Part shown: positions 1 through 64,000 of the stretch, piece after piece
Numbering within the stretch: the first letter of the stretch is position 1
Layout of the letters: each line of letters starts with the position of its first letter
Origin: an uncultured Clostridia bacterium
GTDB taxonomy: Bacteria > Bacillota > Clostridia > Oscillospirales > CAG-272
DNA: 64,000 bases
Reading direction: 5' to 3'
NCBI GenBank assembly: GCA_904501865.1
Contig: CAJGCF010000001.1
Span: forward strand, 1,121-65,120
Position numbers and translations under genes: made by a program
The notes under the pieces: generated by a model
Database searches by the model: none
Seen by the model: only the letters and a program-made list of their open reading frames with translations
Told to the model about the DNA's origin: nothing

Positions 1-1
1 C

Positions 2-484
2 CTTGTAAGAAATAACGATATTCAGTTCGTTATTCTCGGTAAGGGGGAGCCAAGATATGAGAATTTCTTCCGCGAGCTTGAAAGAGCATATCCCGATAAG
101 GTGAGAGCTCTACTAACGTATGACAGAGATCTGTCCAAGAAGATATACGCGGCGTGTGATATATTCGTTATGCCGTCCAAGAGCGAGCCCTGCGGTCTGT
201 CTCAAATGATAGCCTCGCGTTACGGCGCTGTTCCCGTAGTAAGAGAAACGGGTGGACTCGCGGATTCCATAAAGGGATACTGGGTAGACAACGGCGAGAT
301 CAAGGGCAATGGCTTCACATTTGCAAATTATTCTGCAGACGAGCTTTGGGACCGAATACACGCGGCTCTGGCTCTTTATTGGGATAAGCCCCAGCACAAG
401 AAGTTTATTTCCAAGATAGCGGGCACGGATTTCTCGTGGTCGGTATCTGCGGAGAAATATATGCAAATGTACGATTCTATTTAA
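2..484 (+). CDS. glgA: Glycogen synthase (GT5), C-terminal part; 5' end lies upstream of the window
   Basis: Frame is open from the window edge (LVRNNDIQFVILGKGEPRYENFF...). The C-terminal motif FVMPSKSEPCGLSQMIASRYGAVPVVRETGGLADSI is typical of bacterial glycogen synthases. It is followed by glgP. Confidence 0.85.
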   Translation, partial: LVRNNDIQFVILGKGEPRYENFFRELERAYPDKVRALLTYDRDLSKKIYAACDIFVMPSKSEPCGLSQMIASRYGAVPVVRETGGLADSIKGYWVDNGEIKGNGFTFANYSADELWDRIHAALALYWDKPQHKKFISKIAGTDFSWSVSAEKYMQMYDSI

Positions 485-512
485 GCAATAACACGAAAGG
501 CACTATACCGAA

Positions 513-2939
513 ATGAACGATAAAAACATCAAACCAAACAACGTAAAGGAAAACATTGAGACAAAGCTGTCAAGATATTTCGGCTGCACGGCAGCGGAGG
601 CATCCAAGGAGCAGATGTACAAGGCGGTCGCTATGACTGTCAGAGACATGCTTACCGAGCAGAGAGGAGAGTTTAAGAAAGAGGTCAATAAAGAGGGAGC
701 AAAGAGAATATATTACATGTGTATGGAGTTCCTTCTTGGCCGTTCTCTAAAGACCAATATTTGCAATCTTGGACTTGGTGAGGAGTACGGCGAGGCACTT
801 TCAAAGCTCGGCTTTGATCTCAATGAGCTTTATGAATGTGAGCCTGACGCAGGACTTGGAAACGGCGGACTTGGACGTCTGGCTGCCTGCTTTATGGACT
901 CTCTCTCGTCTCTTGACTATCCTGCGACGGGATTCTCAATATGCTACGAGTACGGTCTTTTCAAGCAGATGATAGTCGACGGCATGCAGGTCGAGCTTCC
1001 TGACGTTTGGTTGCCCGGTGGAGAGGTGTGGCTCGTTCCGAGAACCGATCGAACCTTTGTTGTACGCTTTGGCGGTCACGTAAAGGAAAAGTGGGAGAAT
1101 AACCACCTGACGATAATTTACGAGGGCGCAGAGGAGATAGAGGCTGTTCCGTACGATATGATGATATCGGGTGCGGACAGTAAGGCGGTAAGCCAGCTCA
1201 GACTTTGGAAGGCGAGAAATATCCAAAATTTCAATATGGGACTTTTCACTCAGGGACAGTATGCAAAGGCGCTTGAGGAGAGCACAAATGCGGAGACTAT
1301 CTCCAAGGTGCTCTATCCCTCTGATAATCATACCGAGGGTAAGCTTCTTCGTCTTTCCCAGCAGTACTTCCTTGTATCAGCATCGGTGCAGAGCATAATA
1401 CGAGATCATATGGCAGTCTACGGAACTCTTGACAATCTTGAGGATAAGGTAGCTATCCATATAAATGACACTCACCCCGCACTCTGTATTCCCGAGCTTA
1501 TGAGAATACTCGTTGACGATTATTTCTATTCTTGGGAAACTGCTTGGGATAAGGTCATAAAGATATGCTCTTATACTAACCACACTGTAATGCCAGAGGC
1601 ACTTGAGACTTGGAATGAGGATCTTTTCCGTCTAAAGCTCCCCAGAATATACGATATAGTCAAGGAAATAAACGAAAGATTCTGCCGTGAGGCTTGGACG
1701 GCTTTTCCAGGCAACTGGCAGAGAATAAGTAAGATGAGCATCGTGGGCTACGGCGCAGTCAGAATGGCTAATCTGTCGGTAATAGGCTCTCATTCTATAA
1801 ACGGAGTATCCAAGCTGCATTCGGATATTCTGACGGAGACTATCTTCAAGGATTTCTACAAGATGTATCCCGAGAGATTTGCAAACGTTACAAACGGAAT
1901 AGCTCACCGTCGTTGGCTCTGCTACTCCAACCCCAAGCTTGCGGGTCTGCTTGACGATTGCATAGGTACAGGATTCAGACACAACCCTGTTGAGCTTGCC
2001 GAGTTTGCAAAATTTGCCGATGATAAGGCAGTGCTCGAAAGAGTAAGATCTATAAAGCACGACAACAAGATAGCCTTTGCCAATCATCTTTACGCCAAGA
2101 CGGGCAAGATGATAGATACTCACTCTGTCTTTGACGTGCAGATAAAGAGACTTCACGAGTACAAGAGACAGCTTCTCAACGTGCTCAACATTATAGACAT
2201 ATATCTCGATCTTAAGGACGACCCCGATATGGATATCCAGCCCCAGACCTTCATATTTGGAGCAAAGGCGGCGCCCGGATATCAGATGGCAAAGAGAATA
2301 ATACAGCTTATCTGTATGATATCCAAGGATATTGACAGAAATCCCAAGATCAAGGAAAAGCTCAACGTTGTATTCATTGAGAACTATGACGTGAGCACTG
2401 CCGAGATACTCATTCCTTCCGCGGATGTGAGTGAGCAGATATCTCTCGCAGGTAAAGAGGCGAGTGGAACGGGCTGTATGAAGCTCATGATAAACGGAGC
2501 TATCACAATAGGAACACTTGACGGAGCAAACGTCGAGATGCTTGATGCGGTAGGAAGTGAGAATATGTATATATTCGGTCTCAAGAGTAACGAGGTAGAG
2601 CAGATGTGGTTGCGCGGTTATCGCTCGGCAGAGTTCTACTCAAACAATGAGAGACTTAAGAGAATAGTAAACTTCTTGGCAATAGGCTTTGCGGGCGAAT
2701 CCTTTGCGGATATCGCTACGTACCTGCTAACAGGCCACGGAGTTGCAGATCCTTATATGTGTCTTGCGGACTTCGAGTCCTATAGACTCACCCACGAGGA
2801 GATGCTTGAGGCGTATTCTAACAGAGAAAAGTGGACTCGTATGTCACTTCTCAATACCGCGGCATCGGGATTCTTCGCGGCAGACAGATCTATCAAGGAA
2901 TACGCGGATAAGTTCTGGAATCTTAAACCCGTTCATTAA
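513..2939 (+). CDS. glgP: Glycogen/maltodextrin phosphorylase (GT35)
   Basis: 808 aa. Contains GNGGLGRLAACF and the PLP-lysine region EASGTGCMKLMINGA. Length and layout fit alpha-glucan phosphorylases. Confidence 0.9.
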   Translation: MNDKNIKPNNVKENIETKLSRYFGCTAAEASKEQMYKAVAMTVRDMLTEQRGEFKKEVNKEGAKRIYYMCMEFLLGRSLKTNICNLGLGEEYGEALSKLGFDLNELYECEPDAGLGNGGLGRLAACFMDSLSSLDYPATGFSICYEYGLFKQMIVDGMQVELPDVWLPGGEVWLVPRTDRTFVVRFGGHVKEKWENNHLTIIYEGAEEIEAVPYDMMISGADSKAVSQLRLWKARNIQNFNMGLFTQGQYAKALEESTNAETISKVLYPSDNHTEGKLLRLSQQYFLVSASVQSIIRDHMAVYGTLDNLEDKVAIHINDTHPALCIPELMRILVDDYFYSWETAWDKVIKICSYTNHTVMPEALETWNEDLFRLKLPRIYDIVKEINERFCREAWTAFPGNWQRISKMSIVGYGAVRMANLSVIGSHSINGVSKLHSDILTETIFKDFYKMYPERFANVTNGIAHRRWLCYSNPKLAGLLDDCIGTGFRHNPVELAEFAKFADDKAVLERVRSIKHDNKIAFANHLYAKTGKMIDTHSVFDVQIKRLHEYKRQLLNVLNIIDIYLDLKDDPDMDIQPQTFIFGAKAAPGYQMAKRIIQLICMISKDIDRNPKIKEKLNVVFIENYDVSTAEILIPSADVSEQISLAGKEASGTGCMKLMINGAITIGTLDGANVEMLDAVGSENMYIFGLKSNEVEQMWLRGYRSAEFYSNNERLKRIVNFLAIGFAGESFADIATYLLTGHGVADPYMCLADFESYRLTHEEMLEAYSNREKWTRMSLLNTAASGFFAADRSIKEYADKFWNLKPVH

Positions 2940-2950
2940 TAATAAATCTG

Positions 2951-2980
2951 AAAGAGGGGCAGAAAATGCTGCCCCTCTTT
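2951..2980 (+). terminator. Stem-loop downstream of glgP (putative intrinsic terminator)
   Basis: AAAGAGGGGCAG / CTGCCCCTCTTT form a 12-bp stem with a 6-nt loop, 12 nt after the glgP stop. The T-tract is weak. Confidence 0.5.
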
Positions 2981-3008
2981 AGAAAATTTAAAAGAAAGCG
3001 AAATAGAA

Positions 3009-4970
3009 ATGCTCCCAAAGCTTTTTTCACAAATAGACAAGGAATGCGAGATAAGAATAAATAAATTTCTGAAAACCGAGGACGTGTCCGCTCTCGGCGC
3101 TTTTGCGCGCGGAGATGTTATAGATATTGAGATCGCGGTCGCGAGCCGACTTGGCGCGTGCGGCGTAGTATGTAGGATCAAGATGGACGGCGGCGCGGAT
3201 AGAGACATTCCTTTGGAGCTTGTCCGCGCTGACGAGATCTTTGACATTTATTCATTCTCACTTGATACCGCCGAACTGTGCGGAGAGCGAAACAGCGGAC
3301 TTTTTTACTATGAATTTCTTTTCCTGCGCGGTCTTAATACCTTGTTTACGAGCACGAATAACAACAAGGACTTTTTAGTAGAGGAAAAAGAGGGCAGGAG
3401 ATTCCGCTTGCTCGTTCATTCGAGTGATTACCGTACGCCAGAGAGCTTTGGCAGAGGGGTAATGTATCAAATATTTACCGATCGCTTTTTTAAGGGCGAG
3501 GGAGAACGGGTGATAAATCTTCCTGTGCGTGAGGACGCACAGTTAAATCCTGATTGGGATCATGGCATACCTCAATATTCCGCGTATTCGGGCGCGCCTC
3601 TTAAGAACAATATGTTTTTTGGGGGAAATCTCTGGGGAATTGCTGAAAAGCTTGATTACCTTGAATCTCTTGGAGTGACGTATATATATCTCTGTCCCAT
3701 TTTCGAGGCATATTCAAATCATAAATACGACACAGCCGATTATACGCGCGTTGACGAGATGTTCGGTGGAGACGAGGCACTTGACAATCTGATATCTGAG
3801 GCAAAATCGCGCGGAATAGGCATAATTCTTGACGGAGTATTCAATCACACGGGAGACGATAGCGTATATTTCAACAAATACAGAAAGTACGGAGATGGCG
3901 GCGCTTATAATGACGCTCATTCCGAGTATGCGGATTGGTATAAATTCCGCATACACCCCTATGACTACGAATCCTGGTGGGGAATAGATATTTTGCCAAA
4001 GCTCAACCATAAAAACGAGGGATGTCGCAGATATTTCACGGGTGAGAACGGAATAATAGCAAAATATATACGCCGTGGCATCGCGGGCTGGCGTCTTGAC
4101 GTTGCGGACGAGCTCAGCAACGAGTTTCTCGACGAGCTTAGAGAGAGTGCAAAGAAATCAAGCGACGGAGAAGCCGTTATAATAGGTGAGGTCTGGGAAA
4201 ACGCCGCAGATAAGGTGGCATATGCCCAAAGACGAAGATATTTTCTTGGAAAACAGCTTGATAGCGTTATGAACTATCCCTTAAAGAACGCGATAGTCTC
4301 ATTTTGCTTGTACGGTGACGGAGAATTTTTGTATGATACCCTGACCGAGATATACGCGTCTTATCCGACTATGGTATCTCATAAGCTTATGAATCTGCTT
4401 GGAACTCACGATACCGAGAGAATATTGACGGTGCTTGGCAGAGACGAGGGCGACGAGAATGACGACAACTGCGTACTTGCGACCAAACACCTTACCGCAG
4501 AGCAGAAAAAAGAGGGAATAAAGCTTCTGAAAATAGCGGCAGCACTTCAGTTCACCGCATACGGTATTCCGTCGGTGTATTACGGCGACGAGGTAGGACT
4601 TGAGGGATATGGAGATCCCTTCTGTCGAATGCCTTTTCCGTGGAACGATATGAATGATCCTTGCAGGATCGAAATATTAGACTATTATAGAGCTCTCGGT
4701 AGGATGCGCGCCACTGAGGCGGCATTTGACGGCGGCAGATTCTATTTTTTGGATCACTCGGGCTCTCACGTGACCTACGTTAGAGAAAATAAGGATAGCA
4801 GAGTGATTATAAGTGCCAACAGAGGTGAGGAATACTCTCTTGACATTCCGCAAGGGGTAATTTACGTAAACCTTATGAGCGGAGTTGAGCATTGCGGCGA
4901 GGTGAAAATTCACAAGGACAGCGTAGTTATATTAAAGGAAGTCCGAATGAGAGGAGCAGAGCATCTATGA
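3009..4970 (+). CDS. GH13 alpha-amylase-family glycosidase (neopullulanase/amylopullulanase-like)
   Basis: 653 aa with the four GH13 conserved regions: DGVFNHTG, GWRLDVADEL, GEVWE, LLGTHDTER. Confidence 0.8.
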   Translation: MLPKLFSQIDKECEIRINKFLKTEDVSALGAFARGDVIDIEIAVASRLGACGVVCRIKMDGGADRDIPLELVRADEIFDIYSFSLDTAELCGERNSGLFYYEFLFLRGLNTLFTSTNNNKDFLVEEKEGRRFRLLVHSSDYRTPESFGRGVMYQIFTDRFFKGEGERVINLPVREDAQLNPDWDHGIPQYSAYSGAPLKNNMFFGGNLWGIAEKLDYLESLGVTYIYLCPIFEAYSNHKYDTADYTRVDEMFGGDEALDNLISEAKSRGIGIILDGVFNHTGDDSVYFNKYRKYGDGGAYNDAHSEYADWYKFRIHPYDYESWWGIDILPKLNHKNEGCRRYFTGENGIIAKYIRRGIAGWRLDVADELSNEFLDELRESAKKSSDGEAVIIGEVWENAADKVAYAQRRRYFLGKQLDSVMNYPLKNAIVSFCLYGDGEFLYDTLTEIYASYPTMVSHKLMNLLGTHDTERILTVLGRDEGDENDDNCVLATKHLTAEQKKEGIKLLKIAAALQFTAYGIPSVYYGDEVGLEGYGDPFCRMPFPWNDMNDPCRIEILDYYRALGRMRATEAAFDGGRFYFLDHSGSHVTYVRENKDSRVIISANRGEEYSLDIPQGVIYVNLMSGVEHCGEVKIHKDSVVILKEVRMRGAEHL

Positions 4971-6211
4971 AATACGTAAATTCACTTAAATATATGAATA
5001 GCTTTGGTGCCGCTGAGAAACGTTCGGAGATATCTCAGAAGCGGGCACGAGAGCTCTGCGAGCTACTCGGCAGGGTACATATAGGCACGCGCTACGTGTG
5101 TATCCCTGATGGAAGTGCGGGACACTCTATCTCGGTAATGCTTGAATCCGTTATAAAGCACGCGGGCTATCGCGTTGGCAGAATAAGCTCGGAGGCTGAT
5201 TTGGACTCTCGCGGAACAGTCTTTATAGACGGTGAGATACCGTCAATAGACGATTACAACAGATCCGTTGCGGAGCTCAAGAACGCTTTGCAAAAGACAC
5301 CCGACGTTACCTATTATAAGGAAGAGGCAACTTTTGCGCTCTCTCTCCTGCTTTGTAAGCTTGAAGGGTGTGAGTACGTTATCCTTGAAGGGCTTTCAAA
5401 CGATAGCTACGGTCTTGACGCTATCTGCGCGCCCTACGATCTAATCATAATGCCTACCATTTATGAGGGTGGGGTTGAGGATAGTAGGATAAAAGCTGTA
5501 TGCGACAGTATACGCAGAGGCACTCGAGAGGTGGTCAGCGGAAATCAGAGAAGTGAGATATATAATATCATATCAAACGCCTGCGCCCTCAGCGGTGTAA
5601 GGCTTTATATTCCCGTAAAGGCACAGTTTGAGATAAATAGTATATCGTCACGCAGACTTGAATTTTCATACGGCGGACGCGACGGATATGTTTTGAAGAA
5701 TCCGTCACATATGCAGAGAGATTGCGCGATGACGGTCATAGAGAGTGCGCTTGCAATACGTCGAGACGGAGTTAAAATGCCGTGGGGCAGTATAGCTCAG
5801 GGAATAGAGCGAGCGACTGATACAGGGTGCTTTGATATCATATCACTCTCGCCCGCTATCATTACGGATACTGCCCACACAAAAGAGGAGATAGAGCTTT
5901 TGCTTAAAAGCTTTTGTGAGGTGTTTGACGACGGCGTTGAATTTGTTATCTGCCTTAAGACCGACGGAGATAAAGCTCTTGCCGAGCAGCTCTCGGCATT
6001 CAAGGACAAGAGAATTCGCAAGGTTTTAGCGATGTCTGACAGCGAGCTTAAATTGAGCGTAGATACGCCCGTGATAGCATGCAATAGCGCGAAGGATTTC
6101 GCAAGACTTGTGTATGACGAGCCCAAGGATTCTTGTGCAGTGCTTTGTATGGGAGACGTTTCCTTTAACAAAGATTTTAAGACCGAATTTATAAAACTTA
6201 TGGGATATTAA
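4967..6211 (+). CDS. FolC/Mur-ligase-like protein with degenerate catalytic motifs
   Basis: Colinear resemblance to folylpolyglutamate synthase, but the P-loop GTNGKGS is replaced by DGSAGHS and DGAHNP by DTAHTK. The start ATG at 4967 overlaps the GH13 stop (ATGA). The track ORF from 4892 would overlap GH13 by about 80 nt. Confidence 0.5.
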   Translation: MKYVNSLKYMNSFGAAEKRSEISQKRARELCELLGRVHIGTRYVCIPDGSAGHSISVMLESVIKHAGYRVGRISSEADLDSRGTVFIDGEIPSIDDYNRSVAELKNALQKTPDVTYYKEEATFALSLLLCKLEGCEYVILEGLSNDSYGLDAICAPYDLIIMPTIYEGGVEDSRIKAVCDSIRRGTREVVSGNQRSEIYNIISNACALSGVRLYIPVKAQFEINSISSRRLEFSYGGRDGYVLKNPSHMQRDCAMTVIESALAIRRDGVKMPWGSIAQGIERATDTGCFDIISLSPAIITDTAHTKEEIELLLKSFCEVFDDGVEFVICLKTDGDKALAEQLSAFKDKRIRKVLAMSDSELKLSVDTPVIACNSAKDFARLVYDEPKDSCAVLCMGDVSFNKDFKTEFIKLMGY

Positions 6212-6220
6212 ATAAATAAG

Positions 6221-6254
6221 AAAGGGACTGCCTCAATTTGATACAGTCCCTTTC
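6221..6254 (+). terminator. Stem-loop after the FolC-like gene
   Basis: AAAGGGACTG...CAGTCCCTTT hairpin about 10 nt after the stop. The T-tract is weak. Confidence 0.4.
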
Positions 6255-6361
6255 CAATTTATACTATGTAAATATTTAGTGAGCGCGGTCAATAATATTG
6301 TTGAGCCAAAGAGCAAAGAAATATTGACTCTTTGAAACCAAGAGAAAGGTTGGATTTAAGA

Positions 6362-7681
6362 GTGATAAGACCACAGATAATAAAGTGTAGCGGACGTGAG
6401 ATACTTGACTCAAGAGGAAATCCTACGGTGGAGGCAACGGTGGTGCTTTCGGACGGAACTATAGGAGTAGCAAGCGTGCCGTCAGGCGCGTCTACGGGCA
6501 TATATGAGGCAGTCGAAAAAAGAGATAATGATGAGAAAAGATACGGCGGCAAAGGAGTTCTTTCTGCCGTGAGCGGTATATGTAAAAACATTTCTTCGGA
6601 GATAGTTGGATGTTATGCCGCAGAGCAGTCGGTCATAGATAAGCTTATGTGTGAGCTTGACGGAACTGAGAACAAGTCAAAGCTCGGAGCAAATGCCATT
6701 CTTGCGGTGTCATTAGCCAATGCGAGAGCTTGCGCAAGCTCGTATCAGATACCGCTTTTCCGTTGGATAGGTGGAGTGCGGGCGGTCAGATTGCCAATAC
6801 CTATGATGAATATACTCAACGGAGGCGCGCACGCGTCCAATAACGTCGAGATACAAGAATTTATGATAGTGCCGACGGGGGCAGAGTCCTTTGCGGACGC
6901 GTTGCGTATGGGTAGTGAGATATACCACACGCTTGGAAAGATCTTGAAGAAAGAAGGATACAGCACGGGGGTTGGAGACGAGGGCGGCTTTGCCCCTGAT
7001 CTCGAATCTGACGAGGATGCTATTGAGTATATATGTGCCGCAATAGAGCAGAGCGGCTATGACACCTCGAGCGTTAAGATCGCACTTGACGTTGCCGCAT
7101 CGGAGTGGTATGACGCATTATCGGGTGTATATGAAATGAAGAAGCGGCAGGAGAAAAAGGACAAGAGCCAGCTTATAGGTTATTTTGCGGATCTGTGCAA
7201 AAAATATCCTATAATATCCATTGAGGACCCTCTTGATCAAAGAGATTTTGTGGGCTGGTCAGAGCTCACGGCGGAAATAGGAGACAAGGTCATGCTCGTT
7301 GGAGACGACCTGTTCGTGACTAACCCCAAGAGACTCAGACAGGGAATAGAGGCGGGAGCGGCAAATTCCATACTCATAAAGCCAAATCAGATAGGAACAC
7401 TCAGTGAGGTAATGCAGGTGATAGACCTTGCGTCCTCGTCGGGATACTCCTACATTCTCTCTCACCGCTCGGGAGAGACAGAGGATACTACAATCGCAGA
7501 CATCGCCGTTGGCACGGGAGCGCAATTTATCAAATCGGGAGCGCCCTGCCGTACCGACAGAGTGGCAAAGTATAACAGACTTTTAAGGATAGAGGCATCG
7601 CTTGGAAGCAGTGCTCACTACGGACTTGACGGAGAGCGCGCAGATCCTTCTGTCAAGACTTATTGTGGAGAACAGTGTTAA
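6362..7681 (+). CDS. eno: Enolase (phosphopyruvate hydratase)
   Basis: Motifs REILDSRGNPTVEA, SHRSGETEDTTIADIAVG and AKYNRLLRIE. The start is uncertain: GTG 6362 gives the usual N-terminal length, while the track ORF opens at TTG 6332. Confidence 0.9.
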   Translation: MIRPQIIKCSGREILDSRGNPTVEATVVLSDGTIGVASVPSGASTGIYEAVEKRDNDEKRYGGKGVLSAVSGICKNISSEIVGCYAAEQSVIDKLMCELDGTENKSKLGANAILAVSLANARACASSYQIPLFRWIGGVRAVRLPIPMMNILNGGAHASNNVEIQEFMIVPTGAESFADALRMGSEIYHTLGKILKKEGYSTGVGDEGGFAPDLESDEDAIEYICAAIEQSGYDTSSVKIALDVAASEWYDALSGVYEMKKRQEKKDKSQLIGYFADLCKKYPIISIEDPLDQRDFVGWSELTAEIGDKVMLVGDDLFVTNPKRLRQGIEAGAANSILIKPNQIGTLSEVMQVIDLASSSGYSYILSHRSGETEDTTIADIAVGTGAQFIKSGAPCRTDRVAKYNRLLRIEASLGSSAHYGLDGERADPSVKTYCGEQC

Positions 7682-7778
7682 AAACAGAGGGCTGCTTCAT
7701 TTAGCGCAGAACAAAAGCCACTTTTAGGAGCTTAGAGAAAAAACAACTTAAAAATATAGTTTTTGCCTTTCAAATGTC

Positions 7779-7816
7779 GAAATCCGCCGATTTTTTCGGC
7801 GGATTTCCCCATTTTA
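7779..7816. terminator. Bidirectional-looking stem-loop between convergent eno and addA
   Basis: GAAATCCGCCG / CGGCGGATTTC form an 11-bp stem with a T-rich loop, followed by CCCATTTTA. Confidence 0.5.
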
Positions 7817-7917
7817 TGTGGCTTTTTAGTCGCGTTTTGGCTCTCTGGCGTACCCTTGTACGCCTACGAGAACCAAACCACGCCTTCTGCATCTAAATAC
7901 CTCAGCCCCCTTTGTTT

Positions 7918-10900
7918 TTACATCTCGATAGCCTCGCCGAGAGTCAGAGAGTAAATATAAATGCTTTTTGGCATCTTGCCAAAGATTTGATTTACGGCAT
8001 ATTTGTACTGCTCAAGCTGCTCGCCGTGCCTCTCTCTCATATTTCTTATCAGAAGTGCGCGATCGCGCATCTCCTCGTGAGTTATTCTATCAGTTTTGTA
8101 GTCGCATAGCAGAATATCACCGTCGGCAGTTTCTATAAGAAGGTCGATAGAGCCCTGGACAAATATCTTTTTGTCCCCAACCAAGTCCTTAAGCGTTTCA
8201 TTCTGAGTAAAGTCGGATGCCGACTTGAAAAGACCGAATTTGAACTCACGTAGCACGTTTTTTGCCGACGGAACGTGGGCGTACATAGAGCTTTTAAAGA
8301 ATCCGGAAAGCTGATCTCTGTTGATAATGCCCGCCACTCTCTCGGTTATAAATCTCATCTCACGTAGTCTTGATATCTCGGCTTCGACTCCATTCTTCTC
8401 CACGTTTTGATAATCGCAATACTGTAAGAAAAGGTGAGTTGCCGTTCCTATTTCAGCGGCGGTAGGCTTTTTGTTGACGTCAAGCAGACTGTCAAAGGAT
8501 GCCGTCGCCGAGCGCATAAGCTCTATTCGGTGTCTTAGACGTTTCTCGTTGTCACTGCTCTGACTGTCCTTATCCTCATCACTTTCGGAGAACAGTATGC
8601 CCGTGGGCACGGGAATAAACACGCTATCGTCAAGCATATGAGGAGACACCTTTGATGCTGCTACCTTTGACGGTATCGTTGAGAGTATTTTCTCATTTTC
8701 GTCTTGATTGGACGGTGAATTAAGAAGCATACTAAGCTCCTTTTCATCATCGTCAAGCTGGATTGTAGACAATGCTTTTTCACTTGCCCCAAGAGGAGAA
8801 GTCAAGGATGCATCTCCCTCGCTAAACACCTTTATTTCATAAGTGTCCTTTTTCTCGGTGTCGTGAGCAAGAGCTGGCAATATCCAATCCATGTAATTTT
8901 TAGCGTGCTTGATTTTGTATTGGGTTATGCTTTCGTCGCGCAAAAGCTCCATATAAGCCTCAATATCCTTGTTCAGAGTTGCGCTTATATAAAGCCTTTC
9001 TCTCGCTCTTGTGAGAGCCACGTAAAGATTTCGGCTCTCCTCCTCGACTGTTTTGGAATTGAGCTCAATGGTTGCTGCATTCCAAAGAGGCGTTGAACTG
9101 TATCTTTGACTTATCTTATTGACAAGTGAATCCTCGGACGAGCTCTGAACGGGGAATTTCATAGAAATGCCGAATTTTTTAGTAAATATCAACGCCTTGC
9201 TGGCGTCCCGAAAATTGAACAGTCTGTTGCAGTCAAACAGGAAGCAGGCAGTGTATTCAAGTCCCTTGGAGTGATGTATCGTCATAATATTGACGGCGTT
9301 TGGGTCTACCGAAGCGCTTTCCGCGCCTCCCTCGCCCTTTTCCATCAGGCTCTTGAAATATTTAAGGAAGCTGTAAAGACTGCTCCACACGTTCTTGACG
9401 TATTTGCAGGCAAGGTCGTAGATATATGCATAGGCACGCGTGTCGGCAAGTCTTGCGTATCTCGGGCAGAGGGACAGGCTTTTTATAAGCTTGTCAGCCG
9501 AGAGCTTATTCGCGACTGCGCGCATTTTTTCTATCATAGCTACAAACTCGCGGCAACGCGCGGATATTTCGGGGTGAACGTTATCCTCGCCGTATTTTAT
9601 TATGGCGTCAAATAAGGACTTTGACATCTCGGTGTGCTTACGTATGTGCACGACCTCCTCAAGCGAGAAAACGGGTTCTGCAAGCTCTGTCTGCGCGGTA
9701 ATGAGGCGGTACAAAGGTATATCTATTCTCGGATTGTCAATGACGGACAAAAGGTCTGTCAAAAGCTTGGTGTCCTCGGACTCGAATATTTCCTTGCTTG
9801 ACGAGAGGACGTATTTTATATTAAGAGCCTTAAGTGCATCGGTGAGCGGCAGAGCACCCTTGAGGCCTCTGACAATAACGGCGATATCACTGCCGCGAAT
9901 AGAGCTACCGTCAGCTTTTTTCTGATTTCTTATAAGGTCAGCTATCTCGTTTGCCACAACGATGGCCTCGTCGGACATATCCGTACTGTCCTCATAAAGT
10001 CCGCTGTCGTCCTCGTCCTCGGAGCTTTTGGGTGATTTTGCAAACTGAATAAGATTGAGTACGACCTTTGGGCTTTTATATTCCTCGTTGTCGATATTCT
10101 TGGAGAACACGAGGTCGTCATCGTGGGTGTATCCTATAATGTCGGAGAACGCGGAGAACACGGACGAGCATACTATGTTGGTGAAATCTACCACGTTCTC
10201 GTCACACCTGAAGTTGTTTGACATAAGTATAGTGCTTCCACCGTTTTTAATCTCGTCACGTTCCTCATTGTAAACAGGGAACAGCTTTCTGTAATTTGCG
10301 AATATTGATGGCTCTGCCTCGCGGAAGCCGTAGATGCTCTGCTTTATATCTCCCACCATATATCTGTGGCTTTGACCGATAAGCTCGAATATCCTGTCCT
10401 GTATCTCGTTGACGTCCTGATACTCGTCTATGTATATCTCGTCAAAGCTTTCAAACATAGAGCGAGCGTATTCGCTGGGAGCTCCGTCCTCGTCAAGCAG
10501 GAGCTTGAGCATAAACTTGGGCATATCTGAAAACTCGCATATTCCGCGGCGCAGCTTTTCCTCCGAGTAATCCGTATCAAATTTTTGCAGGATATTATAG
10601 AGTAGCTCGCAGAATGCGGCGTTTTTCTCGAAGCAGGCGGATATCTGCTCTCCCGTCATATAGAAATATTTTGTGGCAAGATTTTTGATGGGGTCGTTTA
10701 TCTTCTTTTTTCGCGCATTCTGGCATCTTTCACTCAGCTCGGTCTTTTCTACGGCCTTTATAGACGGTATCTTTGACACCTCAAAGCCTGCAAGTGCTCC
10801 GCAAAGCTCGGAATAATCCGCGTGCTTTACCTTCTGTAGCAGGGCGGTGCATAACGAAAGATTTTCCTCAAAGCAGACCAGATATTTACCTTTGACGAAC

Positions 10901-11652
10901 TCGTCGTCTTGCATATTCAAAATGCATTGCTCAAGCTCGGATATTGAATTTTCAATAACCTTCTTGACGGTATCGTATATTATGCTGCCTTCCTCGGTTT
11001 CAAGAAAGTCCTTTTTGGCGTTTTCTCTCATTCTGTCCGCGTGCTTTTTGAGCTGACGTATGCTTTCGGGAGCCGTAATAAGCTTTTTATACATATCAAG
11101 CAGTACGGGAATGACCGTCGAGATGTTTCTTGAGTTTGAAATAACGCCTATCAGCTGGGTATAAAGGCTTTGATATCCTATTTCAGAAAGCTCTCCATTT
11201 CGGTAATTTTCGCACTCATCAAAAAATGAATCCAAGACAGCCTTCATACTTGATTCTTTGAGCGGGGCGAGCTCCGCGTCATCGGCGAGCCTCATTCCCG
11301 CGGGAAGACCAAGCTTTTCAAAATTTGCGCGAACTGGCTCGTTGAAAAACGAGTCTATCGTGCTTATGTGAGCACTTCCAAGCTTTAAAAGCTGCTTTTG
11401 CAGATGAGTGTTATCGGGGTGCTCGGCAATAGCCTCGGAGAGAGCCTTGGATATCTTGGCGCGTAGCTCTCCTGCCGCCGCTCTTGTAAATGTCACTATG
11501 ATAAGACGGGAAAGATCCTGTCCGTCCTCTATTATAGAGTTGATTATTCGTTTTGTGAGTGTAAAGGTCTTTCCCGAGCCTGCCGCCGCGCTGACCAAAA
11601 GGGTGCGCCCCTTGAGCGACATAGCTGATTTTTGAGCGGGAGTAAAATCCAT
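7918..11652 (-). CDS. addA: ATP-dependent helicase/nuclease subunit A (AddA, UvrD-like helicase plus RecB-type nuclease)
   Basis: About 1244 aa. Walker A AAAGSGKTFTL, UvrD/PcrA helicase motifs, and a C-terminal PD-(D/E)xK region (GSIDLL...DYKTD). The ATG at 11652 has a GGAGA RBS; an alternative ATG lies at 11664. It sits directly downstream of addB. Confidence 0.9.
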   Translation of the reverse strand: MDFTPAQKSAMSLKGRTLLVSAAAGSGKTFTLTKRIINSIIEDGQDLSRLIIVTFTRAAAGELRAKISKALSEAIAEHPDNTHLQKQLLKLGSAHISTIDSFFNEPVRANFEKLGLPAGMRLADDAELAPLKESSMKAVLDSFFDECENYRNGELSEIGYQSLYTQLIGVISNSRNISTVIPVLLDMYKKLITAPESIRQLKKHADRMRENAKKDFLETEEGSIIYDTVKKVIENSISELEQCILNMQDDEFVKGKYLVCFEENLSLCTALLQKVKHADYSELCGALAGFEVSKIPSIKAVEKTELSERCQNARKKKINDPIKNLATKYFYMTGEQISACFEKNAAFCELLYNILQKFDTDYSEEKLRRGICEFSDMPKFMLKLLLDEDGAPSEYARSMFESFDEIYIDEYQDVNEIQDRIFELIGQSHRYMVGDIKQSIYGFREAEPSIFANYRKLFPVYNEERDEIKNGGSTILMSNNFRCDENVVDFTNIVCSSVFSAFSDIIGYTHDDDLVFSKNIDNEEYKSPKVVLNLIQFAKSPKSSEDEDDSGLYEDSTDMSDEAIVVANEIADLIRNQKKADGSSIRGSDIAVIVRGLKGALPLTDALKALNIKYVLSSSKEIFESEDTKLLTDLLSVIDNPRIDIPLYRLITAQTELAEPVFSLEEVVHIRKHTEMSKSLFDAIIKYGEDNVHPEISARCREFVAMIEKMRAVANKLSADKLIKSLSLCPRYARLADTRAYAYIYDLACKYVKNVWSSLYSFLKYFKSLMEKGEGGAESASVDPNAVNIMTIHHSKGLEYTACFLFDCNRLFNFRDASKALIFTKKFGISMKFPVQSSSEDSLVNKISQRYSSTPLWNAATIELNSKTVEEESRNLYVALTRARERLYISATLNKDIEAYMELLRDESITQYKIKHAKNYMDWILPALAHDTEKKDTYEIKVFSEGDASLTSPLGASEKALSTIQLDDDEKELSMLLNSPSNQDENEKILSTIPSKVAASKVSPHMLDDSVFIPVPTGILFSESDEDKDSQSSDNEKRLRHRIELMRSATASFDSLLDVNKKPTAAEIGTATHLFLQYCDYQNVEKNGVEAEISRLREMRFITERVAGIINRDQLSGFFKSSMYAHVPSAKNVLREFKFGLFKSASDFTQNETLKDLVGDKKIFVQGSIDLLIETADGDILLCDYKTDRITHEEMRDRALLIRNMRERHGEQLEQYKYAVNQIFGKMPKSIYIYSLTLGEAIEM

Positions 11653-11711
11653 AAATATCTCCATTTTCTCGCGCGCAAGCGCGTGACGAATATTTGAATT
11701 AAGTCCGATTC

Positions 11712-14700
11712 CTATATCTCCTTGAACGCAACGGGGCAGGAGGCTGATACGGGGCAGTATTTGCAGGACTTTTTCGATGGGGTTCGTGATATCTTGCCCG
11801 AATAGAGCGAGCGAGCGGTTGACACGAGAGTGTTTTCAAGTATCTCGTTGATTTCCCTTATATCATCTCTGGTAACCGCGGCACCGCCCTTTATAGAGCC
11901 GTCGCGGTTCTCGCTGATACCCGCAAGCACATTTTTGTCCATACTTGCACTTGCCGCGCGTAATATTTCTTGTTCTCCGAGTATAAATCCACTTCTGCTG
12001 AGCGACATTGAGCCTCCCGATTCGTCTGCGAACATATAGAGCGCGGACGCGGGAATTATCTCGCGGTCACTGTTGAAAATCCCCTTGTTCTGTTCAAGCG
12101 TGGCGGTAAAGAGGTAAGCGGGTAATTGAAGATCCTCTCCTGTAGAGAGCTTGTCGTACGAATATTTATGAGTACCCGATTTGTAATCGACCACCCTTAC
12201 GTATTTTCCGTCACTACCGTCGTAAAAGTCTATGCAGTCCACCTTGCCGCCAAGGCTGACGGTGGGAGTGTTCTCTCGCTCGTCTATTTTAAGCTCTATG
12301 GGCTTGAGCGAATCGGCGCCAAATGAGGATATGTTTTTCTCAAAGGCAAGAATACGGAAATCCGAGTTATCAAACTCGTCAAGTACCCCTCTTGACATGA
12401 CGAAGGACATATCGCGCAGTCTTGAAAAGCTGTGCATTATAGAGGAGGGCAGAGGACAGTTGATGTCGGATATATATTCGCGGAAGAACTTGTCCACAAG
12501 AGCAGCGACCTGAGCGTCGTCCTGACTTTCAAGACTGCCGTCAGGGCGCTTTATCTCGCGGAGCAGCTTTTCAAGAACGTAGTGCACCATAGTTCCCGAA
12601 TCTGCGTAATTGATATCGGATACGTTTTGCTCACGCAGCTTTAGTACGTATTTGCTCCAATACTGATAAGGACAAAGGGCATACGAGGAGAGCCTTGACT
12701 GAGACAGATACAGCTTGTCTCCAAAAAGCATACGCACGTACAACGGGTCTACGGTTGTTACGCTGTCGTTTTCATCGTGAACGGTTATGTCTCCCCCCTC
12801 GTCTGTCTTGACGTTCTTTATTCGGTAAAGGTCAAAATTCTTGACATTGATATACGGGAATATGAGCAGAGCTCTGTTCCACGCTGAAGACGGATTTGTC
12901 GCCTTGCCGCTTATATTTGATTTATGTGTAGACAGTATCAACCTCTCACAAGGCTTTGTCATGGAACGGTAGACAAAGAACAGCTCGTCGGATATGACGT
13001 TATCCTCGCACGAGGAAAGAGAGAGCCCGAGCTTACCAAGCTCTACCTTATCACTCTCGCACAAGATGCCGCTATCCGAGTAATTAGCTGGGAATTCGCC
13101 GTCGCATAGACCGAGCAGAAGCGCGACCTTGATATTTTCCACGCGCAAGGTAGCCGCCTCTCCGACGGTGACGTAATCATTGACCGCAGGTACAGAGCCT
13201 ATGTCGGTATGCTTGAACATTATATCAATAGCGCAAGCCAACTCCTCTGCGGTAGTAGAGGTGTCTGACATCACCGCGCATATCTCGGTAAGAGATGATA
13301 CAAGAAAATCATAGAGGCGTAGAGTCTCTCCCGCTTCCTTGATATTGCCCGAGATGAGAGCAAGCTCAGCTATTGAGGAAAGATTTTCGGACAGACGTAT
13401 CTTTTCAAGGTATGCGTATATGGCACGGCAGTTTTCAACAGTATCTCCCTTAGCTACCGAGATGTCTCGCTTGAGTTCAAGCAGGGGAGGAATGATAGAG
13501 GAGCGCACCCTGTTTGCACTGTCGAGTATTTCGCGTCCGCGGTCGCTGATATCTACTGTGTATCCGTCGGGATTCATACTCCACGCGTCAGCCGCAAATT
13601 GCTTGCCGTTTATAGACCATGTATAGCAATAGTCCTCAAAAAGATCCGCGTCGTGCGCGTCAATTCCAAGAAGCCCAGTTTTAAGCAATGTCATAACGTC
13701 GGACAGGCTGAAATTGTGAGAGATGCAACGCAGAGCCGATGATACAAGGCGAGCCACGGCAGTTGAGGAAAGATCTGTCTTCTCCGAGTAGAAATAGGGA
13801 ATTCCCATCTGCTCAAATACCGCCTCAATAATACCTTTTTTGGATTCACAGTCACGCATTATTAGCGCGATCTCTGAATATTTTACTCCATTGCGGTGTG
13901 CCTTGAGAATATTTAGGGCAGCAAGCCACGTCTCCTCGTACTCGTTTTCACACGAATACATCTCGATATGCCCTCTGTCAGCCTCGTGTATTTCCGGAGC
14001 GTTGCTCTTTGTGACAGAGAAGTCCCAGATGCATCTGCCAAGCGTGTCTATTTCGACCGCCTTACTGCCCGAGGGGGCAGTGAGTGTGACGTCACGGTGT
14101 TTTATATGCTCCTCTTTTGCAAAGCGGGTAAGTTTTCTTACGGTATCCTCAAGAGTTTCTGTGTGAGGCTCATGACGGCCGCGCTCGTACGTAAAGGATA
14201 TGCATGTTTCATCTGCCTGCCTCATTATCTGCTCTATGACCTTGAATTCCTCGGCGGTAAAGCTGGTAAAGGAGTCTATAAACACCTTGGCATCGTCAAA
14301 GAAATTATGCTTTGACAGAAGTGATATAAGGCGCGGAAGCTTTGTCTCAGCGGCTATAGCAAACTCGCCTACACGAGTTGAAATATTTGAATTAAATGCC
14401 GTGTATGTTGCGGCAATATCACCAAGCTTTTCGGAAAGAGCCTTGTTTTCACAACGGTCTGCGGCATCCTCACACATCTCGGGTGTGATAGAGTTAGCTT
14501 TAAGCTCGTCGATAGCGGAGAGCATCATAGAGGTAAGCTGTGAGTCTGCCTTGACGCTCTTGTATTGAGATAAAAATCCGGATAGCTCACGCAGGCTTTG
14601 CCACATAACCAGGTGTCTGACTCCACTGCTTGCGGGTGAGTCGGTAAGACCTCCAAACTTTCCAAATACAAGCTGACAGAGACGTGAAAAGCTTATGACC

Positions 14701-14876
14701 TCAAAGCAGAGTGCAGAGGAGGCAGGCAGGTGTGCGAGCATACATTCGCTGGTGTAGACCTGCTGCTCGGGCACTAAAAGATAAGTCCGCTGACCTTTTT
14801 CAACAGAGCTTTTTATCTCGTCTATTATGTATGATGTTTTTCCACTGCCGGGACGGCCGAAAAGAAAAGTCGTCAC
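11712..14876 (-). CDS. addB: ATP-dependent helicase/nuclease subunit B (AddB)
   Basis: 1054 aa. N-terminal GRPGSGKTS P-loop. C-terminal nuclease with Fe-S cysteines (YALCPYQYW ... CKYCPVSASCP). GTG start with a GAGGTGA RBS. Confidence 0.88.
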   Translation of the reverse strand: MTTFLFGRPGSGKTSYIIDEIKSSVEKGQRTYLLVPEQQVYTSECMLAHLPASSALCFEVISFSRLCQLVFGKFGGLTDSPASSGVRHLVMWQSLRELSGFLSQYKSVKADSQLTSMMLSAIDELKANSITPEMCEDAADRCENKALSEKLGDIAATYTAFNSNISTRVGEFAIAAETKLPRLISLLSKHNFFDDAKVFIDSFTSFTAEEFKVIEQIMRQADETCISFTYERGRHEPHTETLEDTVRKLTRFAKEEHIKHRDVTLTAPSGSKAVEIDTLGRCIWDFSVTKSNAPEIHEADRGHIEMYSCENEYEETWLAALNILKAHRNGVKYSEIALIMRDCESKKGIIEAVFEQMGIPYFYSEKTDLSSTAVARLVSSALRCISHNFSLSDVMTLLKTGLLGIDAHDADLFEDYCYTWSINGKQFAADAWSMNPDGYTVDISDRGREILDSANRVRSSIIPPLLELKRDISVAKGDTVENCRAIYAYLEKIRLSENLSSIAELALISGNIKEAGETLRLYDFLVSSLTEICAVMSDTSTTAEELACAIDIMFKHTDIGSVPAVNDYVTVGEAATLRVENIKVALLLGLCDGEFPANYSDSGILCESDKVELGKLGLSLSSCEDNVISDELFFVYRSMTKPCERLILSTHKSNISGKATNPSSAWNRALLIFPYINVKNFDLYRIKNVKTDEGGDITVHDENDSVTTVDPLYVRMLFGDKLYLSQSRLSSYALCPYQYWSKYVLKLREQNVSDINYADSGTMVHYVLEKLLREIKRPDGSLESQDDAQVAALVDKFFREYISDINCPLPSSIMHSFSRLRDMSFVMSRGVLDEFDNSDFRILAFEKNISSFGADSLKPIELKIDERENTPTVSLGGKVDCIDFYDGSDGKYVRVVDYKSGTHKYSYDKLSTGEDLQLPAYLFTATLEQNKGIFNSDREIIPASALYMFADESGGSMSLSRSGFILGEQEILRAASASMDKNVLAGISENRDGSIKGGAAVTRDDIREINEILENTLVSTARSLYSGKISRTPSKKSCKYCPVSASCPVAFKEI

Positions 14877-14895
14877 TAAAGTTCACCTCATAATA

Positions 14896-15723
14896 TCAGT
14901 TTGTTTTGCGGTTTTCTTCAAAAAGCTTAAGATTTCGCAGAATAGTTTCTTTTTTTCTCCAGGAGTAAGCGCGCCTATAAAAGTCCTCGTCACTCATATT
15001 TTCTATCTTCTCGCTTGTAAGTGTCGGCGTGAGATCTTCATTGAAAAACGGAATAGGAGAGTATATACTGTCGCACTCTATTGCGCGCAAGGTGTGAGGA
15101 CACACCTCCTGACAGATGTCGCACCCCCAAGCACTGCCATATTCAAGTATAGCCGAGCGCTCGCTATCCGATAGCTCGCCCTTTTTTTGAGTGAGTGCGG
15201 AGAGACAGTTGCCTATTCGATCCATAGGGCAGGCACGGCGGCAAGCGCCGCAGGACTCGCAATGCTTTATGGAAAAGTCTTTTTCTGTTTTGATGGGATA
15301 ATCCGTTATTATTTCTGCCAAAAATACGTACGAGGAGTATTTTTCGGTTATAAGCATCATATTGTCGCCTACAATTCCCAACCCTGCCATAGCCGCGGCA
15401 TCTCTCTCGTCTATAGGAGAGTTATCCGCAAATCCTGCGAATTTAAACCCCTCAAATTCTTGGGACAGACGGGGGATAACGTCAGAGAAAAGCTCCTGGC
15501 AGAATAAATGGTAGTCTCTCGGCACCGCGTAAGCGGATATGTTTCTTTCTGATTGCCTTGTGTAATAAGGGATAGCAAATATGACAGCCGTAAGCTCGTT
15601 TGAGCTCGAAAAGCCGCACCGTTCAAGCTTATCGGGACGGACTATACGGCATTTTGAAAGCGGTATCGCCTCCGCAAGAAGTATCCCATGTCCGCAAAGC
15701 AGATTCTTTAAATATTTCAGCAT
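14896..15723 (-). CDS. queG: Epoxyqueuosine reductase-like 4Fe-4S protein (QueG family, short form)
   Basis: RDYH, AAMAGLGIVGDN, CESCGACRRACP and GCDICQEVCPHT follow the QueG motif order. AGGAGG RBS. The stop lies 19 nt upstream of the addB start, so co-transcription is likely. Confidence 0.6.
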   Translation of the reverse strand: MLKYLKNLLCGHGILLAEAIPLSKCRIVRPDKLERCGFSSSNELTAVIFAIPYYTRQSERNISAYAVPRDYHLFCQELFSDVIPRLSQEFEGFKFAGFADNSPIDERDAAAMAGLGIVGDNMMLITEKYSSYVFLAEIITDYPIKTEKDFSIKHCESCGACRRACPMDRIGNCLSALTQKKGELSDSERSAILEYGSAWGCDICQEVCPHTLRAIECDSIYSPIPFFNEDLTPTLTSEKIENMSDEDFYRRAYSWRKKETILRNLKLFEENRKTN

Positions 15724-15926
15724 ATCCGTCCTCCTTTCTATAAATTTATGCTATAATATAATTATAACAGATTGTTGAGTGCAAAACAAGGATTTTTCGC
15801 AATAATTCAACGTATTTTTATTAATTCGTCATTAAGTTGTCACAAAATTTGAATATAATGAAAAAGTAAATTGGCGGTATTATAGGAAATTGACTGAAAA
15901 AATATATATTTGTTTCGGAGGACCGT

Positions 15927-17120
15927 ATGAAAAAATTAATAGGCTTTACTGCCTTTTTAATATCAACGTGTATTGCTTGTTCGGGCTGCGGATTGGGAAT
16001 GGCGTCCAATCTTCACGCGTTAGGCTTTTTTAGTGGATCCGGTATGTCGGATCAATCAGGTCAGAGTTCAAATTCATCTGACGATAACATCTTCAAAAAT
16101 GAAACGGTGGACGAGAGCGTTGAGATAGAAAAGCCCGATTCTCAAAAGGGTGAGGGAGACAAAGTAACAAGCGCGGGACAAGCGTATAATAGCGTTACCG
16201 AGGTCTATCACGCTGTTGCCGACAGCGTTGTTGAGATAACCACGGAAATAGTCGTGACAAGTATGTGGGGACAGTACGTGGATTCGGGCGCGGGCAGTGG
16301 AGTGATTATTGAGAAAAGCGGATTTATCGTGACAAATTATCACGTTATAGAGGGAGCAAGCAGTGTGACCGTTCGCTTGACTGACGGTACCGAATATGTT
16401 GCAAGCCTGGTTGGAGCCGATGAGTCGGGAGATCTTGCTGTTCTGAAAATCAATCCCGAGGACAAGGAGCTTGTGGCAGCGTCCTTGGGCTGCAGTGCGG
16501 ACCTTGAGGTTGGAGAGGACGTTGTAGCGCTTGGGAATCCTTTGGGATCTCTCGGTGGCACGCTCACAACGGGCATAATAAGTGCCAAGGAAAGAAATAT
16601 AACCGTAAACGGTGAACAGATGGTATTACTGCAGACCAATGCCGCGATCAACCCCGGAAATTCGGGCGGTGGACTGTTCAATATGGCGGGACAGCTTATA
16701 GGAATAGTCAACGCAAAGGTGTCCAAGGAGGGAATAGAAGGACTTGGATTTGCTATCCCGATAGACGTGGCATACGGTATAGTCTGCGACCTTATAGACT
16801 ACGGATACGTCAGAGGAGTTGTGGATAGCGGCTTGACAGTAGTTGACGTGACGTCCTATGCTATGGCTTATAAAAACGGATTTTCATATATCGGCGTTAT
16901 AATACTTGAATCAAAGTACGCCGACGAGCTCAGATGGGGAGACAAGATAGTTTCTGTAGATGGCACTGAAATACAGACGTCCTCTGAGCTGGAGCTTCTT
17001 TTGAAGGGATACAGCGTGGGAGATGAAATAGACGTAACAGTATTGAGAAACGGACAGACACTCAAGGTAAGCCTTGTATTAAAAGAAAAAGTCCCGTCCT
17101 CTGTTAACTTTGACAAATAA
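15927..17120 (+). CDS. htrA: HtrA/DegP-family serine protease (trypsin-like domain plus PDZ) with N-terminal signal/anchor
   Basis: 397 aa. Hydrophobic N-terminus with Cys cluster. Catalytic motifs TNYHV, D..AVLKI and GNSGGGLFN. C-terminal PDZ-like region. Confidence 0.85.
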   Translation: MKKLIGFTAFLISTCIACSGCGLGMASNLHALGFFSGSGMSDQSGQSSNSSDDNIFKNETVDESVEIEKPDSQKGEGDKVTSAGQAYNSVTEVYHAVADSVVEITTEIVVTSMWGQYVDSGAGSGVIIEKSGFIVTNYHVIEGASSVTVRLTDGTEYVASLVGADESGDLAVLKINPEDKELVAASLGCSADLEVGEDVVALGNPLGSLGGTLTTGIISAKERNITVNGEQMVLLQTNAAINPGNSGGGLFNMAGQLIGIVNAKVSKEGIEGLGFAIPIDVAYGIVCDLIDYGYVRGVVDSGLTVVDVTSYAMAYKNGFSYIGVIILESKYADELRWGDKIVSVDGTEIQTSSELELLLKGYSVGDEIDVTVLRNGQTLKVSLVLKEKVPSSVNFDK

Positions 17121-17156
17121 TAATAGCCTGCCAAACAGGTGGGGAATGGAGAGAAT

Positions 17157-17858
17157 ATGTATCATATACTTGTTGTTGACGATGAAGCGAGGATCCGCTC
17201 CATTATAAAAAAATATGCCGAGTTTGAGGGACATACCGTGACAGAGGCAGGAGACGGAATGGAAGCGGTAAGGCTTTGCCGCAAGGAAAGCTTTGACATT
17301 ATAATTATGGACATTATGATGCCCGAGCTGGACGGCTTTTCTGCTTGCCGTGAGATAAGAAAAATATCCGACACTCCCATAATAATGCTCTCCGCGCGCG
17401 GTGAGGAGTACGATAAGATAAACGGCTTTGAGATAGGCATAGACGATTACGTTGTCAAGCCCTTTTCCTCAAAGGAGCTTATGCTCAGAATAGAAGCCAT
17501 TATGAAACGCAGCAACAGACGCGGAGTGTCGTGTGAGGAGCCTAAAAAGCAGAACGTGATAGTCGAGCTTGACGGGGGCGGACTTAAGGCAGATCTCACC
17601 GCGAGAATAGTTTATATAAACGGTGAGCGCGTGGATATGTCGCCTAAGGAATACGACCTGTTTTTCTATATGCTTGACAACAGAAATATAGCTCTTTCGA
17701 GAGAAAAGCTTATCAGCGAGGTCTGGGGATATGATTTCTACGGAGATGCCCGTACCCTTGACACGCACATAAAGCTTTTAAGAAAGAGCCTTGGAGATTA
17801 TAGCAGATATATTGTTACCCTCAGAGGCGTGGGATATCGCTTTGAGGGAGAGAGCTGA
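17157..17858 (+). CDS. OmpR/PhoB-family response regulator
   Basis: Receiver domain (ILVVDDE ... IIMDIMMPELDG ... K) plus a winged-helix trans_reg_C domain (LTPKEYDLF-like, TLRGVGYRF). ATG at 17157 follows a GGAGAG-type RBS. Confidence 0.9.
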   Translation: MYHILVVDDEARIRSIIKKYAEFEGHTVTEAGDGMEAVRLCRKESFDIIIMDIMMPELDGFSACREIRKISDTPIIMLSARGEEYDKINGFEIGIDDYVVKPFSSKELMLRIEAIMKRSNRRGVSCEEPKKQNVIVELDGGGLKADLTARIVYINGERVDMSPKEYDLFFYMLDNRNIALSREKLISEVWGYDFYGDARTLDTHIKLLRKSLGDYSRYIVTLRGVGYRFEGES

Positions 17859-17902
17859 CAAAGCCAACTGTCCTTGACATTTAAAGAAAAAGAGGGGTTG
17901 CT

Positions 17903-19378
17903 ATGAACGAGCAGGAAATGTATAAAAATCAAAAACGCAAGATTCGGTCCACGGGAATATCGTGGCGCCTTTTTGGTACGCTTGCCTTGTTCGTCCTTCT
18001 CGTGCTCATAGTTATATGGATATTTCAGATAGTCCTTCTCAACGACTTTTACGAGGAATCAATGCTTGAGGAATTCAGTTCAACAGACGACGAGATATTT
18101 TCAAATCTCGGGAATGAGGGCGCTATGGCAGACGCTGCGTACAAGCGCTCTGTGGAGACCGATACCTGTATAATACTGTTCAAGGTCGTGGAGGGAAGCG
18201 CAGAAAAGCTGGCTAATGCAGACGCTAATATGGGATGTATATTGCATCATCTGCAGAGTGACGGACTTGCGCGGCTATATTCAGAGGCGTGCGCAAACGG
18301 AGGAGTATTCACCCAAAAGATAGAAAGCCCGAATGAAAACAGTACGGCGATGGATTCCATATACGTATCTGTAAGAACAGATAGCGAGGGTCAGGAATAT
18401 ATACTTATGATGGACTCCGAGCTTGTCCCCCTGCGTCCCACAGTCAAGACTCTTGAGAGGCAGTTTGGTTGGATAATGTGCATACTGATAATGGGAGCTC
18501 TTATAATAGCCTTGGCTATATCTAGGTTGATATGCGTTCCCATTGAGAAGATGAGCCGATCGGCGAGAAGTCTTGCAAAGGGAGATTACAGCACGCAGTT
18601 CTCCGCGGTAGGATACCGTGAGATAGAGGAGCTCGCCGAGGCGCTAAACTACGCGACGTCAGAACTTGCAAAAAATGACGACCTGCAGAGAGAGCTTATA
18701 GCAAACATTTCTCACGATCTGCGTACACCGCTTACAATGATAAAGGGATACAGCGAGGTAATTAGAGATATTCCGGGTGAAAATAATCCCGAGAACGTGC
18801 AGGTAATTATAGACGAGACGGAGAGGCTTACCGAGCTTGTAAACGATATGCTCGACCTTTCAAAGATAAGATCGGGTACGCGTAAGCCCGAGATGGAGAC
18901 GTTAAATCTCACCGAGACGGTCAGGACAGTGCTTGTCCGTTATGAAAAGCTCACCGAGAGGGACGGATACGACATTTCCTTTGAGGCAGGCGAGGAAGTA
19001 TATGTGACAGCTGACAGAACAATGCTTTTGCAGGTCATATACAATCTTATAAATAACGCTCTTAACTATACGGGTGAGGACAAAAAGGTAAGTATAGTCC
19101 AATCTGTGTGGGACAATAAGGTGCGTATATCTGTTATAGATACCGGCGAGGGAATAGCGCCCGAGGATATACCGTATATATGGGACAGATATTATAAGGT
19201 GGATAAGGTGCATAAGCGTGCCAAGATAGGCACGGGACTTGGACTTTCCATAGTCAAGGGCATACTTGAGGCTCATTCTGCACCTTACGGAGTGGAGAGC
19301 GAGATAGGAAAGGGCTCTAATTTCTGGTTTGAAATGGAGACCTTCAGGTCAGCTGATGATAATACTTTAGAGTTGTAA
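17903..19378 (+). CDS. Sensor histidine kinase (2 TM, HAMP, HisKA, HATPase_c)
   Basis: H-box ISHDLRTPLT, N-box NLINNALNYT, G-boxes DTGEGI and GTGLGLSIV. Two hydrophobic segments flank an extracytoplasmic domain of about 150 aa. Confidence 0.9.
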   Translation: MNEQEMYKNQKRKIRSTGISWRLFGTLALFVLLVLIVIWIFQIVLLNDFYEESMLEEFSSTDDEIFSNLGNEGAMADAAYKRSVETDTCIILFKVVEGSAEKLANADANMGCILHHLQSDGLARLYSEACANGGVFTQKIESPNENSTAMDSIYVSVRTDSEGQEYILMMDSELVPLRPTVKTLERQFGWIMCILIMGALIIALAISRLICVPIEKMSRSARSLAKGDYSTQFSAVGYREIEELAEALNYATSELAKNDDLQRELIANISHDLRTPLTMIKGYSEVIRDIPGENNPENVQVIIDETERLTELVNDMLDLSKIRSGTRKPEMETLNLTETVRTVLVRYEKLTERDGYDISFEAGEEVYVTADRTMLLQVIYNLINNALNYTGEDKKVSIVQSVWDNKVRISVIDTGEGIAPEDIPYIWDRYYKVDKVHKRAKIGTGLGLSIVKGILEAHSAPYGVESEIGKGSNFWFEMETFRSADDNTLEL

Positions 19379-19500
19379 AAAATAATGTTTTTTGAACTTA
19401 CGTATTGCATTTTGAAATAAAATGTATTAAAATACTATATAGAGATATCTAACCGAGTCATATCGGGCAGATATGATAAATTTACGTTTGGAGAATTACC

Positions 19501-20337
19501 TTGACAGACCGCAGAGAGATAATAGAGAATATCATAAGGTGTCCGATATGCTCGGAGGCTCTTTTCGTCACGGATGACGGCAAGAGTGCGCTATGCCGAG
19601 GAGCGAGACGACATTGCTTTGATTTTTCAAAGGACGGATATTTGAGCCTTTCCTCGCAGGGCGGCGGAGGGGACTCCAAAGAAGCGGTCACGGCGCGCCG
19701 CAGATTCCTTGAAAAGAACTATTATCTTGATAAGGCGAACGCTATATGTCAGACGGTGAAAAAATATCTGCCGCAAAGCTCGGTCATAATAGATGCAGGG
19801 TGCGGAGAGGGATACTATACCTCAAGGCTTGCGGAATGTGCAGACCGTGTGATAGGATTTGACCTTTCAAAGTTTGCCTGTGCCGCGGCGGCTAAATATG
19901 CGAAAAAAGAGGGAATTGGCAATCTTTTATATGCTACGGCAAGTGTTTTCGAGCTTCCCGTGACGGATAACAGGTCTGACGCGATAGTAAATATTTTCGC
20001 CCCGTGTGCCGAAGATGAATATATGCGAGCTCTCAAGGATGGAGGATATCTTTTCGTCGTAGGAGCGGGCAGGCAGCATCTTATGGGGCTCAAGGAGCTT
20101 CTCTACGATAACGTGTACGAAAACGGAGAGAGGCGTGACCTTCCCACGCGTATGGAGCACGTGGAGAAAGTCATCTGCACCAATGAGATAACGGTGCGCG
20201 GACAGGAGGACGTTGAGGCTCTGTTTTCTATGACGCCGTATTATTGGCGAACAAGTGTCGGTGACAAAGCAAAGCTTGAGGGAGTAGAAGCTCTCACTAC
20301 AACTGTGGAATTTGAAATAAACGTATATAAAAAATAA
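19501..20337 (+). CDS. rlmA: 23S rRNA (guanine-N1)-methyltransferase RlmA-like
   Basis: N-terminal Zn motif CPICSEAL...C...RHCFDFSKDGYLSL. SAM motif IIDAGCGEGYY. Colinear with E. coli RlmA(I). TTG start with GGAGA 6 nt upstream. Confidence 0.75.
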   Translation: MTDRREIIENIIRCPICSEALFVTDDGKSALCRGARRHCFDFSKDGYLSLSSQGGGGDSKEAVTARRRFLEKNYYLDKANAICQTVKKYLPQSSVIIDAGCGEGYYTSRLAECADRVIGFDLSKFACAAAAKYAKKEGIGNLLYATASVFELPVTDNRSDAIVNIFAPCAEDEYMRALKDGGYLFVVGAGRQHLMGLKELLYDNVYENGERRDLPTRMEHVEKVICTNEITVRGQEDVEALFSMTPYYWRTSVGDKAKLEGVEALTTTVEFEINVYKK

Positions 20338-20353
20338 AGATTGGACTGAGGAT

Positions 20354-21067
20354 ATGAAATTTTCACTTTGCATACCTATGTATAACGAGGAGCCCATCAT
20401 CAGAGAGACGGCGCGGATACTTTCTGATTATATGTCGGCGAATTTTGACGACTATGAGATAATTTTTTCAAACGACGGCTCAAAGGACGGCTGCGATAAA
20501 GCGGTAGAGGAGCTTGGACTCCCTTGTGTCCGAGTGGTCGGATATGAGCAGAATATGGGAAAGGGATACGCGGTGAGGACGGCTATTCTTGCCGCCGAGG
20601 GCGATATTATAATGTTCACCGACGCAGACCTTGCGTATGGCACGGACGTTATCAAAAGAGTTTACGAGACGTTTGAGCAGAATCCCGATGCGGATATAGT
20701 CATAGGCTCGCGCAATCTACATAAGGACGGATACGAGGGATATACCGCGATACGCAAGATAGCCTCGAAGGTATATATCAAGGTGTTGTCGATACTCGGC
20801 GGCTTTAAGCTCTCGGATTCACAGTGCGGTTGTAAGGCGTTCAGACGTGACGCCGCTAAAAAGATATTCCCTCGGTGCGAGGTAAACCGCTTCGCGTTTG
20901 ACTTTGAGTGTATCCTCTGGGCAGTGAAATTCGGTATGAAGATAGTCGAGATGCCCGTCAAGATAATCAACCACAGAGAGAGCAAGGTAAGCGTGCTTCG
21001 TGATTCCTTCAAAATGGTGAGAGATATTTTGAAGATGAGAAGAAGGATCAAAAAGGCTAAAATATAA
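20354..21067 (+). CDS. Family 2 glycosyltransferase (dolichyl/polyprenyl-phosphate glycosyltransferase-like)
   Basis: 237 aa. Contains SLCIPMYNEE, SNDGSKDG and FTDADL (DxD) motifs. Confidence 0.8.
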   Translation: MKFSLCIPMYNEEPIIRETARILSDYMSANFDDYEIIFSNDGSKDGCDKAVEELGLPCVRVVGYEQNMGKGYAVRTAILAAEGDIIMFTDADLAYGTDVIKRVYETFEQNPDADIVIGSRNLHKDGYEGYTAIRKIASKVYIKVLSILGGFKLSDSQCGCKAFRRDAAKKIFPRCEVNRFAFDFECILWAVKFGMKIVEMPVKIINHRESKVSVLRDSFKMVRDILKMRRRIKKAKI

Positions 21068-21077
21068 TCGCATAAAT

Positions 21078-21104
21078 AAAAGTCCCACGGCAAGTGGGAC
21101 TTTT
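21078..21104. terminator. Bidirectional intrinsic terminator between convergent GT2 and the K-rich ORF
   Basis: AAAAGTCCCAC-GGCAA-GTGGGACTTTT: a perfect 7-bp GC-rich stem flanked by A- and T-tracts. Confidence 0.75.
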
Positions 21105-21106
21105 AT

Positions 21107-21412
21107 TTATTTTTTCTTAGGTGGCTTATACTTTTTAAGAGGCTTTGCCTTCTTTTGACTCTTTTCCTTTTTCAGTATGAGCGTGCCTGTTTTTTTATCC
21201 ACCTTACCAAGCTTTTTGTTTTTCTTCTTTTTCTTCTTGGCGCTCTTTTTGATTATCTGATTTATCTGCGCTAGCTTGACGGCTATCTTTTCTGCCGTTT
21301 CGAGAGCGTTGTATATTCTTGTCTCAATATCGGGCTTTCTCTTAGCGGGAGAGCACTCTGTTTCTACTTCATCGCAAGAAAATTCCCGATTGCCTTTTTT
21401 CTCACATTTCAT
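21107..21412 (-). CDS. Small lysine-rich hypothetical protein (101 aa)
   Basis: The ATG at 21412 lies 10 nt after the udp stop and has a GGTGA RBS. The N-terminus is Cys- and acid-rich. By my count 25 of the last 47 residues are Lys. I recognise no family. Confidence 0.5.
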   Translation of the reverse strand: MKCEKKGNREFSCDEVETECSPAKRKPDIETRIYNALETAEKIAVKLAQINQIIKKSAKKKKKKNKKLGKVDKKTGTLILKKEKSQKKAKPLKKYKPPKKK

Positions 21413-21422
21413 AATTTCACCG

Positions 21423-22205
21423 TTATTTAGAGGACGCAAGATCGTCCTTGATGAGCTTCTCAATAGCCTTGACGGTTACCCTTATAGCCGCCTCGGTGTT
21501 GTGGGTCTCGTCAGAGTGAGTATCAAGCCCCGCGTTGAAGCGCTCCTGGTTCCATACGCAAGAGAAGACCGCACCGCAGCGTATTCCAAGGAATGACGCT
21601 ACCGTGAACAACGTGCCCGATTCCATTTCGCTTGCAAGTACACCAAGACGCTTCCATGCCTCCCATTTTCCAAGGAGCATAGACGACGTAGGCATGCGCG
21701 TGGGATCGTGCTGACCGTAAAATGAATCCTTTGCCTGAACTACACCCGTGTGATTGGAAAAACCAAGCTCTCGCACCGCATCTTTGAGAGCGCAAAGCAC
21801 GTCGGTATCAGATACGGCGGGGAATTCTATGGGCGCATATTCTCGGGACGTTCCGTCCTGACGCACGGCACCACTCGCAATGATAACGTCTCCCGACTTT
21901 ACCTTGAGAGATATACCGCCACAGGTTCCCACACGTATAAACGTGTGAGCGCCGAGCGCGGCAAGCTCCTCCATAGCGATAGCGGCAGAAGGACCGCCTA
22001 TTCCCGTGGAACACACGGTAACAGTCTCGCCGAGAAGAGTACCGTTCCATATATTGTACTCACGGTTTGAAGACACGTGATATGGATTATCAAGAAAGGC
22101 GGCTATTTTTTCGCATCTTCCGGGGTCGCCTGGAACTACGCAATATTTACCCACCTGTCCCTGACAGGCGTTGATGTGATATTGTTTTTCATGAGAGGAT
22201 AGCAT
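21423..22205 (-). CDS. udp: Uridine phosphorylase (PNP/UDP family 1)
   Basis: 260 aa. PGDPGR...[16 protein letters not shown]...RVGTCGG...EMES motifs. AGGAGG RBS. Confidence 0.8.
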
Positions 22206-22357
22206 CTGTACCTCCTAAAATTCTGTTGATTTCAAGATATTATAGTTTACTATCCTCATTATAACATACACGGAAAAAATTTTCAACACTTTTTTTGTAT
22301 AATGCGCTGAGCTTTACAGATACTAAAATAAAAATCCAAACAGAAAGGCTGATTTTT

Positions 22358-23353
22358 ATGGCGAAGGAGATAATAAAGCTCGACGCTTCCTTTGTTTCCT
22401 ACGGTAACGCGGTGGGCAAAAAGGAATACGAGGGACCTCTTGGAGCTCTTTTTGATATACACGATACAGACGACAGATTTGGCAAGGATACCTGGGAGAG
22501 TGCCGAGAGTGAGATGCAAAGAGTGGCATTCAATATGGCTCTTAATAAAAAGGGACTTTGCTTTGAAGATATAGGCGCGCTTTTTGCGGGCGACCTGCTC
22601 AATCAGTGTGTGGGCTCGGCTTACGGTCTTTGCGGATGCAACATTCCGTATTTTGGGCTTTACGGAGCCTGCTCAACGTGTGGAGAGGGAATAATGCTTG
22701 CGTCGATACTGACAACGCACAAGGTGTTTGAGCGTTGTGCCGCCGTAACGTCGTCGCATAACTGCTCCGCGGAGCGACAGTACCGAACACCCATAGAGTA
22801 CGGATCGCAAAGAGCGCCGACGTCTCAATGGACGGTAACGGGCTCGGGAGCATTTATTATCGGTGACTCTGACGCAGGAAAAGTGAAAATAAGCGCGGCT
22901 ATGCCGGGTAAGGTTATAGACAAGGGCGTAAATGATGCCAACAATATGGGCGCGGCTATGACGCCGGCGGTATGTGACACGCTGGTCAGATATTTCAAGG
23001 AGAGCAACACCCGTCCCGAGAATTATGACCTTATAATCACGGGAGACCTTGGATACGAGGGACACGGAATATTAAAGGAATTTATGAGTATAGAAGGATA
23101 TGACCTTGGCGATAACTACACGGATTGTGGAATACTCATATTTGACAAGGAAAGACAGGACACTCACTCAGGCGGCTCGGGCTGTGGGTGCTCGGCAAGC
23201 GTTATATCGGCGTACGTCCTGCCCGAGATGGAGAAGGGTCGCATCAAGAGGACTATATTTGTGGCATCAGGAGCTATGATGAGCCCTGATATGATAAAAC
23301 AGGGCGAAAGCATTCCCGCCATAGGACACCTGCTTGTATTCGAAAGCACGTAA
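22358..23353 (+). CDS. spoVAD: Stage V sporulation protein AD
   Basis: 331 aa thiolase-like fold protein (GKKEYEGPLG..., LYGACST). It is followed by spoVAE. ATG at 22358 follows an AGAAAGG RBS. Confidence 0.8.
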   Translation: MAKEIIKLDASFVSYGNAVGKKEYEGPLGALFDIHDTDDRFGKDTWESAESEMQRVAFNMALNKKGLCFEDIGALFAGDLLNQCVGSAYGLCGCNIPYFGLYGACSTCGEGIMLASILTTHKVFERCAAVTSSHNCSAERQYRTPIEYGSQRAPTSQWTVTGSGAFIIGDSDAGKVKISAAMPGKVIDKGVNDANNMGAAMTPAVCDTLVRYFKESNTRPENYDLIITGDLGYEGHGILKEFMSIEGYDLGDNYTDCGILIFDKERQDTHSGGSGCGCSASVISAYVLPEMEKGRIKRTIFVASGAMMSPDMIKQGESIPAIGHLLVFEST

Positions 23354-23398
23354 GCCACAAAATTCATTAACAATATCTATGCTAAAATGGAGATTATA

Positions 23399-23767
23399 AT
23401 GGAAACATTCAGTAAATTTATATGGGCATTCGTAATAGGCGGAGCCTTGTGTGTTATTGCCCAGATATTGATAGACAAGACCAAGCTCACACCCGCGAGA
23501 ATACTCGTATGCTACGTGACGGCAGGTGTGGTTCTCGGAGCACTCGGATTGTATAAGCCCATAGTCGACCTCGCGGGAGCGGGAGCGACAGTTCCCCTGA
23601 CGGGTTTCGGCTACCTCATATCCGAGGGAGTAAGGGAGGCTGTGGACAAGCAAGGGCTTCTCGGAGCTCTGACGGGAGGTCTGACTGCCGCCGCAGGCGG
23701 CATTGCGGCAGCATTGATATTCGGCTATCTCGCTGCCGTTCTTTTCAGGGGAAAGAGAAGGGGATAA
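23399..23767 (+). CDS. spoVAE: Stage V sporulation protein AE (SpoVAEb-type small membrane protein)
   Basis: About 122 aa. FIWAFVIGGALCVIAQILID...AGAGATVPLTGFG is the SpoVAC/SpoVAEb family signature. An alternative ATG lies at 23387. The last 163 nt fall inside the duplicated arm. Confidence 0.75.
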   Translation: METFSKFIWAFVIGGALCVIAQILIDKTKLTPARILVCYVTAGVVLGALGLYKPIVDLAGAGATVPLTGFGYLISEGVREAVDKQGLLGALTGGLTAAAGGIAAALIFGYLAAVLFRGKRRG

Positions 23768-23770
23768 TTA

Positions 23771-24460
23771 TTATCCGTCAAGAGCGCTTTTGAGCTTTTC
23801 AAGAGCGCTCTTTTCAATTCTGGAGACGTATGATCGTGAAATGCCGAGCTTTTCGGCTATTTCTCTTTGCGTAAGCTCACGTGTTCCGTACAGACCGTAT
23901 CTCATAACTATTATCTGCCGTTCTCTGAGCGAAAGCACGGACTGAATGCACCGCAGAGCTTTGTCACTCATTATCTTTCGCTCTACCTCGCCCGATATAT
24001 CCTCGTCGCTGCTTATAACGTCTATGTAGGCTAAAGGATTGCCGTCGCGGTCAACGTCGATAGTCTCGTTTATTGATATTTCGGAGGAGTGCTTTTTCTC
24101 GGATCTGAAGCTCATAAGTATCTCGTTTTGAATGCATTTTGAGGCATAGGTGGCAAATCTCGTGCCGTTCTCTATGTTGTAGGTATCAACTGCCTTGACG
24201 AGACCTATCGTACCGATAGATACGAGGTCCTCCTGATTTTTACTCGACGCGTAGTATTTGCGCACTATGTGAGATACCAGACGAAGATTGTGGAGTATTA
24301 AAAGCTGACGTGCGTTTTCGTCTCCCTTCTTCATCAGAAGAAAATTGTTTTTCTCTTCCTCGGCAGAGAGAGTTGGAGGGAAATTTTGCTGTGTCGTTAT
24401 TCCGAGCACAGGAGATAAAAGCTTTGCCAGAGTAGCGAGTATTAATGAAAAAATCAACAT
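23771..24460 (-). CDS. sigK: Sporulation sigma factor SigK (pro-sigma-K), uninterrupted
   Basis: 229 aa. NFPPTLSAEEEK...MKKGDENARQLLILHNLRLVSHIVRKY and TQREIAEKLGISRSYVSRIEKSAL closely parallel B. subtilis pro-sigma-K, including the short pro-sequence. Confidence 0.75.
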   Translation of the reverse strand: MLIFSLILATLAKLLSPVLGITTQQNFPPTLSAEEEKNNFLLMKKGDENARQLLILHNLRLVSHIVRKYYASSKNQEDLVSIGTIGLVKAVDTYNIENGTRFATYASKCIQNEILMSFRSEKKHSSEISINETIDVDRDGNPLAYIDVISSDEDISGEVERKIMSDKALRCIQSVLSLRERQIIVMRYGLYGTRELTQREIAEKLGISRSYVSRIEKSALEKLKSALDG

Positions 24461-24559
24461 ATATCACCTCATTACAGAATTTTTAGCTGTAAGGAGAATA
24501 TATGAAGGCTCGGCATGTACTTATTTTTGCGGACAAAAAGAAAAATTTTTCTATTTGTA

Positions 24560-24588
24560 TTGACATGCTCCGAGAATGGTGGTATAAT
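24560..24588 (+). promoter_or_regulatory. Sigma-A-type promoter for the TPP riboswitch-thiT unit
   Basis: TTGACA (24560-24565), 17 nt spacer, TATAAT (24583-24588). Confidence 0.7.
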
Positions 24589-24619
24589 TATCCCGTTGGG
24601 ATACCAACGTACAACCGCA

Positions 24620-24715
24620 TAAAAAATCAGGGGTGCTTTGCCGACTGCTCGGCAGGCTGAGATGGAGAGATCCAAACCCTTGTACCTGATACGGATAATA
24701 CCGGCGTAGGAAGAT
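24620..24715 (+). promoter_or_regulatory. TPP (THI-box) riboswitch
   Basis: CAGGGGTGC...GGCTGAGA...ACCCTTGTACCTGATACGGATAATACCGGCGTAGGAAG matches the THI-box consensus. It lies upstream of thiT. Confidence 0.85.
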
Positions 24716-24780
24716 TTTGTTGATATATTTGTTGTGATATTACGCGCAAGCCCCATTTTGTGCAGAGTGATATCCTCAGA

Positions 24781-24820
24781 GATTCATCCGACCGTGATTT
24801 TTCGTGCGGATGAATTTTTT
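24781..24820 (+). terminator. Riboswitch expression-platform terminator
   Basis: ATTCATCCG...CGGATGAAT stem followed by TTTTTTATTT, 20 nt before the thiT RBS AAGGAGG. Confidence 0.75.
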
Positions 24821-24839
24821 ATTTAAGGAGGAAATCACA

Positions 24840-25430
24840 ATGAAGAAAAGAATTCTTTGTGTCACAGAGGGTGCTCTTATAATTGCTCTGGCTTATGTTT
24901 TAGAGCTGCTCTGTGTGTGGCTGAATACCATTATGGGTATCGGTGCGCTTTTGCCTTTCGGAGGCACTATAACCGTGAGTATGCTACCCATAGCGTACTA
25001 TTCTTACAGAAGGGGAGCAGCATGGGGACTTGGCGCGGGATTCGTATATGCCCTGATTCAGATGCTTCTCGGATTTTACATTCCACCCGCTAATACTTGG
25101 TGGGCACTTGCTATGTGCGTATTGCTTGACTATATGATAGCCTTTATGGTGGTAGGCTTGGCAGATATATTTGCCAAACCCTTCGGCAAGCATAGGCTCG
25201 CGGGATATTGCGTTGGAGCGGTGGCAGTGTGCCTGATAAGATTTGTCAGTAGCTTTTTGTCGGGTGTGATTTTATGGGGAAGCTACGCGCCTGAGGGAAT
25301 GAACGTATGGGAATACTCACTTGTATACAACGCGTCGTATATGTTGCCTAACGCGTTGCTTACGGGAGTGTTTGCCGTGATAATATGCGCGGCTATGGAC
25401 CCAAAAACCCTTAAGCCAATGAAAAAATAA
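24840..25430 (+). CDS. thiT: ECF-transporter S component for thiamine (ThiT)
   Basis: 196 aa polytopic membrane protein resembling ThiT family members. It is under TPP riboswitch control. Confidence 0.75.
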   Translation: MKKRILCVTEGALIIALAYVLELLCVWLNTIMGIGALLPFGGTITVSMLPIAYYSYRRGAAWGLGAGFVYALIQMLLGFYIPPANTWWALAMCVLLDYMIAFMVVGLADIFAKPFGKHRLAGYCVGAVAVCLIRFVSSFLSGVILWGSYAPEGMNVWEYSLVYNASYMLPNALLTGVFAVIICAAMDPKTLKPMKK

Positions 25431-25750
25431 AGAATAATTAACTTTACTTAACACAAATCTAATAAAATTTAAGTAAACTTAATTAAATCCAAGTAAAAAG
25501 CACCTGTTGCATATGGCGCGTATTCTTAAGGACAGTTTTAAGGATGCGCTACCTATCGACGGGAAATGACAGAGGATGCATTTGTATTCTCTGTCATTTT
25601 TCTTGGTGCCTTCAGACGTGGAAATAACCCCCAGTTCTACTGGGGGAAGAAAAAAAGCTTTAGCAATGAAAAAGCGGCGAGCTATATGCAAGCTGAAAAC
25701 TCCATGGTATAATAAAAGCGGTTTGACACCGCAAAACTATGGAGGTAAAA

Positions 25751-25810
25751 ATGAAAGGAAATAATGAAACTAAAAGTACGGCACACTCAAAATATAGATG
25801 TCAATTATAG
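25751..25810 (+). pseudogene. 19-codon stub resembling the N-terminus of an IS200/IS605-family TnpA (Y1 transposase)
   Basis: A GGAGG RBS precedes MKGNNETKSTAHSKYRCQL*. The segment AHSKYRCQ parallels the conserved (L/S)AH(T/S)(K/R)W.CKYH of IS200 TnpA and then ends in a stop. Hairpins lie upstream (25565-25603, 25628-25646), as at IS200 left ends. Confidence 0.35.
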
Positions 25811-25835
25811 TTATATAAAATGAATAATTGTTATA

Positions 25836-25863
25836 TTGACACACAGGGAGGTTGTAATATAAT
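25836..25863 (+). promoter_or_regulatory. Orphan near-consensus sigma-A promoter
   Basis: TTGACA (25836-25841), 16 nt spacer, TATAAT (25858-25863). It points toward the 3' end of the convergent ABC operon. Confidence 0.5.
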
Positions 25864-25879
25864 TTATGTAAGAGGCGTT

Positions 25880-25987
25880 ATGTATGGTGGAATATTCTAC
25901 CATGGTATCTCTCCGATGTCTCTCCTTAATTGTCCATATATTTCTTTTCGTCTGTATTTCGGTGCAAATACTATATATATTCCATGA
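25880..25987 (+). CDS. Possible 35-aa small ORF (or non-coding sRNA) driven by the orphan promoter
   Basis: AAGAGG RBS 4 nt before the ATG. Translation MYGGIFYHGISPMSLLNCPYISFRLYFGANTIYIP*. It ends 5 nt before the 25993-26027 hairpin. I recognise no family. Confidence 0.2.
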   Translation: MYGGIFYHGISPMSLLNCPYISFRLYFGANTIYIP

Positions 25988-25992
25988 ATGAA

Positions 25993-26027
25993 TTATGCGT
26001 CCCTCGTATATTGCGAGGGACGCATAA
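25993..26027. terminator. Bidirectional stem-loop downstream of the ABC permease
   Basis: TTATGCGTCCCTCG-TATATTG-CGAGGGACGCATAA: a perfect 14-bp stem. Confidence 0.7.
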
Positions 26028-26032
26028 GGGTC

Positions 26033-27214
26033 TTATTTGTTGAACATTATCTTTTCGCTATTGAACATTCTTGTGAGTATAAACACACCTATTCCTGTGA
26101 CTGCCACATTAGCGGCAACGGTAATCAGAATGTTGACTACGTTGAGGTCAAATGAGAAAATGCTTATCATGCACTGAACACTGTTGTAAAGTGGTATCGC
26201 GTAAAAAACAGGACTTGTTGCCGAAGCGCCGAACATTCCCGAAAGACCTATAAGCATAGATGCTATCATAAGTGGCGTGACGTAAGACGATGCCTCTTTA
26301 ACGGTCTTTGCAAATGCGGAAATAATGGATATCACGGATATGAGCACCAGGACAGTAGAGAGAATTACTATGCCAAGCATAGTGTAATCAAGCAGAGTAT
26401 ATACGCTTCCGTCAAGCGTGACCGTGCCACCCATAAGTTTTGGCAGGGAGAGAACAACTCCGAGTGTGCTCGACGTTCCGCTTATCAAAGCCATAACGGA
26501 GAGAGCCAATATCTTGCCTATCGCGATATGGCTTCGCTTTGTGGGGGTTATGAGCAGGGAAGCAATGGTACCTCTTTCCTTTTCACCCGCGATAGACTCA
26601 GGGGCTACCGCCATACATCCCGAGAACAGAAGCATTATAAGGAGCATAGGCATGATCATTGAGAATATCATGCTAGTCATATCCTCCTCGGTAGCGAGGT
26701 CGAACACGGTGTCGATGTCGTTGTTTATGTCAAACCTATTGATCATCTGTGATTCGTGATAATCAAGCAGACTGACCGCACTCTGATATGCCATGGAAGA
26801 GTTCACCGCGGAAGAGTTGTAGTACATCTCAATGTTGGGAGCTGCTGTGCCGCTTGAGATATCGTAATCGTTTACCTTTTTGTCGAAATTTTCGGGGAAT
26901 ACTATTAGCAGATCAAGCTCCTCGTTTTTGATAGATTCCTTATACTTGGAAATCTTGCCACTCTCCGCGTCACTCAGCGAGAAAAGCCCTGATTGAGTAA
27001 AAAGCGCGTTGAGGCTTTCGGGCATATTTTCCACACAGACCGACGGAATGTAATCATCATCGGGCATAAAGGCATCACCCATAGCACCGCCCATAAATGA
27101 GTATATAACGTAGATAAGGATGCCGGGCATAAGTATAGCAACCATAGTACGCCTGTCCTTGAAGAATCGGGAGAGCTCTTTTTTGAAAATAGTGAATATA
27201 GTATTGATCCTCAT
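26033..27214 (-). CDS. ABC-2-type transporter permease (NatB-like)
   Basis: 393 aa. One N-terminal TM, a large extracytoplasmic loop, then 5 C-terminal TMs. Translationally coupled (ATGA) to the upstream ATPase. Confidence 0.75.
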   Translation of the reverse strand: MRINTIFTIFKKELSRFFKDRRTMVAILMPGILIYVIYSFMGGAMGDAFMPDDDYIPSVCVENMPESLNALFTQSGLFSLSDAESGKISKYKESIKNEELDLLIVFPENFDKKVNDYDISSGTAAPNIEMYYNSSAVNSSMAYQSAVSLLDYHESQMINRFDINNDIDTVFDLATEEDMTSMIFSMIMPMLLIMLLFSGCMAVAPESIAGEKERGTIASLLITPTKRSHIAIGKILALSVMALISGTSSTLGVVLSLPKLMGGTVTLDGSVYTLLDYTMLGIVILSTVLVLISVISIISAFAKTVKEASSYVTPLMIASMLIGLSGMFGASATSPVFYAIPLYNSVQCMISIFSFDLNVVNILITVAANVAVTGIGVFILTRMFNSEKIMFNK

Positions 27215-27990
27215 CAGATCTCACCTCCCACGTGCTCCGTGTATATGTCAAAGAATCTGTCCTCAAGATCCTTTCCTCCGCAAATCTCGGAGATAGCGCC
27301 GCAGACCACCATTTTCCCGTCTATGATTATACCGACTCTGTCACAAAGCTTTTCAATGAGACTGAATATATGAGTTGAGACGATTATAATTTTTCCTTGT
27401 TCCTTGAGGGAGATAAGAAAATCGGTAACCGTCTTTGCCGTGATCACGTCAAGTCCGTTGGTAGGCTCGTCGAATATGATGATATCGGGATCGTGAACCA
27501 TTGATATGGCAAGAGAAACCTTTTGCTTCATACCCGTTGAAAGATCTGAGACCTTAACCTCGGCAAATTTATCTATACCAAAGCGTGAGAAAAGGTCAGC
27601 CTTCCGCTTTGCCGCCTTTTCGGACTCGATGCCGTGTAATGACGAAAAAAAGTCAAAAAGATAGTTTGGAGTAAAGAATTCCTCAAGCTTTAACTCACTT
27701 GTCAGGAAGCCTATTCTTGACCTGACCGCCGCAGGCTGATTGACAATGCTGTAGCCGTCTACAAGGGCGTCACCCGAATCTGGCTTTATAAGTGTTGCAA
27801 GCATACGGAGCGTAGTAGTCTTTCCCGCACCGTTAGGACCTAACAAACCGAAAATTTCGCCTCCGTATGCCTCAAACGATAAATCGTTTACCGCACGACG
27901 CACCTTTTCGTTGGTTTTCTCTATCTTTTGTTGCTTTGACGATAGCTTAAAGGTTTTTGAAAGATTTTCAACCTTTATAAGTTCCTTCAT
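27214..27990 (-). CDS. ABC transporter ATP-binding protein (NatA-like)
   Basis: Walker A GPNGAGKTT, signature LSTGMKQK, Walker B IIIFDEPTNGLD. Confidence 0.9.
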   Translation of the reverse strand: MKELIKVENLSKTFKLSSKQQKIEKTNEKVRRAVNDLSFEAYGGEIFGLLGPNGAGKTTTLRMLATLIKPDSGDALVDGYSIVNQPAAVRSRIGFLTSELKLEEFFTPNYLFDFFSSLHGIESEKAAKRKADLFSRFGIDKFAEVKVSDLSTGMKQKVSLAISMVHDPDIIIFDEPTNGLDVITAKTVTDFLISLKEQGKIIIVSTHIFSLIEKLCDRVGIIIDGKMVVCGAISEICGGKDLEDRFFDIYTEHVGGEI

Positions 27991-28124
27991 TTTTAGTTTT
28001 CCTTTCTGTAATGCTTTTTCAACAGAATTATACGTTTTTCTACTGAAAAAGTCAGTACGTTTTATATATGCGTCATTATTACGTGCACATTCGGTTGCCC
28101 AATCTCATCCCCGAAATCGTCTTT

Positions 28125-29126
28125 TTATCTCACCTGCACAAATCCAAGCTTTTTCTGTACTTTAGAGAGTGTGCGGCGAGCGACGAAGGAAGCTTCCTCC
28201 GCACCTTTCTTCATCTGTGCTTCTAGCTGAGCCTTGTCGGACATAAATGTATCGAACTTTTGCTGAACGGGAGCGAGCGCATCCGCGCAGACCTCGCCAA
28301 CTGCCATTTTGAAGTCTCCGTAGCCTCGGCCGTCAAACTCACGCTCAATCTCATCAAGCGTTTTACCTGTAAATACAGAGTAAATGGTCATAAGATTATT
28401 TATGCCGTCCTTGCCCTCGGCATATCGCACGCAGGTGTCGGAATCGGTAACGGCGCGTTTGAATTTGCGGATTATCGTGTCACGGTCGTCAAGAATATAG
28501 ACGACGGCGTTAGTGTTCTCGTCGGACTTGCTCATTTTCTTTGTGGGGTCGGCGAGAGACATTATCTTAGCGCCATTTTTTGCCATAATTGGTTCGGGAA
28601 TGGTGAAGGTATCGGGATATATGGCATTGAATCGAGTTGCGACATCGCGGCAGAGTTCAACGTGCTGTTTTTGGTCTATACCCACGGGAACTACGTCTGT
28701 CTGATAGAGTAGAATATCTGCCGCCATAAGCACGGGGTAGGTGAATAGTCCCGCGTTGATGTTGTCAGCGTGCTTCTGCGACTTATCCTTGAATTGCGTC
28801 ATTCTTGAAAGCTCACCAAAGCCTGTGAAGCAGTTGAGCAGCCATGCAAGCTCAGCGTGCTCCTTAACATGTGACTGAACGTAAAGAGTGTTTTTTTCGG
28901 GGTCAAGACCGCAAGCCATGTAGAGAGCTAAGGTCTCGTATGTGCGGCGGCGAAGGTCTGCGGGCACCTGACGAACCGTGATAGCGTGCTCGTCAACAAC
29001 GCAGTAAAAGCATTTGTATTTTTCGGAATACGCGGAAAAATTCTTTATCGCGCCGAGATAATTTCCGATAGTAAGATTACCACTCGGTTGAACACCCGAG
29101 AAGGAAACAGGAGTGTTTTGAAACAT
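28125..29126 (-). CDS. trpS: Tryptophan--tRNA ligase
   Basis: 333 aa from MFQNTPVSFSGVQPSGNLTIGNYLGA (HIGH-like region). Contains a KMSKS motif. Preceded by a Trp-specific T-box. The track ORF extends upstream into the leader terminator. Confidence 0.9.
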   Translation of the reverse strand: MFQNTPVSFSGVQPSGNLTIGNYLGAIKNFSAYSEKYKCFYCVVDEHAITVRQVPADLRRRTYETLALYMACGLDPEKNTLYVQSHVKEHAELAWLLNCFTGFGELSRMTQFKDKSQKHADNINAGLFTYPVLMAADILLYQTDVVPVGIDQKQHVELCRDVATRFNAIYPDTFTIPEPIMAKNGAKIMSLADPTKKMSKSDENTNAVVYILDDRDTIIRKFKRAVTDSDTCVRYAEGKDGINNLMTIYSVFTGKTLDEIEREFDGRGYGDFKMAVGEVCADALAPVQQKFDTFMSDKAQLEAQMKKGAEEASFVARRTLSKVQKKLGFVQVR

Positions 29127-29154
29127 AATATATTCCTCACTTTGTATATTTTTT

Positions 29155-29413
29155 GAAATAAAAAGTCCCCGACAGAGCTTTTCTCTGTCGGGGACGAATT
29201 GACACAATCAACGTGAATCCGCGGTACCACCCACGATTCGAGGCAAGAGCCTCCTCATAAAAGCATTAACGCTGCCAACGTCTCCCATACTTACGCCTGA
29301 GCGTTTTCTGTTTGCCCTCAAAGGTCCATTCGGCATTTTTTGTTGACCGCACTCACACCAACGGCGGCTCTCTGAGCAATAGGTAAAATGCTTACTAATC
29401 CTTTTCATCGGTT
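29155..29413 (-). promoter_or_regulatory. T-box leader with UGG (Trp) specifier
   Basis: Read on the minus strand (same as the plus strand of 58192-58450). Stem I AGAGAG element. Specifier loop GAAUGGAC with UGG at 29326-29328. T-box AATCGTGGGTGGTACCGCGG. Terminator GTCCCCGACAGAG...CTCTGTCGGGGACTTTTT. Promoter TTGACA-17-TATAAT at 29420-29448. Confidence 0.9.
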
Positions 29414-29454
29414 TGTTACATTATAAATCAAATATTTTGATTTGTCAATAGATT

Positions 29455-30663
29455 TCAGATAAATTCTCTCGCGATATTGCCAAGGAGCTTTATGCCTTCA
29501 AGTATCTGCTTGTCAGAAGGAGTGCTGTAATTAAGCCTGAAGGACTGTGACGGAGCCTCCGTGTCGCAGTTGAAGGTAGCCCCGGGGACTATTCGCACAC
29601 CTTTGTCGGTGGCGGATTTTATAAACGCATTGGCATTGACTCCATGGGGCAGGGTGCACCAGATAAAGAGACCGCCCTCGGGGCGAGTGAATTTTATCTC
29701 GCTTGGCATATATTTGTCAAGCGCGTCAAGCATAAGCGTGCACTTGTGTCTGTATATCGCACGTATGTCGTCGATGTGTCCGTCAAGGTCGCATTCTGTC
29801 ATATATTTGTAGCAGAGCATCTGGAAAAATAGATTTGTATGAACGTCGCTTGTCTGCTTGGATACCACCATTTTAGAGGCAACCTCATCGGGTGCTATGA
29901 CAAAGCCCACTCTCATTCCTGCCGAAAGTATCTTTGAAAACGTAGAGCAATATATAACTATGCCGTCCTCGTCCATACTCTTTATAGAAGGAATGTCCTC
30001 TCCGGCAAAGCGGAGCTCGCCGTAGGGGTTATCCTCAAGAATCATAAGTCCGTATTTTTTTGCCAACTCGTATATCTTGACCCGTTTTTCGTAGGACGTG
30101 CATATTCCTGCGGGATTTTGAAAATTGGGTATAACGTAGATGAGCTTGGCGTTGGGCGTTGATTTTATGGTTTTTTCAAGCTCGTCTATATTTATACCGT
30201 CGTCCTCAAGTGTAACTCCAACGGGTGTCGCGCCGTTGGAACGGAAAGCGTTTAGCGCGCCTATAAAGGTCGGGTTTTCGCATATCACCGCGTCTCCCTC
30301 GTTGCAGAATACCTTGCAGGCAAGCTCGATGCCTTGCTGACCGCCCGATACTATGATAGTCGTATCGTCAAAGGCATCACCGTCCGAGACGGATCTTCCT
30401 ATGTTGAATTTTTTCTTCTGCCTTTCTGCTATGAGCTCACGCAGGGGAGTATAGCCGTCAGTAGCCCCGTATTGAAGTGCAAGGCTTGGAGAATCCCTGT
30501 ATATCTCGGCGGATATTCGTGCCATATCTTCAACGGGGAAGGATTCGGGCGTGGGATTTCCTGCCGCAAAGGATATAGTGTCGGGAGTTGTGGGTGCTTT
30601 GAGTATCTCACGTATCGCCGAGGGCTTAAGGTTGGCTATTTTATTTGAAAATTTATACGTCAT
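29455..30663 (-). CDS. PLP-dependent aminotransferase, class I/II fold (2-aminoadipate/aromatic aminotransferase-like)
   Basis: About 402 aa. Contains LKPSAIREIL, NPxG (NFQNPAG) and the PLP-lysine context STFSKILSAGMRVGF. The ATG has a GGAG RBS; the track ORF starts 15 nt upstream at TTG. Confidence 0.8.
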   Translation of the reverse strand: MTYKFSNKIANLKPSAIREILKAPTTPDTISFAAGNPTPESFPVEDMARISAEIYRDSPSLALQYGATDGYTPLRELIAERQKKKFNIGRSVSDGDAFDDTTIIVSGGQQGIELACKVFCNEGDAVICENPTFIGALNAFRSNGATPVGVTLEDDGINIDELEKTIKSTPNAKLIYVIPNFQNPAGICTSYEKRVKIYELAKKYGLMILEDNPYGELRFAGEDIPSIKSMDEDGIVIYCSTFSKILSAGMRVGFVIAPDEVASKMVVSKQTSDVHTNLFFQMLCYKYMTECDLDGHIDDIRAIYRHKCTLMLDALDKYMPSEIKFTRPEGGLFIWCTLPHGVNANAFIKSATDKGVRIVPGATFNCDTEAPSQSFRLNYSTPSDKQILEGIKLLGNIAREFI

Positions 30664-30812
30664 AACCGTAATCTCCAATCAATCAGATCATAGTTAGATT
30701 ATACCACCAAAGCTTAGCCATTTCAATACCCGTGCGCAATTTTTTATCAGTTTATTGACATTTTTGCCCCTTTGTGATACAATGTGGTAAATAAAAACTT
30801 TAAGAGGTACTT

Positions 30813-31445
30813 ATGTCTAAAGTAAAATGGAAGGGCGGAGCTCTGATAGCCCCTCTGCCTCCCGTGATGGTAAGCTGTGGAGATATGGAGAGGTCAAATA
30901 TCATAACGGTGGCGTGGACGGGAATTGTCAACACCATACCTCCAAAAACCTATATATCGATAAGGCCGTCGCGACATTCCTACAACATAATAAAGGAGAG
31001 CGGGGAGTTTGTTCTCAATCTTACTCCGTCAAGCCTTATAAGGCATGCGGATTACTGCGGAATATACACGGGAGCAAAGGTTGATAAATTTGCAAAATGC
31101 GGACTTACCAAGGAGGCGGCACAGGTCGTATCTTGTCCCATAATATCGGAATGTCCGCTTTCCCTTGAATGTAAGGTCACAGGGATAATACCGCTTGGAA
31201 CTCACGATATGTTTATGGCGGATATCGTTGCGGTAAACGTTGACGAGGCTCTTATAAACAAGGACGGCAAGCTCGACCTTGCCCGCGCGGGACTTGCCGC
31301 GTTTGCTCATGGAGAGTATTTTGAGCTTGGAAAGAAGATAGGAAGATTCGGATTTTCTACTGACAAAAAGAAAAAGACGTTGAAGACTCACGCGACTCCT
31401 TCCACCAAAAAGGGAACACAGAAAAAAAGCACAAAGCAAAAATGA
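30813..31445 (+). CDS. Flavin reductase-like (FMN-binding split-barrel) protein with Lys-rich C-terminal tail
   Basis: PLPPVMVSCGD...NIITVAWTG...SGAKVDKFAKCGLT is typical of flavoredoxin/flavin reductase domain proteins. A tail of about 29 aa, DKKKKTLKT...KKGTQKKSTKQK, follows. Promoter TTGACA-17-TACAAT lies upstream. Confidence 0.75.
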   Translation: MSKVKWKGGALIAPLPPVMVSCGDMERSNIITVAWTGIVNTIPPKTYISIRPSRHSYNIIKESGEFVLNLTPSSLIRHADYCGIYTGAKVDKFAKCGLTKEAAQVVSCPIISECPLSLECKVTGIIPLGTHDMFMADIVAVNVDEALINKDGKLDLARAGLAAFAHGEYFELGKKIGRFGFSTDKKKKTLKTHATPSTKKGTQKKSTKQK

Positions 31446-31482
31446 TAAAAAACGGAGAGGCACACACCTCTCCGTTTTTTTA
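31445..31482. terminator. Bidirectional intrinsic terminator
   Basis: AAAAAACGGAGAGG-CACACA-CCTCTCCGTTTTTTT, between convergent genes. Confidence 0.8.
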
Positions 31483-31492
31483 TTACATTTAA

Positions 31493-32206
31493 TTATTCGG
31501 CTTTTGTTTCTGCCTCGAAGAATGAGGGGTCAGCCTTGATAAAGAATTCGTAGGAATATCCCTCAACGGTTTCTGCTATCTCAAAGCCATCGGCAGGGGC
31601 AAACTCGATCTTGTACCAACCAAGCTCTGCGTCCTCAGCAACTACCTTGACTTCAGCCCCAACAGCTATCTGACCTACAACGTTGAGTGCGCTTTCAGCG
31701 TCATTCTTTGTTCCGTCGGGAACCTGAGGAGTAACACGTACATTTATAGCTACCTTTGCTACGAGAGTCTTTGACACCTCGGAAAAGTCGTTGTCATCCG
31801 CATTGTAGGTGGTAAGGTTTCTTGTAGCGATGTAAACCTCTTCACCGTCGTATATTACTTTGCTCCATCTTTCGTTGGTGCTGATTGCGATTCTCTGGAG
31901 CTCTGTTCCGGACTTTACCTCTGCGAGCCAGGTGTACTCACCGTCACGAAGAGCAACTGCAGCGGAAGGGTTGACCACGTATACTGTGCCTGTGAGTTCA
32001 GTATAATCAAGCTCACCGGGGTCCGCACCTGCGCTTGTGTCGTCTGTCTCTGTATCAGAGTCGTCGGAATCGCCAGTATCGTTAGGATCTTCGGTAGAAA
32101 TATCTATAGTGTTGCCATCAGTTGTATTTTCTTCTCCATTGTTACAAGCGCAGAAAGATGTAACTATGAAAAGTGCCAAAAGTATCGCTAAAATTTTTCT
32201 TGCCAT
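31493..32206 (-). CDS. Putative lipoprotein with acidic linker and SH3b-like repeats
   Basis: Signal peptide plus Cys (LALFIVTSFCAC). D/E/T-rich linker. Two segments with a bacterial SH3-like pattern (W.KV.YDGEEVYI; GWYKIEF). Confidence 0.55.
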   Translation of the reverse strand: MARKILAILLALFIVTSFCACNNGEENTTDGNTIDISTEDPNDTGDSDDSDTETDDTSAGADPGELDYTELTGTVYVVNPSAAVALRDGEYTWLAEVKSGTELQRIAISTNERWSKVIYDGEEVYIATRNLTTYNADDNDFSEVSKTLVAKVAINVRVTPQVPDGTKNDAESALNVVGQIAVGAEVKVVAEDAELGWYKIEFAPADGFEIAETVEGYSYEFFIKADPSFFEAETKAE

Positions 32207-32484
32207 TTTTGCCTCCTGATAAGTCCGTCGGGACGTTTATTTTTTAATCGTCTGGATATTTTCAACTATAAGTCAATTATATCATATCAAATTTGTAATG
32301 TCAATAACAAAAGTCAAAAATTTTATAATTTTTTGTGGATTCTGGACGAGTGATTTTCAGGCTTGAAGAATAAAACGAGCAGAGTATAAAAAATTAAAAT
32401 TTCGGGCATTTTGTTGACAATTTGGGCGGATTTGTGTTATAATTTTATGCAGAGATTCAAAAGTTCAGGAAACGGAGCAGATGC

Positions 32485-35010
32485 ATGAAAAAATTACTGT
32501 GCATAGACGGAAACAGTATACTAAATCGCCAGTTTTACGGAATAAGATTTTTGTCTACCAAGGACGGATTTCCCACCAATGCCGTATTTGGCTTTGTTAA
32601 TGTTATATTGAAGCAAATCGAGACAATCAATCCCGATTATATAGCCGTTGCGTTTGACCTGAAGGCACCCACCTTCAGACACGGTATGTATTCGGAGTAC
32701 AAGGCGGGCAGGAAGCCGAGTCCCGACGACCTTATAAAGCAGTTTCCTGTGGCAAAGGAGATATGTCGGGCTATGGGAATATCCGTGCTTGAGCTCGAAG
32801 GCTACGAGGCTGATGATATCCTCGGAACACTGTCCAAAATGGCAGAGTGTTGCGAGGATGAGACCGAGGCGTACGTCCTGACGGGAGACCGAGACTCGCT
32901 CCAGCTGATATCCGACAAGACCCGAGTGCTTTTGGCTACAAATACCGACACGGTCACCTTTGACGAAGTCGCCTTTTTTGAAAAATACGGTGTTCGTGCC
33001 TCTCAGTACGTTGACGTAAAGGCACTTATGGGGGATAGCTCGGATAATATTCCCGGAGTCGCGGGAATAGGAGAGAAAACTGCGTTTAAGCTCATAGCAG
33101 AGCAGGGAGATATTGATTCCGTGTACGCAAATCTGGACACTATGGCATTGGGTGCGTCTACCAAGGCAAAGCTTGAGGCAGGCAGAGACAGTGCGTATAT
33201 GTCCAAGCAGCTCGCCACCATAATTCGCGACGTGCCTCTTGGAATATCCCTTCATAATATCTCAAATCACGGAATAGACCGCAATAAGACCAAGGAGTTA
33301 TTTGTTCGCTATGAGCTTCTCGGAGCAATAAAAAGGCTTGGTCTTGACAAGGACGAACCGTCTGCCGTAGCACAGAGCAATGCTCATCCCGATGTCGTAG
33401 ATCTTGAGAGCTCGGATATCGGCAAGCTTGACGGTGAAGTCTACGCTTTTGATTTTGAAAATGACACCGCAACATTTAGTGACGAAAAGAGTATTTTTGT
33501 TATAAACTCACCTGACGCGTCGCTTTTAGATATCCTTGATTCCAAACGAATAGTATGCCTTGATTGCAAACGGATATATCAATCTCTTGAGGAGTATGGC
33601 ATACATTGGCGCTCATGCTTCTTTGACGTAATGCTCGGAGCATACGTGGACGACTCAAACCAAAATGCCTACACAATTGAGCGTCTTTGTGCTACCTATC
33701 TCGGCGAGATAGCGGACGAGACGGTACCTTCCGCTTTCTACGTCGCGAGAATGTGGAAAAAAATAGAGGACAGGCTTGAGGAGAGCGGACAGAAGGCTCT
33801 GCTTTACGATATAGAGATGCCCTTGGCGGCGGTGCTTTGCGATATGGAGAAAGAGGGCTGCCGTATTGACTGCGAGGGAATCGAAAAGTACGGTTATGAG
33901 CTTGATGAAATAGCGTCGGCGCTTGAATCAAGAATATACATGGCAGCGGGAGAGGAGTTCAATATAAACTCCCCAAAGCAGCTTGGGGAGGTGCTTTTCG
34001 AAAAGCTTATGCTCCCATCGGGCAAAAAGACTAAAACGGGATACTCCACAAATGCCGATGTTCTTGAAAAACTGCGCAAATATCACCCTATAATAGACGA
34101 TATACTTGAATACAGACAAATGACCAAGCTCAAGGGCACGTACGTGGACGGTCTGCTCAAGGCTGTCGGCGAGGATGGACGTCTGCATACCACATTCAAG
34201 CAGACGGGCACGGCAACGGGACGCCTTTCCTCGATAAATCCCAACCTGCAGAATATCCCCATAAGAACAGAGGCGGGAAGGCGATTCAGAAAATATTTTA
34301 CGCCTCAAAGCCCCGACTACGTGCTTATCGACGCGGACTATTCGCAGATAGAGCTACGAGTGCTCGCGCATCTCGCTCGCGATGAGCACATGTGCGCGGC
34401 GTTTATGTCGGGGGAGGATATCCACACCGCTACGTCTTGCCGTGTCTTTGGCGTATCACCGGACGAGGTAACGGTGGAGATGAGAAAGAGAGCGAAGGCC
34501 ATCAACTTCGGAATCCTTTACGGAATGGGAGATTTTTCTCTTGCTGACGACCTTAAGATATCACGCGCTAAGGCTAAGGAATATATAGACAGTTATCTTT
34601 CAAGCTATCGTGGTATCGAGACTTATCTTGAAAAGACCATAGCCGACGCCAAGGAGAACGGATATACCACTACGATGTTTTCTCGCAGAAGATATATTCC
34701 CGAGCTTGCGGCGGCGAATAAAATGCTCCGTAATTTCGGAGAGAGAGTGGCAAGAAACAGTCCTATACAAGGCAGTAGTGCCGACATCATAAAGATTGCT
34801 ATGATAAATACTGATAGACGTCTTAAGGATAGCGGGCTTGGAGCACGTCTGTTGCTTCAGGTGCACGACGAGCTTCTCGTGGAGTGTCCCCGAGAACACG
34901 CGGAGAAGGTGTTGGAAATATTGACGTCTGAGATGGAAAACGCTGTAGAGCTCAACGTGCCGCTCAAGGTAGAGGCACAAAGCGGAGATACGTGGTACGA
35001 ATGTCACTGA
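32485..35010 (+). CDS. polA: DNA polymerase I
   Basis: 841 aa. N-terminal 5'-nuclease domain. Family-A motifs DYSQIELRVLAH, RKRAKAINFGILYG, QVHDELLVE. Confidence 0.95.
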   Translation: MKKLLCIDGNSILNRQFYGIRFLSTKDGFPTNAVFGFVNVILKQIETINPDYIAVAFDLKAPTFRHGMYSEYKAGRKPSPDDLIKQFPVAKEICRAMGISVLELEGYEADDILGTLSKMAECCEDETEAYVLTGDRDSLQLISDKTRVLLATNTDTVTFDEVAFFEKYGVRASQYVDVKALMGDSSDNIPGVAGIGEKTAFKLIAEQGDIDSVYANLDTMALGASTKAKLEAGRDSAYMSKQLATIIRDVPLGISLHNISNHGIDRNKTKELFVRYELLGAIKRLGLDKDEPSAVAQSNAHPDVVDLESSDIGKLDGEVYAFDFENDTATFSDEKSIFVINSPDASLLDILDSKRIVCLDCKRIYQSLEEYGIHWRSCFFDVMLGAYVDDSNQNAYTIERLCATYLGEIADETVPSAFYVARMWKKIEDRLEESGQKALLYDIEMPLAAVLCDMEKEGCRIDCEGIEKYGYELDEIASALESRIYMAAGEEFNINSPKQLGEVLFEKLMLPSGKKTKTGYSTNADVLEKLRKYHPIIDDILEYRQMTKLKGTYVDGLLKAVGEDGRLHTTFKQTGTATGRLSSINPNLQNIPIRTEAGRRFRKYFTPQSPDYVLIDADYSQIELRVLAHLARDEHMCAAFMSGEDIHTATSCRVFGVSPDEVTVEMRKRAKAINFGILYGMGDFSLADDLKISRAKAKEYIDSYLSSYRGIETYLEKTIADAKENGYTTTMFSRRRYIPELAAANKMLRNFGERVARNSPIQGSSADIIKIAMINTDRRLKDSGLGARLLLQVHDELLVECPREHAEKVLEILTSEMENAVELNVPLKVEAQSGDTWYECH

Positions 35011-35022
35011 GGAGGAAAAAGT

Positions 35023-35613
35023 ATGGATAACCAAGAGCTTATGTCTCTGCTTGAGAGCAGAAGGACATACCGTAGATTTGACGAGAGCAGAGCAATAGAC
35101 GATGAGATAGTTGCGGATATGAAGCACTCGGCGCAGCTTGCATCAAGTGCTATGAACCGTCAACCTCTGAAATATATATACGTTCGCCGCCCCGACACCG
35201 TCAATGCTATTTTTGATATAACGAGATGGGGCTCGGCGTTGCCGGACGGTCTTGGCAGACCTCGCGAGGGCGAGCGCCCGACTATGTTCGTAGCTGTGCT
35301 TGCGGTAAAGGAGCTGACAACCAGATTTACAGATTTTGATGCGGGACTTGCGGTGTCGAATATAACTCTTGCCGCGTGGAGTCACGGAGTAGGCTCCTGC
35401 GTGCTCGGAAGTGTGGACTGTGAAAGGCTCAGGGAAATGCTTGAAATTCCCGACGAGCTTGAGATCATCACCGTTGTGGGATTTGGATATCCCACGCATA
35501 CCAGCCGAATAGTAGAGGTAAGCGAGGGCGATGATATGAAATATAGCCTCGACGGGCAAAAAAATTACGTTGTGCCGAAAAAAAGCATATCTGATACGGT
35601 CAAGGATATTTAG
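35023..35613 (+). CDS. Nitroreductase-family protein
   Basis: 196 aa. RRTYRRFD at the N-terminus, then S..N.QP... and a VVGFGYP-type C-terminal region. Confidence 0.75.
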   Translation: MDNQELMSLLESRRTYRRFDESRAIDDEIVADMKHSAQLASSAMNRQPLKYIYVRRPDTVNAIFDITRWGSALPDGLGRPREGERPTMFVAVLAVKELTTRFTDFDAGLAVSNITLAAWSHGVGSCVLGSVDCERLREMLEIPDELEIITVVGFGYPTHTSRIVEVSEGDDMKYSLDGQKNYVVPKKSISDTVKDI

Positions 35614-35744
35614 GAGACTGTCTGCGTTGACCTGCGCGCTAATATATAAATAAATTTTAAATTTTCGGAAAAACTATTGAAAGTCAGGGCAAAATCTGAT
35701 ATAATATAAAGGTCCGATGTGTTGGACTAAAATTGATATAATGC

Positions 35745-36052
35745 AGCGTGTGCTGCAAAACGAGGCCATACCAGCCGGGGATTTAGCGGAGCCCTGCACC
35801 TGAAATCCGCTACAGCAGGGGTGGATCCCGCATTTGAGGGCCGAACCTTTACGAATTGAGTCCTATCTGCTGTGTTGACGGGTGGGTCTTGCGCAATTGG
35901 GAGCTGTGAACTATGTCAGAGGGGGAACCAAGCAGCATTAAGCGGTTGACCTGATGTGCCGCGAGGTAGCCTGCCTTGAGCAGAGGGTATGAAGATCGCG
36001 TGGAGGAGAAGTTCGATTTTGCGGTGTATGGTCTCGTTTTGCGGCACACGCT
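35745..36052 (+). ncRNA. ffs: Signal recognition particle RNA, long Bacillus type (with Alu domain)
   Basis: The 5' and 3' ends pair (GTGTGCTGCAAAACGAGGCCATACC / GGTGTATGGTCTCGTTTTGCGGCACAC). Domain IV GUCAGAGGGGGAACCAAGCAGCAUUAAG. Alu-domain blocks parallel B. subtilis scRNA (AGCGGAGCCCTGCACCTGAAATCCGCTACAGCAGGG; GTGTTGACGGGTGGGTCTTGCGCAATTGGGA). Promoter TTGAAA-17-TATAAT at 35677-35705. Conserved position upstream of dnaX. Ends are good to about 10 nt. Confidence 0.9.
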
Positions 36053-36078
36053 TTTAATTACGGGAGAGGAGGGAGAAT

Positions 36079-37731
36079 ATGCATCAGGCGCTATACAGAA
36101 AATGGAGACCTAAAACCTTTGGCGAGGTCTACGGTCAGGACCATATCACGTCGATACTAAAGTATGAGGTTTCAAACTCAAAGTTTTCACACGCATATCT
36201 CTTCTGCGGCTCTCGTGGAACGGGAAAAACTACGTGCGCCAAGATACTTGCAAAGGCAGTCAACTGTTTGCACAGCGAGAACGGAGATCCGTGCGGTAAG
36301 TGTGAGGCTTGCCGTGCGATAGATTCGGGAAGCGCAACTGACGTGCTTGAAATGGACGCGGCGTCAAACAACGGTGTTGACAATATAAGAGATATTCGCG
36401 ATGAGGTCGTGTACTCTCCGTCGAATCTAAAATACCGCGTTTACATCATAGACGAGGTGCATATGCTCTCGACGAGCGCGTTCAACGCTCTTCTCAAAAC
36501 GCTTGAAGAGCCGCCCGAGCACGTAATATTCATTTTGGCGACGACAGAGCTACATAAGCTCCCCGCCACCATAATTTCAAGATGTCAACGGTTTGATTTC
36601 CGCAGAATATCCACCGAGGTGCTCAAAAATCACTTGATGAGAATAGCGGAAAAGGAAGATATACAGATAGACGAGAGTGCGGCGGTTCTGCTTGCGAAAC
36701 ACGCGCAGGGAGGTATGCGAGACGCTATCAGTCTGCTTGAGCTGTGCGCATCAAGCCGACAGAGGATAGATAATGCTCTGGTTGCGAGCACGATAGGCTC
36801 AAGCGGACGCGAGAATATGCTCGCAGTAGTAAAAGCCATATCCGAGAAGGATTATGAAACTATATTTGCCGCAGTGGACGAGGTGGTCAGGTCGTCAAGA
36901 GATATAACGGTGTTCTGGCAGGAGCTCATTTCTGTCTACCGTGACCTTTTGGTCGTGAAAAGTTCAAAGGAGCCGTCTGTGTACCTCGACCTTACCGATA
37001 GCGAGACCGAGGCGCTCACCACGCTCGCGAAAGCCTTTTCAATAGAGCTGTTGTCATACCATTGCGGTATGCTTCAGGAGGCGCTTGTCACAATGCTCAA
37101 GGCAAATGCGGTAAGAAGGATAGTAGCCGAGCTCACGCTTGTCAGAATGTGTGACGAGCGGCTGGTCAATTCCACAGAGGCAATGCTTTCGAGAATTTCC
37201 GCGCTTGAAAAAGCCGTCGCTTCGGGAGCGGTCATAGCGCCCGCGGCGAAAGATGGGGATGGGCAGGAGAAAACAAGCTCGCGTCCGAAAAGCAGAGCAC
37301 GTGCAAAGGTAAGCTCAGACGACGATGAAATGTTTAAGTCGGATGCGCCCGTAGATTATAAGGCGACCGCCCAAAAGGAAGAAAAGACCGCACAGTCGCC
37401 CTCGGACGGCGATAACGTTCGTACCTTGAGGCCCTTTAAGAGCAGAGCAGAGGCCATTGAGCTTATGGGAAGAAAAAATCCTATGCTCTCATCCTTCTTC
37501 AAGGGAGCAAAGTGGTACACAGACGGTGACGGACGTGTGGTCCTGAAATTCTCGACGCAATTCAATATAGATAACGTCAAGACATTTGGCGGAGAGCAAT
37601 TTTTCCTTGATGTCATGTCCGAGGTTATAGGAAAACGGCTTTCGGCATCGGACGTCAAGTATGAATGTGACGAGGAAAAGAGAGACAACGCGATAATAGA
37701 TGAAATAATAGAATCGGCCGAGCAAGGCTGA
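36079..37731 (+). CDS. dnaX: DNA polymerase III subunit gamma/tau
   Basis: 550 aa. Walker A GSRGTGKTT, Zn module CGKCEACRAI, DEVHML, SRC motif (SRCQRF). Confidence 0.95.
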   Translation: MHQALYRKWRPKTFGEVYGQDHITSILKYEVSNSKFSHAYLFCGSRGTGKTTCAKILAKAVNCLHSENGDPCGKCEACRAIDSGSATDVLEMDAASNNGVDNIRDIRDEVVYSPSNLKYRVYIIDEVHMLSTSAFNALLKTLEEPPEHVIFILATTELHKLPATIISRCQRFDFRRISTEVLKNHLMRIAEKEDIQIDESAAVLLAKHAQGGMRDAISLLELCASSRQRIDNALVASTIGSSGRENMLAVVKAISEKDYETIFAAVDEVVRSSRDITVFWQELISVYRDLLVVKSSKEPSVYLDLTDSETEALTTLAKAFSIELLSYHCGMLQEALVTMLKANAVRRIVAELTLVRMCDERLVNSTEAMLSRISALEKAVASGAVIAPAAKDGDGQEKTSSRPKSRARAKVSSDDDEMFKSDAPVDYKATAQKEEKTAQSPSDGDNVRTLRPFKSRAEAIELMGRKNPMLSSFFKGAKWYTDGDGRVVLKFSTQFNIDNVKTFGGEQFFLDVMSEVIGKRLSASDVKYECDEEKRDNAIIDEIIESAEQG

Positions 37732-37756
37732 CATATCAAACAAGGAGATAAAAACA

Positions 37757-38104
37757 ATGAGAGCTAATATACCGAGAGGAATGGGCGGAGGAGCCCAGAA
37801 TATGCAGGCAATGCTTCGTCAGGCACAGAAGATGCAGGAGGACATGGCCGCGCTTCAGGAGGAGCTTGACGCGCGTGAGTATGAGGTCAAGGCAGGCGGC
37901 GGAGTGGTATCCGTTAAGATAAACGGTAAAAAGGAGATACTTGCCATAGATATCCAACCCGAGATAGTAGACCCCGATGACGTTGAAACACTTTCTGATA
38001 TACTCATTGCGGCAGTAAATGAGGCTATAAAGAGAGTTGAGAATACCAACAGTGAAGAAATGGGAAAGGTGACTCAGGGTATGAATATGCCCGGAATGTT
38101 CTGA
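37757..38104 (+). CDS. ybaB: Nucleoid-associated protein YbaB/EbfC
   Basis: 115 aa. MQAMLRQAQKMQEDM...VSVKINGKKEIL. Conserved dnaX-ybaB-recR synteny. Confidence 0.9.
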   Translation: MRANIPRGMGGGAQNMQAMLRQAQKMQEDMAALQEELDAREYEVKAGGGVVSVKINGKKEILAIDIQPEIVDPDDVETLSDILIAAVNEAIKRVENTNSEEMGKVTQGMNMPGMF

Positions 38105-38105
38105 T

Positions 38106-38705
38106 ATGGCGGAGTACATAGAGTCCTTGCAAAAGCTTGCCGAACAGTTTGGCAGACTTGAGGGCGTAGGAAAAAAGAACGCTATGAAAATGGCATTTTC
38201 CGTGCTCGATATGACGGCTGAGGAGGCCGAGGAGTTTTCCAAGGCTATAATAGAGGCAAAAGAGAAGATACATCTCTGTCCTATATGCCAGAACATAACC
38301 GACAGAGAGGTCTGTCCTATATGCGCGGACCCAAACAGAGACAGAAGAACTGTTTGCATAGTCTCTGACCCAAGAGTAGTTATATCTATGGAGAAGGTCA
38401 GGGAATACAAGGGAACATATCACGTCCTTCACGGAGTTATATCTCCTATGAACGGAATTACCCCCGATAAGCTCAAGATAAAGGAGCTGTTGGCAAGGAT
38501 AGACGATGGAGAGATAGAGGAAGCGATAGTAGCCACCAATCCAACGGTCGAGGGAGAGGCTACCGCTATGTATATATCAAGACTTCTAAAGCCTTTTGAC
38601 ATAAAGGTTACAAGACTTGCATACGGTGTTCCTATGGGAAGTGACCTTGAATATGCCGACGAGATAACACTTTACCGCGCTATCGAGGGCAGACGTGATT
38701 TCTGA
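38106..38705 (+). CDS. recR: Recombination protein RecR
   Basis: 199 aa. HhH region GVGKKNA, C4 zinc finger CPICQN...CPIC, Toprim domain. Confidence 0.95.
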   Translation: MAEYIESLQKLAEQFGRLEGVGKKNAMKMAFSVLDMTAEEAEEFSKAIIEAKEKIHLCPICQNITDREVCPICADPNRDRRTVCIVSDPRVVISMEKVREYKGTYHVLHGVISPMNGITPDKLKIKELLARIDDGEIEEAIVATNPTVEGEATAMYISRLLKPFDIKVTRLAYGVPMGSDLEYADEITLYRAIEGRRDF

Positions 38706-38746
38706 TAACAATACGGGACGGCAAAAGCCGTCCCGTATTGTTATCA
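38703..38746. terminator. 44-nt perfect palindromic bidirectional terminator containing both stop codons
   Basis: TGATAACAATACGGGACGGC-AAAA-GCCGTCCCGTATTGTTATCA. The recR TGA (38703-38705) and the topB stop (38744-38746, minus strand) are the outermost stem bases. Confidence 0.8.
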
Positions 38747-40885
38747 GAAATCAAATATGACCTTATCTCCGTCAAGCTTGAGCTTTGCGTTGAAGGGCTT
38801 TCCGTTTTTGGATACAAAGCCTTGTATCTCCGAGGAGACGCCCTCTGACAAAATCTTCCTGGCGTTTGATATGGAGATAGTACGCTTGCATATAAAGCTG
38901 CCTATTTTGAACTTGCAACCGTCCTTGTATCCCATACAGCCGTAGCCGTACCGACCTTTGACTACGTCCTTCCCGCAAACGGGACACTTTCCTACGAGGT
39001 CCCCGTAAAAGCCCGTGTCGGAGTCGAGTTCAAGAGAAATATCCTTGTGCTCAAACACCTTTGATATCTCATCACACGCAAGACGGACACTGTCGGTTAT
39101 GCTGATGTCGCCTCTGTATACCTTTTTCAATGCCTGACCAAGCTCACTGGTCTTGTATTTATCCATAGATACCCTCATCTGCATAAGCTGCTCGATGAGA
39201 TATTCGCCACCGGGGAGAATAGTATATACGTCCTTTTTGAGCTCAATGTATCCCGAACGCCTTGCGTTTTCTATAATACCCGTTCTTGTTGCCTCTGTTC
39301 CAAGCTCAAGGCCCTCGAATATAGCCTTGTAATCCTCTTCGTCGTTTTCAGTTTCCCCGTCGGGATTGCTCGCCGCGCGCTCTGCGGCGGCCGCCTTGTC
39401 CTCACGGAATGGGTTTTTCAGATAATTGTTGAGCGTCTCGACCGTGTAGTGCTTTGGAGGATTAGTCTGCTTTTCAACAGGACGGAACTCTATATTTACT
39501 CGGTCACCTTTTTCAAGAGAGGGAAGTATCTTGTCCTTTCTCTCGGAATCGTCAAAGCGCATAAAGCCTTTTTGTAGAATGATTATTCCCTTGAGTGTGA
39601 ACTGCTCGTATCCGCCTACGTCAATTACTATTTCTGTCTTTTGAGCGATACATTCTTCCTCACAGAACACCGATACAAATCGGCGGAATACCGTCTGATA
39701 GACCTGCATCTCCTTCTCGCTCAGATGTTCCTTTTTGGGTATCTTGTGAGTGGGGGTAAGAGCAGAGTGGCTCTCTATCTTGGAGTCGTCAAAAATAGTC
39801 TTTTTGTCTTTAAAGACAACAGGATATCCTATGCCCTTTATAGCTCCGATTATTTTTTTGACCTTGTCCTTCTCGTTAGTCGCCATATATTCCGAGTTGG
39901 TTCTCGGATAGGTAAGATAACCCTCCTCATAAAGCTTTTGAACTATGGTAAGGCTGTCCGACATAGACATTTTGTATTTTTTGCTCAGTACGTTCTGGAG
40001 CTTTGAAAGGGAAAACAGCTTTCCGGGGCCTATGGTCTCTTTTTTGGTCTTTTTTGAAACTACGGTCGCATCGCTTGAGTTGTATTTTTTACACAGAGCC
40101 TCGGCTTGTGCCCTTTTGTCCTTATCAAATTTCTCACGACTGACCAGCTCTATCTCCTCGTCTCCTGTCTTTTCCTTTGAGACTGCGGCAAAATATACGT
40201 CTGGAACAAAGTTCCTTATTGCCATATCTCTGTCATAAATTGCACGGACTATGGGGACTATAACACGTCCGACACGCAAAAGCATCCCCGTTTTGAGAGT
40301 AGCGTATCTTGTGAGATTAACTCCGTAAAGCCAATCTATATAGGTGCGAGCAAATCCCTCGTCGGCGAGATTGTCGTATTCGCTCTCGTTCTTCATCTCC
40401 GCCAGTGCTTTTCCGATGGTCTCAGGCGTCTGGTCGGGAAGCCACAAGCGCAAGAATGACTTTTGCCCACCGTCAAGCGCTCCTGTATTCATAACGCACA
40501 AACGGATTATTATTTCCCCCTCTCTGTCCGAGTCTCCCGCGTTTACTATTCTGTCAACGTCATCACGCATACATAAATATTTTATGGTCTCAAACTGACG
40601 CTCAACGCCCGGGTCGACCTTCTTGTCAGACCCCACCTTGAGCTTGAACTTGAATTTCTCCGGAAAGCAGGGAAGATTGTCCATAGACCAGCGCACGCCC
40701 GTGTCTCCACCCGTGTAATCCTCTATGTCGCACAGAGAAAAGAGGTGTCCGAAAGCCCACGTTACAAAATATCCGCCGCCCTCAAAGTATCCGTTTCTCT
40801 TCTGAAGGGAGCAATTATTCATTTGTTGAATACCCTGAACGATATTTCTGGCAAGACTTGGCTTTTCCGCGATTATTACCGTCAT
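38744..40885 (-). CDS. topB: DNA topoisomerase III (type IA) with C-terminal zinc-ribbon domains
   Basis: 713 aa. Toprim IIAEKPS...VTWAFGHL. Active-site context YLTYPRTNS. C-terminal CPVCGK...GYGCMGYKDGCKFKI. Confidence 0.88.
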   Translation of the reverse strand: MTVIIAEKPSLARNIVQGIQQMNNCSLQKRNGYFEGGGYFVTWAFGHLFSLCDIEDYTGGDTGVRWSMDNLPCFPEKFKFKLKVGSDKKVDPGVERQFETIKYLCMRDDVDRIVNAGDSDREGEIIIRLCVMNTGALDGGQKSFLRLWLPDQTPETIGKALAEMKNESEYDNLADEGFARTYIDWLYGVNLTRYATLKTGMLLRVGRVIVPIVRAIYDRDMAIRNFVPDVYFAAVSKEKTGDEEIELVSREKFDKDKRAQAEALCKKYNSSDATVVSKKTKKETIGPGKLFSLSKLQNVLSKKYKMSMSDSLTIVQKLYEEGYLTYPRTNSEYMATNEKDKVKKIIGAIKGIGYPVVFKDKKTIFDDSKIESHSALTPTHKIPKKEHLSEKEMQVYQTVFRRFVSVFCEEECIAQKTEIVIDVGGYEQFTLKGIIILQKGFMRFDDSERKDKILPSLEKGDRVNIEFRPVEKQTNPPKHYTVETLNNYLKNPFREDKAAAAERAASNPDGETENDEEDYKAIFEGLELGTEATRTGIIENARRSGYIELKKDVYTILPGGEYLIEQLMQMRVSMDKYKTSELGQALKKVYRGDISITDSVRLACDEISKVFEHKDISLELDSDTGFYGDLVGKCPVCGKDVVKGRYGYGCMGYKDGCKFKIGSFICKRTISISNARKILSEGVSSEIQGFVSKNGKPFNAKLKLDGDKVIFDF

Positions 40886-41064
40886 TTTGTCCCTCCTAAT
40901 AAGACTTTGTTTACAAGATACATTCTAACATATAAGGTGATTTTTGTCAACCGCCACACAGTCGTGTTTTAGGGAAAATAACGCTGTGTGTATAAAATAA
41001 ACGATACCCACGAGGTATATTAAAAAAATGTTGTAAAAACAACAAGAAAAATTTGGATAAAGCA

Positions 41065-41093
41065 TTGACATTGTGGTAAAAATGTAGTATAAT
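41065..41093 (+). promoter_or_regulatory. Consensus sigma-A promoter for fakB-fakA
   Basis: TTGACA (41065-41070), 17 nt spacer, TATAAT (41088-41093). This gives a leader of about 100 nt before the fakB ATG. Confidence 0.7.
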
Positions 41094-41199
41094 TAGTTGG
41101 TATATATAAACTTGTGGCATATTGTAAAGACTTCATAAAATATGTGACTGTGGGCCAAGCTGTTAATTATAAGGGTCCATAGCGGAATGGAGAATAAAT

Positions 41200-42063
41200 A
41201 TGAGAGATTATGTAATTTTCACGGATTCATCCTGTGACCTTCCCGCCGAGCTTGCGAAGGAGATGGATGTAGAGGTGCTCAATCTTGAGGTGAACATTGA
41301 GGGAATAGGCACCAAATTGAACAATGAGATAGATCCTCAGGAATTTTACGGATACCTGAGAGATAAGCGCTCGGCAAAGACCTCCGCCGTAAATATGGAG
41401 AGATTCTCCGAGGCGTTTGAAAAGCTCGTCGCAGAGGGCAAGGACATTCTTTACCTTGGATTTTCCTCGGGCTTGTCCGCAACCTATACGGCAGGTAAGA
41501 ACGCCGCAGAGGAGATTATGGAGAAATATCCCGATAGCAAGATAGTTGCGGTTGATACACTTTGCGCGGCTCTCGGTCAGGGACTTCTTGTAAAGCTTGC
41601 TGTAGATAAAAAGAACACGGGTGCGACAATTGATGAGGTAGCGACTTGGGTTGAAGAAAATAAGCTTCATCTTGCGCATTGGTTCACCGTTGAGGATCTG
41701 TTCTTCCTTAAGCGTGGAGGACGCGTTTCGTCCGCTACCGCAGTTCTTGGAACAGTTCTTCAGATAAAGCCCGTTATGCACGTTGACAATGAAGGAAAGC
41801 TTATCAACGTACAGAAGGCGCGCGGCAGAGACGCATCTATCAAAGCTATACTTGAAAAGATGAAGGAGACCGCTATTGACCCTGAAAATCAGACAGTATA
41901 TATCTGTCACGGGGATTGCTATGATGATGCCAAGAAGCTTGCCGATATGGTCAGCGCAGAATTTGGCATAAAGGATATCCTTATCGGATACGTCGGACCT
42001 GTTATCGGAGCACATTCCGGCCCCGGAACGCTTGCTTTGTTCTTCTTGGCAAAGGAAAGATAA
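41200..42063 (+). CDS. fakB: DegV-family fatty-acid-binding protein (FakB-like)
   Basis: 287 aa DegV architecture (IFTDSSCDLP..., TSAVN, GPGTLALFF). Adjacent to a DAK2/FakA-like gene. Confidence 0.8.
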   Translation: MRDYVIFTDSSCDLPAELAKEMDVEVLNLEVNIEGIGTKLNNEIDPQEFYGYLRDKRSAKTSAVNMERFSEAFEKLVAEGKDILYLGFSSGLSATYTAGKNAAEEIMEKYPDSKIVAVDTLCAALGQGLLVKLAVDKKNTGATIDEVATWVEENKLHLAHWFTVEDLFFLKRGGRVSSATAVLGTVLQIKPVMHVDNEGKLINVQKARGRDASIKAILEKMKETAIDPENQTVYICHGDCYDDAKKLADMVSAEFGIKDILIGYVGPVIGAHSGPGTLALFFLAKER

Positions 42064-42122
42064 TATAGAACGGATAATCACTATAAACCAAACTGACACA
42101 GTCGGTGGAATGGAGACACTTA

Positions 42123-43778
42123 ATGGGTATTACAGGAAATTTGTATAGAGAGATGGCGCTTTCGGGCGCGGCTTTGCTCAGCAACAAAAAGGAAGAGATA
42201 AACAATCTCAACGTTTTCCCCGTGCCTGACGGCGATACGGGTATCAATATGAGTCTCACGATGAGCACTATCGGAAATACCGCAGAGGGACTCGGAATTG
42301 GCGAGAGCGCAGAAAAGATTGCGGGCTTTATGCTCCGTTCCGCAAGAGGAAACTCGGGAGCTATCCTCTCACTTTTCTTCAGAGGCGTGTCCAAGGCACT
42401 CAAGGGTGTTGATGAGGCAAGCTCAAAGGATATGGTAGAGGCATTCAAAAGAGGTACTACAGAGGCATACCGTGCGGTTATGAAGCCCACAGAGGGAACG
42501 ATACTTACGGTAATGCGTATGTGTGGCGAGGAGGCCGAGAAGGCGTATCTTGCAAACAAGAGAATAAGCGTTAAAAATCTTTTCAAGGTAATACTTAAGG
42601 GTGCCGAGGATGCTTTGGCACAGACACCCGAGATGCTCCCCGTGCTCAAGCAGACGGGAGTAGTCGATGCCGGCGGCGCGGGATTTGTTTGCGTGCTTGA
42701 GGGTATGGTAGCGGCTATGGAGGGTAAGCCTTACGTTGCCGAGCATAGCGCGGACGAGAATAATACTCCTACAGAGATGCGTTCAGGCGCTGATTTCTCG
42801 GATTTCAATACCGATGATATAAAGTTTGGATATTGTACCGAGTGTATAGTCGAAAAGAATGAAAAGTATGCGGGTGAGGATACGTCGGGCGAGCTCTATG
42901 AGTTCATTAAGAGCATTGGTGACAGTGCGGTCTTTGTTGACGACGAGAGCATCATCAAGCTTCATATCCATACCAACGATCCCGGAGCAGTACTTACGAA
43001 GGCGATAGAGTTCGGAAACCTTGCCACCGTTAAAATTGAAAACATGAGAAATCAGCATACTGAACTCATGTCAGGTAACAAGGAAGAGCCTGCACCAAAA
43101 AAATCCCAGCCTGTTATTGAAAAAAAGTACGGATTCGTAAGCGTATGTATGGGTGACGGCATAAAAAATATGTTTACCGACGTCGGAGTCGATAATATCA
43201 TAACAGGCGGACAGACTATGAATCCAAGCACTCAGGATATTATTGACGCTGTTATGAAAACTCCCTCGGAGTACGTATTCATACTTCCCAACAATAAAAA
43301 CATCTGTATGGTTGCAAGGCAGGCATCAGAGATAGTCACCGAGAGAAAGGTAATAGTAATTCCCACAGAGACCGTTCCTCAAGGAATGGCGGCTATGATA
43401 GCATATAATCCCGACGGTGAGCTTGATGAGGTTATCAAGGGTATGCAGGAGGGAGCAGCTATGGTGACTTCTATGTCTGTTACGTTTGCGGTAAGAGATA
43501 CCGAGATAGACAGATTCAACATCAAGAAGGGACAGTACCTTGGTCTCGTTGAAGGAAAGATAGCTTGTGTAAGCAACGACAGCTTCAGTTGTGCAAAGCA
43601 GTTGACAAGAGGAATGACGGGAGCCTCCTACGTTACCGTATTCTACGGTGAAGACGTAAGCGAGGAAAAGGCAGAGAAGTTTGGCGCTCTTGTTTCTGAA
43701 AAGATCGGAGACGGATGTGACGTTGCCGTGCTTTATGGCGGACAGCCTCTTTATGACTACATCATTTCCGTTGAATAA
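42123..43778 (+). CDS. fakA: DAK2-domain protein of the YloV/FakA family (fatty acid kinase ATP-binding subunit-like)
   Basis: 551 aa from the ATG at 42123 (GGAGA RBS). DAK2 motif PDGDTGINM...ARGNSG. C-terminal YloV-type domain. The stop lies 24 nt from the palindrome axis. Confidence 0.75.
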   Translation: MGITGNLYREMALSGAALLSNKKEEINNLNVFPVPDGDTGINMSLTMSTIGNTAEGLGIGESAEKIAGFMLRSARGNSGAILSLFFRGVSKALKGVDEASSKDMVEAFKRGTTEAYRAVMKPTEGTILTVMRMCGEEAEKAYLANKRISVKNLFKVILKGAEDALAQTPEMLPVLKQTGVVDAGGAGFVCVLEGMVAAMEGKPYVAEHSADENNTPTEMRSGADFSDFNTDDIKFGYCTECIVEKNEKYAGEDTSGELYEFIKSIGDSAVFVDDESIIKLHIHTNDPGAVLTKAIEFGNLATVKIENMRNQHTELMSGNKEEPAPKKSQPVIEKKYGFVSVCMGDGIKNMFTDVGVDNIITGGQTMNPSTQDIIDAVMKTPSEYVFILPNNKNICMVARQASEIVTERKVIVIPTETVPQGMAAMIAYNPDGELDEVIKGMQEGAAMVTSMSVTFAVRDTEIDRFNIKKGQYLGLVEGKIACVSNDSFSCAKQLTRGMTGASYVTVFYGEDVSEEKAEKFGALVSEKIGDGCDVAVLYGGQPLYDYIISVE

Positions 43779-43826
43779 TTGAAATAGAGAAATGCCGACG
43801 CATGCGTCGGCATTTCTCTATTTCAA

Positions 43827-45482
43827 TTATTCAACGGAAATGATGTAGTCATAAAGAGGCTGTCCGCCATAAAGCACGGCAACGTCACATCCGTCTCCGA
43901 TCTTTTCAGAAACAAGAGCGCCAAACTTCTCTGCCTTTTCCTCGCTTACGTCTTCACCGTAGAATACGGTAACGTAGGAGGCTCCCGTCATTCCTCTTGT
44001 CAACTGCTTTGCACAACTGAAGCTGTCGTTGCTTACACAAGCTATCTTTCCTTCAACGAGACCAAGGTACTGTCCCTTCTTGATGTTGAATCTGTCTATC
44101 TCGGTATCTCTTACCGCAAACGTAACAGACATAGAAGTCACCATAGCTGCTCCCTCCTGCATACCCTTGATAACCTCATCAAGCTCACCGTCGGGATTAT
44201 ATGCTATCATAGCCGCCATTCCTTGAGGAACGGTCTCTGTGGGAATTACTATTACCTTTCTCTCGGTGACTATCTCTGATGCCTGCCTTGCAACCATACA
44301 GATGTTTTTATTGTTGGGAAGTATGAATACGTACTCCGAGGGAGTTTTCATAACAGCGTCAATAATATCCTGAGTGCTTGGATTCATAGTCTGTCCGCCT
44401 GTTATGATATTATCGACTCCGACGTCGGTAAACATATTTTTTATGCCGTCACCCATACATACGCTTACGAATCCGTACTTTTTTTCAATAACAGGCTGGG
44501 ATTTTTTTGGTGCAGGCTCTTCCTTGTTACCTGACATGAGTTCAGTATGCTGATTTCTCATGTTTTCAATTTTAACGGTGGCAAGGTTTCCGAACTCTAT
44601 CGCCTTCGTAAGTACTGCTCCGGGATCGTTGGTATGGATATGAAGCTTGATGATGCTCTCGTCGTCAACAAAGACCGCACTGTCACCAATGCTCTTAATG
44701 AACTCATAGAGCTCGCCCGACGTATCCTCACCCGCATACTTTTCATTCTTTTCGACTATACACTCGGTACAATATCCAAACTTTATATCATCGGTATTGA
44801 AATCCGAGAAATCAGCGCCTGAACGCATCTCTGTAGGAGTATTATTCTCGTCCGCGCTATGCTCGGCAACGTAAGGCTTACCCTCCATAGCCGCTACCAT
44901 ACCCTCAAGCACGCAAACAAATCCCGCGCCGCCGGCATCGACTACTCCCGTCTGCTTGAGCACGGGGAGCATCTCGGGTGTCTGTGCCAAAGCATCCTCG
45001 GCACCCTTAAGTATTACCTTGAAAAGATTTTTAACGCTTATTCTCTTGTTTGCAAGATACGCCTTCTCGGCCTCCTCGCCACACATACGCATTACCGTAA
45101 GTATCGTTCCCTCTGTGGGCTTCATAACCGCACGGTATGCCTCTGTAGTACCTCTTTTGAATGCCTCTACCATATCCTTTGAGCTTGCCTCATCAACACC
45201 CTTGAGTGCCTTGGACACGCCTCTGAAGAAAAGTGAGAGGATAGCTCCCGAGTTTCCTCTTGCGGAACGGAGCATAAAGCCCGCAATCTTTTCTGCGCTC
45301 TCGCCAATTCCGAGTCCCTCTGCGGTATTTCCGATAGTGCTCATCGTGAGACTCATATTGATACCCGTATCGCCGTCAGGCACGGGGAAAACGTTGAGAT
45401 TGTTTATCTCTTCCTTTTTGTTGCTGAGCAAAGCCGCGCCCGAAAGCGCCATCTCTCTATACAAATTTCCTGTAATACCCAT
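43827..45482 (-). CDS. fakA: Mirror copy of fakA-like DAK2 protein
   Basis: Exact mirror (87605-x) of 42123-43778; identical translation in the ORF track. Confidence 0.75.
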   Translation of the reverse strand: MGITGNLYREMALSGAALLSNKKEEINNLNVFPVPDGDTGINMSLTMSTIGNTAEGLGIGESAEKIAGFMLRSARGNSGAILSLFFRGVSKALKGVDEASSKDMVEAFKRGTTEAYRAVMKPTEGTILTVMRMCGEEAEKAYLANKRISVKNLFKVILKGAEDALAQTPEMLPVLKQTGVVDAGGAGFVCVLEGMVAAMEGKPYVAEHSADENNTPTEMRSGADFSDFNTDDIKFGYCTECIVEKNEKYAGEDTSGELYEFIKSIGDSAVFVDDESIIKLHIHTNDPGAVLTKAIEFGNLATVKIENMRNQHTELMSGNKEEPAPKKSQPVIEKKYGFVSVCMGDGIKNMFTDVGVDNIITGGQTMNPSTQDIIDAVMKTPSEYVFILPNNKNICMVARQASEIVTERKVIVIPTETVPQGMAAMIAYNPDGELDEVIKGMQEGAAMVTSMSVTFAVRDTEIDRFNIKKGQYLGLVEGKIACVSNDSFSCAKQLTRGMTGASYVTVFYGEDVSEEKAEKFGALVSEKIGDGCDVAVLYGGQPLYDYIISVE

Positions 45483-45541
45483 TAAGTGTCTCCATTCCAC
45501 CGACTGTGTCAGTTTGGTTTATAGTGATTATCCGTTCTATA

Positions 45542-46405
45542 TTATCTTTCCTTTGCCAAGAAGAACAAAGCAAGCGTTCCGGGGCCGGAATGTGCTCCGA
45601 TAACAGGTCCGACGTATCCGATAAGGATATCCTTTATGCCAAATTCTGCGCTGACCATATCGGCAAGCTTCTTGGCATCATCATAGCAATCCCCGTGACA
45701 GATATATACTGTCTGATTTTCAGGGTCAATAGCGGTCTCCTTCATCTTTTCAAGTATAGCTTTGATAGATGCGTCTCTGCCGCGCGCCTTCTGTACGTTG
45801 ATAAGCTTTCCTTCATTGTCAACGTGCATAACGGGCTTTATCTGAAGAACTGTTCCAAGAACTGCGGTAGCGGACGAAACGCGTCCTCCACGCTTAAGGA
45901 AGAACAGATCCTCAACGGTGAACCAATGCGCAAGATGAAGCTTATTTTCTTCAACCCAAGTCGCTACCTCATCAATTGTCGCACCCGTGTTCTTTTTATC
46001 TACAGCAAGCTTTACAAGAAGTCCCTGACCGAGAGCCGCGCAAAGTGTATCAACCGCAACTATCTTGCTATCGGGATATTTCTCCATAATCTCCTCTGCG
46101 GCGTTCTTACCTGCCGTATAGGTTGCGGACAAGCCCGAGGAAAATCCAAGGTAAAGAATGTCCTTGCCCTCTGCGACGAGCTTTTCAAACGCCTCGGAGA
46201 ATCTCTCCATATTTACGGCGGAGGTCTTTGCCGAGCGCTTATCTCTCAGGTATCCGTAAAATTCCTGAGGATCTATCTCATTGTTCAATTTGGTGCCTAT
46301 TCCCTCAATGTTCACCTCAAGATTGAGCACCTCTACATCCATCTCCTTCGCAAGCTCGGCGGGAAGGTCACAGGATGAATCCGTGAAAATTACATAATCT
46401 CTCAT
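45542..46405 (-). CDS. fakB: Mirror copy of DegV/FakB-like protein
   Basis: Exact mirror of 41200-42063; identical 287-aa translation. Confidence 0.8.
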   Translation of the reverse strand: MRDYVIFTDSSCDLPAELAKEMDVEVLNLEVNIEGIGTKLNNEIDPQEFYGYLRDKRSAKTSAVNMERFSEAFEKLVAEGKDILYLGFSSGLSATYTAGKNAAEEIMEKYPDSKIVAVDTLCAALGQGLLVKLAVDKKNTGATIDEVATWVEENKLHLAHWFTVEDLFFLKRGGRVSSATAVLGTVLQIKPVMHVDNEGKLINVQKARGRDASIKAILEKMKETAIDPENQTVYICHGDCYDDAKKLADMVSAEFGIKDILIGYVGPVIGAHSGPGTLALFFLAKER

Positions 46406-46719
46406 ATTTATTCTCCATTCCGCTATGGACCCTTATAATTAACAGCTTGGCCCACAGTCACATATTTTATGAAGTCTTTACAATATGCCACAAGTTTATA
46501 TATACCAACTAATTATACTACATTTTTACCACAATGTCAATGCTTTATCCAAATTTTTCTTGTTGTTTTTACAACATTTTTTTAATATACCTCGTGGGTA
46601 TCGTTTATTTTATACACACAGCGTTATTTTCCCTAAAACACGACTGTGTGGCGGTTGACAAAAATCACCTTATATGTTAGAATGTATCTTGTAAACAAAG
46701 TCTTATTAGGAGGGACAAA

Positions 46720-48861
46720 ATGACGGTAATAATCGCGGAAAAGCCAAGTCTTGCCAGAAATATCGTTCAGGGTATTCAACAAATGAATAATTGCTCCCTT
46801 CAGAAGAGAAACGGATACTTTGAGGGCGGCGGATATTTTGTAACGTGGGCTTTCGGACACCTCTTTTCTCTGTGCGACATAGAGGATTACACGGGTGGAG
46901 ACACGGGCGTGCGCTGGTCTATGGACAATCTTCCCTGCTTTCCGGAGAAATTCAAGTTCAAGCTCAAGGTGGGGTCTGACAAGAAGGTCGACCCGGGCGT
47001 TGAGCGTCAGTTTGAGACCATAAAATATTTATGTATGCGTGATGACGTTGACAGAATAGTAAACGCGGGAGACTCGGACAGAGAGGGGGAAATAATAATC
47101 CGTTTGTGCGTTATGAATACAGGAGCGCTTGACGGTGGGCAAAAGTCATTCTTGCGCTTGTGGCTTCCCGACCAGACGCCTGAGACCATCGGAAAAGCAC
47201 TGGCGGAGATGAAGAACGAGAGCGAATACGACAATCTCGCCGACGAGGGATTTGCTCGCACCTATATAGATTGGCTTTACGGAGTTAATCTCACAAGATA
47301 CGCTACTCTCAAAACGGGGATGCTTTTGCGTGTCGGACGTGTTATAGTCCCCATAGTCCGTGCAATTTATGACAGAGATATGGCAATAAGGAACTTTGTT
47401 CCAGACGTATATTTTGCCGCAGTCTCAAAGGAAAAGACAGGAGACGAGGAGATAGAGCTGGTCAGTCGTGAGAAATTTGATAAGGACAAAAGGGCACAAG
47501 CCGAGGCTCTGTGTAAAAAATACAACTCAAGCGATGCGACCGTAGTTTCAAAAAAGACCAAAAAAGAGACCATAGGCCCCGGAAAGCTGTTTTCCCTTTC
47601 AAAGCTCCAGAACGTACTGAGCAAAAAATACAAAATGTCTATGTCGGACAGCCTTACCATAGTTCAAAAGCTTTATGAGGAGGGTTATCTTACCTATCCG
47701 AGAACCAACTCGGAATATATGGCGACTAACGAGAAGGACAAGGTCAAAAAAATAATCGGAGCTATAAAGGGCATAGGATATCCTGTTGTCTTTAAAGACA
47801 AAAAGACTATTTTTGACGACTCCAAGATAGAGAGCCACTCTGCTCTTACCCCCACTCACAAGATACCCAAAAAGGAACATCTGAGCGAGAAGGAGATGCA
47901 GGTCTATCAGACGGTATTCCGCCGATTTGTATCGGTGTTCTGTGAGGAAGAATGTATCGCTCAAAAGACAGAAATAGTAATTGACGTAGGCGGATACGAG
48001 CAGTTCACACTCAAGGGAATAATCATTCTACAAAAAGGCTTTATGCGCTTTGACGATTCCGAGAGAAAGGACAAGATACTTCCCTCTCTTGAAAAAGGTG
48101 ACCGAGTAAATATAGAGTTCCGTCCTGTTGAAAAGCAGACTAATCCTCCAAAGCACTACACGGTCGAGACGCTCAACAATTATCTGAAAAACCCATTCCG
48201 TGAGGACAAGGCGGCCGCCGCAGAGCGCGCGGCGAGCAATCCCGACGGGGAAACTGAAAACGACGAAGAGGATTACAAGGCTATATTCGAGGGCCTTGAG
48301 CTTGGAACAGAGGCAACAAGAACGGGTATTATAGAAAACGCAAGGCGTTCGGGATACATTGAGCTCAAAAAGGACGTATATACTATTCTCCCCGGTGGCG
48401 AATATCTCATCGAGCAGCTTATGCAGATGAGGGTATCTATGGATAAATACAAGACCAGTGAGCTTGGTCAGGCATTGAAAAAGGTATACAGAGGCGACAT
48501 CAGCATAACCGACAGTGTCCGTCTTGCGTGTGATGAGATATCAAAGGTGTTTGAGCACAAGGATATTTCTCTTGAACTCGACTCCGACACGGGCTTTTAC
48601 GGGGACCTCGTAGGAAAGTGTCCCGTTTGCGGGAAGGACGTAGTCAAAGGTCGGTACGGCTACGGCTGTATGGGATACAAGGACGGTTGCAAGTTCAAAA
48701 TAGGCAGCTTTATATGCAAGCGTACTATCTCCATATCAAACGCCAGGAAGATTTTGTCAGAGGGCGTCTCCTCGGAGATACAAGGCTTTGTATCCAAAAA
48801 CGGAAAGCCCTTCAACGCAAAGCTCAAGCTTGACGGAGATAAGGTCATATTTGATTTCTGA
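46720..48861 (+). CDS. topB: Mirror copy of DNA topoisomerase III
   Basis: Exact mirror of 38744-40885; identical 713-aa translation. Confidence 0.88.
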   Translation: MTVIIAEKPSLARNIVQGIQQMNNCSLQKRNGYFEGGGYFVTWAFGHLFSLCDIEDYTGGDTGVRWSMDNLPCFPEKFKFKLKVGSDKKVDPGVERQFETIKYLCMRDDVDRIVNAGDSDREGEIIIRLCVMNTGALDGGQKSFLRLWLPDQTPETIGKALAEMKNESEYDNLADEGFARTYIDWLYGVNLTRYATLKTGMLLRVGRVIVPIVRAIYDRDMAIRNFVPDVYFAAVSKEKTGDEEIELVSREKFDKDKRAQAEALCKKYNSSDATVVSKKTKKETIGPGKLFSLSKLQNVLSKKYKMSMSDSLTIVQKLYEEGYLTYPRTNSEYMATNEKDKVKKIIGAIKGIGYPVVFKDKKTIFDDSKIESHSALTPTHKIPKKEHLSEKEMQVYQTVFRRFVSVFCEEECIAQKTEIVIDVGGYEQFTLKGIIILQKGFMRFDDSERKDKILPSLEKGDRVNIEFRPVEKQTNPPKHYTVETLNNYLKNPFREDKAAAAERAASNPDGETENDEEDYKAIFEGLELGTEATRTGIIENARRSGYIELKKDVYTILPGGEYLIEQLMQMRVSMDKYKTSELGQALKKVYRGDISITDSVRLACDEISKVFEHKDISLELDSDTGFYGDLVGKCPVCGKDVVKGRYGYGCMGYKDGCKFKIGSFICKRTISISNARKILSEGVSSEIQGFVSKNGKPFNAKLKLDGDKVIFDF

Positions 48862-48899
48862 TAACAATACGGGACGGCTTTTGCCGTCCCGTATTGTTA

Positions 48900-49499
48900 T
48901 CAGAAATCACGTCTGCCCTCGATAGCGCGGTAAAGTGTTATCTCGTCGGCATATTCAAGGTCACTTCCCATAGGAACACCGTATGCAAGTCTTGTAACCT
49001 TTATGTCAAAAGGCTTTAGAAGTCTTGATATATACATAGCGGTAGCCTCTCCCTCGACCGTTGGATTGGTGGCTACTATCGCTTCCTCTATCTCTCCATC
49101 GTCTATCCTTGCCAACAGCTCCTTTATCTTGAGCTTATCGGGGGTAATTCCGTTCATAGGAGATATAACTCCGTGAAGGACGTGATATGTTCCCTTGTAT
49201 TCCCTGACCTTCTCCATAGATATAACTACTCTTGGGTCAGAGACTATGCAAACAGTTCTTCTGTCTCTGTTTGGGTCCGCGCATATAGGACAGACCTCTC
49301 TGTCGGTTATGTTCTGGCATATAGGACAGAGATGTATCTTCTCTTTTGCCTCTATTATAGCCTTGGAAAACTCCTCGGCCTCCTCAGCCGTCATATCGAG
49401 CACGGAAAATGCCATTTTCATAGCGTTCTTTTTTCCTACGCCCTCAAGTCTGCCAAACTGTTCGGCAAGCTTTTGCAAGGACTCTATGTACTCCGCCAT
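48900..49499 (-). CDS. recR: Mirror copy of RecR
   Basis: Exact mirror of 38106-38705; identical 199-aa translation. Confidence 0.95.
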   Translation of the reverse strand: MAEYIESLQKLAEQFGRLEGVGKKNAMKMAFSVLDMTAEEAEEFSKAIIEAKEKIHLCPICQNITDREVCPICADPNRDRRTVCIVSDPRVVISMEKVREYKGTYHVLHGVISPMNGITPDKLKIKELLARIDDGEIEEAIVATNPTVEGEATAMYISRLLKPFDIKVTRLAYGVPMGSDLEYADEITLYRAIEGRRDF

Positions 49500-49500
49500 A

Positions 49501-49848
49501 TCAGAACATTCCGGGCATATTCATACCCTGAGTCACCTTTCCCATTTCTTCACTGTTGGTATTCTCAACTCTCTTTATAGCCTCATTTACTGCCGCAATG
49601 AGTATATCAGAAAGTGTTTCAACGTCATCGGGGTCTACTATCTCGGGTTGGATATCTATGGCAAGTATCTCCTTTTTACCGTTTATCTTAACGGATACCA
49701 CTCCGCCGCCTGCCTTGACCTCATACTCACGCGCGTCAAGCTCCTCCTGAAGCGCGGCCATGTCCTCCTGCATCTTCTGTGCCTGACGAAGCATTGCCTG
49801 CATATTCTGGGCTCCTCCGCCCATTCCTCTCGGTATATTAGCTCTCAT
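49501..49848 (-). CDS. ybaB: Mirror copy of YbaB/EbfC
   Basis: Exact mirror of 37757-38104; identical 115-aa translation. Confidence 0.9.
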   Translation of the reverse strand: MRANIPRGMGGGAQNMQAMLRQAQKMQEDMAALQEELDAREYEVKAGGGVVSVKINGKKEILAIDIQPEIVDPDDVETLSDILIAAVNEAIKRVENTNSEEMGKVTQGMNMPGMF

Positions 49849-49873
49849 TGTTTTTATCTCCTTGTTTGATATG

Positions 49874-51526
49874 TCAGCCTTGCTCGGCCGATTCTATTAT
49901 TTCATCTATTATCGCGTTGTCTCTCTTTTCCTCGTCACATTCATACTTGACGTCCGATGCCGAAAGCCGTTTTCCTATAACCTCGGACATGACATCAAGG
50001 AAAAATTGCTCTCCGCCAAATGTCTTGACGTTATCTATATTGAATTGCGTCGAGAATTTCAGGACCACACGTCCGTCACCGTCTGTGTACCACTTTGCTC
50101 CCTTGAAGAAGGATGAGAGCATAGGATTTTTTCTTCCCATAAGCTCAATGGCCTCTGCTCTGCTCTTAAAGGGCCTCAAGGTACGAACGTTATCGCCGTC
50201 CGAGGGCGACTGTGCGGTCTTTTCTTCCTTTTGGGCGGTCGCCTTATAATCTACGGGCGCATCCGACTTAAACATTTCATCGTCGTCTGAGCTTACCTTT
50301 GCACGTGCTCTGCTTTTCGGACGCGAGCTTGTTTTCTCCTGCCCATCCCCATCTTTCGCCGCGGGCGCTATGACCGCTCCCGAAGCGACGGCTTTTTCAA
50401 GCGCGGAAATTCTCGAAAGCATTGCCTCTGTGGAATTGACCAGCCGCTCGTCACACATTCTGACAAGCGTGAGCTCGGCTACTATCCTTCTTACCGCATT
50501 TGCCTTGAGCATTGTGACAAGCGCCTCCTGAAGCATACCGCAATGGTATGACAACAGCTCTATTGAAAAGGCTTTCGCGAGCGTGGTGAGCGCCTCGGTC
50601 TCGCTATCGGTAAGGTCGAGGTACACAGACGGCTCCTTTGAACTTTTCACGACCAAAAGGTCACGGTAGACAGAAATGAGCTCCTGCCAGAACACCGTTA
50701 TATCTCTTGACGACCTGACCACCTCGTCCACTGCGGCAAATATAGTTTCATAATCCTTCTCGGATATGGCTTTTACTACTGCGAGCATATTCTCGCGTCC
50801 GCTTGAGCCTATCGTGCTCGCAACCAGAGCATTATCTATCCTCTGTCGGCTTGATGCGCACAGCTCAAGCAGACTGATAGCGTCTCGCATACCTCCCTGC
50901 GCGTGTTTCGCAAGCAGAACCGCCGCACTCTCGTCTATCTGTATATCTTCCTTTTCCGCTATTCTCATCAAGTGATTTTTGAGCACCTCGGTGGATATTC
51001 TGCGGAAATCAAACCGTTGACATCTTGAAATTATGGTGGCGGGGAGCTTATGTAGCTCTGTCGTCGCCAAAATGAATATTACGTGCTCGGGCGGCTCTTC
51101 AAGCGTTTTGAGAAGAGCGTTGAACGCGCTCGTCGAGAGCATATGCACCTCGTCTATGATGTAAACGCGGTATTTTAGATTCGACGGAGAGTACACGACC
51201 TCATCGCGAATATCTCTTATATTGTCAACACCGTTGTTTGACGCCGCGTCCATTTCAAGCACGTCAGTTGCGCTTCCCGAATCTATCGCACGGCAAGCCT
51301 CACACTTACCGCACGGATCTCCGTTCTCGCTGTGCAAACAGTTGACTGCCTTTGCAAGTATCTTGGCGCACGTAGTTTTTCCCGTTCCACGAGAGCCGCA
51401 GAAGAGATATGCGTGTGAAAACTTTGAGTTTGAAACCTCATACTTTAGTATCGACGTGATATGGTCCTGACCGTAGACCTCGCCAAAGGTTTTAGGTCTC
51501 CATTTTCTGTATAGCGCCTGATGCAT
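49874..51526 (-). CDS. dnaX: Mirror copy of DNA polymerase III gamma/tau
   Basis: Exact mirror of 36079-37731; identical 550-aa translation. Confidence 0.95.
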   Translation of the reverse strand: MHQALYRKWRPKTFGEVYGQDHITSILKYEVSNSKFSHAYLFCGSRGTGKTTCAKILAKAVNCLHSENGDPCGKCEACRAIDSGSATDVLEMDAASNNGVDNIRDIRDEVVYSPSNLKYRVYIIDEVHMLSTSAFNALLKTLEEPPEHVIFILATTELHKLPATIISRCQRFDFRRISTEVLKNHLMRIAEKEDIQIDESAAVLLAKHAQGGMRDAISLLELCASSRQRIDNALVASTIGSSGRENMLAVVKAISEKDYETIFAAVDEVVRSSRDITVFWQELISVYRDLLVVKSSKEPSVYLDLTDSETEALTTLAKAFSIELLSYHCGMLQEALVTMLKANAVRRIVAELTLVRMCDERLVNSTEAMLSRISALEKAVASGAVIAPAAKDGDGQEKTSSRPKSRARAKVSSDDDEMFKSDAPVDYKATAQKEEKTAQSPSDGDNVRTLRPFKSRAEAIELMGRKNPMLSSFFKGAKWYTDGDGRVVLKFSTQFNIDNVKTFGGEQFFLDVMSEVIGKRLSASDVKYECDEEKRDNAIIDEIIESAEQG

Positions 51527-51552
51527 ATTCTCCCTCCTCTCCCGTAATTAAA

Positions 51553-51860
51553 AGCGTGTGCCGCAAAACGAGACCATACACCGCAAAATCGAACTTCTCC
51601 TCCACGCGATCTTCATACCCTCTGCTCAAGGCAGGCTACCTCGCGGCACATCAGGTCAACCGCTTAATGCTGCTTGGTTCCCCCTCTGACATAGTTCACA
51701 GCTCCCAATTGCGCAAGACCCACCCGTCAACACAGCAGATAGGACTCAATTCGTAAAGGTTCGGCCCTCAAATGCGGGATCCACCCCTGCTGTAGCGGAT
51801 TTCAGGTGCAGGGCTCCGCTAAATCCCCGGCTGGTATGGCCTCGTTTTGCAGCACACGCT
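51553..51860 (-). ncRNA. ffs: Mirror copy of SRP RNA
   Basis: Exact mirror of 35745-36052; flanking sequence checked by eye. Confidence 0.9.
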
Positions 51861-51991
51861 GCATTATATCAATTTTAGTCCAACACATCGGACCTTTATA
51901 TTATATCAGATTTTGCCCTGACTTTCAATAGTTTTTCCGAAAATTTAAAATTTATTTATATATTAGCGCGCAGGTCAACGCAGACAGTCTC

Positions 51992-52582
51992 CTAAATATC
52001 CTTGACCGTATCAGATATGCTTTTTTTCGGCACAACGTAATTTTTTTGCCCGTCGAGGCTATATTTCATATCATCGCCCTCGCTTACCTCTACTATTCGG
52101 CTGGTATGCGTGGGATATCCAAATCCCACAACGGTGATGATCTCAAGCTCGTCGGGAATTTCAAGCATTTCCCTGAGCCTTTCACAGTCCACACTTCCGA
52201 GCACGCAGGAGCCTACTCCGTGACTCCACGCGGCAAGAGTTATATTCGACACCGCAAGTCCCGCATCAAAATCTGTAAATCTGGTTGTCAGCTCCTTTAC
52301 CGCAAGCACAGCTACGAACATAGTCGGGCGCTCGCCCTCGCGAGGTCTGCCAAGACCGTCCGGCAACGCCGAGCCCCATCTCGTTATATCAAAAATAGCA
52401 TTGACGGTGTCGGGGCGGCGAACGTATATATATTTCAGAGGTTGACGGTTCATAGCACTTGATGCAAGCTGCGCCGAGTGCTTCATATCCGCAACTATCT
52501 CATCGTCTATTGCTCTGCTCTCGTCAAATCTACGGTATGTCCTTCTGCTCTCAAGCAGAGACATAAGCTCTTGGTTATCCAT
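51992..52582 (-). CDS. Mirror copy of nitroreductase-family protein
   Basis: Exact mirror of 35023-35613; identical 196-aa translation. Confidence 0.75.
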   Translation of the reverse strand: MDNQELMSLLESRRTYRRFDESRAIDDEIVADMKHSAQLASSAMNRQPLKYIYVRRPDTVNAIFDITRWGSALPDGLGRPREGERPTMFVAVLAVKELTTRFTDFDAGLAVSNITLAAWSHGVGSCVLGSVDCERLREMLEIPDELEIITVVGFGYPTHTSRIVEVSEGDDMKYSLDGQKNYVVPKKSISDTVKDI

Positions 52583-52594
52583 ACTTTTTCCTCC

Positions 52595-55120
52595 TCAGTG
52601 ACATTCGTACCACGTATCTCCGCTTTGTGCCTCTACCTTGAGCGGCACGTTGAGCTCTACAGCGTTTTCCATCTCAGACGTCAATATTTCCAACACCTTC
52701 TCCGCGTGTTCTCGGGGACACTCCACGAGAAGCTCGTCGTGCACCTGAAGCAACAGACGTGCTCCAAGCCCGCTATCCTTAAGACGTCTATCAGTATTTA
52801 TCATAGCAATCTTTATGATGTCGGCACTACTGCCTTGTATAGGACTGTTTCTTGCCACTCTCTCTCCGAAATTACGGAGCATTTTATTCGCCGCCGCAAG
52901 CTCGGGAATATATCTTCTGCGAGAAAACATCGTAGTGGTATATCCGTTCTCCTTGGCGTCGGCTATGGTCTTTTCAAGATAAGTCTCGATACCACGATAG
53001 CTTGAAAGATAACTGTCTATATATTCCTTAGCCTTAGCGCGTGATATCTTAAGGTCGTCAGCAAGAGAAAAATCTCCCATTCCGTAAAGGATTCCGAAGT
53101 TGATGGCCTTCGCTCTCTTTCTCATCTCCACCGTTACCTCGTCCGGTGATACGCCAAAGACACGGCAAGACGTAGCGGTGTGGATATCCTCCCCCGACAT
53201 AAACGCCGCGCACATGTGCTCATCGCGAGCGAGATGCGCGAGCACTCGTAGCTCTATCTGCGAATAGTCCGCGTCGATAAGCACGTAGTCGGGGCTTTGA
53301 GGCGTAAAATATTTTCTGAATCGCCTTCCCGCCTCTGTTCTTATGGGGATATTCTGCAGGTTGGGATTTATCGAGGAAAGGCGTCCCGTTGCCGTGCCCG
53401 TCTGCTTGAATGTGGTATGCAGACGTCCATCCTCGCCGACAGCCTTGAGCAGACCGTCCACGTACGTGCCCTTGAGCTTGGTCATTTGTCTGTATTCAAG
53501 TATATCGTCTATTATAGGGTGATATTTGCGCAGTTTTTCAAGAACATCGGCATTTGTGGAGTATCCCGTTTTAGTCTTTTTGCCCGATGGGAGCATAAGC
53601 TTTTCGAAAAGCACCTCCCCAAGCTGCTTTGGGGAGTTTATATTGAACTCCTCTCCCGCTGCCATGTATATTCTTGATTCAAGCGCCGACGCTATTTCAT
53701 CAAGCTCATAACCGTACTTTTCGATTCCCTCGCAGTCAATACGGCAGCCCTCTTTCTCCATATCGCAAAGCACCGCCGCCAAGGGCATCTCTATATCGTA
53801 AAGCAGAGCCTTCTGTCCGCTCTCCTCAAGCCTGTCCTCTATTTTTTTCCACATTCTCGCGACGTAGAAAGCGGAAGGTACCGTCTCGTCCGCTATCTCG
53901 CCGAGATAGGTAGCACAAAGACGCTCAATTGTGTAGGCATTTTGGTTTGAGTCGTCCACGTATGCTCCGAGCATTACGTCAAAGAAGCATGAGCGCCAAT
54001 GTATGCCATACTCCTCAAGAGATTGATATATCCGTTTGCAATCAAGGCATACTATTCGTTTGGAATCAAGGATATCTAAAAGCGACGCGTCAGGTGAGTT
54101 TATAACAAAAATACTCTTTTCGTCACTAAATGTTGCGGTGTCATTTTCAAAATCAAAAGCGTAGACTTCACCGTCAAGCTTGCCGATATCCGAGCTCTCA
54201 AGATCTACGACATCGGGATGAGCATTGCTCTGTGCTACGGCAGACGGTTCGTCCTTGTCAAGACCAAGCCTTTTTATTGCTCCGAGAAGCTCATAGCGAA
54301 CAAATAACTCCTTGGTCTTATTGCGGTCTATTCCGTGATTTGAGATATTATGAAGGGATATTCCAAGAGGCACGTCGCGAATTATGGTGGCGAGCTGCTT
54401 GGACATATACGCACTGTCTCTGCCTGCCTCAAGCTTTGCCTTGGTAGACGCACCCAATGCCATAGTGTCCAGATTTGCGTACACGGAATCAATATCTCCC
54501 TGCTCTGCTATGAGCTTAAACGCAGTTTTCTCTCCTATTCCCGCGACTCCGGGAATATTATCCGAGCTATCCCCCATAAGTGCCTTTACGTCAACGTACT
54601 GAGAGGCACGAACACCGTATTTTTCAAAAAAGGCGACTTCGTCAAAGGTGACCGTGTCGGTATTTGTAGCCAAAAGCACTCGGGTCTTGTCGGATATCAG
54701 CTGGAGCGAGTCTCGGTCTCCCGTCAGGACGTACGCCTCGGTCTCATCCTCGCAACACTCTGCCATTTTGGACAGTGTTCCGAGGATATCATCAGCCTCG
54801 TAGCCTTCGAGCTCAAGCACGGATATTCCCATAGCCCGACATATCTCCTTTGCCACAGGAAACTGCTTTATAAGGTCGTCGGGACTCGGCTTCCTGCCCG
54901 CCTTGTACTCCGAATACATACCGTGTCTGAAGGTGGGTGCCTTCAGGTCAAACGCAACGGCTATATAATCGGGATTGATTGTCTCGATTTGCTTCAATAT
55001 AACATTAACAAAGCCAAATACGGCATTGGTGGGAAATCCGTCCTTGGTAGACAAAAATCTTATTCCGTAAAACTGGCGATTTAGTATACTGTTTCCGTCT
55101 ATGCACAGTAATTTTTTCAT
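52595..55120 (-). CDS. polA: Mirror copy of DNA polymerase I
   Basis: Exact mirror of 32485-35010; identical 841-aa translation. Confidence 0.95.
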   Translation of the reverse strand: MKKLLCIDGNSILNRQFYGIRFLSTKDGFPTNAVFGFVNVILKQIETINPDYIAVAFDLKAPTFRHGMYSEYKAGRKPSPDDLIKQFPVAKEICRAMGISVLELEGYEADDILGTLSKMAECCEDETEAYVLTGDRDSLQLISDKTRVLLATNTDTVTFDEVAFFEKYGVRASQYVDVKALMGDSSDNIPGVAGIGEKTAFKLIAEQGDIDSVYANLDTMALGASTKAKLEAGRDSAYMSKQLATIIRDVPLGISLHNISNHGIDRNKTKELFVRYELLGAIKRLGLDKDEPSAVAQSNAHPDVVDLESSDIGKLDGEVYAFDFENDTATFSDEKSIFVINSPDASLLDILDSKRIVCLDCKRIYQSLEEYGIHWRSCFFDVMLGAYVDDSNQNAYTIERLCATYLGEIADETVPSAFYVARMWKKIEDRLEESGQKALLYDIEMPLAAVLCDMEKEGCRIDCEGIEKYGYELDEIASALESRIYMAAGEEFNINSPKQLGEVLFEKLMLPSGKKTKTGYSTNADVLEKLRKYHPIIDDILEYRQMTKLKGTYVDGLLKAVGEDGRLHTTFKQTGTATGRLSSINPNLQNIPIRTEAGRRFRKYFTPQSPDYVLIDADYSQIELRVLAHLARDEHMCAAFMSGEDIHTATSCRVFGVSPDEVTVEMRKRAKAINFGILYGMGDFSLADDLKISRAKAKEYIDSYLSSYRGIETYLEKTIADAKENGYTTTMFSRRRYIPELAAANKMLRNFGERVARNSPIQGSSADIIKIAMINTDRRLKDSGLGARLLLQVHDELLVECPREHAEKVLEILTSEMENAVELNVPLKVEAQSGDTWYECH

Positions 55121-55398
55121 GCATCTGCTCCGTTTCCTGAACTTTTGAATCTCTGCATAAAATTATAACACAAATCCGCCCAAATTGTCAACAAAATGCC
55201 CGAAATTTTAATTTTTTATACTCTGCTCGTTTTATTCTTCAAGCCTGAAAATCACTCGTCCAGAATCCACAAAAAATTATAAAATTTTTGACTTTTGTTA
55301 TTGACATTACAAATTTGATATGATATAATTGACTTATAGTTGAAAATATCCAGACGATTAAAAAATAAACGTCCCGACGGACTTATCAGGAGGCAAAA

Positions 55399-56112
55399 AT
55401 GGCAAGAAAAATTTTAGCGATACTTTTGGCACTTTTCATAGTTACATCTTTCTGCGCTTGTAACAATGGAGAAGAAAATACAACTGATGGCAACACTATA
55501 GATATTTCTACCGAAGATCCTAACGATACTGGCGATTCCGACGACTCTGATACAGAGACAGACGACACAAGCGCAGGTGCGGACCCCGGTGAGCTTGATT
55601 ATACTGAACTCACAGGCACAGTATACGTGGTCAACCCTTCCGCTGCAGTTGCTCTTCGTGACGGTGAGTACACCTGGCTCGCAGAGGTAAAGTCCGGAAC
55701 AGAGCTCCAGAGAATCGCAATCAGCACCAACGAAAGATGGAGCAAAGTAATATACGACGGTGAAGAGGTTTACATCGCTACAAGAAACCTTACCACCTAC
55801 AATGCGGATGACAACGACTTTTCCGAGGTGTCAAAGACTCTCGTAGCAAAGGTAGCTATAAATGTACGTGTTACTCCTCAGGTTCCCGACGGAACAAAGA
55901 ATGACGCTGAAAGCGCACTCAACGTTGTAGGTCAGATAGCTGTTGGGGCTGAAGTCAAGGTAGTTGCTGAGGACGCAGAGCTTGGTTGGTACAAGATCGA
56001 GTTTGCCCCTGCCGATGGCTTTGAGATAGCAGAAACCGTTGAGGGATATTCCTACGAATTCTTTATCAAGGCTGACCCCTCATTCTTCGAGGCAGAAACA
56101 AAAGCCGAATAA
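55399..56112 (+). CDS. Mirror copy of putative SH3b-like lipoprotein
   Basis: Exact mirror of 31493-32206; identical 237-aa translation. Confidence 0.55.
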   Translation: MARKILAILLALFIVTSFCACNNGEENTTDGNTIDISTEDPNDTGDSDDSDTETDDTSAGADPGELDYTELTGTVYVVNPSAAVALRDGEYTWLAEVKSGTELQRIAISTNERWSKVIYDGEEVYIATRNLTTYNADDNDFSEVSKTLVAKVAINVRVTPQVPDGTKNDAESALNVVGQIAVGAEVKVVAEDAELGWYKIEFAPADGFEIAETVEGYSYEFFIKADPSFFEAETKAE

Positions 56113-56159
56113 TTAAATGTAATAAAAAAACGGAGAGGTGTGTGCCTCTCCGTTTTTTA

Positions 56160-56792
56160 TCATTTTTGCTTTGTGCTTTTTTTCTGTGTTCCCTTTTTGG
56201 TGGAAGGAGTCGCGTGAGTCTTCAACGTCTTTTTCTTTTTGTCAGTAGAAAATCCGAATCTTCCTATCTTCTTTCCAAGCTCAAAATACTCTCCATGAGC
56301 AAACGCGGCAAGTCCCGCGCGGGCAAGGTCGAGCTTGCCGTCCTTGTTTATAAGAGCCTCGTCAACGTTTACCGCAACGATATCCGCCATAAACATATCG
56401 TGAGTTCCAAGCGGTATTATCCCTGTGACCTTACATTCAAGGGAAAGCGGACATTCCGATATTATGGGACAAGATACGACCTGTGCCGCCTCCTTGGTAA
56501 GTCCGCATTTTGCAAATTTATCAACCTTTGCTCCCGTGTATATTCCGCAGTAATCCGCATGCCTTATAAGGCTTGACGGAGTAAGATTGAGAACAAACTC
56601 CCCGCTCTCCTTTATTATGTTGTAGGAATGTCGCGACGGCCTTATCGATATATAGGTTTTTGGAGGTATGGTGTTGACAATTCCCGTCCACGCCACCGTT
56701 ATGATATTTGACCTCTCCATATCTCCACAGCTTACCATCACGGGAGGCAGAGGGGCTATCAGAGCTCCGCCCTTCCATTTTACTTTAGACAT
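56160..56792 (-). CDS. Mirror copy of flavin reductase-like protein
   Basis: Exact mirror of 30813-31445; identical 210-aa translation. Confidence 0.75.
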   Translation of the reverse strand: MSKVKWKGGALIAPLPPVMVSCGDMERSNIITVAWTGIVNTIPPKTYISIRPSRHSYNIIKESGEFVLNLTPSSLIRHADYCGIYTGAKVDKFAKCGLTKEAAQVVSCPIISECPLSLECKVTGIIPLGTHDMFMADIVAVNVDEALINKDGKLDLARAGLAAFAHGEYFELGKKIGRFGFSTDKKKKTLKTHATPSTKKGTQKKSTKQK

Positions 56793-56941
56793 AAGTACCT
56801 CTTAAAGTTTTTATTTACCACATTGTATCACAAAGGGGCAAAAATGTCAATAAACTGATAAAAAATTGCGCACGGGTATTGAAATGGCTAAGCTTTGGTG
56901 GTATAATCTAACTATGATCTGATTGATTGGAGATTACGGTT

Positions 56942-58150
56942 ATGACGTATAAATTTTCAAATAAAATAGCCAACCTTAAGCCCTCGGCGATACGTGAGAT
57001 ACTCAAAGCACCCACAACTCCCGACACTATATCCTTTGCGGCAGGAAATCCCACGCCCGAATCCTTCCCCGTTGAAGATATGGCACGAATATCCGCCGAG
57101 ATATACAGGGATTCTCCAAGCCTTGCACTTCAATACGGGGCTACTGACGGCTATACTCCCCTGCGTGAGCTCATAGCAGAAAGGCAGAAGAAAAAATTCA
57201 ACATAGGAAGATCCGTCTCGGACGGTGATGCCTTTGACGATACGACTATCATAGTATCGGGCGGTCAGCAAGGCATCGAGCTTGCCTGCAAGGTATTCTG
57301 CAACGAGGGAGACGCGGTGATATGCGAAAACCCGACCTTTATAGGCGCGCTAAACGCTTTCCGTTCCAACGGCGCGACACCCGTTGGAGTTACACTTGAG
57401 GACGACGGTATAAATATAGACGAGCTTGAAAAAACCATAAAATCAACGCCCAACGCCAAGCTCATCTACGTTATACCCAATTTTCAAAATCCCGCAGGAA
57501 TATGCACGTCCTACGAAAAACGGGTCAAGATATACGAGTTGGCAAAAAAATACGGACTTATGATTCTTGAGGATAACCCCTACGGCGAGCTCCGCTTTGC
57601 CGGAGAGGACATTCCTTCTATAAAGAGTATGGACGAGGACGGCATAGTTATATATTGCTCTACGTTTTCAAAGATACTTTCGGCAGGAATGAGAGTGGGC
57701 TTTGTCATAGCACCCGATGAGGTTGCCTCTAAAATGGTGGTATCCAAGCAGACAAGCGACGTTCATACAAATCTATTTTTCCAGATGCTCTGCTACAAAT
57801 ATATGACAGAATGCGACCTTGACGGACACATCGACGACATACGTGCGATATACAGACACAAGTGCACGCTTATGCTTGACGCGCTTGACAAATATATGCC
57901 AAGCGAGATAAAATTCACTCGCCCCGAGGGCGGTCTCTTTATCTGGTGCACCCTGCCCCATGGAGTCAATGCCAATGCGTTTATAAAATCCGCCACCGAC
58001 AAAGGTGTGCGAATAGTCCCCGGGGCTACCTTCAACTGCGACACGGAGGCTCCGTCACAGTCCTTCAGGCTTAATTACAGCACTCCTTCTGACAAGCAGA
58101 TACTTGAAGGCATAAAGCTCCTTGGCAATATCGCGAGAGAATTTATCTGA
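56942..58150 (+). CDS. Mirror copy of class I/II aminotransferase
   Basis: Exact mirror of 29455-30663; identical translation. Confidence 0.8.
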   Translation: MTYKFSNKIANLKPSAIREILKAPTTPDTISFAAGNPTPESFPVEDMARISAEIYRDSPSLALQYGATDGYTPLRELIAERQKKKFNIGRSVSDGDAFDDTTIIVSGGQQGIELACKVFCNEGDAVICENPTFIGALNAFRSNGATPVGVTLEDDGINIDELEKTIKSTPNAKLIYVIPNFQNPAGICTSYEKRVKIYELAKKYGLMILEDNPYGELRFAGEDIPSIKSMDEDGIVIYCSTFSKILSAGMRVGFVIAPDEVASKMVVSKQTSDVHTNLFFQMLCYKYMTECDLDGHIDDIRAIYRHKCTLMLDALDKYMPSEIKFTRPEGGLFIWCTLPHGVNANAFIKSATDKGVRIVPGATFNCDTEAPSQSFRLNYSTPSDKQILEGIKLLGNIAREFI

Positions 58151-58191
58151 AATCTATTGACAAATCAAAATATTTGATTTATAATGTAACA

Positions 58192-58450
58192 AACCGATGA
58201 AAAGGATTAGTAAGCATTTTACCTATTGCTCAGAGAGCCGCCGTTGGTGTGAGTGCGGTCAACAAAAAATGCCGAATGGACCTTTGAGGGCAAACAGAAA
58301 ACGCTCAGGCGTAAGTATGGGAGACGTTGGCAGCGTTAATGCTTTTATGAGGAGGCTCTTGCCTCGAATCGTGGGTGGTACCGCGGATTCACGTTGATTG
58401 TGTCAATTCGTCCCCGACAGAGAAAAGCTCTGTCGGGGACTTTTTATTTC
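58192..58450 (+). promoter_or_regulatory. Mirror copy of Trp T-box leader
   Basis: Promoter TTGACA (58157-58162), 17 nt spacer, TATAAT (58180-58185). UGG specifier at 58277-58279. T-box GTGGGTGGTACCGCGG around 58366-58386. Terminator at 58410-58450. Confidence 0.9.
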
Positions 58451-58478
58451 AAAAAATATACAAAGTGAGGAATATATT

Positions 58479-59480
58479 ATGTTTCAAAACACTCCTGTTT
58501 CCTTCTCGGGTGTTCAACCGAGTGGTAATCTTACTATCGGAAATTATCTCGGCGCGATAAAGAATTTTTCCGCGTATTCCGAAAAATACAAATGCTTTTA
58601 CTGCGTTGTTGACGAGCACGCTATCACGGTTCGTCAGGTGCCCGCAGACCTTCGCCGCCGCACATACGAGACCTTAGCTCTCTACATGGCTTGCGGTCTT
58701 GACCCCGAAAAAAACACTCTTTACGTTCAGTCACATGTTAAGGAGCACGCTGAGCTTGCATGGCTGCTCAACTGCTTCACAGGCTTTGGTGAGCTTTCAA
58801 GAATGACGCAATTCAAGGATAAGTCGCAGAAGCACGCTGACAACATCAACGCGGGACTATTCACCTACCCCGTGCTTATGGCGGCAGATATTCTACTCTA
58901 TCAGACAGACGTAGTTCCCGTGGGTATAGACCAAAAACAGCACGTTGAACTCTGCCGCGATGTCGCAACTCGATTCAATGCCATATATCCCGATACCTTC
59001 ACCATTCCCGAACCAATTATGGCAAAAAATGGCGCTAAGATAATGTCTCTCGCCGACCCCACAAAGAAAATGAGCAAGTCCGACGAGAACACTAACGCCG
59101 TCGTCTATATTCTTGACGACCGTGACACGATAATCCGCAAATTCAAACGCGCCGTTACCGATTCCGACACCTGCGTGCGATATGCCGAGGGCAAGGACGG
59201 CATAAATAATCTTATGACCATTTACTCTGTATTTACAGGTAAAACGCTTGATGAGATTGAGCGTGAGTTTGACGGCCGAGGCTACGGAGACTTCAAAATG
59301 GCAGTTGGCGAGGTCTGCGCGGATGCGCTCGCTCCCGTTCAGCAAAAGTTCGATACATTTATGTCCGACAAGGCTCAGCTAGAAGCACAGATGAAGAAAG
59401 GTGCGGAGGAAGCTTCCTTCGTCGCTCGCCGCACACTCTCTAAAGTACAGAAAAAGCTTGGATTTGTGCAGGTGAGATAA
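58479..59480 (+). CDS. trpS: Mirror copy of tryptophan--tRNA ligase
   Basis: Exact mirror of 28125-29126; identical translation. Confidence 0.9.
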   Translation: MFQNTPVSFSGVQPSGNLTIGNYLGAIKNFSAYSEKYKCFYCVVDEHAITVRQVPADLRRRTYETLALYMACGLDPEKNTLYVQSHVKEHAELAWLLNCFTGFGELSRMTQFKDKSQKHADNINAGLFTYPVLMAADILLYQTDVVPVGIDQKQHVELCRDVATRFNAIYPDTFTIPEPIMAKNGAKIMSLADPTKKMSKSDENTNAVVYILDDRDTIIRKFKRAVTDSDTCVRYAEGKDGINNLMTIYSVFTGKTLDEIEREFDGRGYGDFKMAVGEVCADALAPVQQKFDTFMSDKAQLEAQMKKGAEEASFVARRTLSKVQKKLGFVQVR

Positions 59481-59614
59481 AAAGACGATTTCGGGGATGA
59501 GATTGGGCAACCGAATGTGCACGTAATAATGACGCATATATAAAACGTACTGACTTTTTCAGTAGAAAAACGTATAATTCTGTTGAAAAAGCATTACAGA
59601 AAGGAAAACTAAAA

Positions 59615-60391
59615 ATGAAGGAACTTATAAAGGTTGAAAATCTTTCAAAAACCTTTAAGCTATCGTCAAAGCAACAAAAGATAGAGAAAACCAACGAAAA
59701 GGTGCGTCGTGCGGTAAACGATTTATCGTTTGAGGCATACGGAGGCGAAATTTTCGGTTTGTTAGGTCCTAACGGTGCGGGAAAGACTACTACGCTCCGT
59801 ATGCTTGCAACACTTATAAAGCCAGATTCGGGTGACGCCCTTGTAGACGGCTACAGCATTGTCAATCAGCCTGCGGCGGTCAGGTCAAGAATAGGCTTCC
59901 TGACAAGTGAGTTAAAGCTTGAGGAATTCTTTACTCCAAACTATCTTTTTGACTTTTTTTCGTCATTACACGGCATCGAGTCCGAAAAGGCGGCAAAGCG
60001 GAAGGCTGACCTTTTCTCACGCTTTGGTATAGATAAATTTGCCGAGGTTAAGGTCTCAGATCTTTCAACGGGTATGAAGCAAAAGGTTTCTCTTGCCATA
60101 TCAATGGTTCACGATCCCGATATCATCATATTCGACGAGCCTACCAACGGACTTGACGTGATCACGGCAAAGACGGTTACCGATTTTCTTATCTCCCTCA
60201 AGGAACAAGGAAAAATTATAATCGTCTCAACTCATATATTCAGTCTCATTGAAAAGCTTTGTGACAGAGTCGGTATAATCATAGACGGGAAAATGGTGGT
60301 CTGCGGCGCTATCTCCGAGATTTGCGGAGGAAAGGATCTTGAGGACAGATTCTTTGACATATACACGGAGCACGTGGGAGGTGAGATCTGA
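59615..60391 (+). CDS. Mirror copy of ABC transporter ATP-binding protein
   Basis: Exact mirror of 27214-27990; identical 258-aa translation. Confidence 0.9.
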   Translation: MKELIKVENLSKTFKLSSKQQKIEKTNEKVRRAVNDLSFEAYGGEIFGLLGPNGAGKTTTLRMLATLIKPDSGDALVDGYSIVNQPAAVRSRIGFLTSELKLEEFFTPNYLFDFFSSLHGIESEKAAKRKADLFSRFGIDKFAEVKVSDLSTGMKQKVSLAISMVHDPDIIIFDEPTNGLDVITAKTVTDFLISLKEQGKIIIVSTHIFSLIEKLCDRVGIIIDGKMVVCGAISEICGGKDLEDRFFDIYTEHVGGEI

Positions 60392-61572
60392 TGAGGATCA
60401 ATACTATATTCACTATTTTCAAAAAAGAGCTCTCCCGATTCTTCAAGGACAGGCGTACTATGGTTGCTATACTTATGCCCGGCATCCTTATCTACGTTAT
60501 ATACTCATTTATGGGCGGTGCTATGGGTGATGCCTTTATGCCCGATGATGATTACATTCCGTCGGTCTGTGTGGAAAATATGCCCGAAAGCCTCAACGCG
60601 CTTTTTACTCAATCAGGGCTTTTCTCGCTGAGTGACGCGGAGAGTGGCAAGATTTCCAAGTATAAGGAATCTATCAAAAACGAGGAGCTTGATCTGCTAA
60701 TAGTATTCCCCGAAAATTTCGACAAAAAGGTAAACGATTACGATATCTCAAGCGGCACAGCAGCTCCCAACATTGAGATGTACTACAACTCTTCCGCGGT
60801 GAACTCTTCCATGGCATATCAGAGTGCGGTCAGTCTGCTTGATTATCACGAATCACAGATGATCAATAGGTTTGACATAAACAACGACATCGACACCGTG
60901 TTCGACCTCGCTACCGAGGAGGATATGACTAGCATGATATTCTCAATGATCATGCCTATGCTCCTTATAATGCTTCTGTTCTCGGGATGTATGGCGGTAG
61001 CCCCTGAGTCTATCGCGGGTGAAAAGGAAAGAGGTACCATTGCTTCCCTGCTCATAACCCCCACAAAGCGAAGCCATATCGCGATAGGCAAGATATTGGC
61101 TCTCTCCGTTATGGCTTTGATAAGCGGAACGTCGAGCACACTCGGAGTTGTTCTCTCCCTGCCAAAACTTATGGGTGGCACGGTCACGCTTGACGGAAGC
61201 GTATATACTCTGCTTGATTACACTATGCTTGGCATAGTAATTCTCTCTACTGTCCTGGTGCTCATATCCGTGATATCCATTATTTCCGCATTTGCAAAGA
61301 CCGTTAAAGAGGCATCGTCTTACGTCACGCCACTTATGATAGCATCTATGCTTATAGGTCTTTCGGGAATGTTCGGCGCTTCGGCAACAAGTCCTGTTTT
61401 TTACGCGATACCACTTTACAACAGTGTTCAGTGCATGATAAGCATTTTCTCATTTGACCTCAACGTAGTCAACATTCTGATTACCGTTGCCGCTAATGTG
61501 GCAGTCACAGGAATAGGTGTGTTTATACTCACAAGAATGTTCAATAGCGAAAAGATAATGTTCAACAAATAA
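60391..61572 (+). CDS. Mirror copy of ABC-2 permease
   Basis: Exact mirror of 26033-27214; identical 393-aa translation. Confidence 0.75.
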   Translation: MRINTIFTIFKKELSRFFKDRRTMVAILMPGILIYVIYSFMGGAMGDAFMPDDDYIPSVCVENMPESLNALFTQSGLFSLSDAESGKISKYKESIKNEELDLLIVFPENFDKKVNDYDISSGTAAPNIEMYYNSSAVNSSMAYQSAVSLLDYHESQMINRFDINNDIDTVFDLATEEDMTSMIFSMIMPMLLIMLLFSGCMAVAPESIAGEKERGTIASLLITPTKRSHIAIGKILALSVMALISGTSSTLGVVLSLPKLMGGTVTLDGSVYTLLDYTMLGIVILSTVLVLISVISIISAFAKTVKEASSYVTPLMIASMLIGLSGMFGASATSPVFYAIPLYNSVQCMISIFSFDLNVVNILITVAANVAVTGIGVFILTRMFNSEKIMFNK

Positions 61573-61794
61573 GACCCTTATGCGTCCCTCGCAATATACG
61601 AGGGACGCATAATTCATTCATGGAATATATATAGTATTTGCACCGAAATACAGACGAAAAGAAATATATGGACAATTAAGGAGAGACATCGGAGAGATAC
61701 CATGGTAGAATATTCCACCATACATAACGCCTCTTACATAAATTATATTACAACCTCCCTGTGTGTCAATATAACAATTATTCATTTTATATAA

Positions 61795-61854
61795 CTATAA
61801 TTGACATCTATATTTTGAGTGTGCCGTACTTTTAGTTTCATTATTTCCTTTCAT
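61795..61854 (-). pseudogene. Mirror copy of IS200-like tnpA stub
   Basis: Exact mirror of 25751-25810. Confidence 0.35.
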
Positions 61855-62174
61855 TTTTACCTCCATAGTTTTGCGGTGTCAAACCGCTTTTATTATACCA
61901 TGGAGTTTTCAGCTTGCATATAGCTCGCCGCTTTTTCATTGCTAAAGCTTTTTTTCTTCCCCCAGTAGAACTGGGGGTTATTTCCACGTCTGAAGGCACC
62001 AAGAAAAATGACAGAGAATACAAATGCATCCTCTGTCATTTCCCGTCGATAGGTAGCGCATCCTTAAAACTGTCCTTAAGAATACGCGCCATATGCAACA
62101 GGTGCTTTTTACTTGGATTTAATTAAGTTTACTTAAATTTTATTAGATTTGTGTTAAGTAAAGTTAATTATTCT

Positions 62175-62765
62175 TTATTTTTTCATTGGCTTAAGGGTTT
62201 TTGGGTCCATAGCCGCGCATATTATCACGGCAAACACTCCCGTAAGCAACGCGTTAGGCAACATATACGACGCGTTGTATACAAGTGAGTATTCCCATAC
62301 GTTCATTCCCTCAGGCGCGTAGCTTCCCCATAAAATCACACCCGACAAAAAGCTACTGACAAATCTTATCAGGCACACTGCCACCGCTCCAACGCAATAT
62401 CCCGCGAGCCTATGCTTGCCGAAGGGTTTGGCAAATATATCTGCCAAGCCTACCACCATAAAGGCTATCATATAGTCAAGCAATACGCACATAGCAAGTG
62501 CCCACCAAGTATTAGCGGGTGGAATGTAAAATCCGAGAAGCATCTGAATCAGGGCATATACGAATCCCGCGCCAAGTCCCCATGCTGCTCCCCTTCTGTA
62601 AGAATAGTACGCTATGGGTAGCATACTCACGGTTATAGTGCCTCCGAAAGGCAAAAGCGCACCGATACCCATAATGGTATTCAGCCACACACAGAGCAGC
62701 TCTAAAACATAAGCCAGAGCAATTATAAGAGCACCCTCTGTGACACAAAGAATTCTTTTCTTCAT
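62175..62765 (-). CDS. thiT: Mirror copy of ThiT
   Basis: Exact mirror of 24840-25430; identical translation. Confidence 0.75.
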   Translation of the reverse strand: MKKRILCVTEGALIIALAYVLELLCVWLNTIMGIGALLPFGGTITVSMLPIAYYSYRRGAAWGLGAGFVYALIQMLLGFYIPPANTWWALAMCVLLDYMIAFMVVGLADIFAKPFGKHRLAGYCVGAVAVCLIRFVSSFLSGVILWGSYAPEGMNVWEYSLVYNASYMLPNALLTGVFAVIICAAMDPKTLKPMKK

Positions 62766-62889
62766 TGTGATTTCCTCCTTAAATAAAAAATTCATCCGCA
62801 CGAAAAATCACGGTCGGATGAATCTCTGAGGATATCACTCTGCACAAAATGGGGCTTGCGCGTAATATCACAACAAATATATCAACAAA

Positions 62890-62985
62890 ATCTTCCTACG
62901 CCGGTATTATCCGTATCAGGTACAAGGGTTTGGATCTCTCCATCTCAGCCTGCCGAGCAGTCGGCAAAGCACCCCTGATTTTTTA
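62890..62985 (-). promoter_or_regulatory. Mirror copy of TPP riboswitch
   Basis: Exact mirror of 24620-24715. Confidence 0.85.
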
Positions 62986-63144
62986 TGCGGTTGTACGTTG
63001 GTATCCCAACGGGATAATTATACCACCATTCTCGGAGCATGTCAATACAAATAGAAAAATTTTTCTTTTTGTCCGCAAAAATAAGTACATGCCGAGCCTT
63101 CATATATTCTCCTTACAGCTAAAAATTCTGTAATGAGGTGATAT

Positions 63145-63834
63145 ATGTTGATTTTTTCATTAATACTCGCTACTCTGGCAAAGCTTTTATCTCCTGTGCT
63201 CGGAATAACGACACAGCAAAATTTCCCTCCAACTCTCTCTGCCGAGGAAGAGAAAAACAATTTTCTTCTGATGAAGAAGGGAGACGAAAACGCACGTCAG
63301 CTTTTAATACTCCACAATCTTCGTCTGGTATCTCACATAGTGCGCAAATACTACGCGTCGAGTAAAAATCAGGAGGACCTCGTATCTATCGGTACGATAG
63401 GTCTCGTCAAGGCAGTTGATACCTACAACATAGAGAACGGCACGAGATTTGCCACCTATGCCTCAAAATGCATTCAAAACGAGATACTTATGAGCTTCAG
63501 ATCCGAGAAAAAGCACTCCTCCGAAATATCAATAAACGAGACTATCGACGTTGACCGCGACGGCAATCCTTTAGCCTACATAGACGTTATAAGCAGCGAC
63601 GAGGATATATCGGGCGAGGTAGAGCGAAAGATAATGAGTGACAAAGCTCTGCGGTGCATTCAGTCCGTGCTTTCGCTCAGAGAACGGCAGATAATAGTTA
63701 TGAGATACGGTCTGTACGGAACACGTGAGCTTACGCAAAGAGAAATAGCCGAAAAGCTCGGCATTTCACGATCATACGTCTCCAGAATTGAAAAGAGCGC
63801 TCTTGAAAAGCTCAAAAGCGCTCTTGACGGATAA
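63145..63834 (+). CDS. sigK: Mirror copy of SigK
   Basis: Exact mirror of 23771-24460; identical 229-aa translation. Confidence 0.75.
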   Translation: MLIFSLILATLAKLLSPVLGITTQQNFPPTLSAEEEKNNFLLMKKGDENARQLLILHNLRLVSHIVRKYYASSKNQEDLVSIGTIGLVKAVDTYNIENGTRFATYASKCIQNEILMSFRSEKKHSSEISINETIDVDRDGNPLAYIDVISSDEDISGEVERKIMSDKALRCIQSVLSLRERQIIVMRYGLYGTRELTQREIAEKLGISRSYVSRIEKSALEKLKSALDG

Positions 63835-63837
63835 TAA

Positions 63838-64000
63838 TTATCCCCTTCTCTTTCCCCTGAAAAGAACGGCAGCGAGATAGCCGAATATCAATGCTGCCGC
63901 AATGCCGCCTGCGGCGGCAGTCAGACCTCCCGTCAGAGCTCCGAGAAGCCCTTGCTTGTCCACAGCCTCCCTTACTCCCTCGGATATGAGGTAGCCGAAA
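63838..64000 (-). CDS. spoVAE: Mirror copy of the spoVAE 3' portion, cut by the window end
   Basis: Reverse complement of 23605-23767, checked base by base by eye. The gene start would lie at about 64207-64219, outside the window. Confidence 0.7.
   Translation of the reverse strand, partial: FGYLISEGVREAVDKQGLLGALTGGLTAAAGGIAAALIFGYLAAVLFRGKRRG

Follow-up and report, generated by a model that had tools for sequence, protein, structure and literature searches.

The window analysed here, a stretch of 64,000 nt, represents a piece of the chromosome of a spore-forming, uncultured Clostridia MAG from the gut, and behind one of its genes the sequence turns and runs back along its own other strand. 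The question is whether the chromosome of this organism carries a giant palindrome or whether the contig alone does. In a base-by-base comparison (x <-> 87605-x), positions 43803-64000 matched the reverse complement of 23605-43802 at every one of 20,198 bp, with neither mismatch nor indel. The arms are joined without a spacer at the axis 43802/43803, and a 25-mer census of the window returned a single inverted diagonal at sum 87605 (40,372 k-mers), the sole other repeat being a hairpin with a 27-bp stem at 38696-38753, plus its mirror copy. The first-pass annotation had described a perfect, spacer-less inverted duplication of at least 20.2 kb obeying this same reflection, with mismatches or indels as the evidence that would tell against the word "perfect", and had noted that the match continues at the window end; the exhaustive comparison bears out all of this. 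Since the match, unbroken up to base 64000, is still running there, 23605 is the reflection of the window end and no biological boundary; it falls within a SpoVAC/SpoVAEB ORF. The features of the window are as follows.

1-23604, + strand: left part, single-copy chromosomal sequence within the window (Pfam annotation).
23605-43802, + strand: left arm, genuine chromosomal sequence (collinear with the related contigs L054-L058; annotation).
42123-43778, + strand: fakA/yloV, encoding a DAK2-domain fusion protein of 551 aa, the final gene before the turn (NCBIfam TIGR03599).
43788-43817, no strand: native 30-bp spacer-less perfect palindrome AGAAATGCCGACGCA/TGCGTCGGCATTTCT (the same 30-mer stands in the native context of L056 and at the end of L054).
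43818-64000, - strand: mirrored non-native stretch, reverse complement of 23605-43787 (native downstream DNA and proteins without a match in the window).

The left part encodes glycogen phosphorylase, alpha-amylase, enolase, AddA/AddB, an HtrA-like protease, a two-component system and SpoVAD/SpoVAC according to Pfam. It is predicted to be unique only since the window ends at 64000, its mirror then lying at 64001-87604. The left arm carries, in this order, sigK, a TPP riboswitch with thiT, an ABC transporter, a T-box with trpS, an aminotransferase gene, polA, a nitroreductase gene, the SRP RNA, dnaX, ybaB, recR, a topB-like gene, degV (fakB-like) and fakA/yloV; SRP RNA, T-box and TPP riboswitch were all detected in the arm. 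The fakA/yloV product reached 568 bits against NCBIfam TIGR03599 YloV (cut-off 396) and is identical to protein P0122, encoded on an NCBI contig of 89,844 bp. The normally single-copy core genes named in the first-pass annotation were upheld for polA, dnaX, recR, trpS (above the cut-off of NCBIfam TIGR00233), ffs (the SRP RNA) and sigK (above the cut-off of the SigK subfamily model NF004471), but not for topB, as the topoisomerase III scored under the NCBIfam cut-offs and "topB" is its best match only. The phosphorylase gene (513-2936) and the arm genes lie on the same 89,844-bp contig, to which all window proteins map, those of the unique part and of the arms alike; its length is an even number, 2 x 44,922, and permits two arms of 44,922 bp.

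The axis 43802/43803 is the exact centre of the native palindrome, which is perfect over 30 bp and extends to 42 bp with one mismatch. No other spacer-less palindrome of more than 16 bp occurs in the 43.8-kb arm (scan of 1-43780). It forms the core of a terminator-like hairpin that lies 10-39 nt past the stop of fakA/yloV, in the gap where this gene and the DHHW-family gene converge. The native RNA is predicted to fold with -30.3 kcal/mol (z = -6.9) into a stem of about 21-23 bp. A simple terminator scan called no site at the native locus because the stem takes up most of the T-run; the designation terminator-like is based on the predicted fold, a U-rich tail and the location of the site between two genes that converge. 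Native sequence gives way to mirrored sequence at some point within 43788-43817.

What follows fakA in the native chromosome can be read from related contigs, with which the left arm is collinear at 99.94% (L054), 99.06% (L056), 98.1% (L055) and about 90% identity (L057/L058). L056, which belongs to the same species, has the same hairpin and shares the sequence through axis+15, from where it continues with TTATTTTATTATCTGCG... into the convergent DHHW-family gene. The first difference between native and mirrored sequence is at 43818 (axis+16), where the window has C and L056 has T, the first base of the TTA that represents the TAA stop of the convergent gene; in the window, the C at 43818 is followed by the mirrored bases CTATTTCAATTA. 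Downstream of fakA, L057 and L058 contain a DHHW/ALGX-family gene, MBOAT, an ECF-S component and a Mur-ligase/FolC-like gene, among others. Past the palindrome the true genome goes elsewhere (L056; L057/L058), and neither its native downstream DNA nor the proteins encoded there had a counterpart at any point of the window by blastn or tblastx. L054, a MEGAHIT k141 contig, breaks off precisely at axis+15, the final base that the native path shares with the mirrored one, and L055 diverges 5 nt past the fakA stop, i.e. before the hairpin. Among the public contigs of this 90%-identity fakA cluster none folds back. Homologous hairpins lie 3' of fakA in L001, L002, L012 and L057/58, and in the closest genomes of other species a homologous GCCGACG...CGTCGGC hairpin directly follows fakA and is succeeded by a T-tract and unrelated sequence. 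A 37-nt pattern from the junction region matched neither a fold-back nor a native junction in JGI metagenome contigs, and the species seems to be absent from that collection; among GTDB species representatives the best fakA match had 84% amino-acid identity. The close relatives in public data are all short-read MAGs, with contig names of the k141_ or NODE_ type.

Altogether, the giant palindrome is almost certainly not biology. We hold with high confidence that it is a misassembled contig and not a chromosomal structure, and that the native palindrome nucleated the fold-back as an artefact of assembly or library preparation. From the sequence comparison we infer an artefact because the same species continues normally after fakA, the turn sits exactly on the native palindrome, and a near-identical, independent contig breaks at the palindrome edge; these observations support the artefactual fold-back that was the preferred reading of the first-pass annotation. 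The traces expected of a misassembly are present, namely exact arms with neither spacer nor divergence and an axis within a native palindrome that gives a palindromic (k-1)-mer. Because a turn made in silico, in vitro or in vivo would yield the same junction, the sequence alone has no power to separate these three routes.

The assembly route could have operated as follows. In the real genome, fakA/yloV is succeeded by the hairpin with its 30-bp palindromic core and then by the convergent DHHW-family gene. A strand-merging de Bruijn graph converts a palindromic (k-1)-suffix into an "inverted loop", a legal edge onto the sequence's own reverse complement, and with this palindrome the loop arises at k <= 31, a range covering the early k values of multi-k metagenome assemblers. 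If the native continuation were missing or pruned, because coverage was low, strains varied immediately downstream or reads across the GC-rich hairpin were poor, the sole remaining path would lead through the palindrome and back along the other strand. The outcome would be a palindromic contig without spacer or mismatches, its arm as long as the upstream unitig. A toy model, the doubled de Bruijn graph of the native locus, behaved in this manner: with the native-downstream k-mers missing, the maximal unitig at k = 21-31 crossed the palindrome and returned as its reverse complement with the axis at 43802/43803, while at k >= 33 it did not fold back. At k = 31 with all k-mers present it stopped at axis+15, as L054 does. 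The palindrome (30 or 42 bp) is far below a typical final k of 55-141, and the false junction would thus have been carried over from a small-k round or backed by chimeric reads; we infer that it survived to the final k in one of these two ways. Snap-back fold-back reads, arising when a strand is filled in during library preparation, would supply the identical false junction and may have contributed. The source is most plausibly a short-read de Bruijn assembly in which the native branch was lost.

The main cause may instead have been a wet-lab event, in which a hairpin-ended single strand primed itself and was extended in end-repair, MDA or long-read library preparation, the assembler then following the product faithfully. 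We regard this as possible but hold it only tentatively. The sequence turns at an inverted repeat that could fold back and prime itself, and the native stem of about 21-23 bp with its fold of -30.3 kcal/mol is well suited to snapping back. Sonication and enzymatic libraries are documented to yield chimeric artefact reads where the template has inverted repeats or palindromes (PMC10908179), and ONT and PacBio to yield foldback reads (PMC12870357); reads of this kind would give junction k-mers longer than the 30-bp palindrome. However, the stronger hairpin at 38696-38753 in the same arm, with a perfect 27-bp stem and an AAAA loop, was assembled straight through, and the turn was taken at the sole spacer-less site, a property that matters to a k-mer graph and not to a polymerase. 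Chimeric reads are, moreover, normally a small minority that the native path outcompetes unless it is missing too. The several artefact routes listed in the first-pass annotation fared differently: snap-back priming at the hairpin accounts for the axis, as the inverted loop of a de Bruijn graph does, whereas a missed SMRTbell/hairpin adapter, or template and complement misread as one, would put the axis at an arbitrary fragment end. Missed-adapter long-read foldbacks would not centre on a hairpin, and we down-weighted these routes, as they predict no axis on the only long palindrome.

A real inverted duplication or palindromic amplification, arising in vivo at the terminator palindrome through snap-back repair or a template switch, for instance after a break, and present as a true head-to-head duplication in the sampled population, is very improbable. 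The sequence itself is compatible with it, and the junction lies exactly at a short palindrome, the type of site where such junctions form; work from the Roth laboratory in Salmonella reportedly places the junctions of tandem inversion duplications at short palindromes or quasi-palindromes. Against it stand the lack of any divergence and the full symmetry of the junction over more than 40 kb, in a structure that would have to dominate the population to become the MAG consensus. To our knowledge, long spacer-less palindromes are not maintained in bacteria, owing to SbcCD cleavage and replication slippage. Furthermore, the structure was absent from the public fakA-cluster contigs, in which L056, L057 and L058 continue into the DHHW-family gene, L055 diverges and L054 ends at the hairpin; none of the native downstream genes occurs in the window; and the even length of 89,844 bp would fit a mirror of the whole contig without a unique far flank. 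The specific scenario of a chromosome in the gut population that broke at, or was replicated back through, the palindromic fakA terminator, giving a head-to-head duplication or a hairpin-capped arm in sufficient abundance to be assembled, is a shade less probable again; if true, it would be a chromosome rearrangement driven by a palindrome and caught in nature, in a Clostridia species that is uncultured.

Replicated hairpin telomeres, such as the substrates of Borrelia ResT and phage N15 TelN, are spacer-less palindromes. This form is the sole point in favour of reading the site as a dimer junction, the replicated telomere of a linear replicon with hairpin ends, or as a replicon dimer joined head to head, the alternative raised in the first-pass annotation, which is barely credible and which we rejected because the relatives are collinear through the site: it is an intergenic hairpin between convergent genes that L056-L058, and likewise other species, read through into conserved neighbours, the content is ordinary chromosomal housekeeping and sporulation genes, and the annotated window ORFs of at least 100 aa include no gene for a telomere resolvase or an integrase and none of phage/plasmid type.

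The significance of the misassembly lies in data hygiene and not in biology. Of this GenBank MAG contig of 89.8 kb, roughly half is probably a phantom copy, which doubles the single-copy markers polA, dnaX, recR, trpS, SRP RNA and sigK, skews estimates of completeness and contamination along with analyses of pangenomes and copy number, and conceals the true junction between fakA and the DHHW-family gene. The locus also suggests a checkable rule, namely that a native spacer-less palindrome of at least about k-1 bases beside a coverage gap suffices for a giant palindromic contig; contigs with their axis on such a palindrome could be trimmed automatically.

Among known systems, tandem inversion duplications and palindromic amplifications resemble this locus in having a junction at a short native palindrome and arms that are inverted copies. 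Real instances possess a second junction as well as unique flanks, deletion soon remodels their symmetric junctions, and they are seen under dosage selection. None of these traits is visible in the window, which ends within the right arm, and the native alleles found in this species are collinear. Chimeras from library preparation, formed at palindromes or inverted repeats (PMC10908179), and long-read foldbacks (PMC12870357) share with this contig the joining of a strand to its own complement at such a site. Such events, however, affect single reads, span from a few hundred bases up to the length of one read and are usually in the minority, and a contig with arms of more than 20 kb would also need the assembler's preference. 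Inverted loops of assembly graphs have also been described: a maximal unitig with no way out other than such a loop becomes a perfect palindrome, unitigs of this type are unsafe at low coverage, and SPAdes and MEGAHIT were shown to run through palindromes instead of splitting them (Rahman and Medvedev 2022, PMC9528984). At k <= 31 the toy graph built for the present locus behaved likewise, but that study treated small cases and synthetic 1-kb palindromes, whereas here the arms exceed 20 kb (probably 44.9 kb) and the native palindrome measures 30 bp. In a pangenome study of M. bovis, 81 whole-contig palindromes with identical reverse-complement gene copies were judged to be assembly errors, their gene duplicates of identical DNA inflating the gene counts (PMC9455707). 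In those contigs, as is expected here, the second half is the exact reverse complement of the first; they came from SPAdes isolate genomes and their nucleating sequence was not described, whereas at this locus both the nucleating palindrome and the true downstream sequence are identified.

Comparison of every position x of 23605-43802 with the complement at 87605-x detected no mismatch, no indel and no spacer, which bears out the exact spacer-less mirror claimed in the first-pass annotation. The axis lies between 43802 and 43803, within ...AAATGCCGACGCA|TGCGTCGGCATTT..., and the match is unbroken up to base 64000. Because it continues there, the left limit at 23605, which falls mid-gene in a SpoVAC/SpoVAEB ORF, is a mere reflection of the window edge. 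The mirror forms the single inverted diagonal in the window, and the only other repeat in a 25-mer census was a hairpin at 38696-38753 with its mirror image. GC- and AT-skew profiles reverse sign at the axis, as a mirror demands. The source GenBank contig measures 89,844 bp, an even number equal to 2 x 44,922; a palindrome spanning the whole contig would require the window to start at contig base 1,121. For P0122, a protein identical to the product of the window fakA (yloV; 42123..43778, + strand), the last gene before the turn, one NCBI contig of 89,844 bp was found, and the phosphorylase of the unique part as well as polA and the topoisomerase of the arm each likewise map to one contig of this length; the window is accordingly a 64-kb segment of that GenBank contig.

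The window consists of ordinary chromosomal DNA from a spore-forming member of the Clostridia and has the following features:

1-23604: genes for glycogen phosphorylase, alpha-amylase, enolase, AddA/AddB, an HtrA-like protease, a two-component system and SpoVAD/SpoVAC
4892-6208, + strand: 439-aa ORF between the alpha-amylase and enolase genes
Arm, gene order: SigK, TPP riboswitch and thiamine transporter, ABC transporter, T-box and trpS, aminotransferase, polA
Arm, gene order continued: nitroreductase, large SRP RNA, dnaX, ybaB, recR, topoisomerase-III-like gene, DegV protein, fakA/yloV
24619-24729, + strand: TPP riboswitch upstream of a ThiT/YuaJ-type thiamine transporter gene
29187-29417, - strand: T-box leader upstream of trpS
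35766-36031, + strand: large (Bacillus-type) SRP RNA upstream of dnaX
38696-38753, mirrored at 48852-48909: hairpin with a perfect 27-bp stem and an asymmetric AAAA loop, 58 nt in total
38744-40885, - strand: type IA topoisomerase of 713 aa, with topoisomerase III models as best matches

No tRNA genes were found in the window. The genomes closest to it are MAGs of uncultured Oscillospiraceae/Eubacteriales recovered from animal guts, and fakA identity among species representatives is at most 84%. The combinations of TPP riboswitch and transporter, T-box and trpS, and SRP RNA and dnaX are standard Firmicutes arrangements; the mirror alone accounts for the second copy of each of these RNAs in the window. 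Assignment of the 713-aa protein, previously labelled topB, to the type IA enzymes and its closest similarity to topoisomerase III hold, but its identity as TopB is not confirmed, since the scores stay below the curated cut-offs of the topoisomerase III models (397 vs 597 bits; 380 vs 516). It carries a C-terminal Toprim_Crpt repeat and is a divergent topoisomerase-III-like protein. The 439-aa ORF had no Pfam match at E <= 1e-5 and displayed weak sub-threshold NCBIfam similarity to FolC/Mur-ligase-type enzymes (44 bits vs a cut-off of 163). Its TTG start lies ~80 nt inside the preceding gene, so the true start is probably further downstream.

Contigs whose fakA proteins fall into the 90%-identity cluster of the window protein were collected and compared with the window. 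Past the fakA stop, the Logan contig L056 (99.06% identity to the window) reads TTGAAATAGAGAAATGCCGACGCA|TGCGTCGGCATTTCT, the same as the window; beyond this shared stretch it continues with TTATTTTATTATCTGCGCGAG..., in which a convergent gene has its 3’ end; the TAA stop of that gene corresponds to TTA at axis+16 to +18 (nucleotides counted away from the centre). The same arrangement was found in L057 and L058 (~90% identity to the window), where the downstream genes encode DHHW/ALGX-family, MBOAT, ECF-S component, Mur-ligase/FolC-like and other proteins. The window first departs from this native sequence exactly at axis+16, with C, the complement of G at axis-16, versus native T, and from there onward it repeats its upstream sequence as the reverse complement. 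Neither the native downstream DNA nor its proteins matched anywhere in the window. In more distant species, a homologous GCCGACG...CGTCGGC hairpin directly follows fakA and is succeeded by a T-tract and unrelated sequence. Together with the native junction in L056-L058, this places the axis at the centre of a native hairpin, exact to the base.

The core of this hairpin is a 30-bp spacer-less perfect palindrome (43788-43817; ...AGAAATGCCGACGCATGCGTCGGCATTTCTTTATTTTATTATCTG...), which extends to 42 bp if one G·T position is allowed. No other spacer-less palindrome in the 43.8-kb arm exceeds 16 bp. Had the fold-back point been random, as with a missed adapter or at a fragment end, the chance of hitting this site would be roughly 1 in 40,000. 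The predicted folding energy of the native RNA is -30.3 kcal/mol (z = -6.9) for the fakA strand and -23.6 kcal/mol for its complement, and the tails are U-rich, which fits a bidirectional terminator between convergent genes; a simple consensus scan did not call a terminator at this site.

None of the other public contigs of the fakA cluster folds back: three continue past the hairpin into the DHHW-family gene, one departs shortly before reaching the hairpin, and one stops at it. The diverging contig (GCA_054298075.1, JAZOYD010000013.1, 11657-11900), from a strain 98% identical upstream, departs completely 5 nt past the fakA stop and ends 244 nt further on; the different sequence in between has hairpins of its own (ACCACCGGTTCAACCGGTGGT, GCCCCTATAAGGGGC, ACCCCTAAAAGGGGC). 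Synteny thus breaks at strain level in the intergenic region 3’ of fakA, possibly due to an inserted repeat or mobile element, and in mixed samples such variation would lower the coverage of the native branch. The contig ending at the hairpin, L054 (ena:ERZ27234998:k141_156158), was assembled independently with MEGAHIT (k141), is 56,247 bp long and shares 99.94% identity with the window. Its end falls exactly on axis+15 (locus end 11695 = contig end), the last base common to the native and mirrored paths, where an unresolved branch between the two would end a contig. This stop 15 nt past the palindrome centre implies that the same hairpin disrupts or misdirects assembly in at least two data sets.

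In a strand-merged de Bruijn graph, a k-mer with a palindromic (k-1)-suffix gives rise to an inverted loop, and where no other exit exists, the maximal unitig becomes a perfect palindrome; such unitigs are unsafe at low coverage, and palindromes are traversed by both SPAdes and MEGAHIT (PMC9528984). We built a toy doubled de Bruijn graph of the native locus from the window upstream and the L056 downstream sequence. With the native-downstream k-mers missing, the unitig crossed the palindrome and returned on the reverse complement at k = 21, 27, 29 and 31, producing a spacer-less mirror with the same axis as the window, and did not turn back at k = 33 and above. With all k-mers present at k = 31, it halted at axis+15, like L054.

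Altogether, the native junction, the axis palindrome, the L054 end and the toy graph support and sharpen the earlier reading of the mirror as an artefact. It is very probably a misassembly whose fold-back was nucleated by a native palindromic terminator, and not a biological feature. Since typical final k values far exceed the length of the native palindrome, the false turn would have needed either to be retained from an earlier round with small k, as happens in multi-k assembly, or to find support in chimeric reads. Fold-back chimeric reads, which form at inverted repeats and palindromes in library preparation (PMC10908179) and also occur in long-read data (PMC12870357), could provide or strengthen this false junction. 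However, the 38696-38753 hairpin of the same arm, located between convergent recR (stop 38705) and the topoisomerase-III-like gene (stop 38744), overlapping the 3’ ends of both ORFs and probably a bidirectional terminator, is stronger than the axis hairpin and was nevertheless assembled straight through, so that a k-mer-graph cause fits somewhat better than polymerase snap-back.

Turns at the axis hairpin in silico, in vitro or in vivo are alike in sequence alone. Still, a real in vivo inverted duplication is very unlikely: it needs a perfectly symmetric junction across >40 kb, which to our knowledge bacteria do not tolerate owing to SbcCD cleavage and replication slippage, and it would have to dominate the population and differ from every other public contig of the fakA cluster. 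A hairpin telomere or dimer junction, entertained in the first-pass annotation as a hairpin-ended or dimeric replicon, is scarcely credible, being contradicted by the collinear relatives and the housekeeping gene content.

As a case of contamination-like error in a public MAG, the window mirror is a clean one with a mechanistic explanation. Whole-contig palindromes with identical reverse-complement gene copies are on record from bacterial short-read assemblies and were judged to be assembly errors (PMC9455707).

Follow-up and report, generated by a model that had tools for sequence, protein, structure and literature searches.

The window, the whole stretch of 64,000 nucleotides that was analysed, turns back on itself just downstream of the fakA gene and from there on repeats its own reverse complement. 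This mirror is very probably an artefact of one kind or another and not DNA of the organism. The real element at the turning point is a candidate transcription terminator lying between fakA and a convergent gene encoding a DHHW protein. Specifically, the fold-back probably arose in silico, in the assembly graph, at the perfect palindrome formed by this terminator.

Mirror symmetry downstream of fakA

The symmetry axis lies between positions 43802 and 43803, inside GCATGC (43800-43805, an SphI site), 24 nt past the fakA stop codon. The half-site TTGAAATAGAGAAATGCCGACGCA occupies positions 43779-43802. The GC-rich core GCCGACGCATGCGTCGGC (43794-43811) has A/T-rich tracts on both sides. An earlier note, made from the sequence alone, had described the axis between 43802 and 43803 within GCA/TGC, its distance of 24 from the fakA stop, the GC-rich core and the A/T tracts, and on rereading the sequence all of these were found as stated. 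When the comparison is extended outward from the axis, the mirror arms are complementary at 20,198 of 20,198 positions without a single mismatch, and the symmetry stops only at the window end. Positions 43803-64000 are the exact reverse complement of 23605-43802, and the palindrome, of which the 48-bp span 43779-43826 is merely the intergenic middle, measures at least 40,396 bp. A chance origin of the mirror is excluded, since even a 30-bp perfect palindrome is expected only 4e-5 times in 43.8 kb.

The left arm (23605-43802, plus strand) is genuine chromosomal sequence. Its genes have Pfam matches, it is colinear with the same-species contigs L001 (99.9% identity) and L062 (98% identity), and its synteny is seen in the more distant genomes L003 and L004. 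The mirrored genes are ordinary core genes. They encode a sigma factor, a thiamine transporter, an ABC transporter, a class-I tRNA synthetase of the Trp/Tyr type and an aminotransferase, and are followed in our list by polA, dnaX, ybaB, recR, a topoisomerase gene, degV and fakA. The fakA gene (42123-43778, plus strand) encodes a protein of 551 aa with the domains DAK2, FakA_M and FakA_C (Pfam E-values from 1.8e-37 to 1.6e-75). It starts with ATG at 42123, in an open reading frame that opens at GTG 42105, and ends with the stop codon TAA at 43776-43778. The FakA protein of the window is identical to protein P0122, whose NCBI record places it on one contig of 89,844 bp.

The region 43824-64000 (minus strand) is a non-native mirror copy, being the exact reverse complement of 23605-43781 with no mismatches to the left arm. 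In real genomes of the species this place is taken by the DHHW-MBOAT operon, as is seen in the contigs L063, L064, L065 and L066, and also in L060 and L061. The second fakA gene at 43827-45482 (minus strand) is false. It is the mirror of 42123-43778 and lies within the mismatch-free part. The corresponding open reading frame, 43827-45500 on the minus strand, has 557 codons for amino acids, the same length as the one on the plus strand.

The terminator and the native locus

A homology search and a cluster look-up for same-species FakA records yielded four other FakA-bearing records. In all four other assemblies of the species (98-99.9% identical) the native junction between fakA, the terminator and DHHW is present or implied. 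The most direct evidence comes from contig L063 (Logan, ERR15157064), which is 99.06% identical to the window over 2.6 kb. Past the fakA stop it reads TTGAAATAG, then the 30-bp palindrome, then TTATTTTATTATCTGCGCG..., and runs unbroken into the 3' end of the DHHW gene. The continuation after the two half-palindromes AGAAATGCCGACGCA/TGCGTCGGCATTTCT is TTATTTTATTATCTGCGCGAGC.... Compared with L063, the window leaves the native sequence at 43818; if its strain has the longer, 42-bp form of the palindrome described below, it does so at 43824.

The closest contig, L001, was assembled by MEGAHIT from ENA sample ERZ27234998, is 56 kb long and is 99.92% identical to the window. It ends 15 nt past the axis, exactly at the last base of the 30-bp palindrome. 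The other side of the locus was sought in the same sample by a search with the DHHW protein, and it was found as predicted. This is L064, a 17.8-kb MEGAHIT contig also from ERZ27234998, which carries valS...MBOAT-DHHW and includes 14 nt of the hairpin, so that it ends 1 nt before the axis. The two contigs overlap by 14 nt (GCGTCGGCATTTCT). Thus the chromosome is continuous at this point, and the hairpin is a breakpoint of short-read assembly. The contig L065 (Logan, SRR11528971) also stops at the axis, and its last base, exactly at the axis, is a mismatch. In all, three short-read contigs (L001, L064, L065) from two independent datasets (ERZ27234998, SRR11528971) end inside the hairpin. Such ends suggest graph ambiguity or a loss of read quality there.

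In one more strain (98% identical, GCA_054298075.1) fakA is separated from the terminator by an insertion, represented by positions 11657-11900 of L062 and 11264-11435 of L066. The contig L062 departs from the common sequence 5 nt past the fakA stop, where it reads TTGAA, then TCAAAACCACCGGTTCAACCGGTGG..., with hairpins CCCCTATAAGGGGC / CCCCTAAAAGGGGC. The contig L066 rejoins the common sequence at AAATAGAGAAATACCGACGCA, and both contigs end within the insert, which may be a mobile element. The differing sequence after fakA in L062 was considered as a sign of a variable chromosome end. This was rejected, as the hairpin and DHHW are present on L066 from the same MAG, which makes the difference an insertion.

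These contigs bear on the remaining claims of the earlier note about the locus. It had proposed that the sequence may turn back right at the apex of the native fakA terminator hairpin; indeed, the same hairpin stands in native context in L063, L064 and L066. It had further stated that the sequence natively following fakA is absent from the window. This is correct: the missing sequence is the convergent DHHW-MBOAT operon, and neither the DHHW nor the MBOAT protein has a tblastn match in the window. The 3' end of fakA does continue elsewhere into non-mirror sequence, as L063 runs into DHHW. The downstream synteny in relatives is also informative, the order fakA -> terminator <- DHHW <- MBOAT being found in L003, L004, L060 and L061. 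A DHHW protein that differs by 2 residues from that of L064, P0124, is placed by its NCBI record on a 2,026-bp contig. This contig may be the orphaned native continuation, a lead only.

The native palindrome AGAAATGCCGACGCA/TGCGTCGGCATTTCT (43788-43817, with the axis between the halves) is perfect, spacerless and 30 bp long, and is seen in native context in L063 and L066. The L066 copy has one base of the left arm changed (A for G at -9). The palindrome constitutes the stem-loop of the terminator between the convergent genes fakA and DHHW. In strains where the DHHW stop codon is TAG, including L064, it is extended to 42 bp (43782-43823). In fakA orientation L064 reads GCGTCGGCATTTCTCTATTT and then TATTATC..., which equals the window up to 43823 and differs from it from 43824 on. 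The stop codon of DHHW is TAA in L063 and L066 and TAG in L064 and L065, which is a polymorphism at window position 43818 (+16), with C in L064. The TAG codon puts C at +16, so that the perfect palindrome has 42 bp instead of 30 bp. Judging by its nearest relatives, the window's own strain may carry the 42-bp form, as L064 shares its sample with L001, the contig closest to the window. A silent substitution in a stop codon thereby alters the hazard for an assembler, from self-mirror edges at k up to 29 to such edges at k up to 41.

The native sequence of L063 folds with -32.9 kcal/mol (z = -7.2) on the plus strand and with -25.6 kcal/mol (z = -5.7) on the minus strand, that of DHHW. The terminator tails in L063 are TTTCTTTATTTTATT on the plus strand and TTTCTCTATTTCAATTATT on the minus strand. 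The stem starts 9 nt past the fakA stop and directly past the DHHW stop. A consensus terminator scanner made no call at the native hairpin, presumably because its stem and tail rule merges the T tract into the stem. By its folding energy and the layout of its sequence, the native element is a predicted bidirectional intrinsic terminator common to fakA and DHHW. Like other bidirectional Rho-independent terminators, it has a GC-rich stem of approximately 13 bp (core GCCGACG.../...CGTCGGC), preceded by an A-rich tract and followed by a T-rich one. A stem followed by a U-tract is predicted on both strands, 9-24 nt past two convergent stops and in a conserved position. It is peculiar in one respect only: the "loop" too is a palindrome (GCAT/GC...), and thus the palindrome as a whole is even and spacerless. 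Unlike other such terminators, the native element forms one perfect, even palindrome over its full 30-42 bp, a property that is incidental to termination and decisive for assembly.

The unique 43.8 kb contain one spacerless palindrome longer than 16 bp, that of the fakA terminator, and none other in 1-43787. The earlier note had likened the half-site to the terminators at 21078-21104, 31445-31482 and 38703-38746. These are indeed real hairpins with an A-tract, a GC-rich stem and a T-tract; unlike the fakA hairpin, they have unpaired loops of 4-5 nt. The hairpin at 38703-38746 has the longest stem in the arm, the 18-bp ATAACAATACGGGACGGC with a 4-nt loop, which is longer than the stem of the fakA hairpin. 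The recR and topoisomerase genes converge on this second bidirectional terminator, where the window shows no fold-back.

The locus is also conserved in more distant genomes. Contigs L060 and L061 (about 90% identical) contain fakA, DHHW, MBOAT, a gene for an ECF transporter S component, a Mur ligase-family gene (folylpolyglutamate synthase-like), a DUF4349 gene, a HAD hydrolase gene and valS. In both, the palindrome is interrupted by a 2-nt spacer (GCA-CA-TGC), and both contigs pass through it. The scan of GTDB representative genomes, where the best match has 84% protein identity and no genome is of the same species, was used for comparison of synteny and terminators. The closest representatives come from animal guts; they are MAGs of uncultured Eubacteriales/Oscillospiraceae that keep the upstream synteny and have a FakA of 70-84% identity. 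In the two closest of them, L003 and L004, fakA is followed by the terminator and by DHHW and MBOAT in convergent orientation. An equivalent hairpin with a T tract stands directly 3' of fakA in most of the 32 relatives examined. In relatives at 75-90% identity fakA lies within contigs and has 10 kb of conserved synteny to either side.

The stem core CCGACGC...GCGTCGG is kept in L003, L004, L014, L060 and L061, in which DNA identity across the flanking genes is only about 75-90%. Such conservation is unusual for an intergenic hairpin. In L004 there is a spacerless palindrome too, of 24 bp (GTGCCGACGCAC/GTGCGTCGGCAC). When JGI metagenome contigs were scanned for the 24-nt core of the hairpin, AATGCCGACGCATGCGTCGGCATT, four contigs were obtained (L056-L059; JGI JACCDK/JACCEB/JACCDL/JACCDH), where the core also forms a terminator-like hairpin in an unrelated organism; otherwise these contigs have no similarity to the window. 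This is probably a chance match among very many terminators, as a palindromic 24-mer has just 12 free positions. The same scan of viral contigs gave no matches to the 24-nt core.

Origin of the mirror copy

In a de Bruijn graph, a spacerless palindrome would have a specific effect. Every (k+1)-mer that shares its centre is its own reverse complement, as long as k+1 does not exceed the length of the palindrome. With the default k list of MEGAHIT this would happen at k = 21 and 29, and also at 39 for the 42-bp form. Such a self-mirror edge would lead from the forward strand to the reverse one. If the DHHW continuation was unsampled, had low depth or was pruned as a tip, then the sole unambiguous walk would lead from the fakA arm through the palindrome into the reverse complement of the arm, and the assembler would output a palindromic contig. 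In iterative-k assemblers the join made at low k could persist to larger k, since contigs from earlier rounds re-enter as input. All sequence to the right of 43817 (or 43823 for the longer form) would then be a false reverse-complement duplicate, and the true downstream genes would reside on another contig.

In the reconstructed native sequence, the axis-centred (k+1)-mers are self-reverse-complementary at k = 21, 27 and 29 and not at larger k. A toy edge-centric de Bruijn graph was built on the reconstructed native locus, along with a variant where the first 60 nt past the palindrome were unsampled. In this variant, at k = 21 and 29 (and at 39 for the 42-bp form), the walk folds back along the full arm and reproduces the window base for base. 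With full sampling, the walk at low k stops at the palindrome, and at k exceeding the palindrome length it follows the native path. The toy graph is a demonstration that the mechanism is sufficient, not a proof that it occurred. The end of L001 at +15 was considered as independent proof of a graph effect at k = 29. This was rejected, as the toy graph with full sampling gives +13 at k = 29, and a gap, or the T/C strain polymorphism at +16, accounts equally well for the end at +15.

If fold-backs fell at random positions, about 1 in 43,800 would match this axis, and thus the palindrome must be causal. That the fold-back occurred at the spacerless palindrome rather than at one of the looped hairpins is weak statistical evidence, of roughly 1 in 4, with one fold-back observed.

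Self-mirror edges give rise to palindromic unitigs, and both SPAdes and MEGAHIT output these whole (Rahman & Medvedev 2022, PMC9528984). Palindromic contigs were removed as assembly errors from short-read assemblies of M. bovis (PMC9455707), and likewise from cyanobacterial single-cell genomes (bioRxiv 10.1101/2023.06.06.543983). The window resembles the palindromic contigs formed by self-mirror edges or lonely inverted loops (PMC9528984) in that an arm is joined to its reverse complement with zero mismatches, the axis lies on an even genomic palindrome longer than a commonly used k, and the native continuation is missing from the contig. However, its arms, at least 20 kb and possibly about 45 kb long, are large by the standards of this artefact, and a typical final k far exceeds the 30-42 bp of the seed, so that either inheritance from an early low-k round or missing coverage is needed.

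Many sibling MAGs of the clade in NCBI have MEGAHIT k141 contig names, which are tied to the window by association only. A final k of 141 is far above the 30-42 bp of the palindrome, and thus the mis-join must be inherited from a low-k round, which is plausible for MEGAHIT. The length of the NCBI contig with the identical FakA, 89,844 bp, is even, as a palindrome spanning the whole contig requires, a mere 1-in-2 coincidence.

One possibility is that the fold-back is physical, that is, a chimeric molecule that was faithfully assembled. The mirror would still be an artefact, and this is essentially the mechanism of the earlier note; we consider it possible but rather unlikely. In one version, a DNA end at the terminator snaps back and is extended during end repair, PCR or MDA, or a polymerase switches templates at the hairpin, and the fold-back molecules then supply reads for the mirror junction. 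In another, a long fold-back read, with the complement strand directly after the template, is assembled. The axis coincides with the very tip of a highly stable hairpin (-32.9 kcal/mol for the native RNA fold). As the odds of this by chance are about 1 in 43,800, the hairpin must have a causal role, and snap-back priming is a known route by which a hairpin can have one. The cyanobacterial single-cell genomes with palindromic contigs were reportedly amplified by MDA. Palindromic contigs have been reported from single-cell genome assemblies (bioRxiv 10.1101/2023.06.06.543983), and inverted-duplication artefacts are prevalent in Nanopore reads (PMC9054137). As in fold-back chimeras of both types, produced by MDA or polymerase snap-back and seen on Nanopore (PMC9054137), the sequence of the window is followed by its own reverse complement, and hairpins can prime such synthesis.

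However, artefacts of the Nanopore type start at the ends of molecules or fragments and not at one specific internal palindrome or hairpin, and thus the long-read version leaves the exact coincidence with the palindrome unexplained. Snap-back, in turn, does not require a spacerless palindrome, yet the window folds back at its only spacerless one and not at 38703-38746 with its longer stem. Further, arms of at least 20 kb exceed a single short-read fragment, so that a graph-level walk along the arm would be needed anyway. Finally, in ERZ27234998 the contigs stop in the hairpin without folding back. A purely computational cause fits the data at least as well as snap-back or template switching, and the fold-back in the assembly graph is the reading that we prefer.

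A real duplication is far less plausible. Here the terminator palindrome would have seeded a giant inverted duplication private to one strain, through a hairpin-capped break and replication, with at least 20 kb of core chromosome doubled and the DHHW side displaced. Short inverted repeats do seed large palindromic duplications in eukaryotic and E. coli model work. On the other hand, a perfect spacerless palindrome of more than 40 kb would be expected to be highly unstable in bacteria, owing to hairpin cleavage of the SbcCD type. The native junction is present or implied in all four other same-species assemblies, and the location of P0124 on a 2,026-bp contig is consistent with an orphaned native continuation, though this is a lead only. 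Besides, a short-read MAG consensus could not establish such a structure. Hence we regard this origin as highly improbable. That the contig is correct, with either a palindrome-seeded giant inverted duplication or a hairpin-capped chromosome arm in this one strain, is hardly credible; if true, it would be a natural case of large-scale duplication seeded by a palindrome in an uncultured lineage of gut Clostridia.

The least probable reading, which we consider refuted with practically no chance left to it, is that a protelomerase (ResT / TelN / TelA type) resolves a linear replicon at the axis, which would be a hairpin telomere or its replicated junction, with the assembler reading round the end. 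Replicated hairpin telomeres do read as perfect palindromes, and the hairpin is where two short-read contigs from another sample terminate, but L063 (99.1% identical) crosses the site unbroken into DHHW, the ends of L001 and L064 are two sides of one continuous locus with a 14-nt overlap, the more distant relatives (75-90% identity) have fakA inside contigs with 10 kb of synteny on each side, and the anatomy of the site is that of an ordinary terminator between two convergent genes. The earlier note had rated telomeres low, and justly so, as L063 reads straight through and no protelomerase-like gene was found among the scanned window ORFs. In particular, a Pfam scan of 30 window ORFs, namely those in the unique part with 150 aa or more together with ybaB, revealed no protelomerase or telomere-related domain. 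The likeness to the systems of Borrelia (ResT), phage N15 (TelN) and Agrobacterium (TelA) is limited to the perfect palindrome at an apparent turn-back point, whereas a 99.1% identical strain has an unbroken, internal locus here, and the palindrome is a terminator between two convergent housekeeping operons.

Consequences for the public contig

The underlying real element thus appears to be an ordinary bidirectional terminator, and the mirror is very probably not a real genomic feature. A public contig, apparently the NCBI MAG contig of 89,844 bp, would then contain a false duplicate of at least 20 kb, possibly about 45 kb. The single-copy genes polA, dnaX, recR, degV and fakA, together with the topoisomerase gene, are doubled in it, which inflates estimates of duplication and contamination as well as gene counts. 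The false mirror also conceals the true junction of fakA and DHHW. The locus may serve as a worked example of how a natural spacerless terminator palindrome of 30-42 bp breaks contigs, as in two other datasets, or folds one back. Screening for such cases is trivial: it is sufficient to check a sequence against its own reverse complement about an internal axis. The example also cautions against reading perfect palindromes in MAGs as telomeres.

The window contains no tRNA genes. Its unique left part (1-23604) encodes glycogen phosphorylase, an amylase, enolase, AddAB, an HtrA-like protease, a two-component system and SpoVAD. Between the gene of the alpha-amylase family and that of enolase there is an open reading frame of 439 aa (4892-6211, plus strand) with no Pfam match at E <= 1e-5. 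As listed, it begins with a TTG start codon and overlaps the preceding open reading frame by 79 nt.
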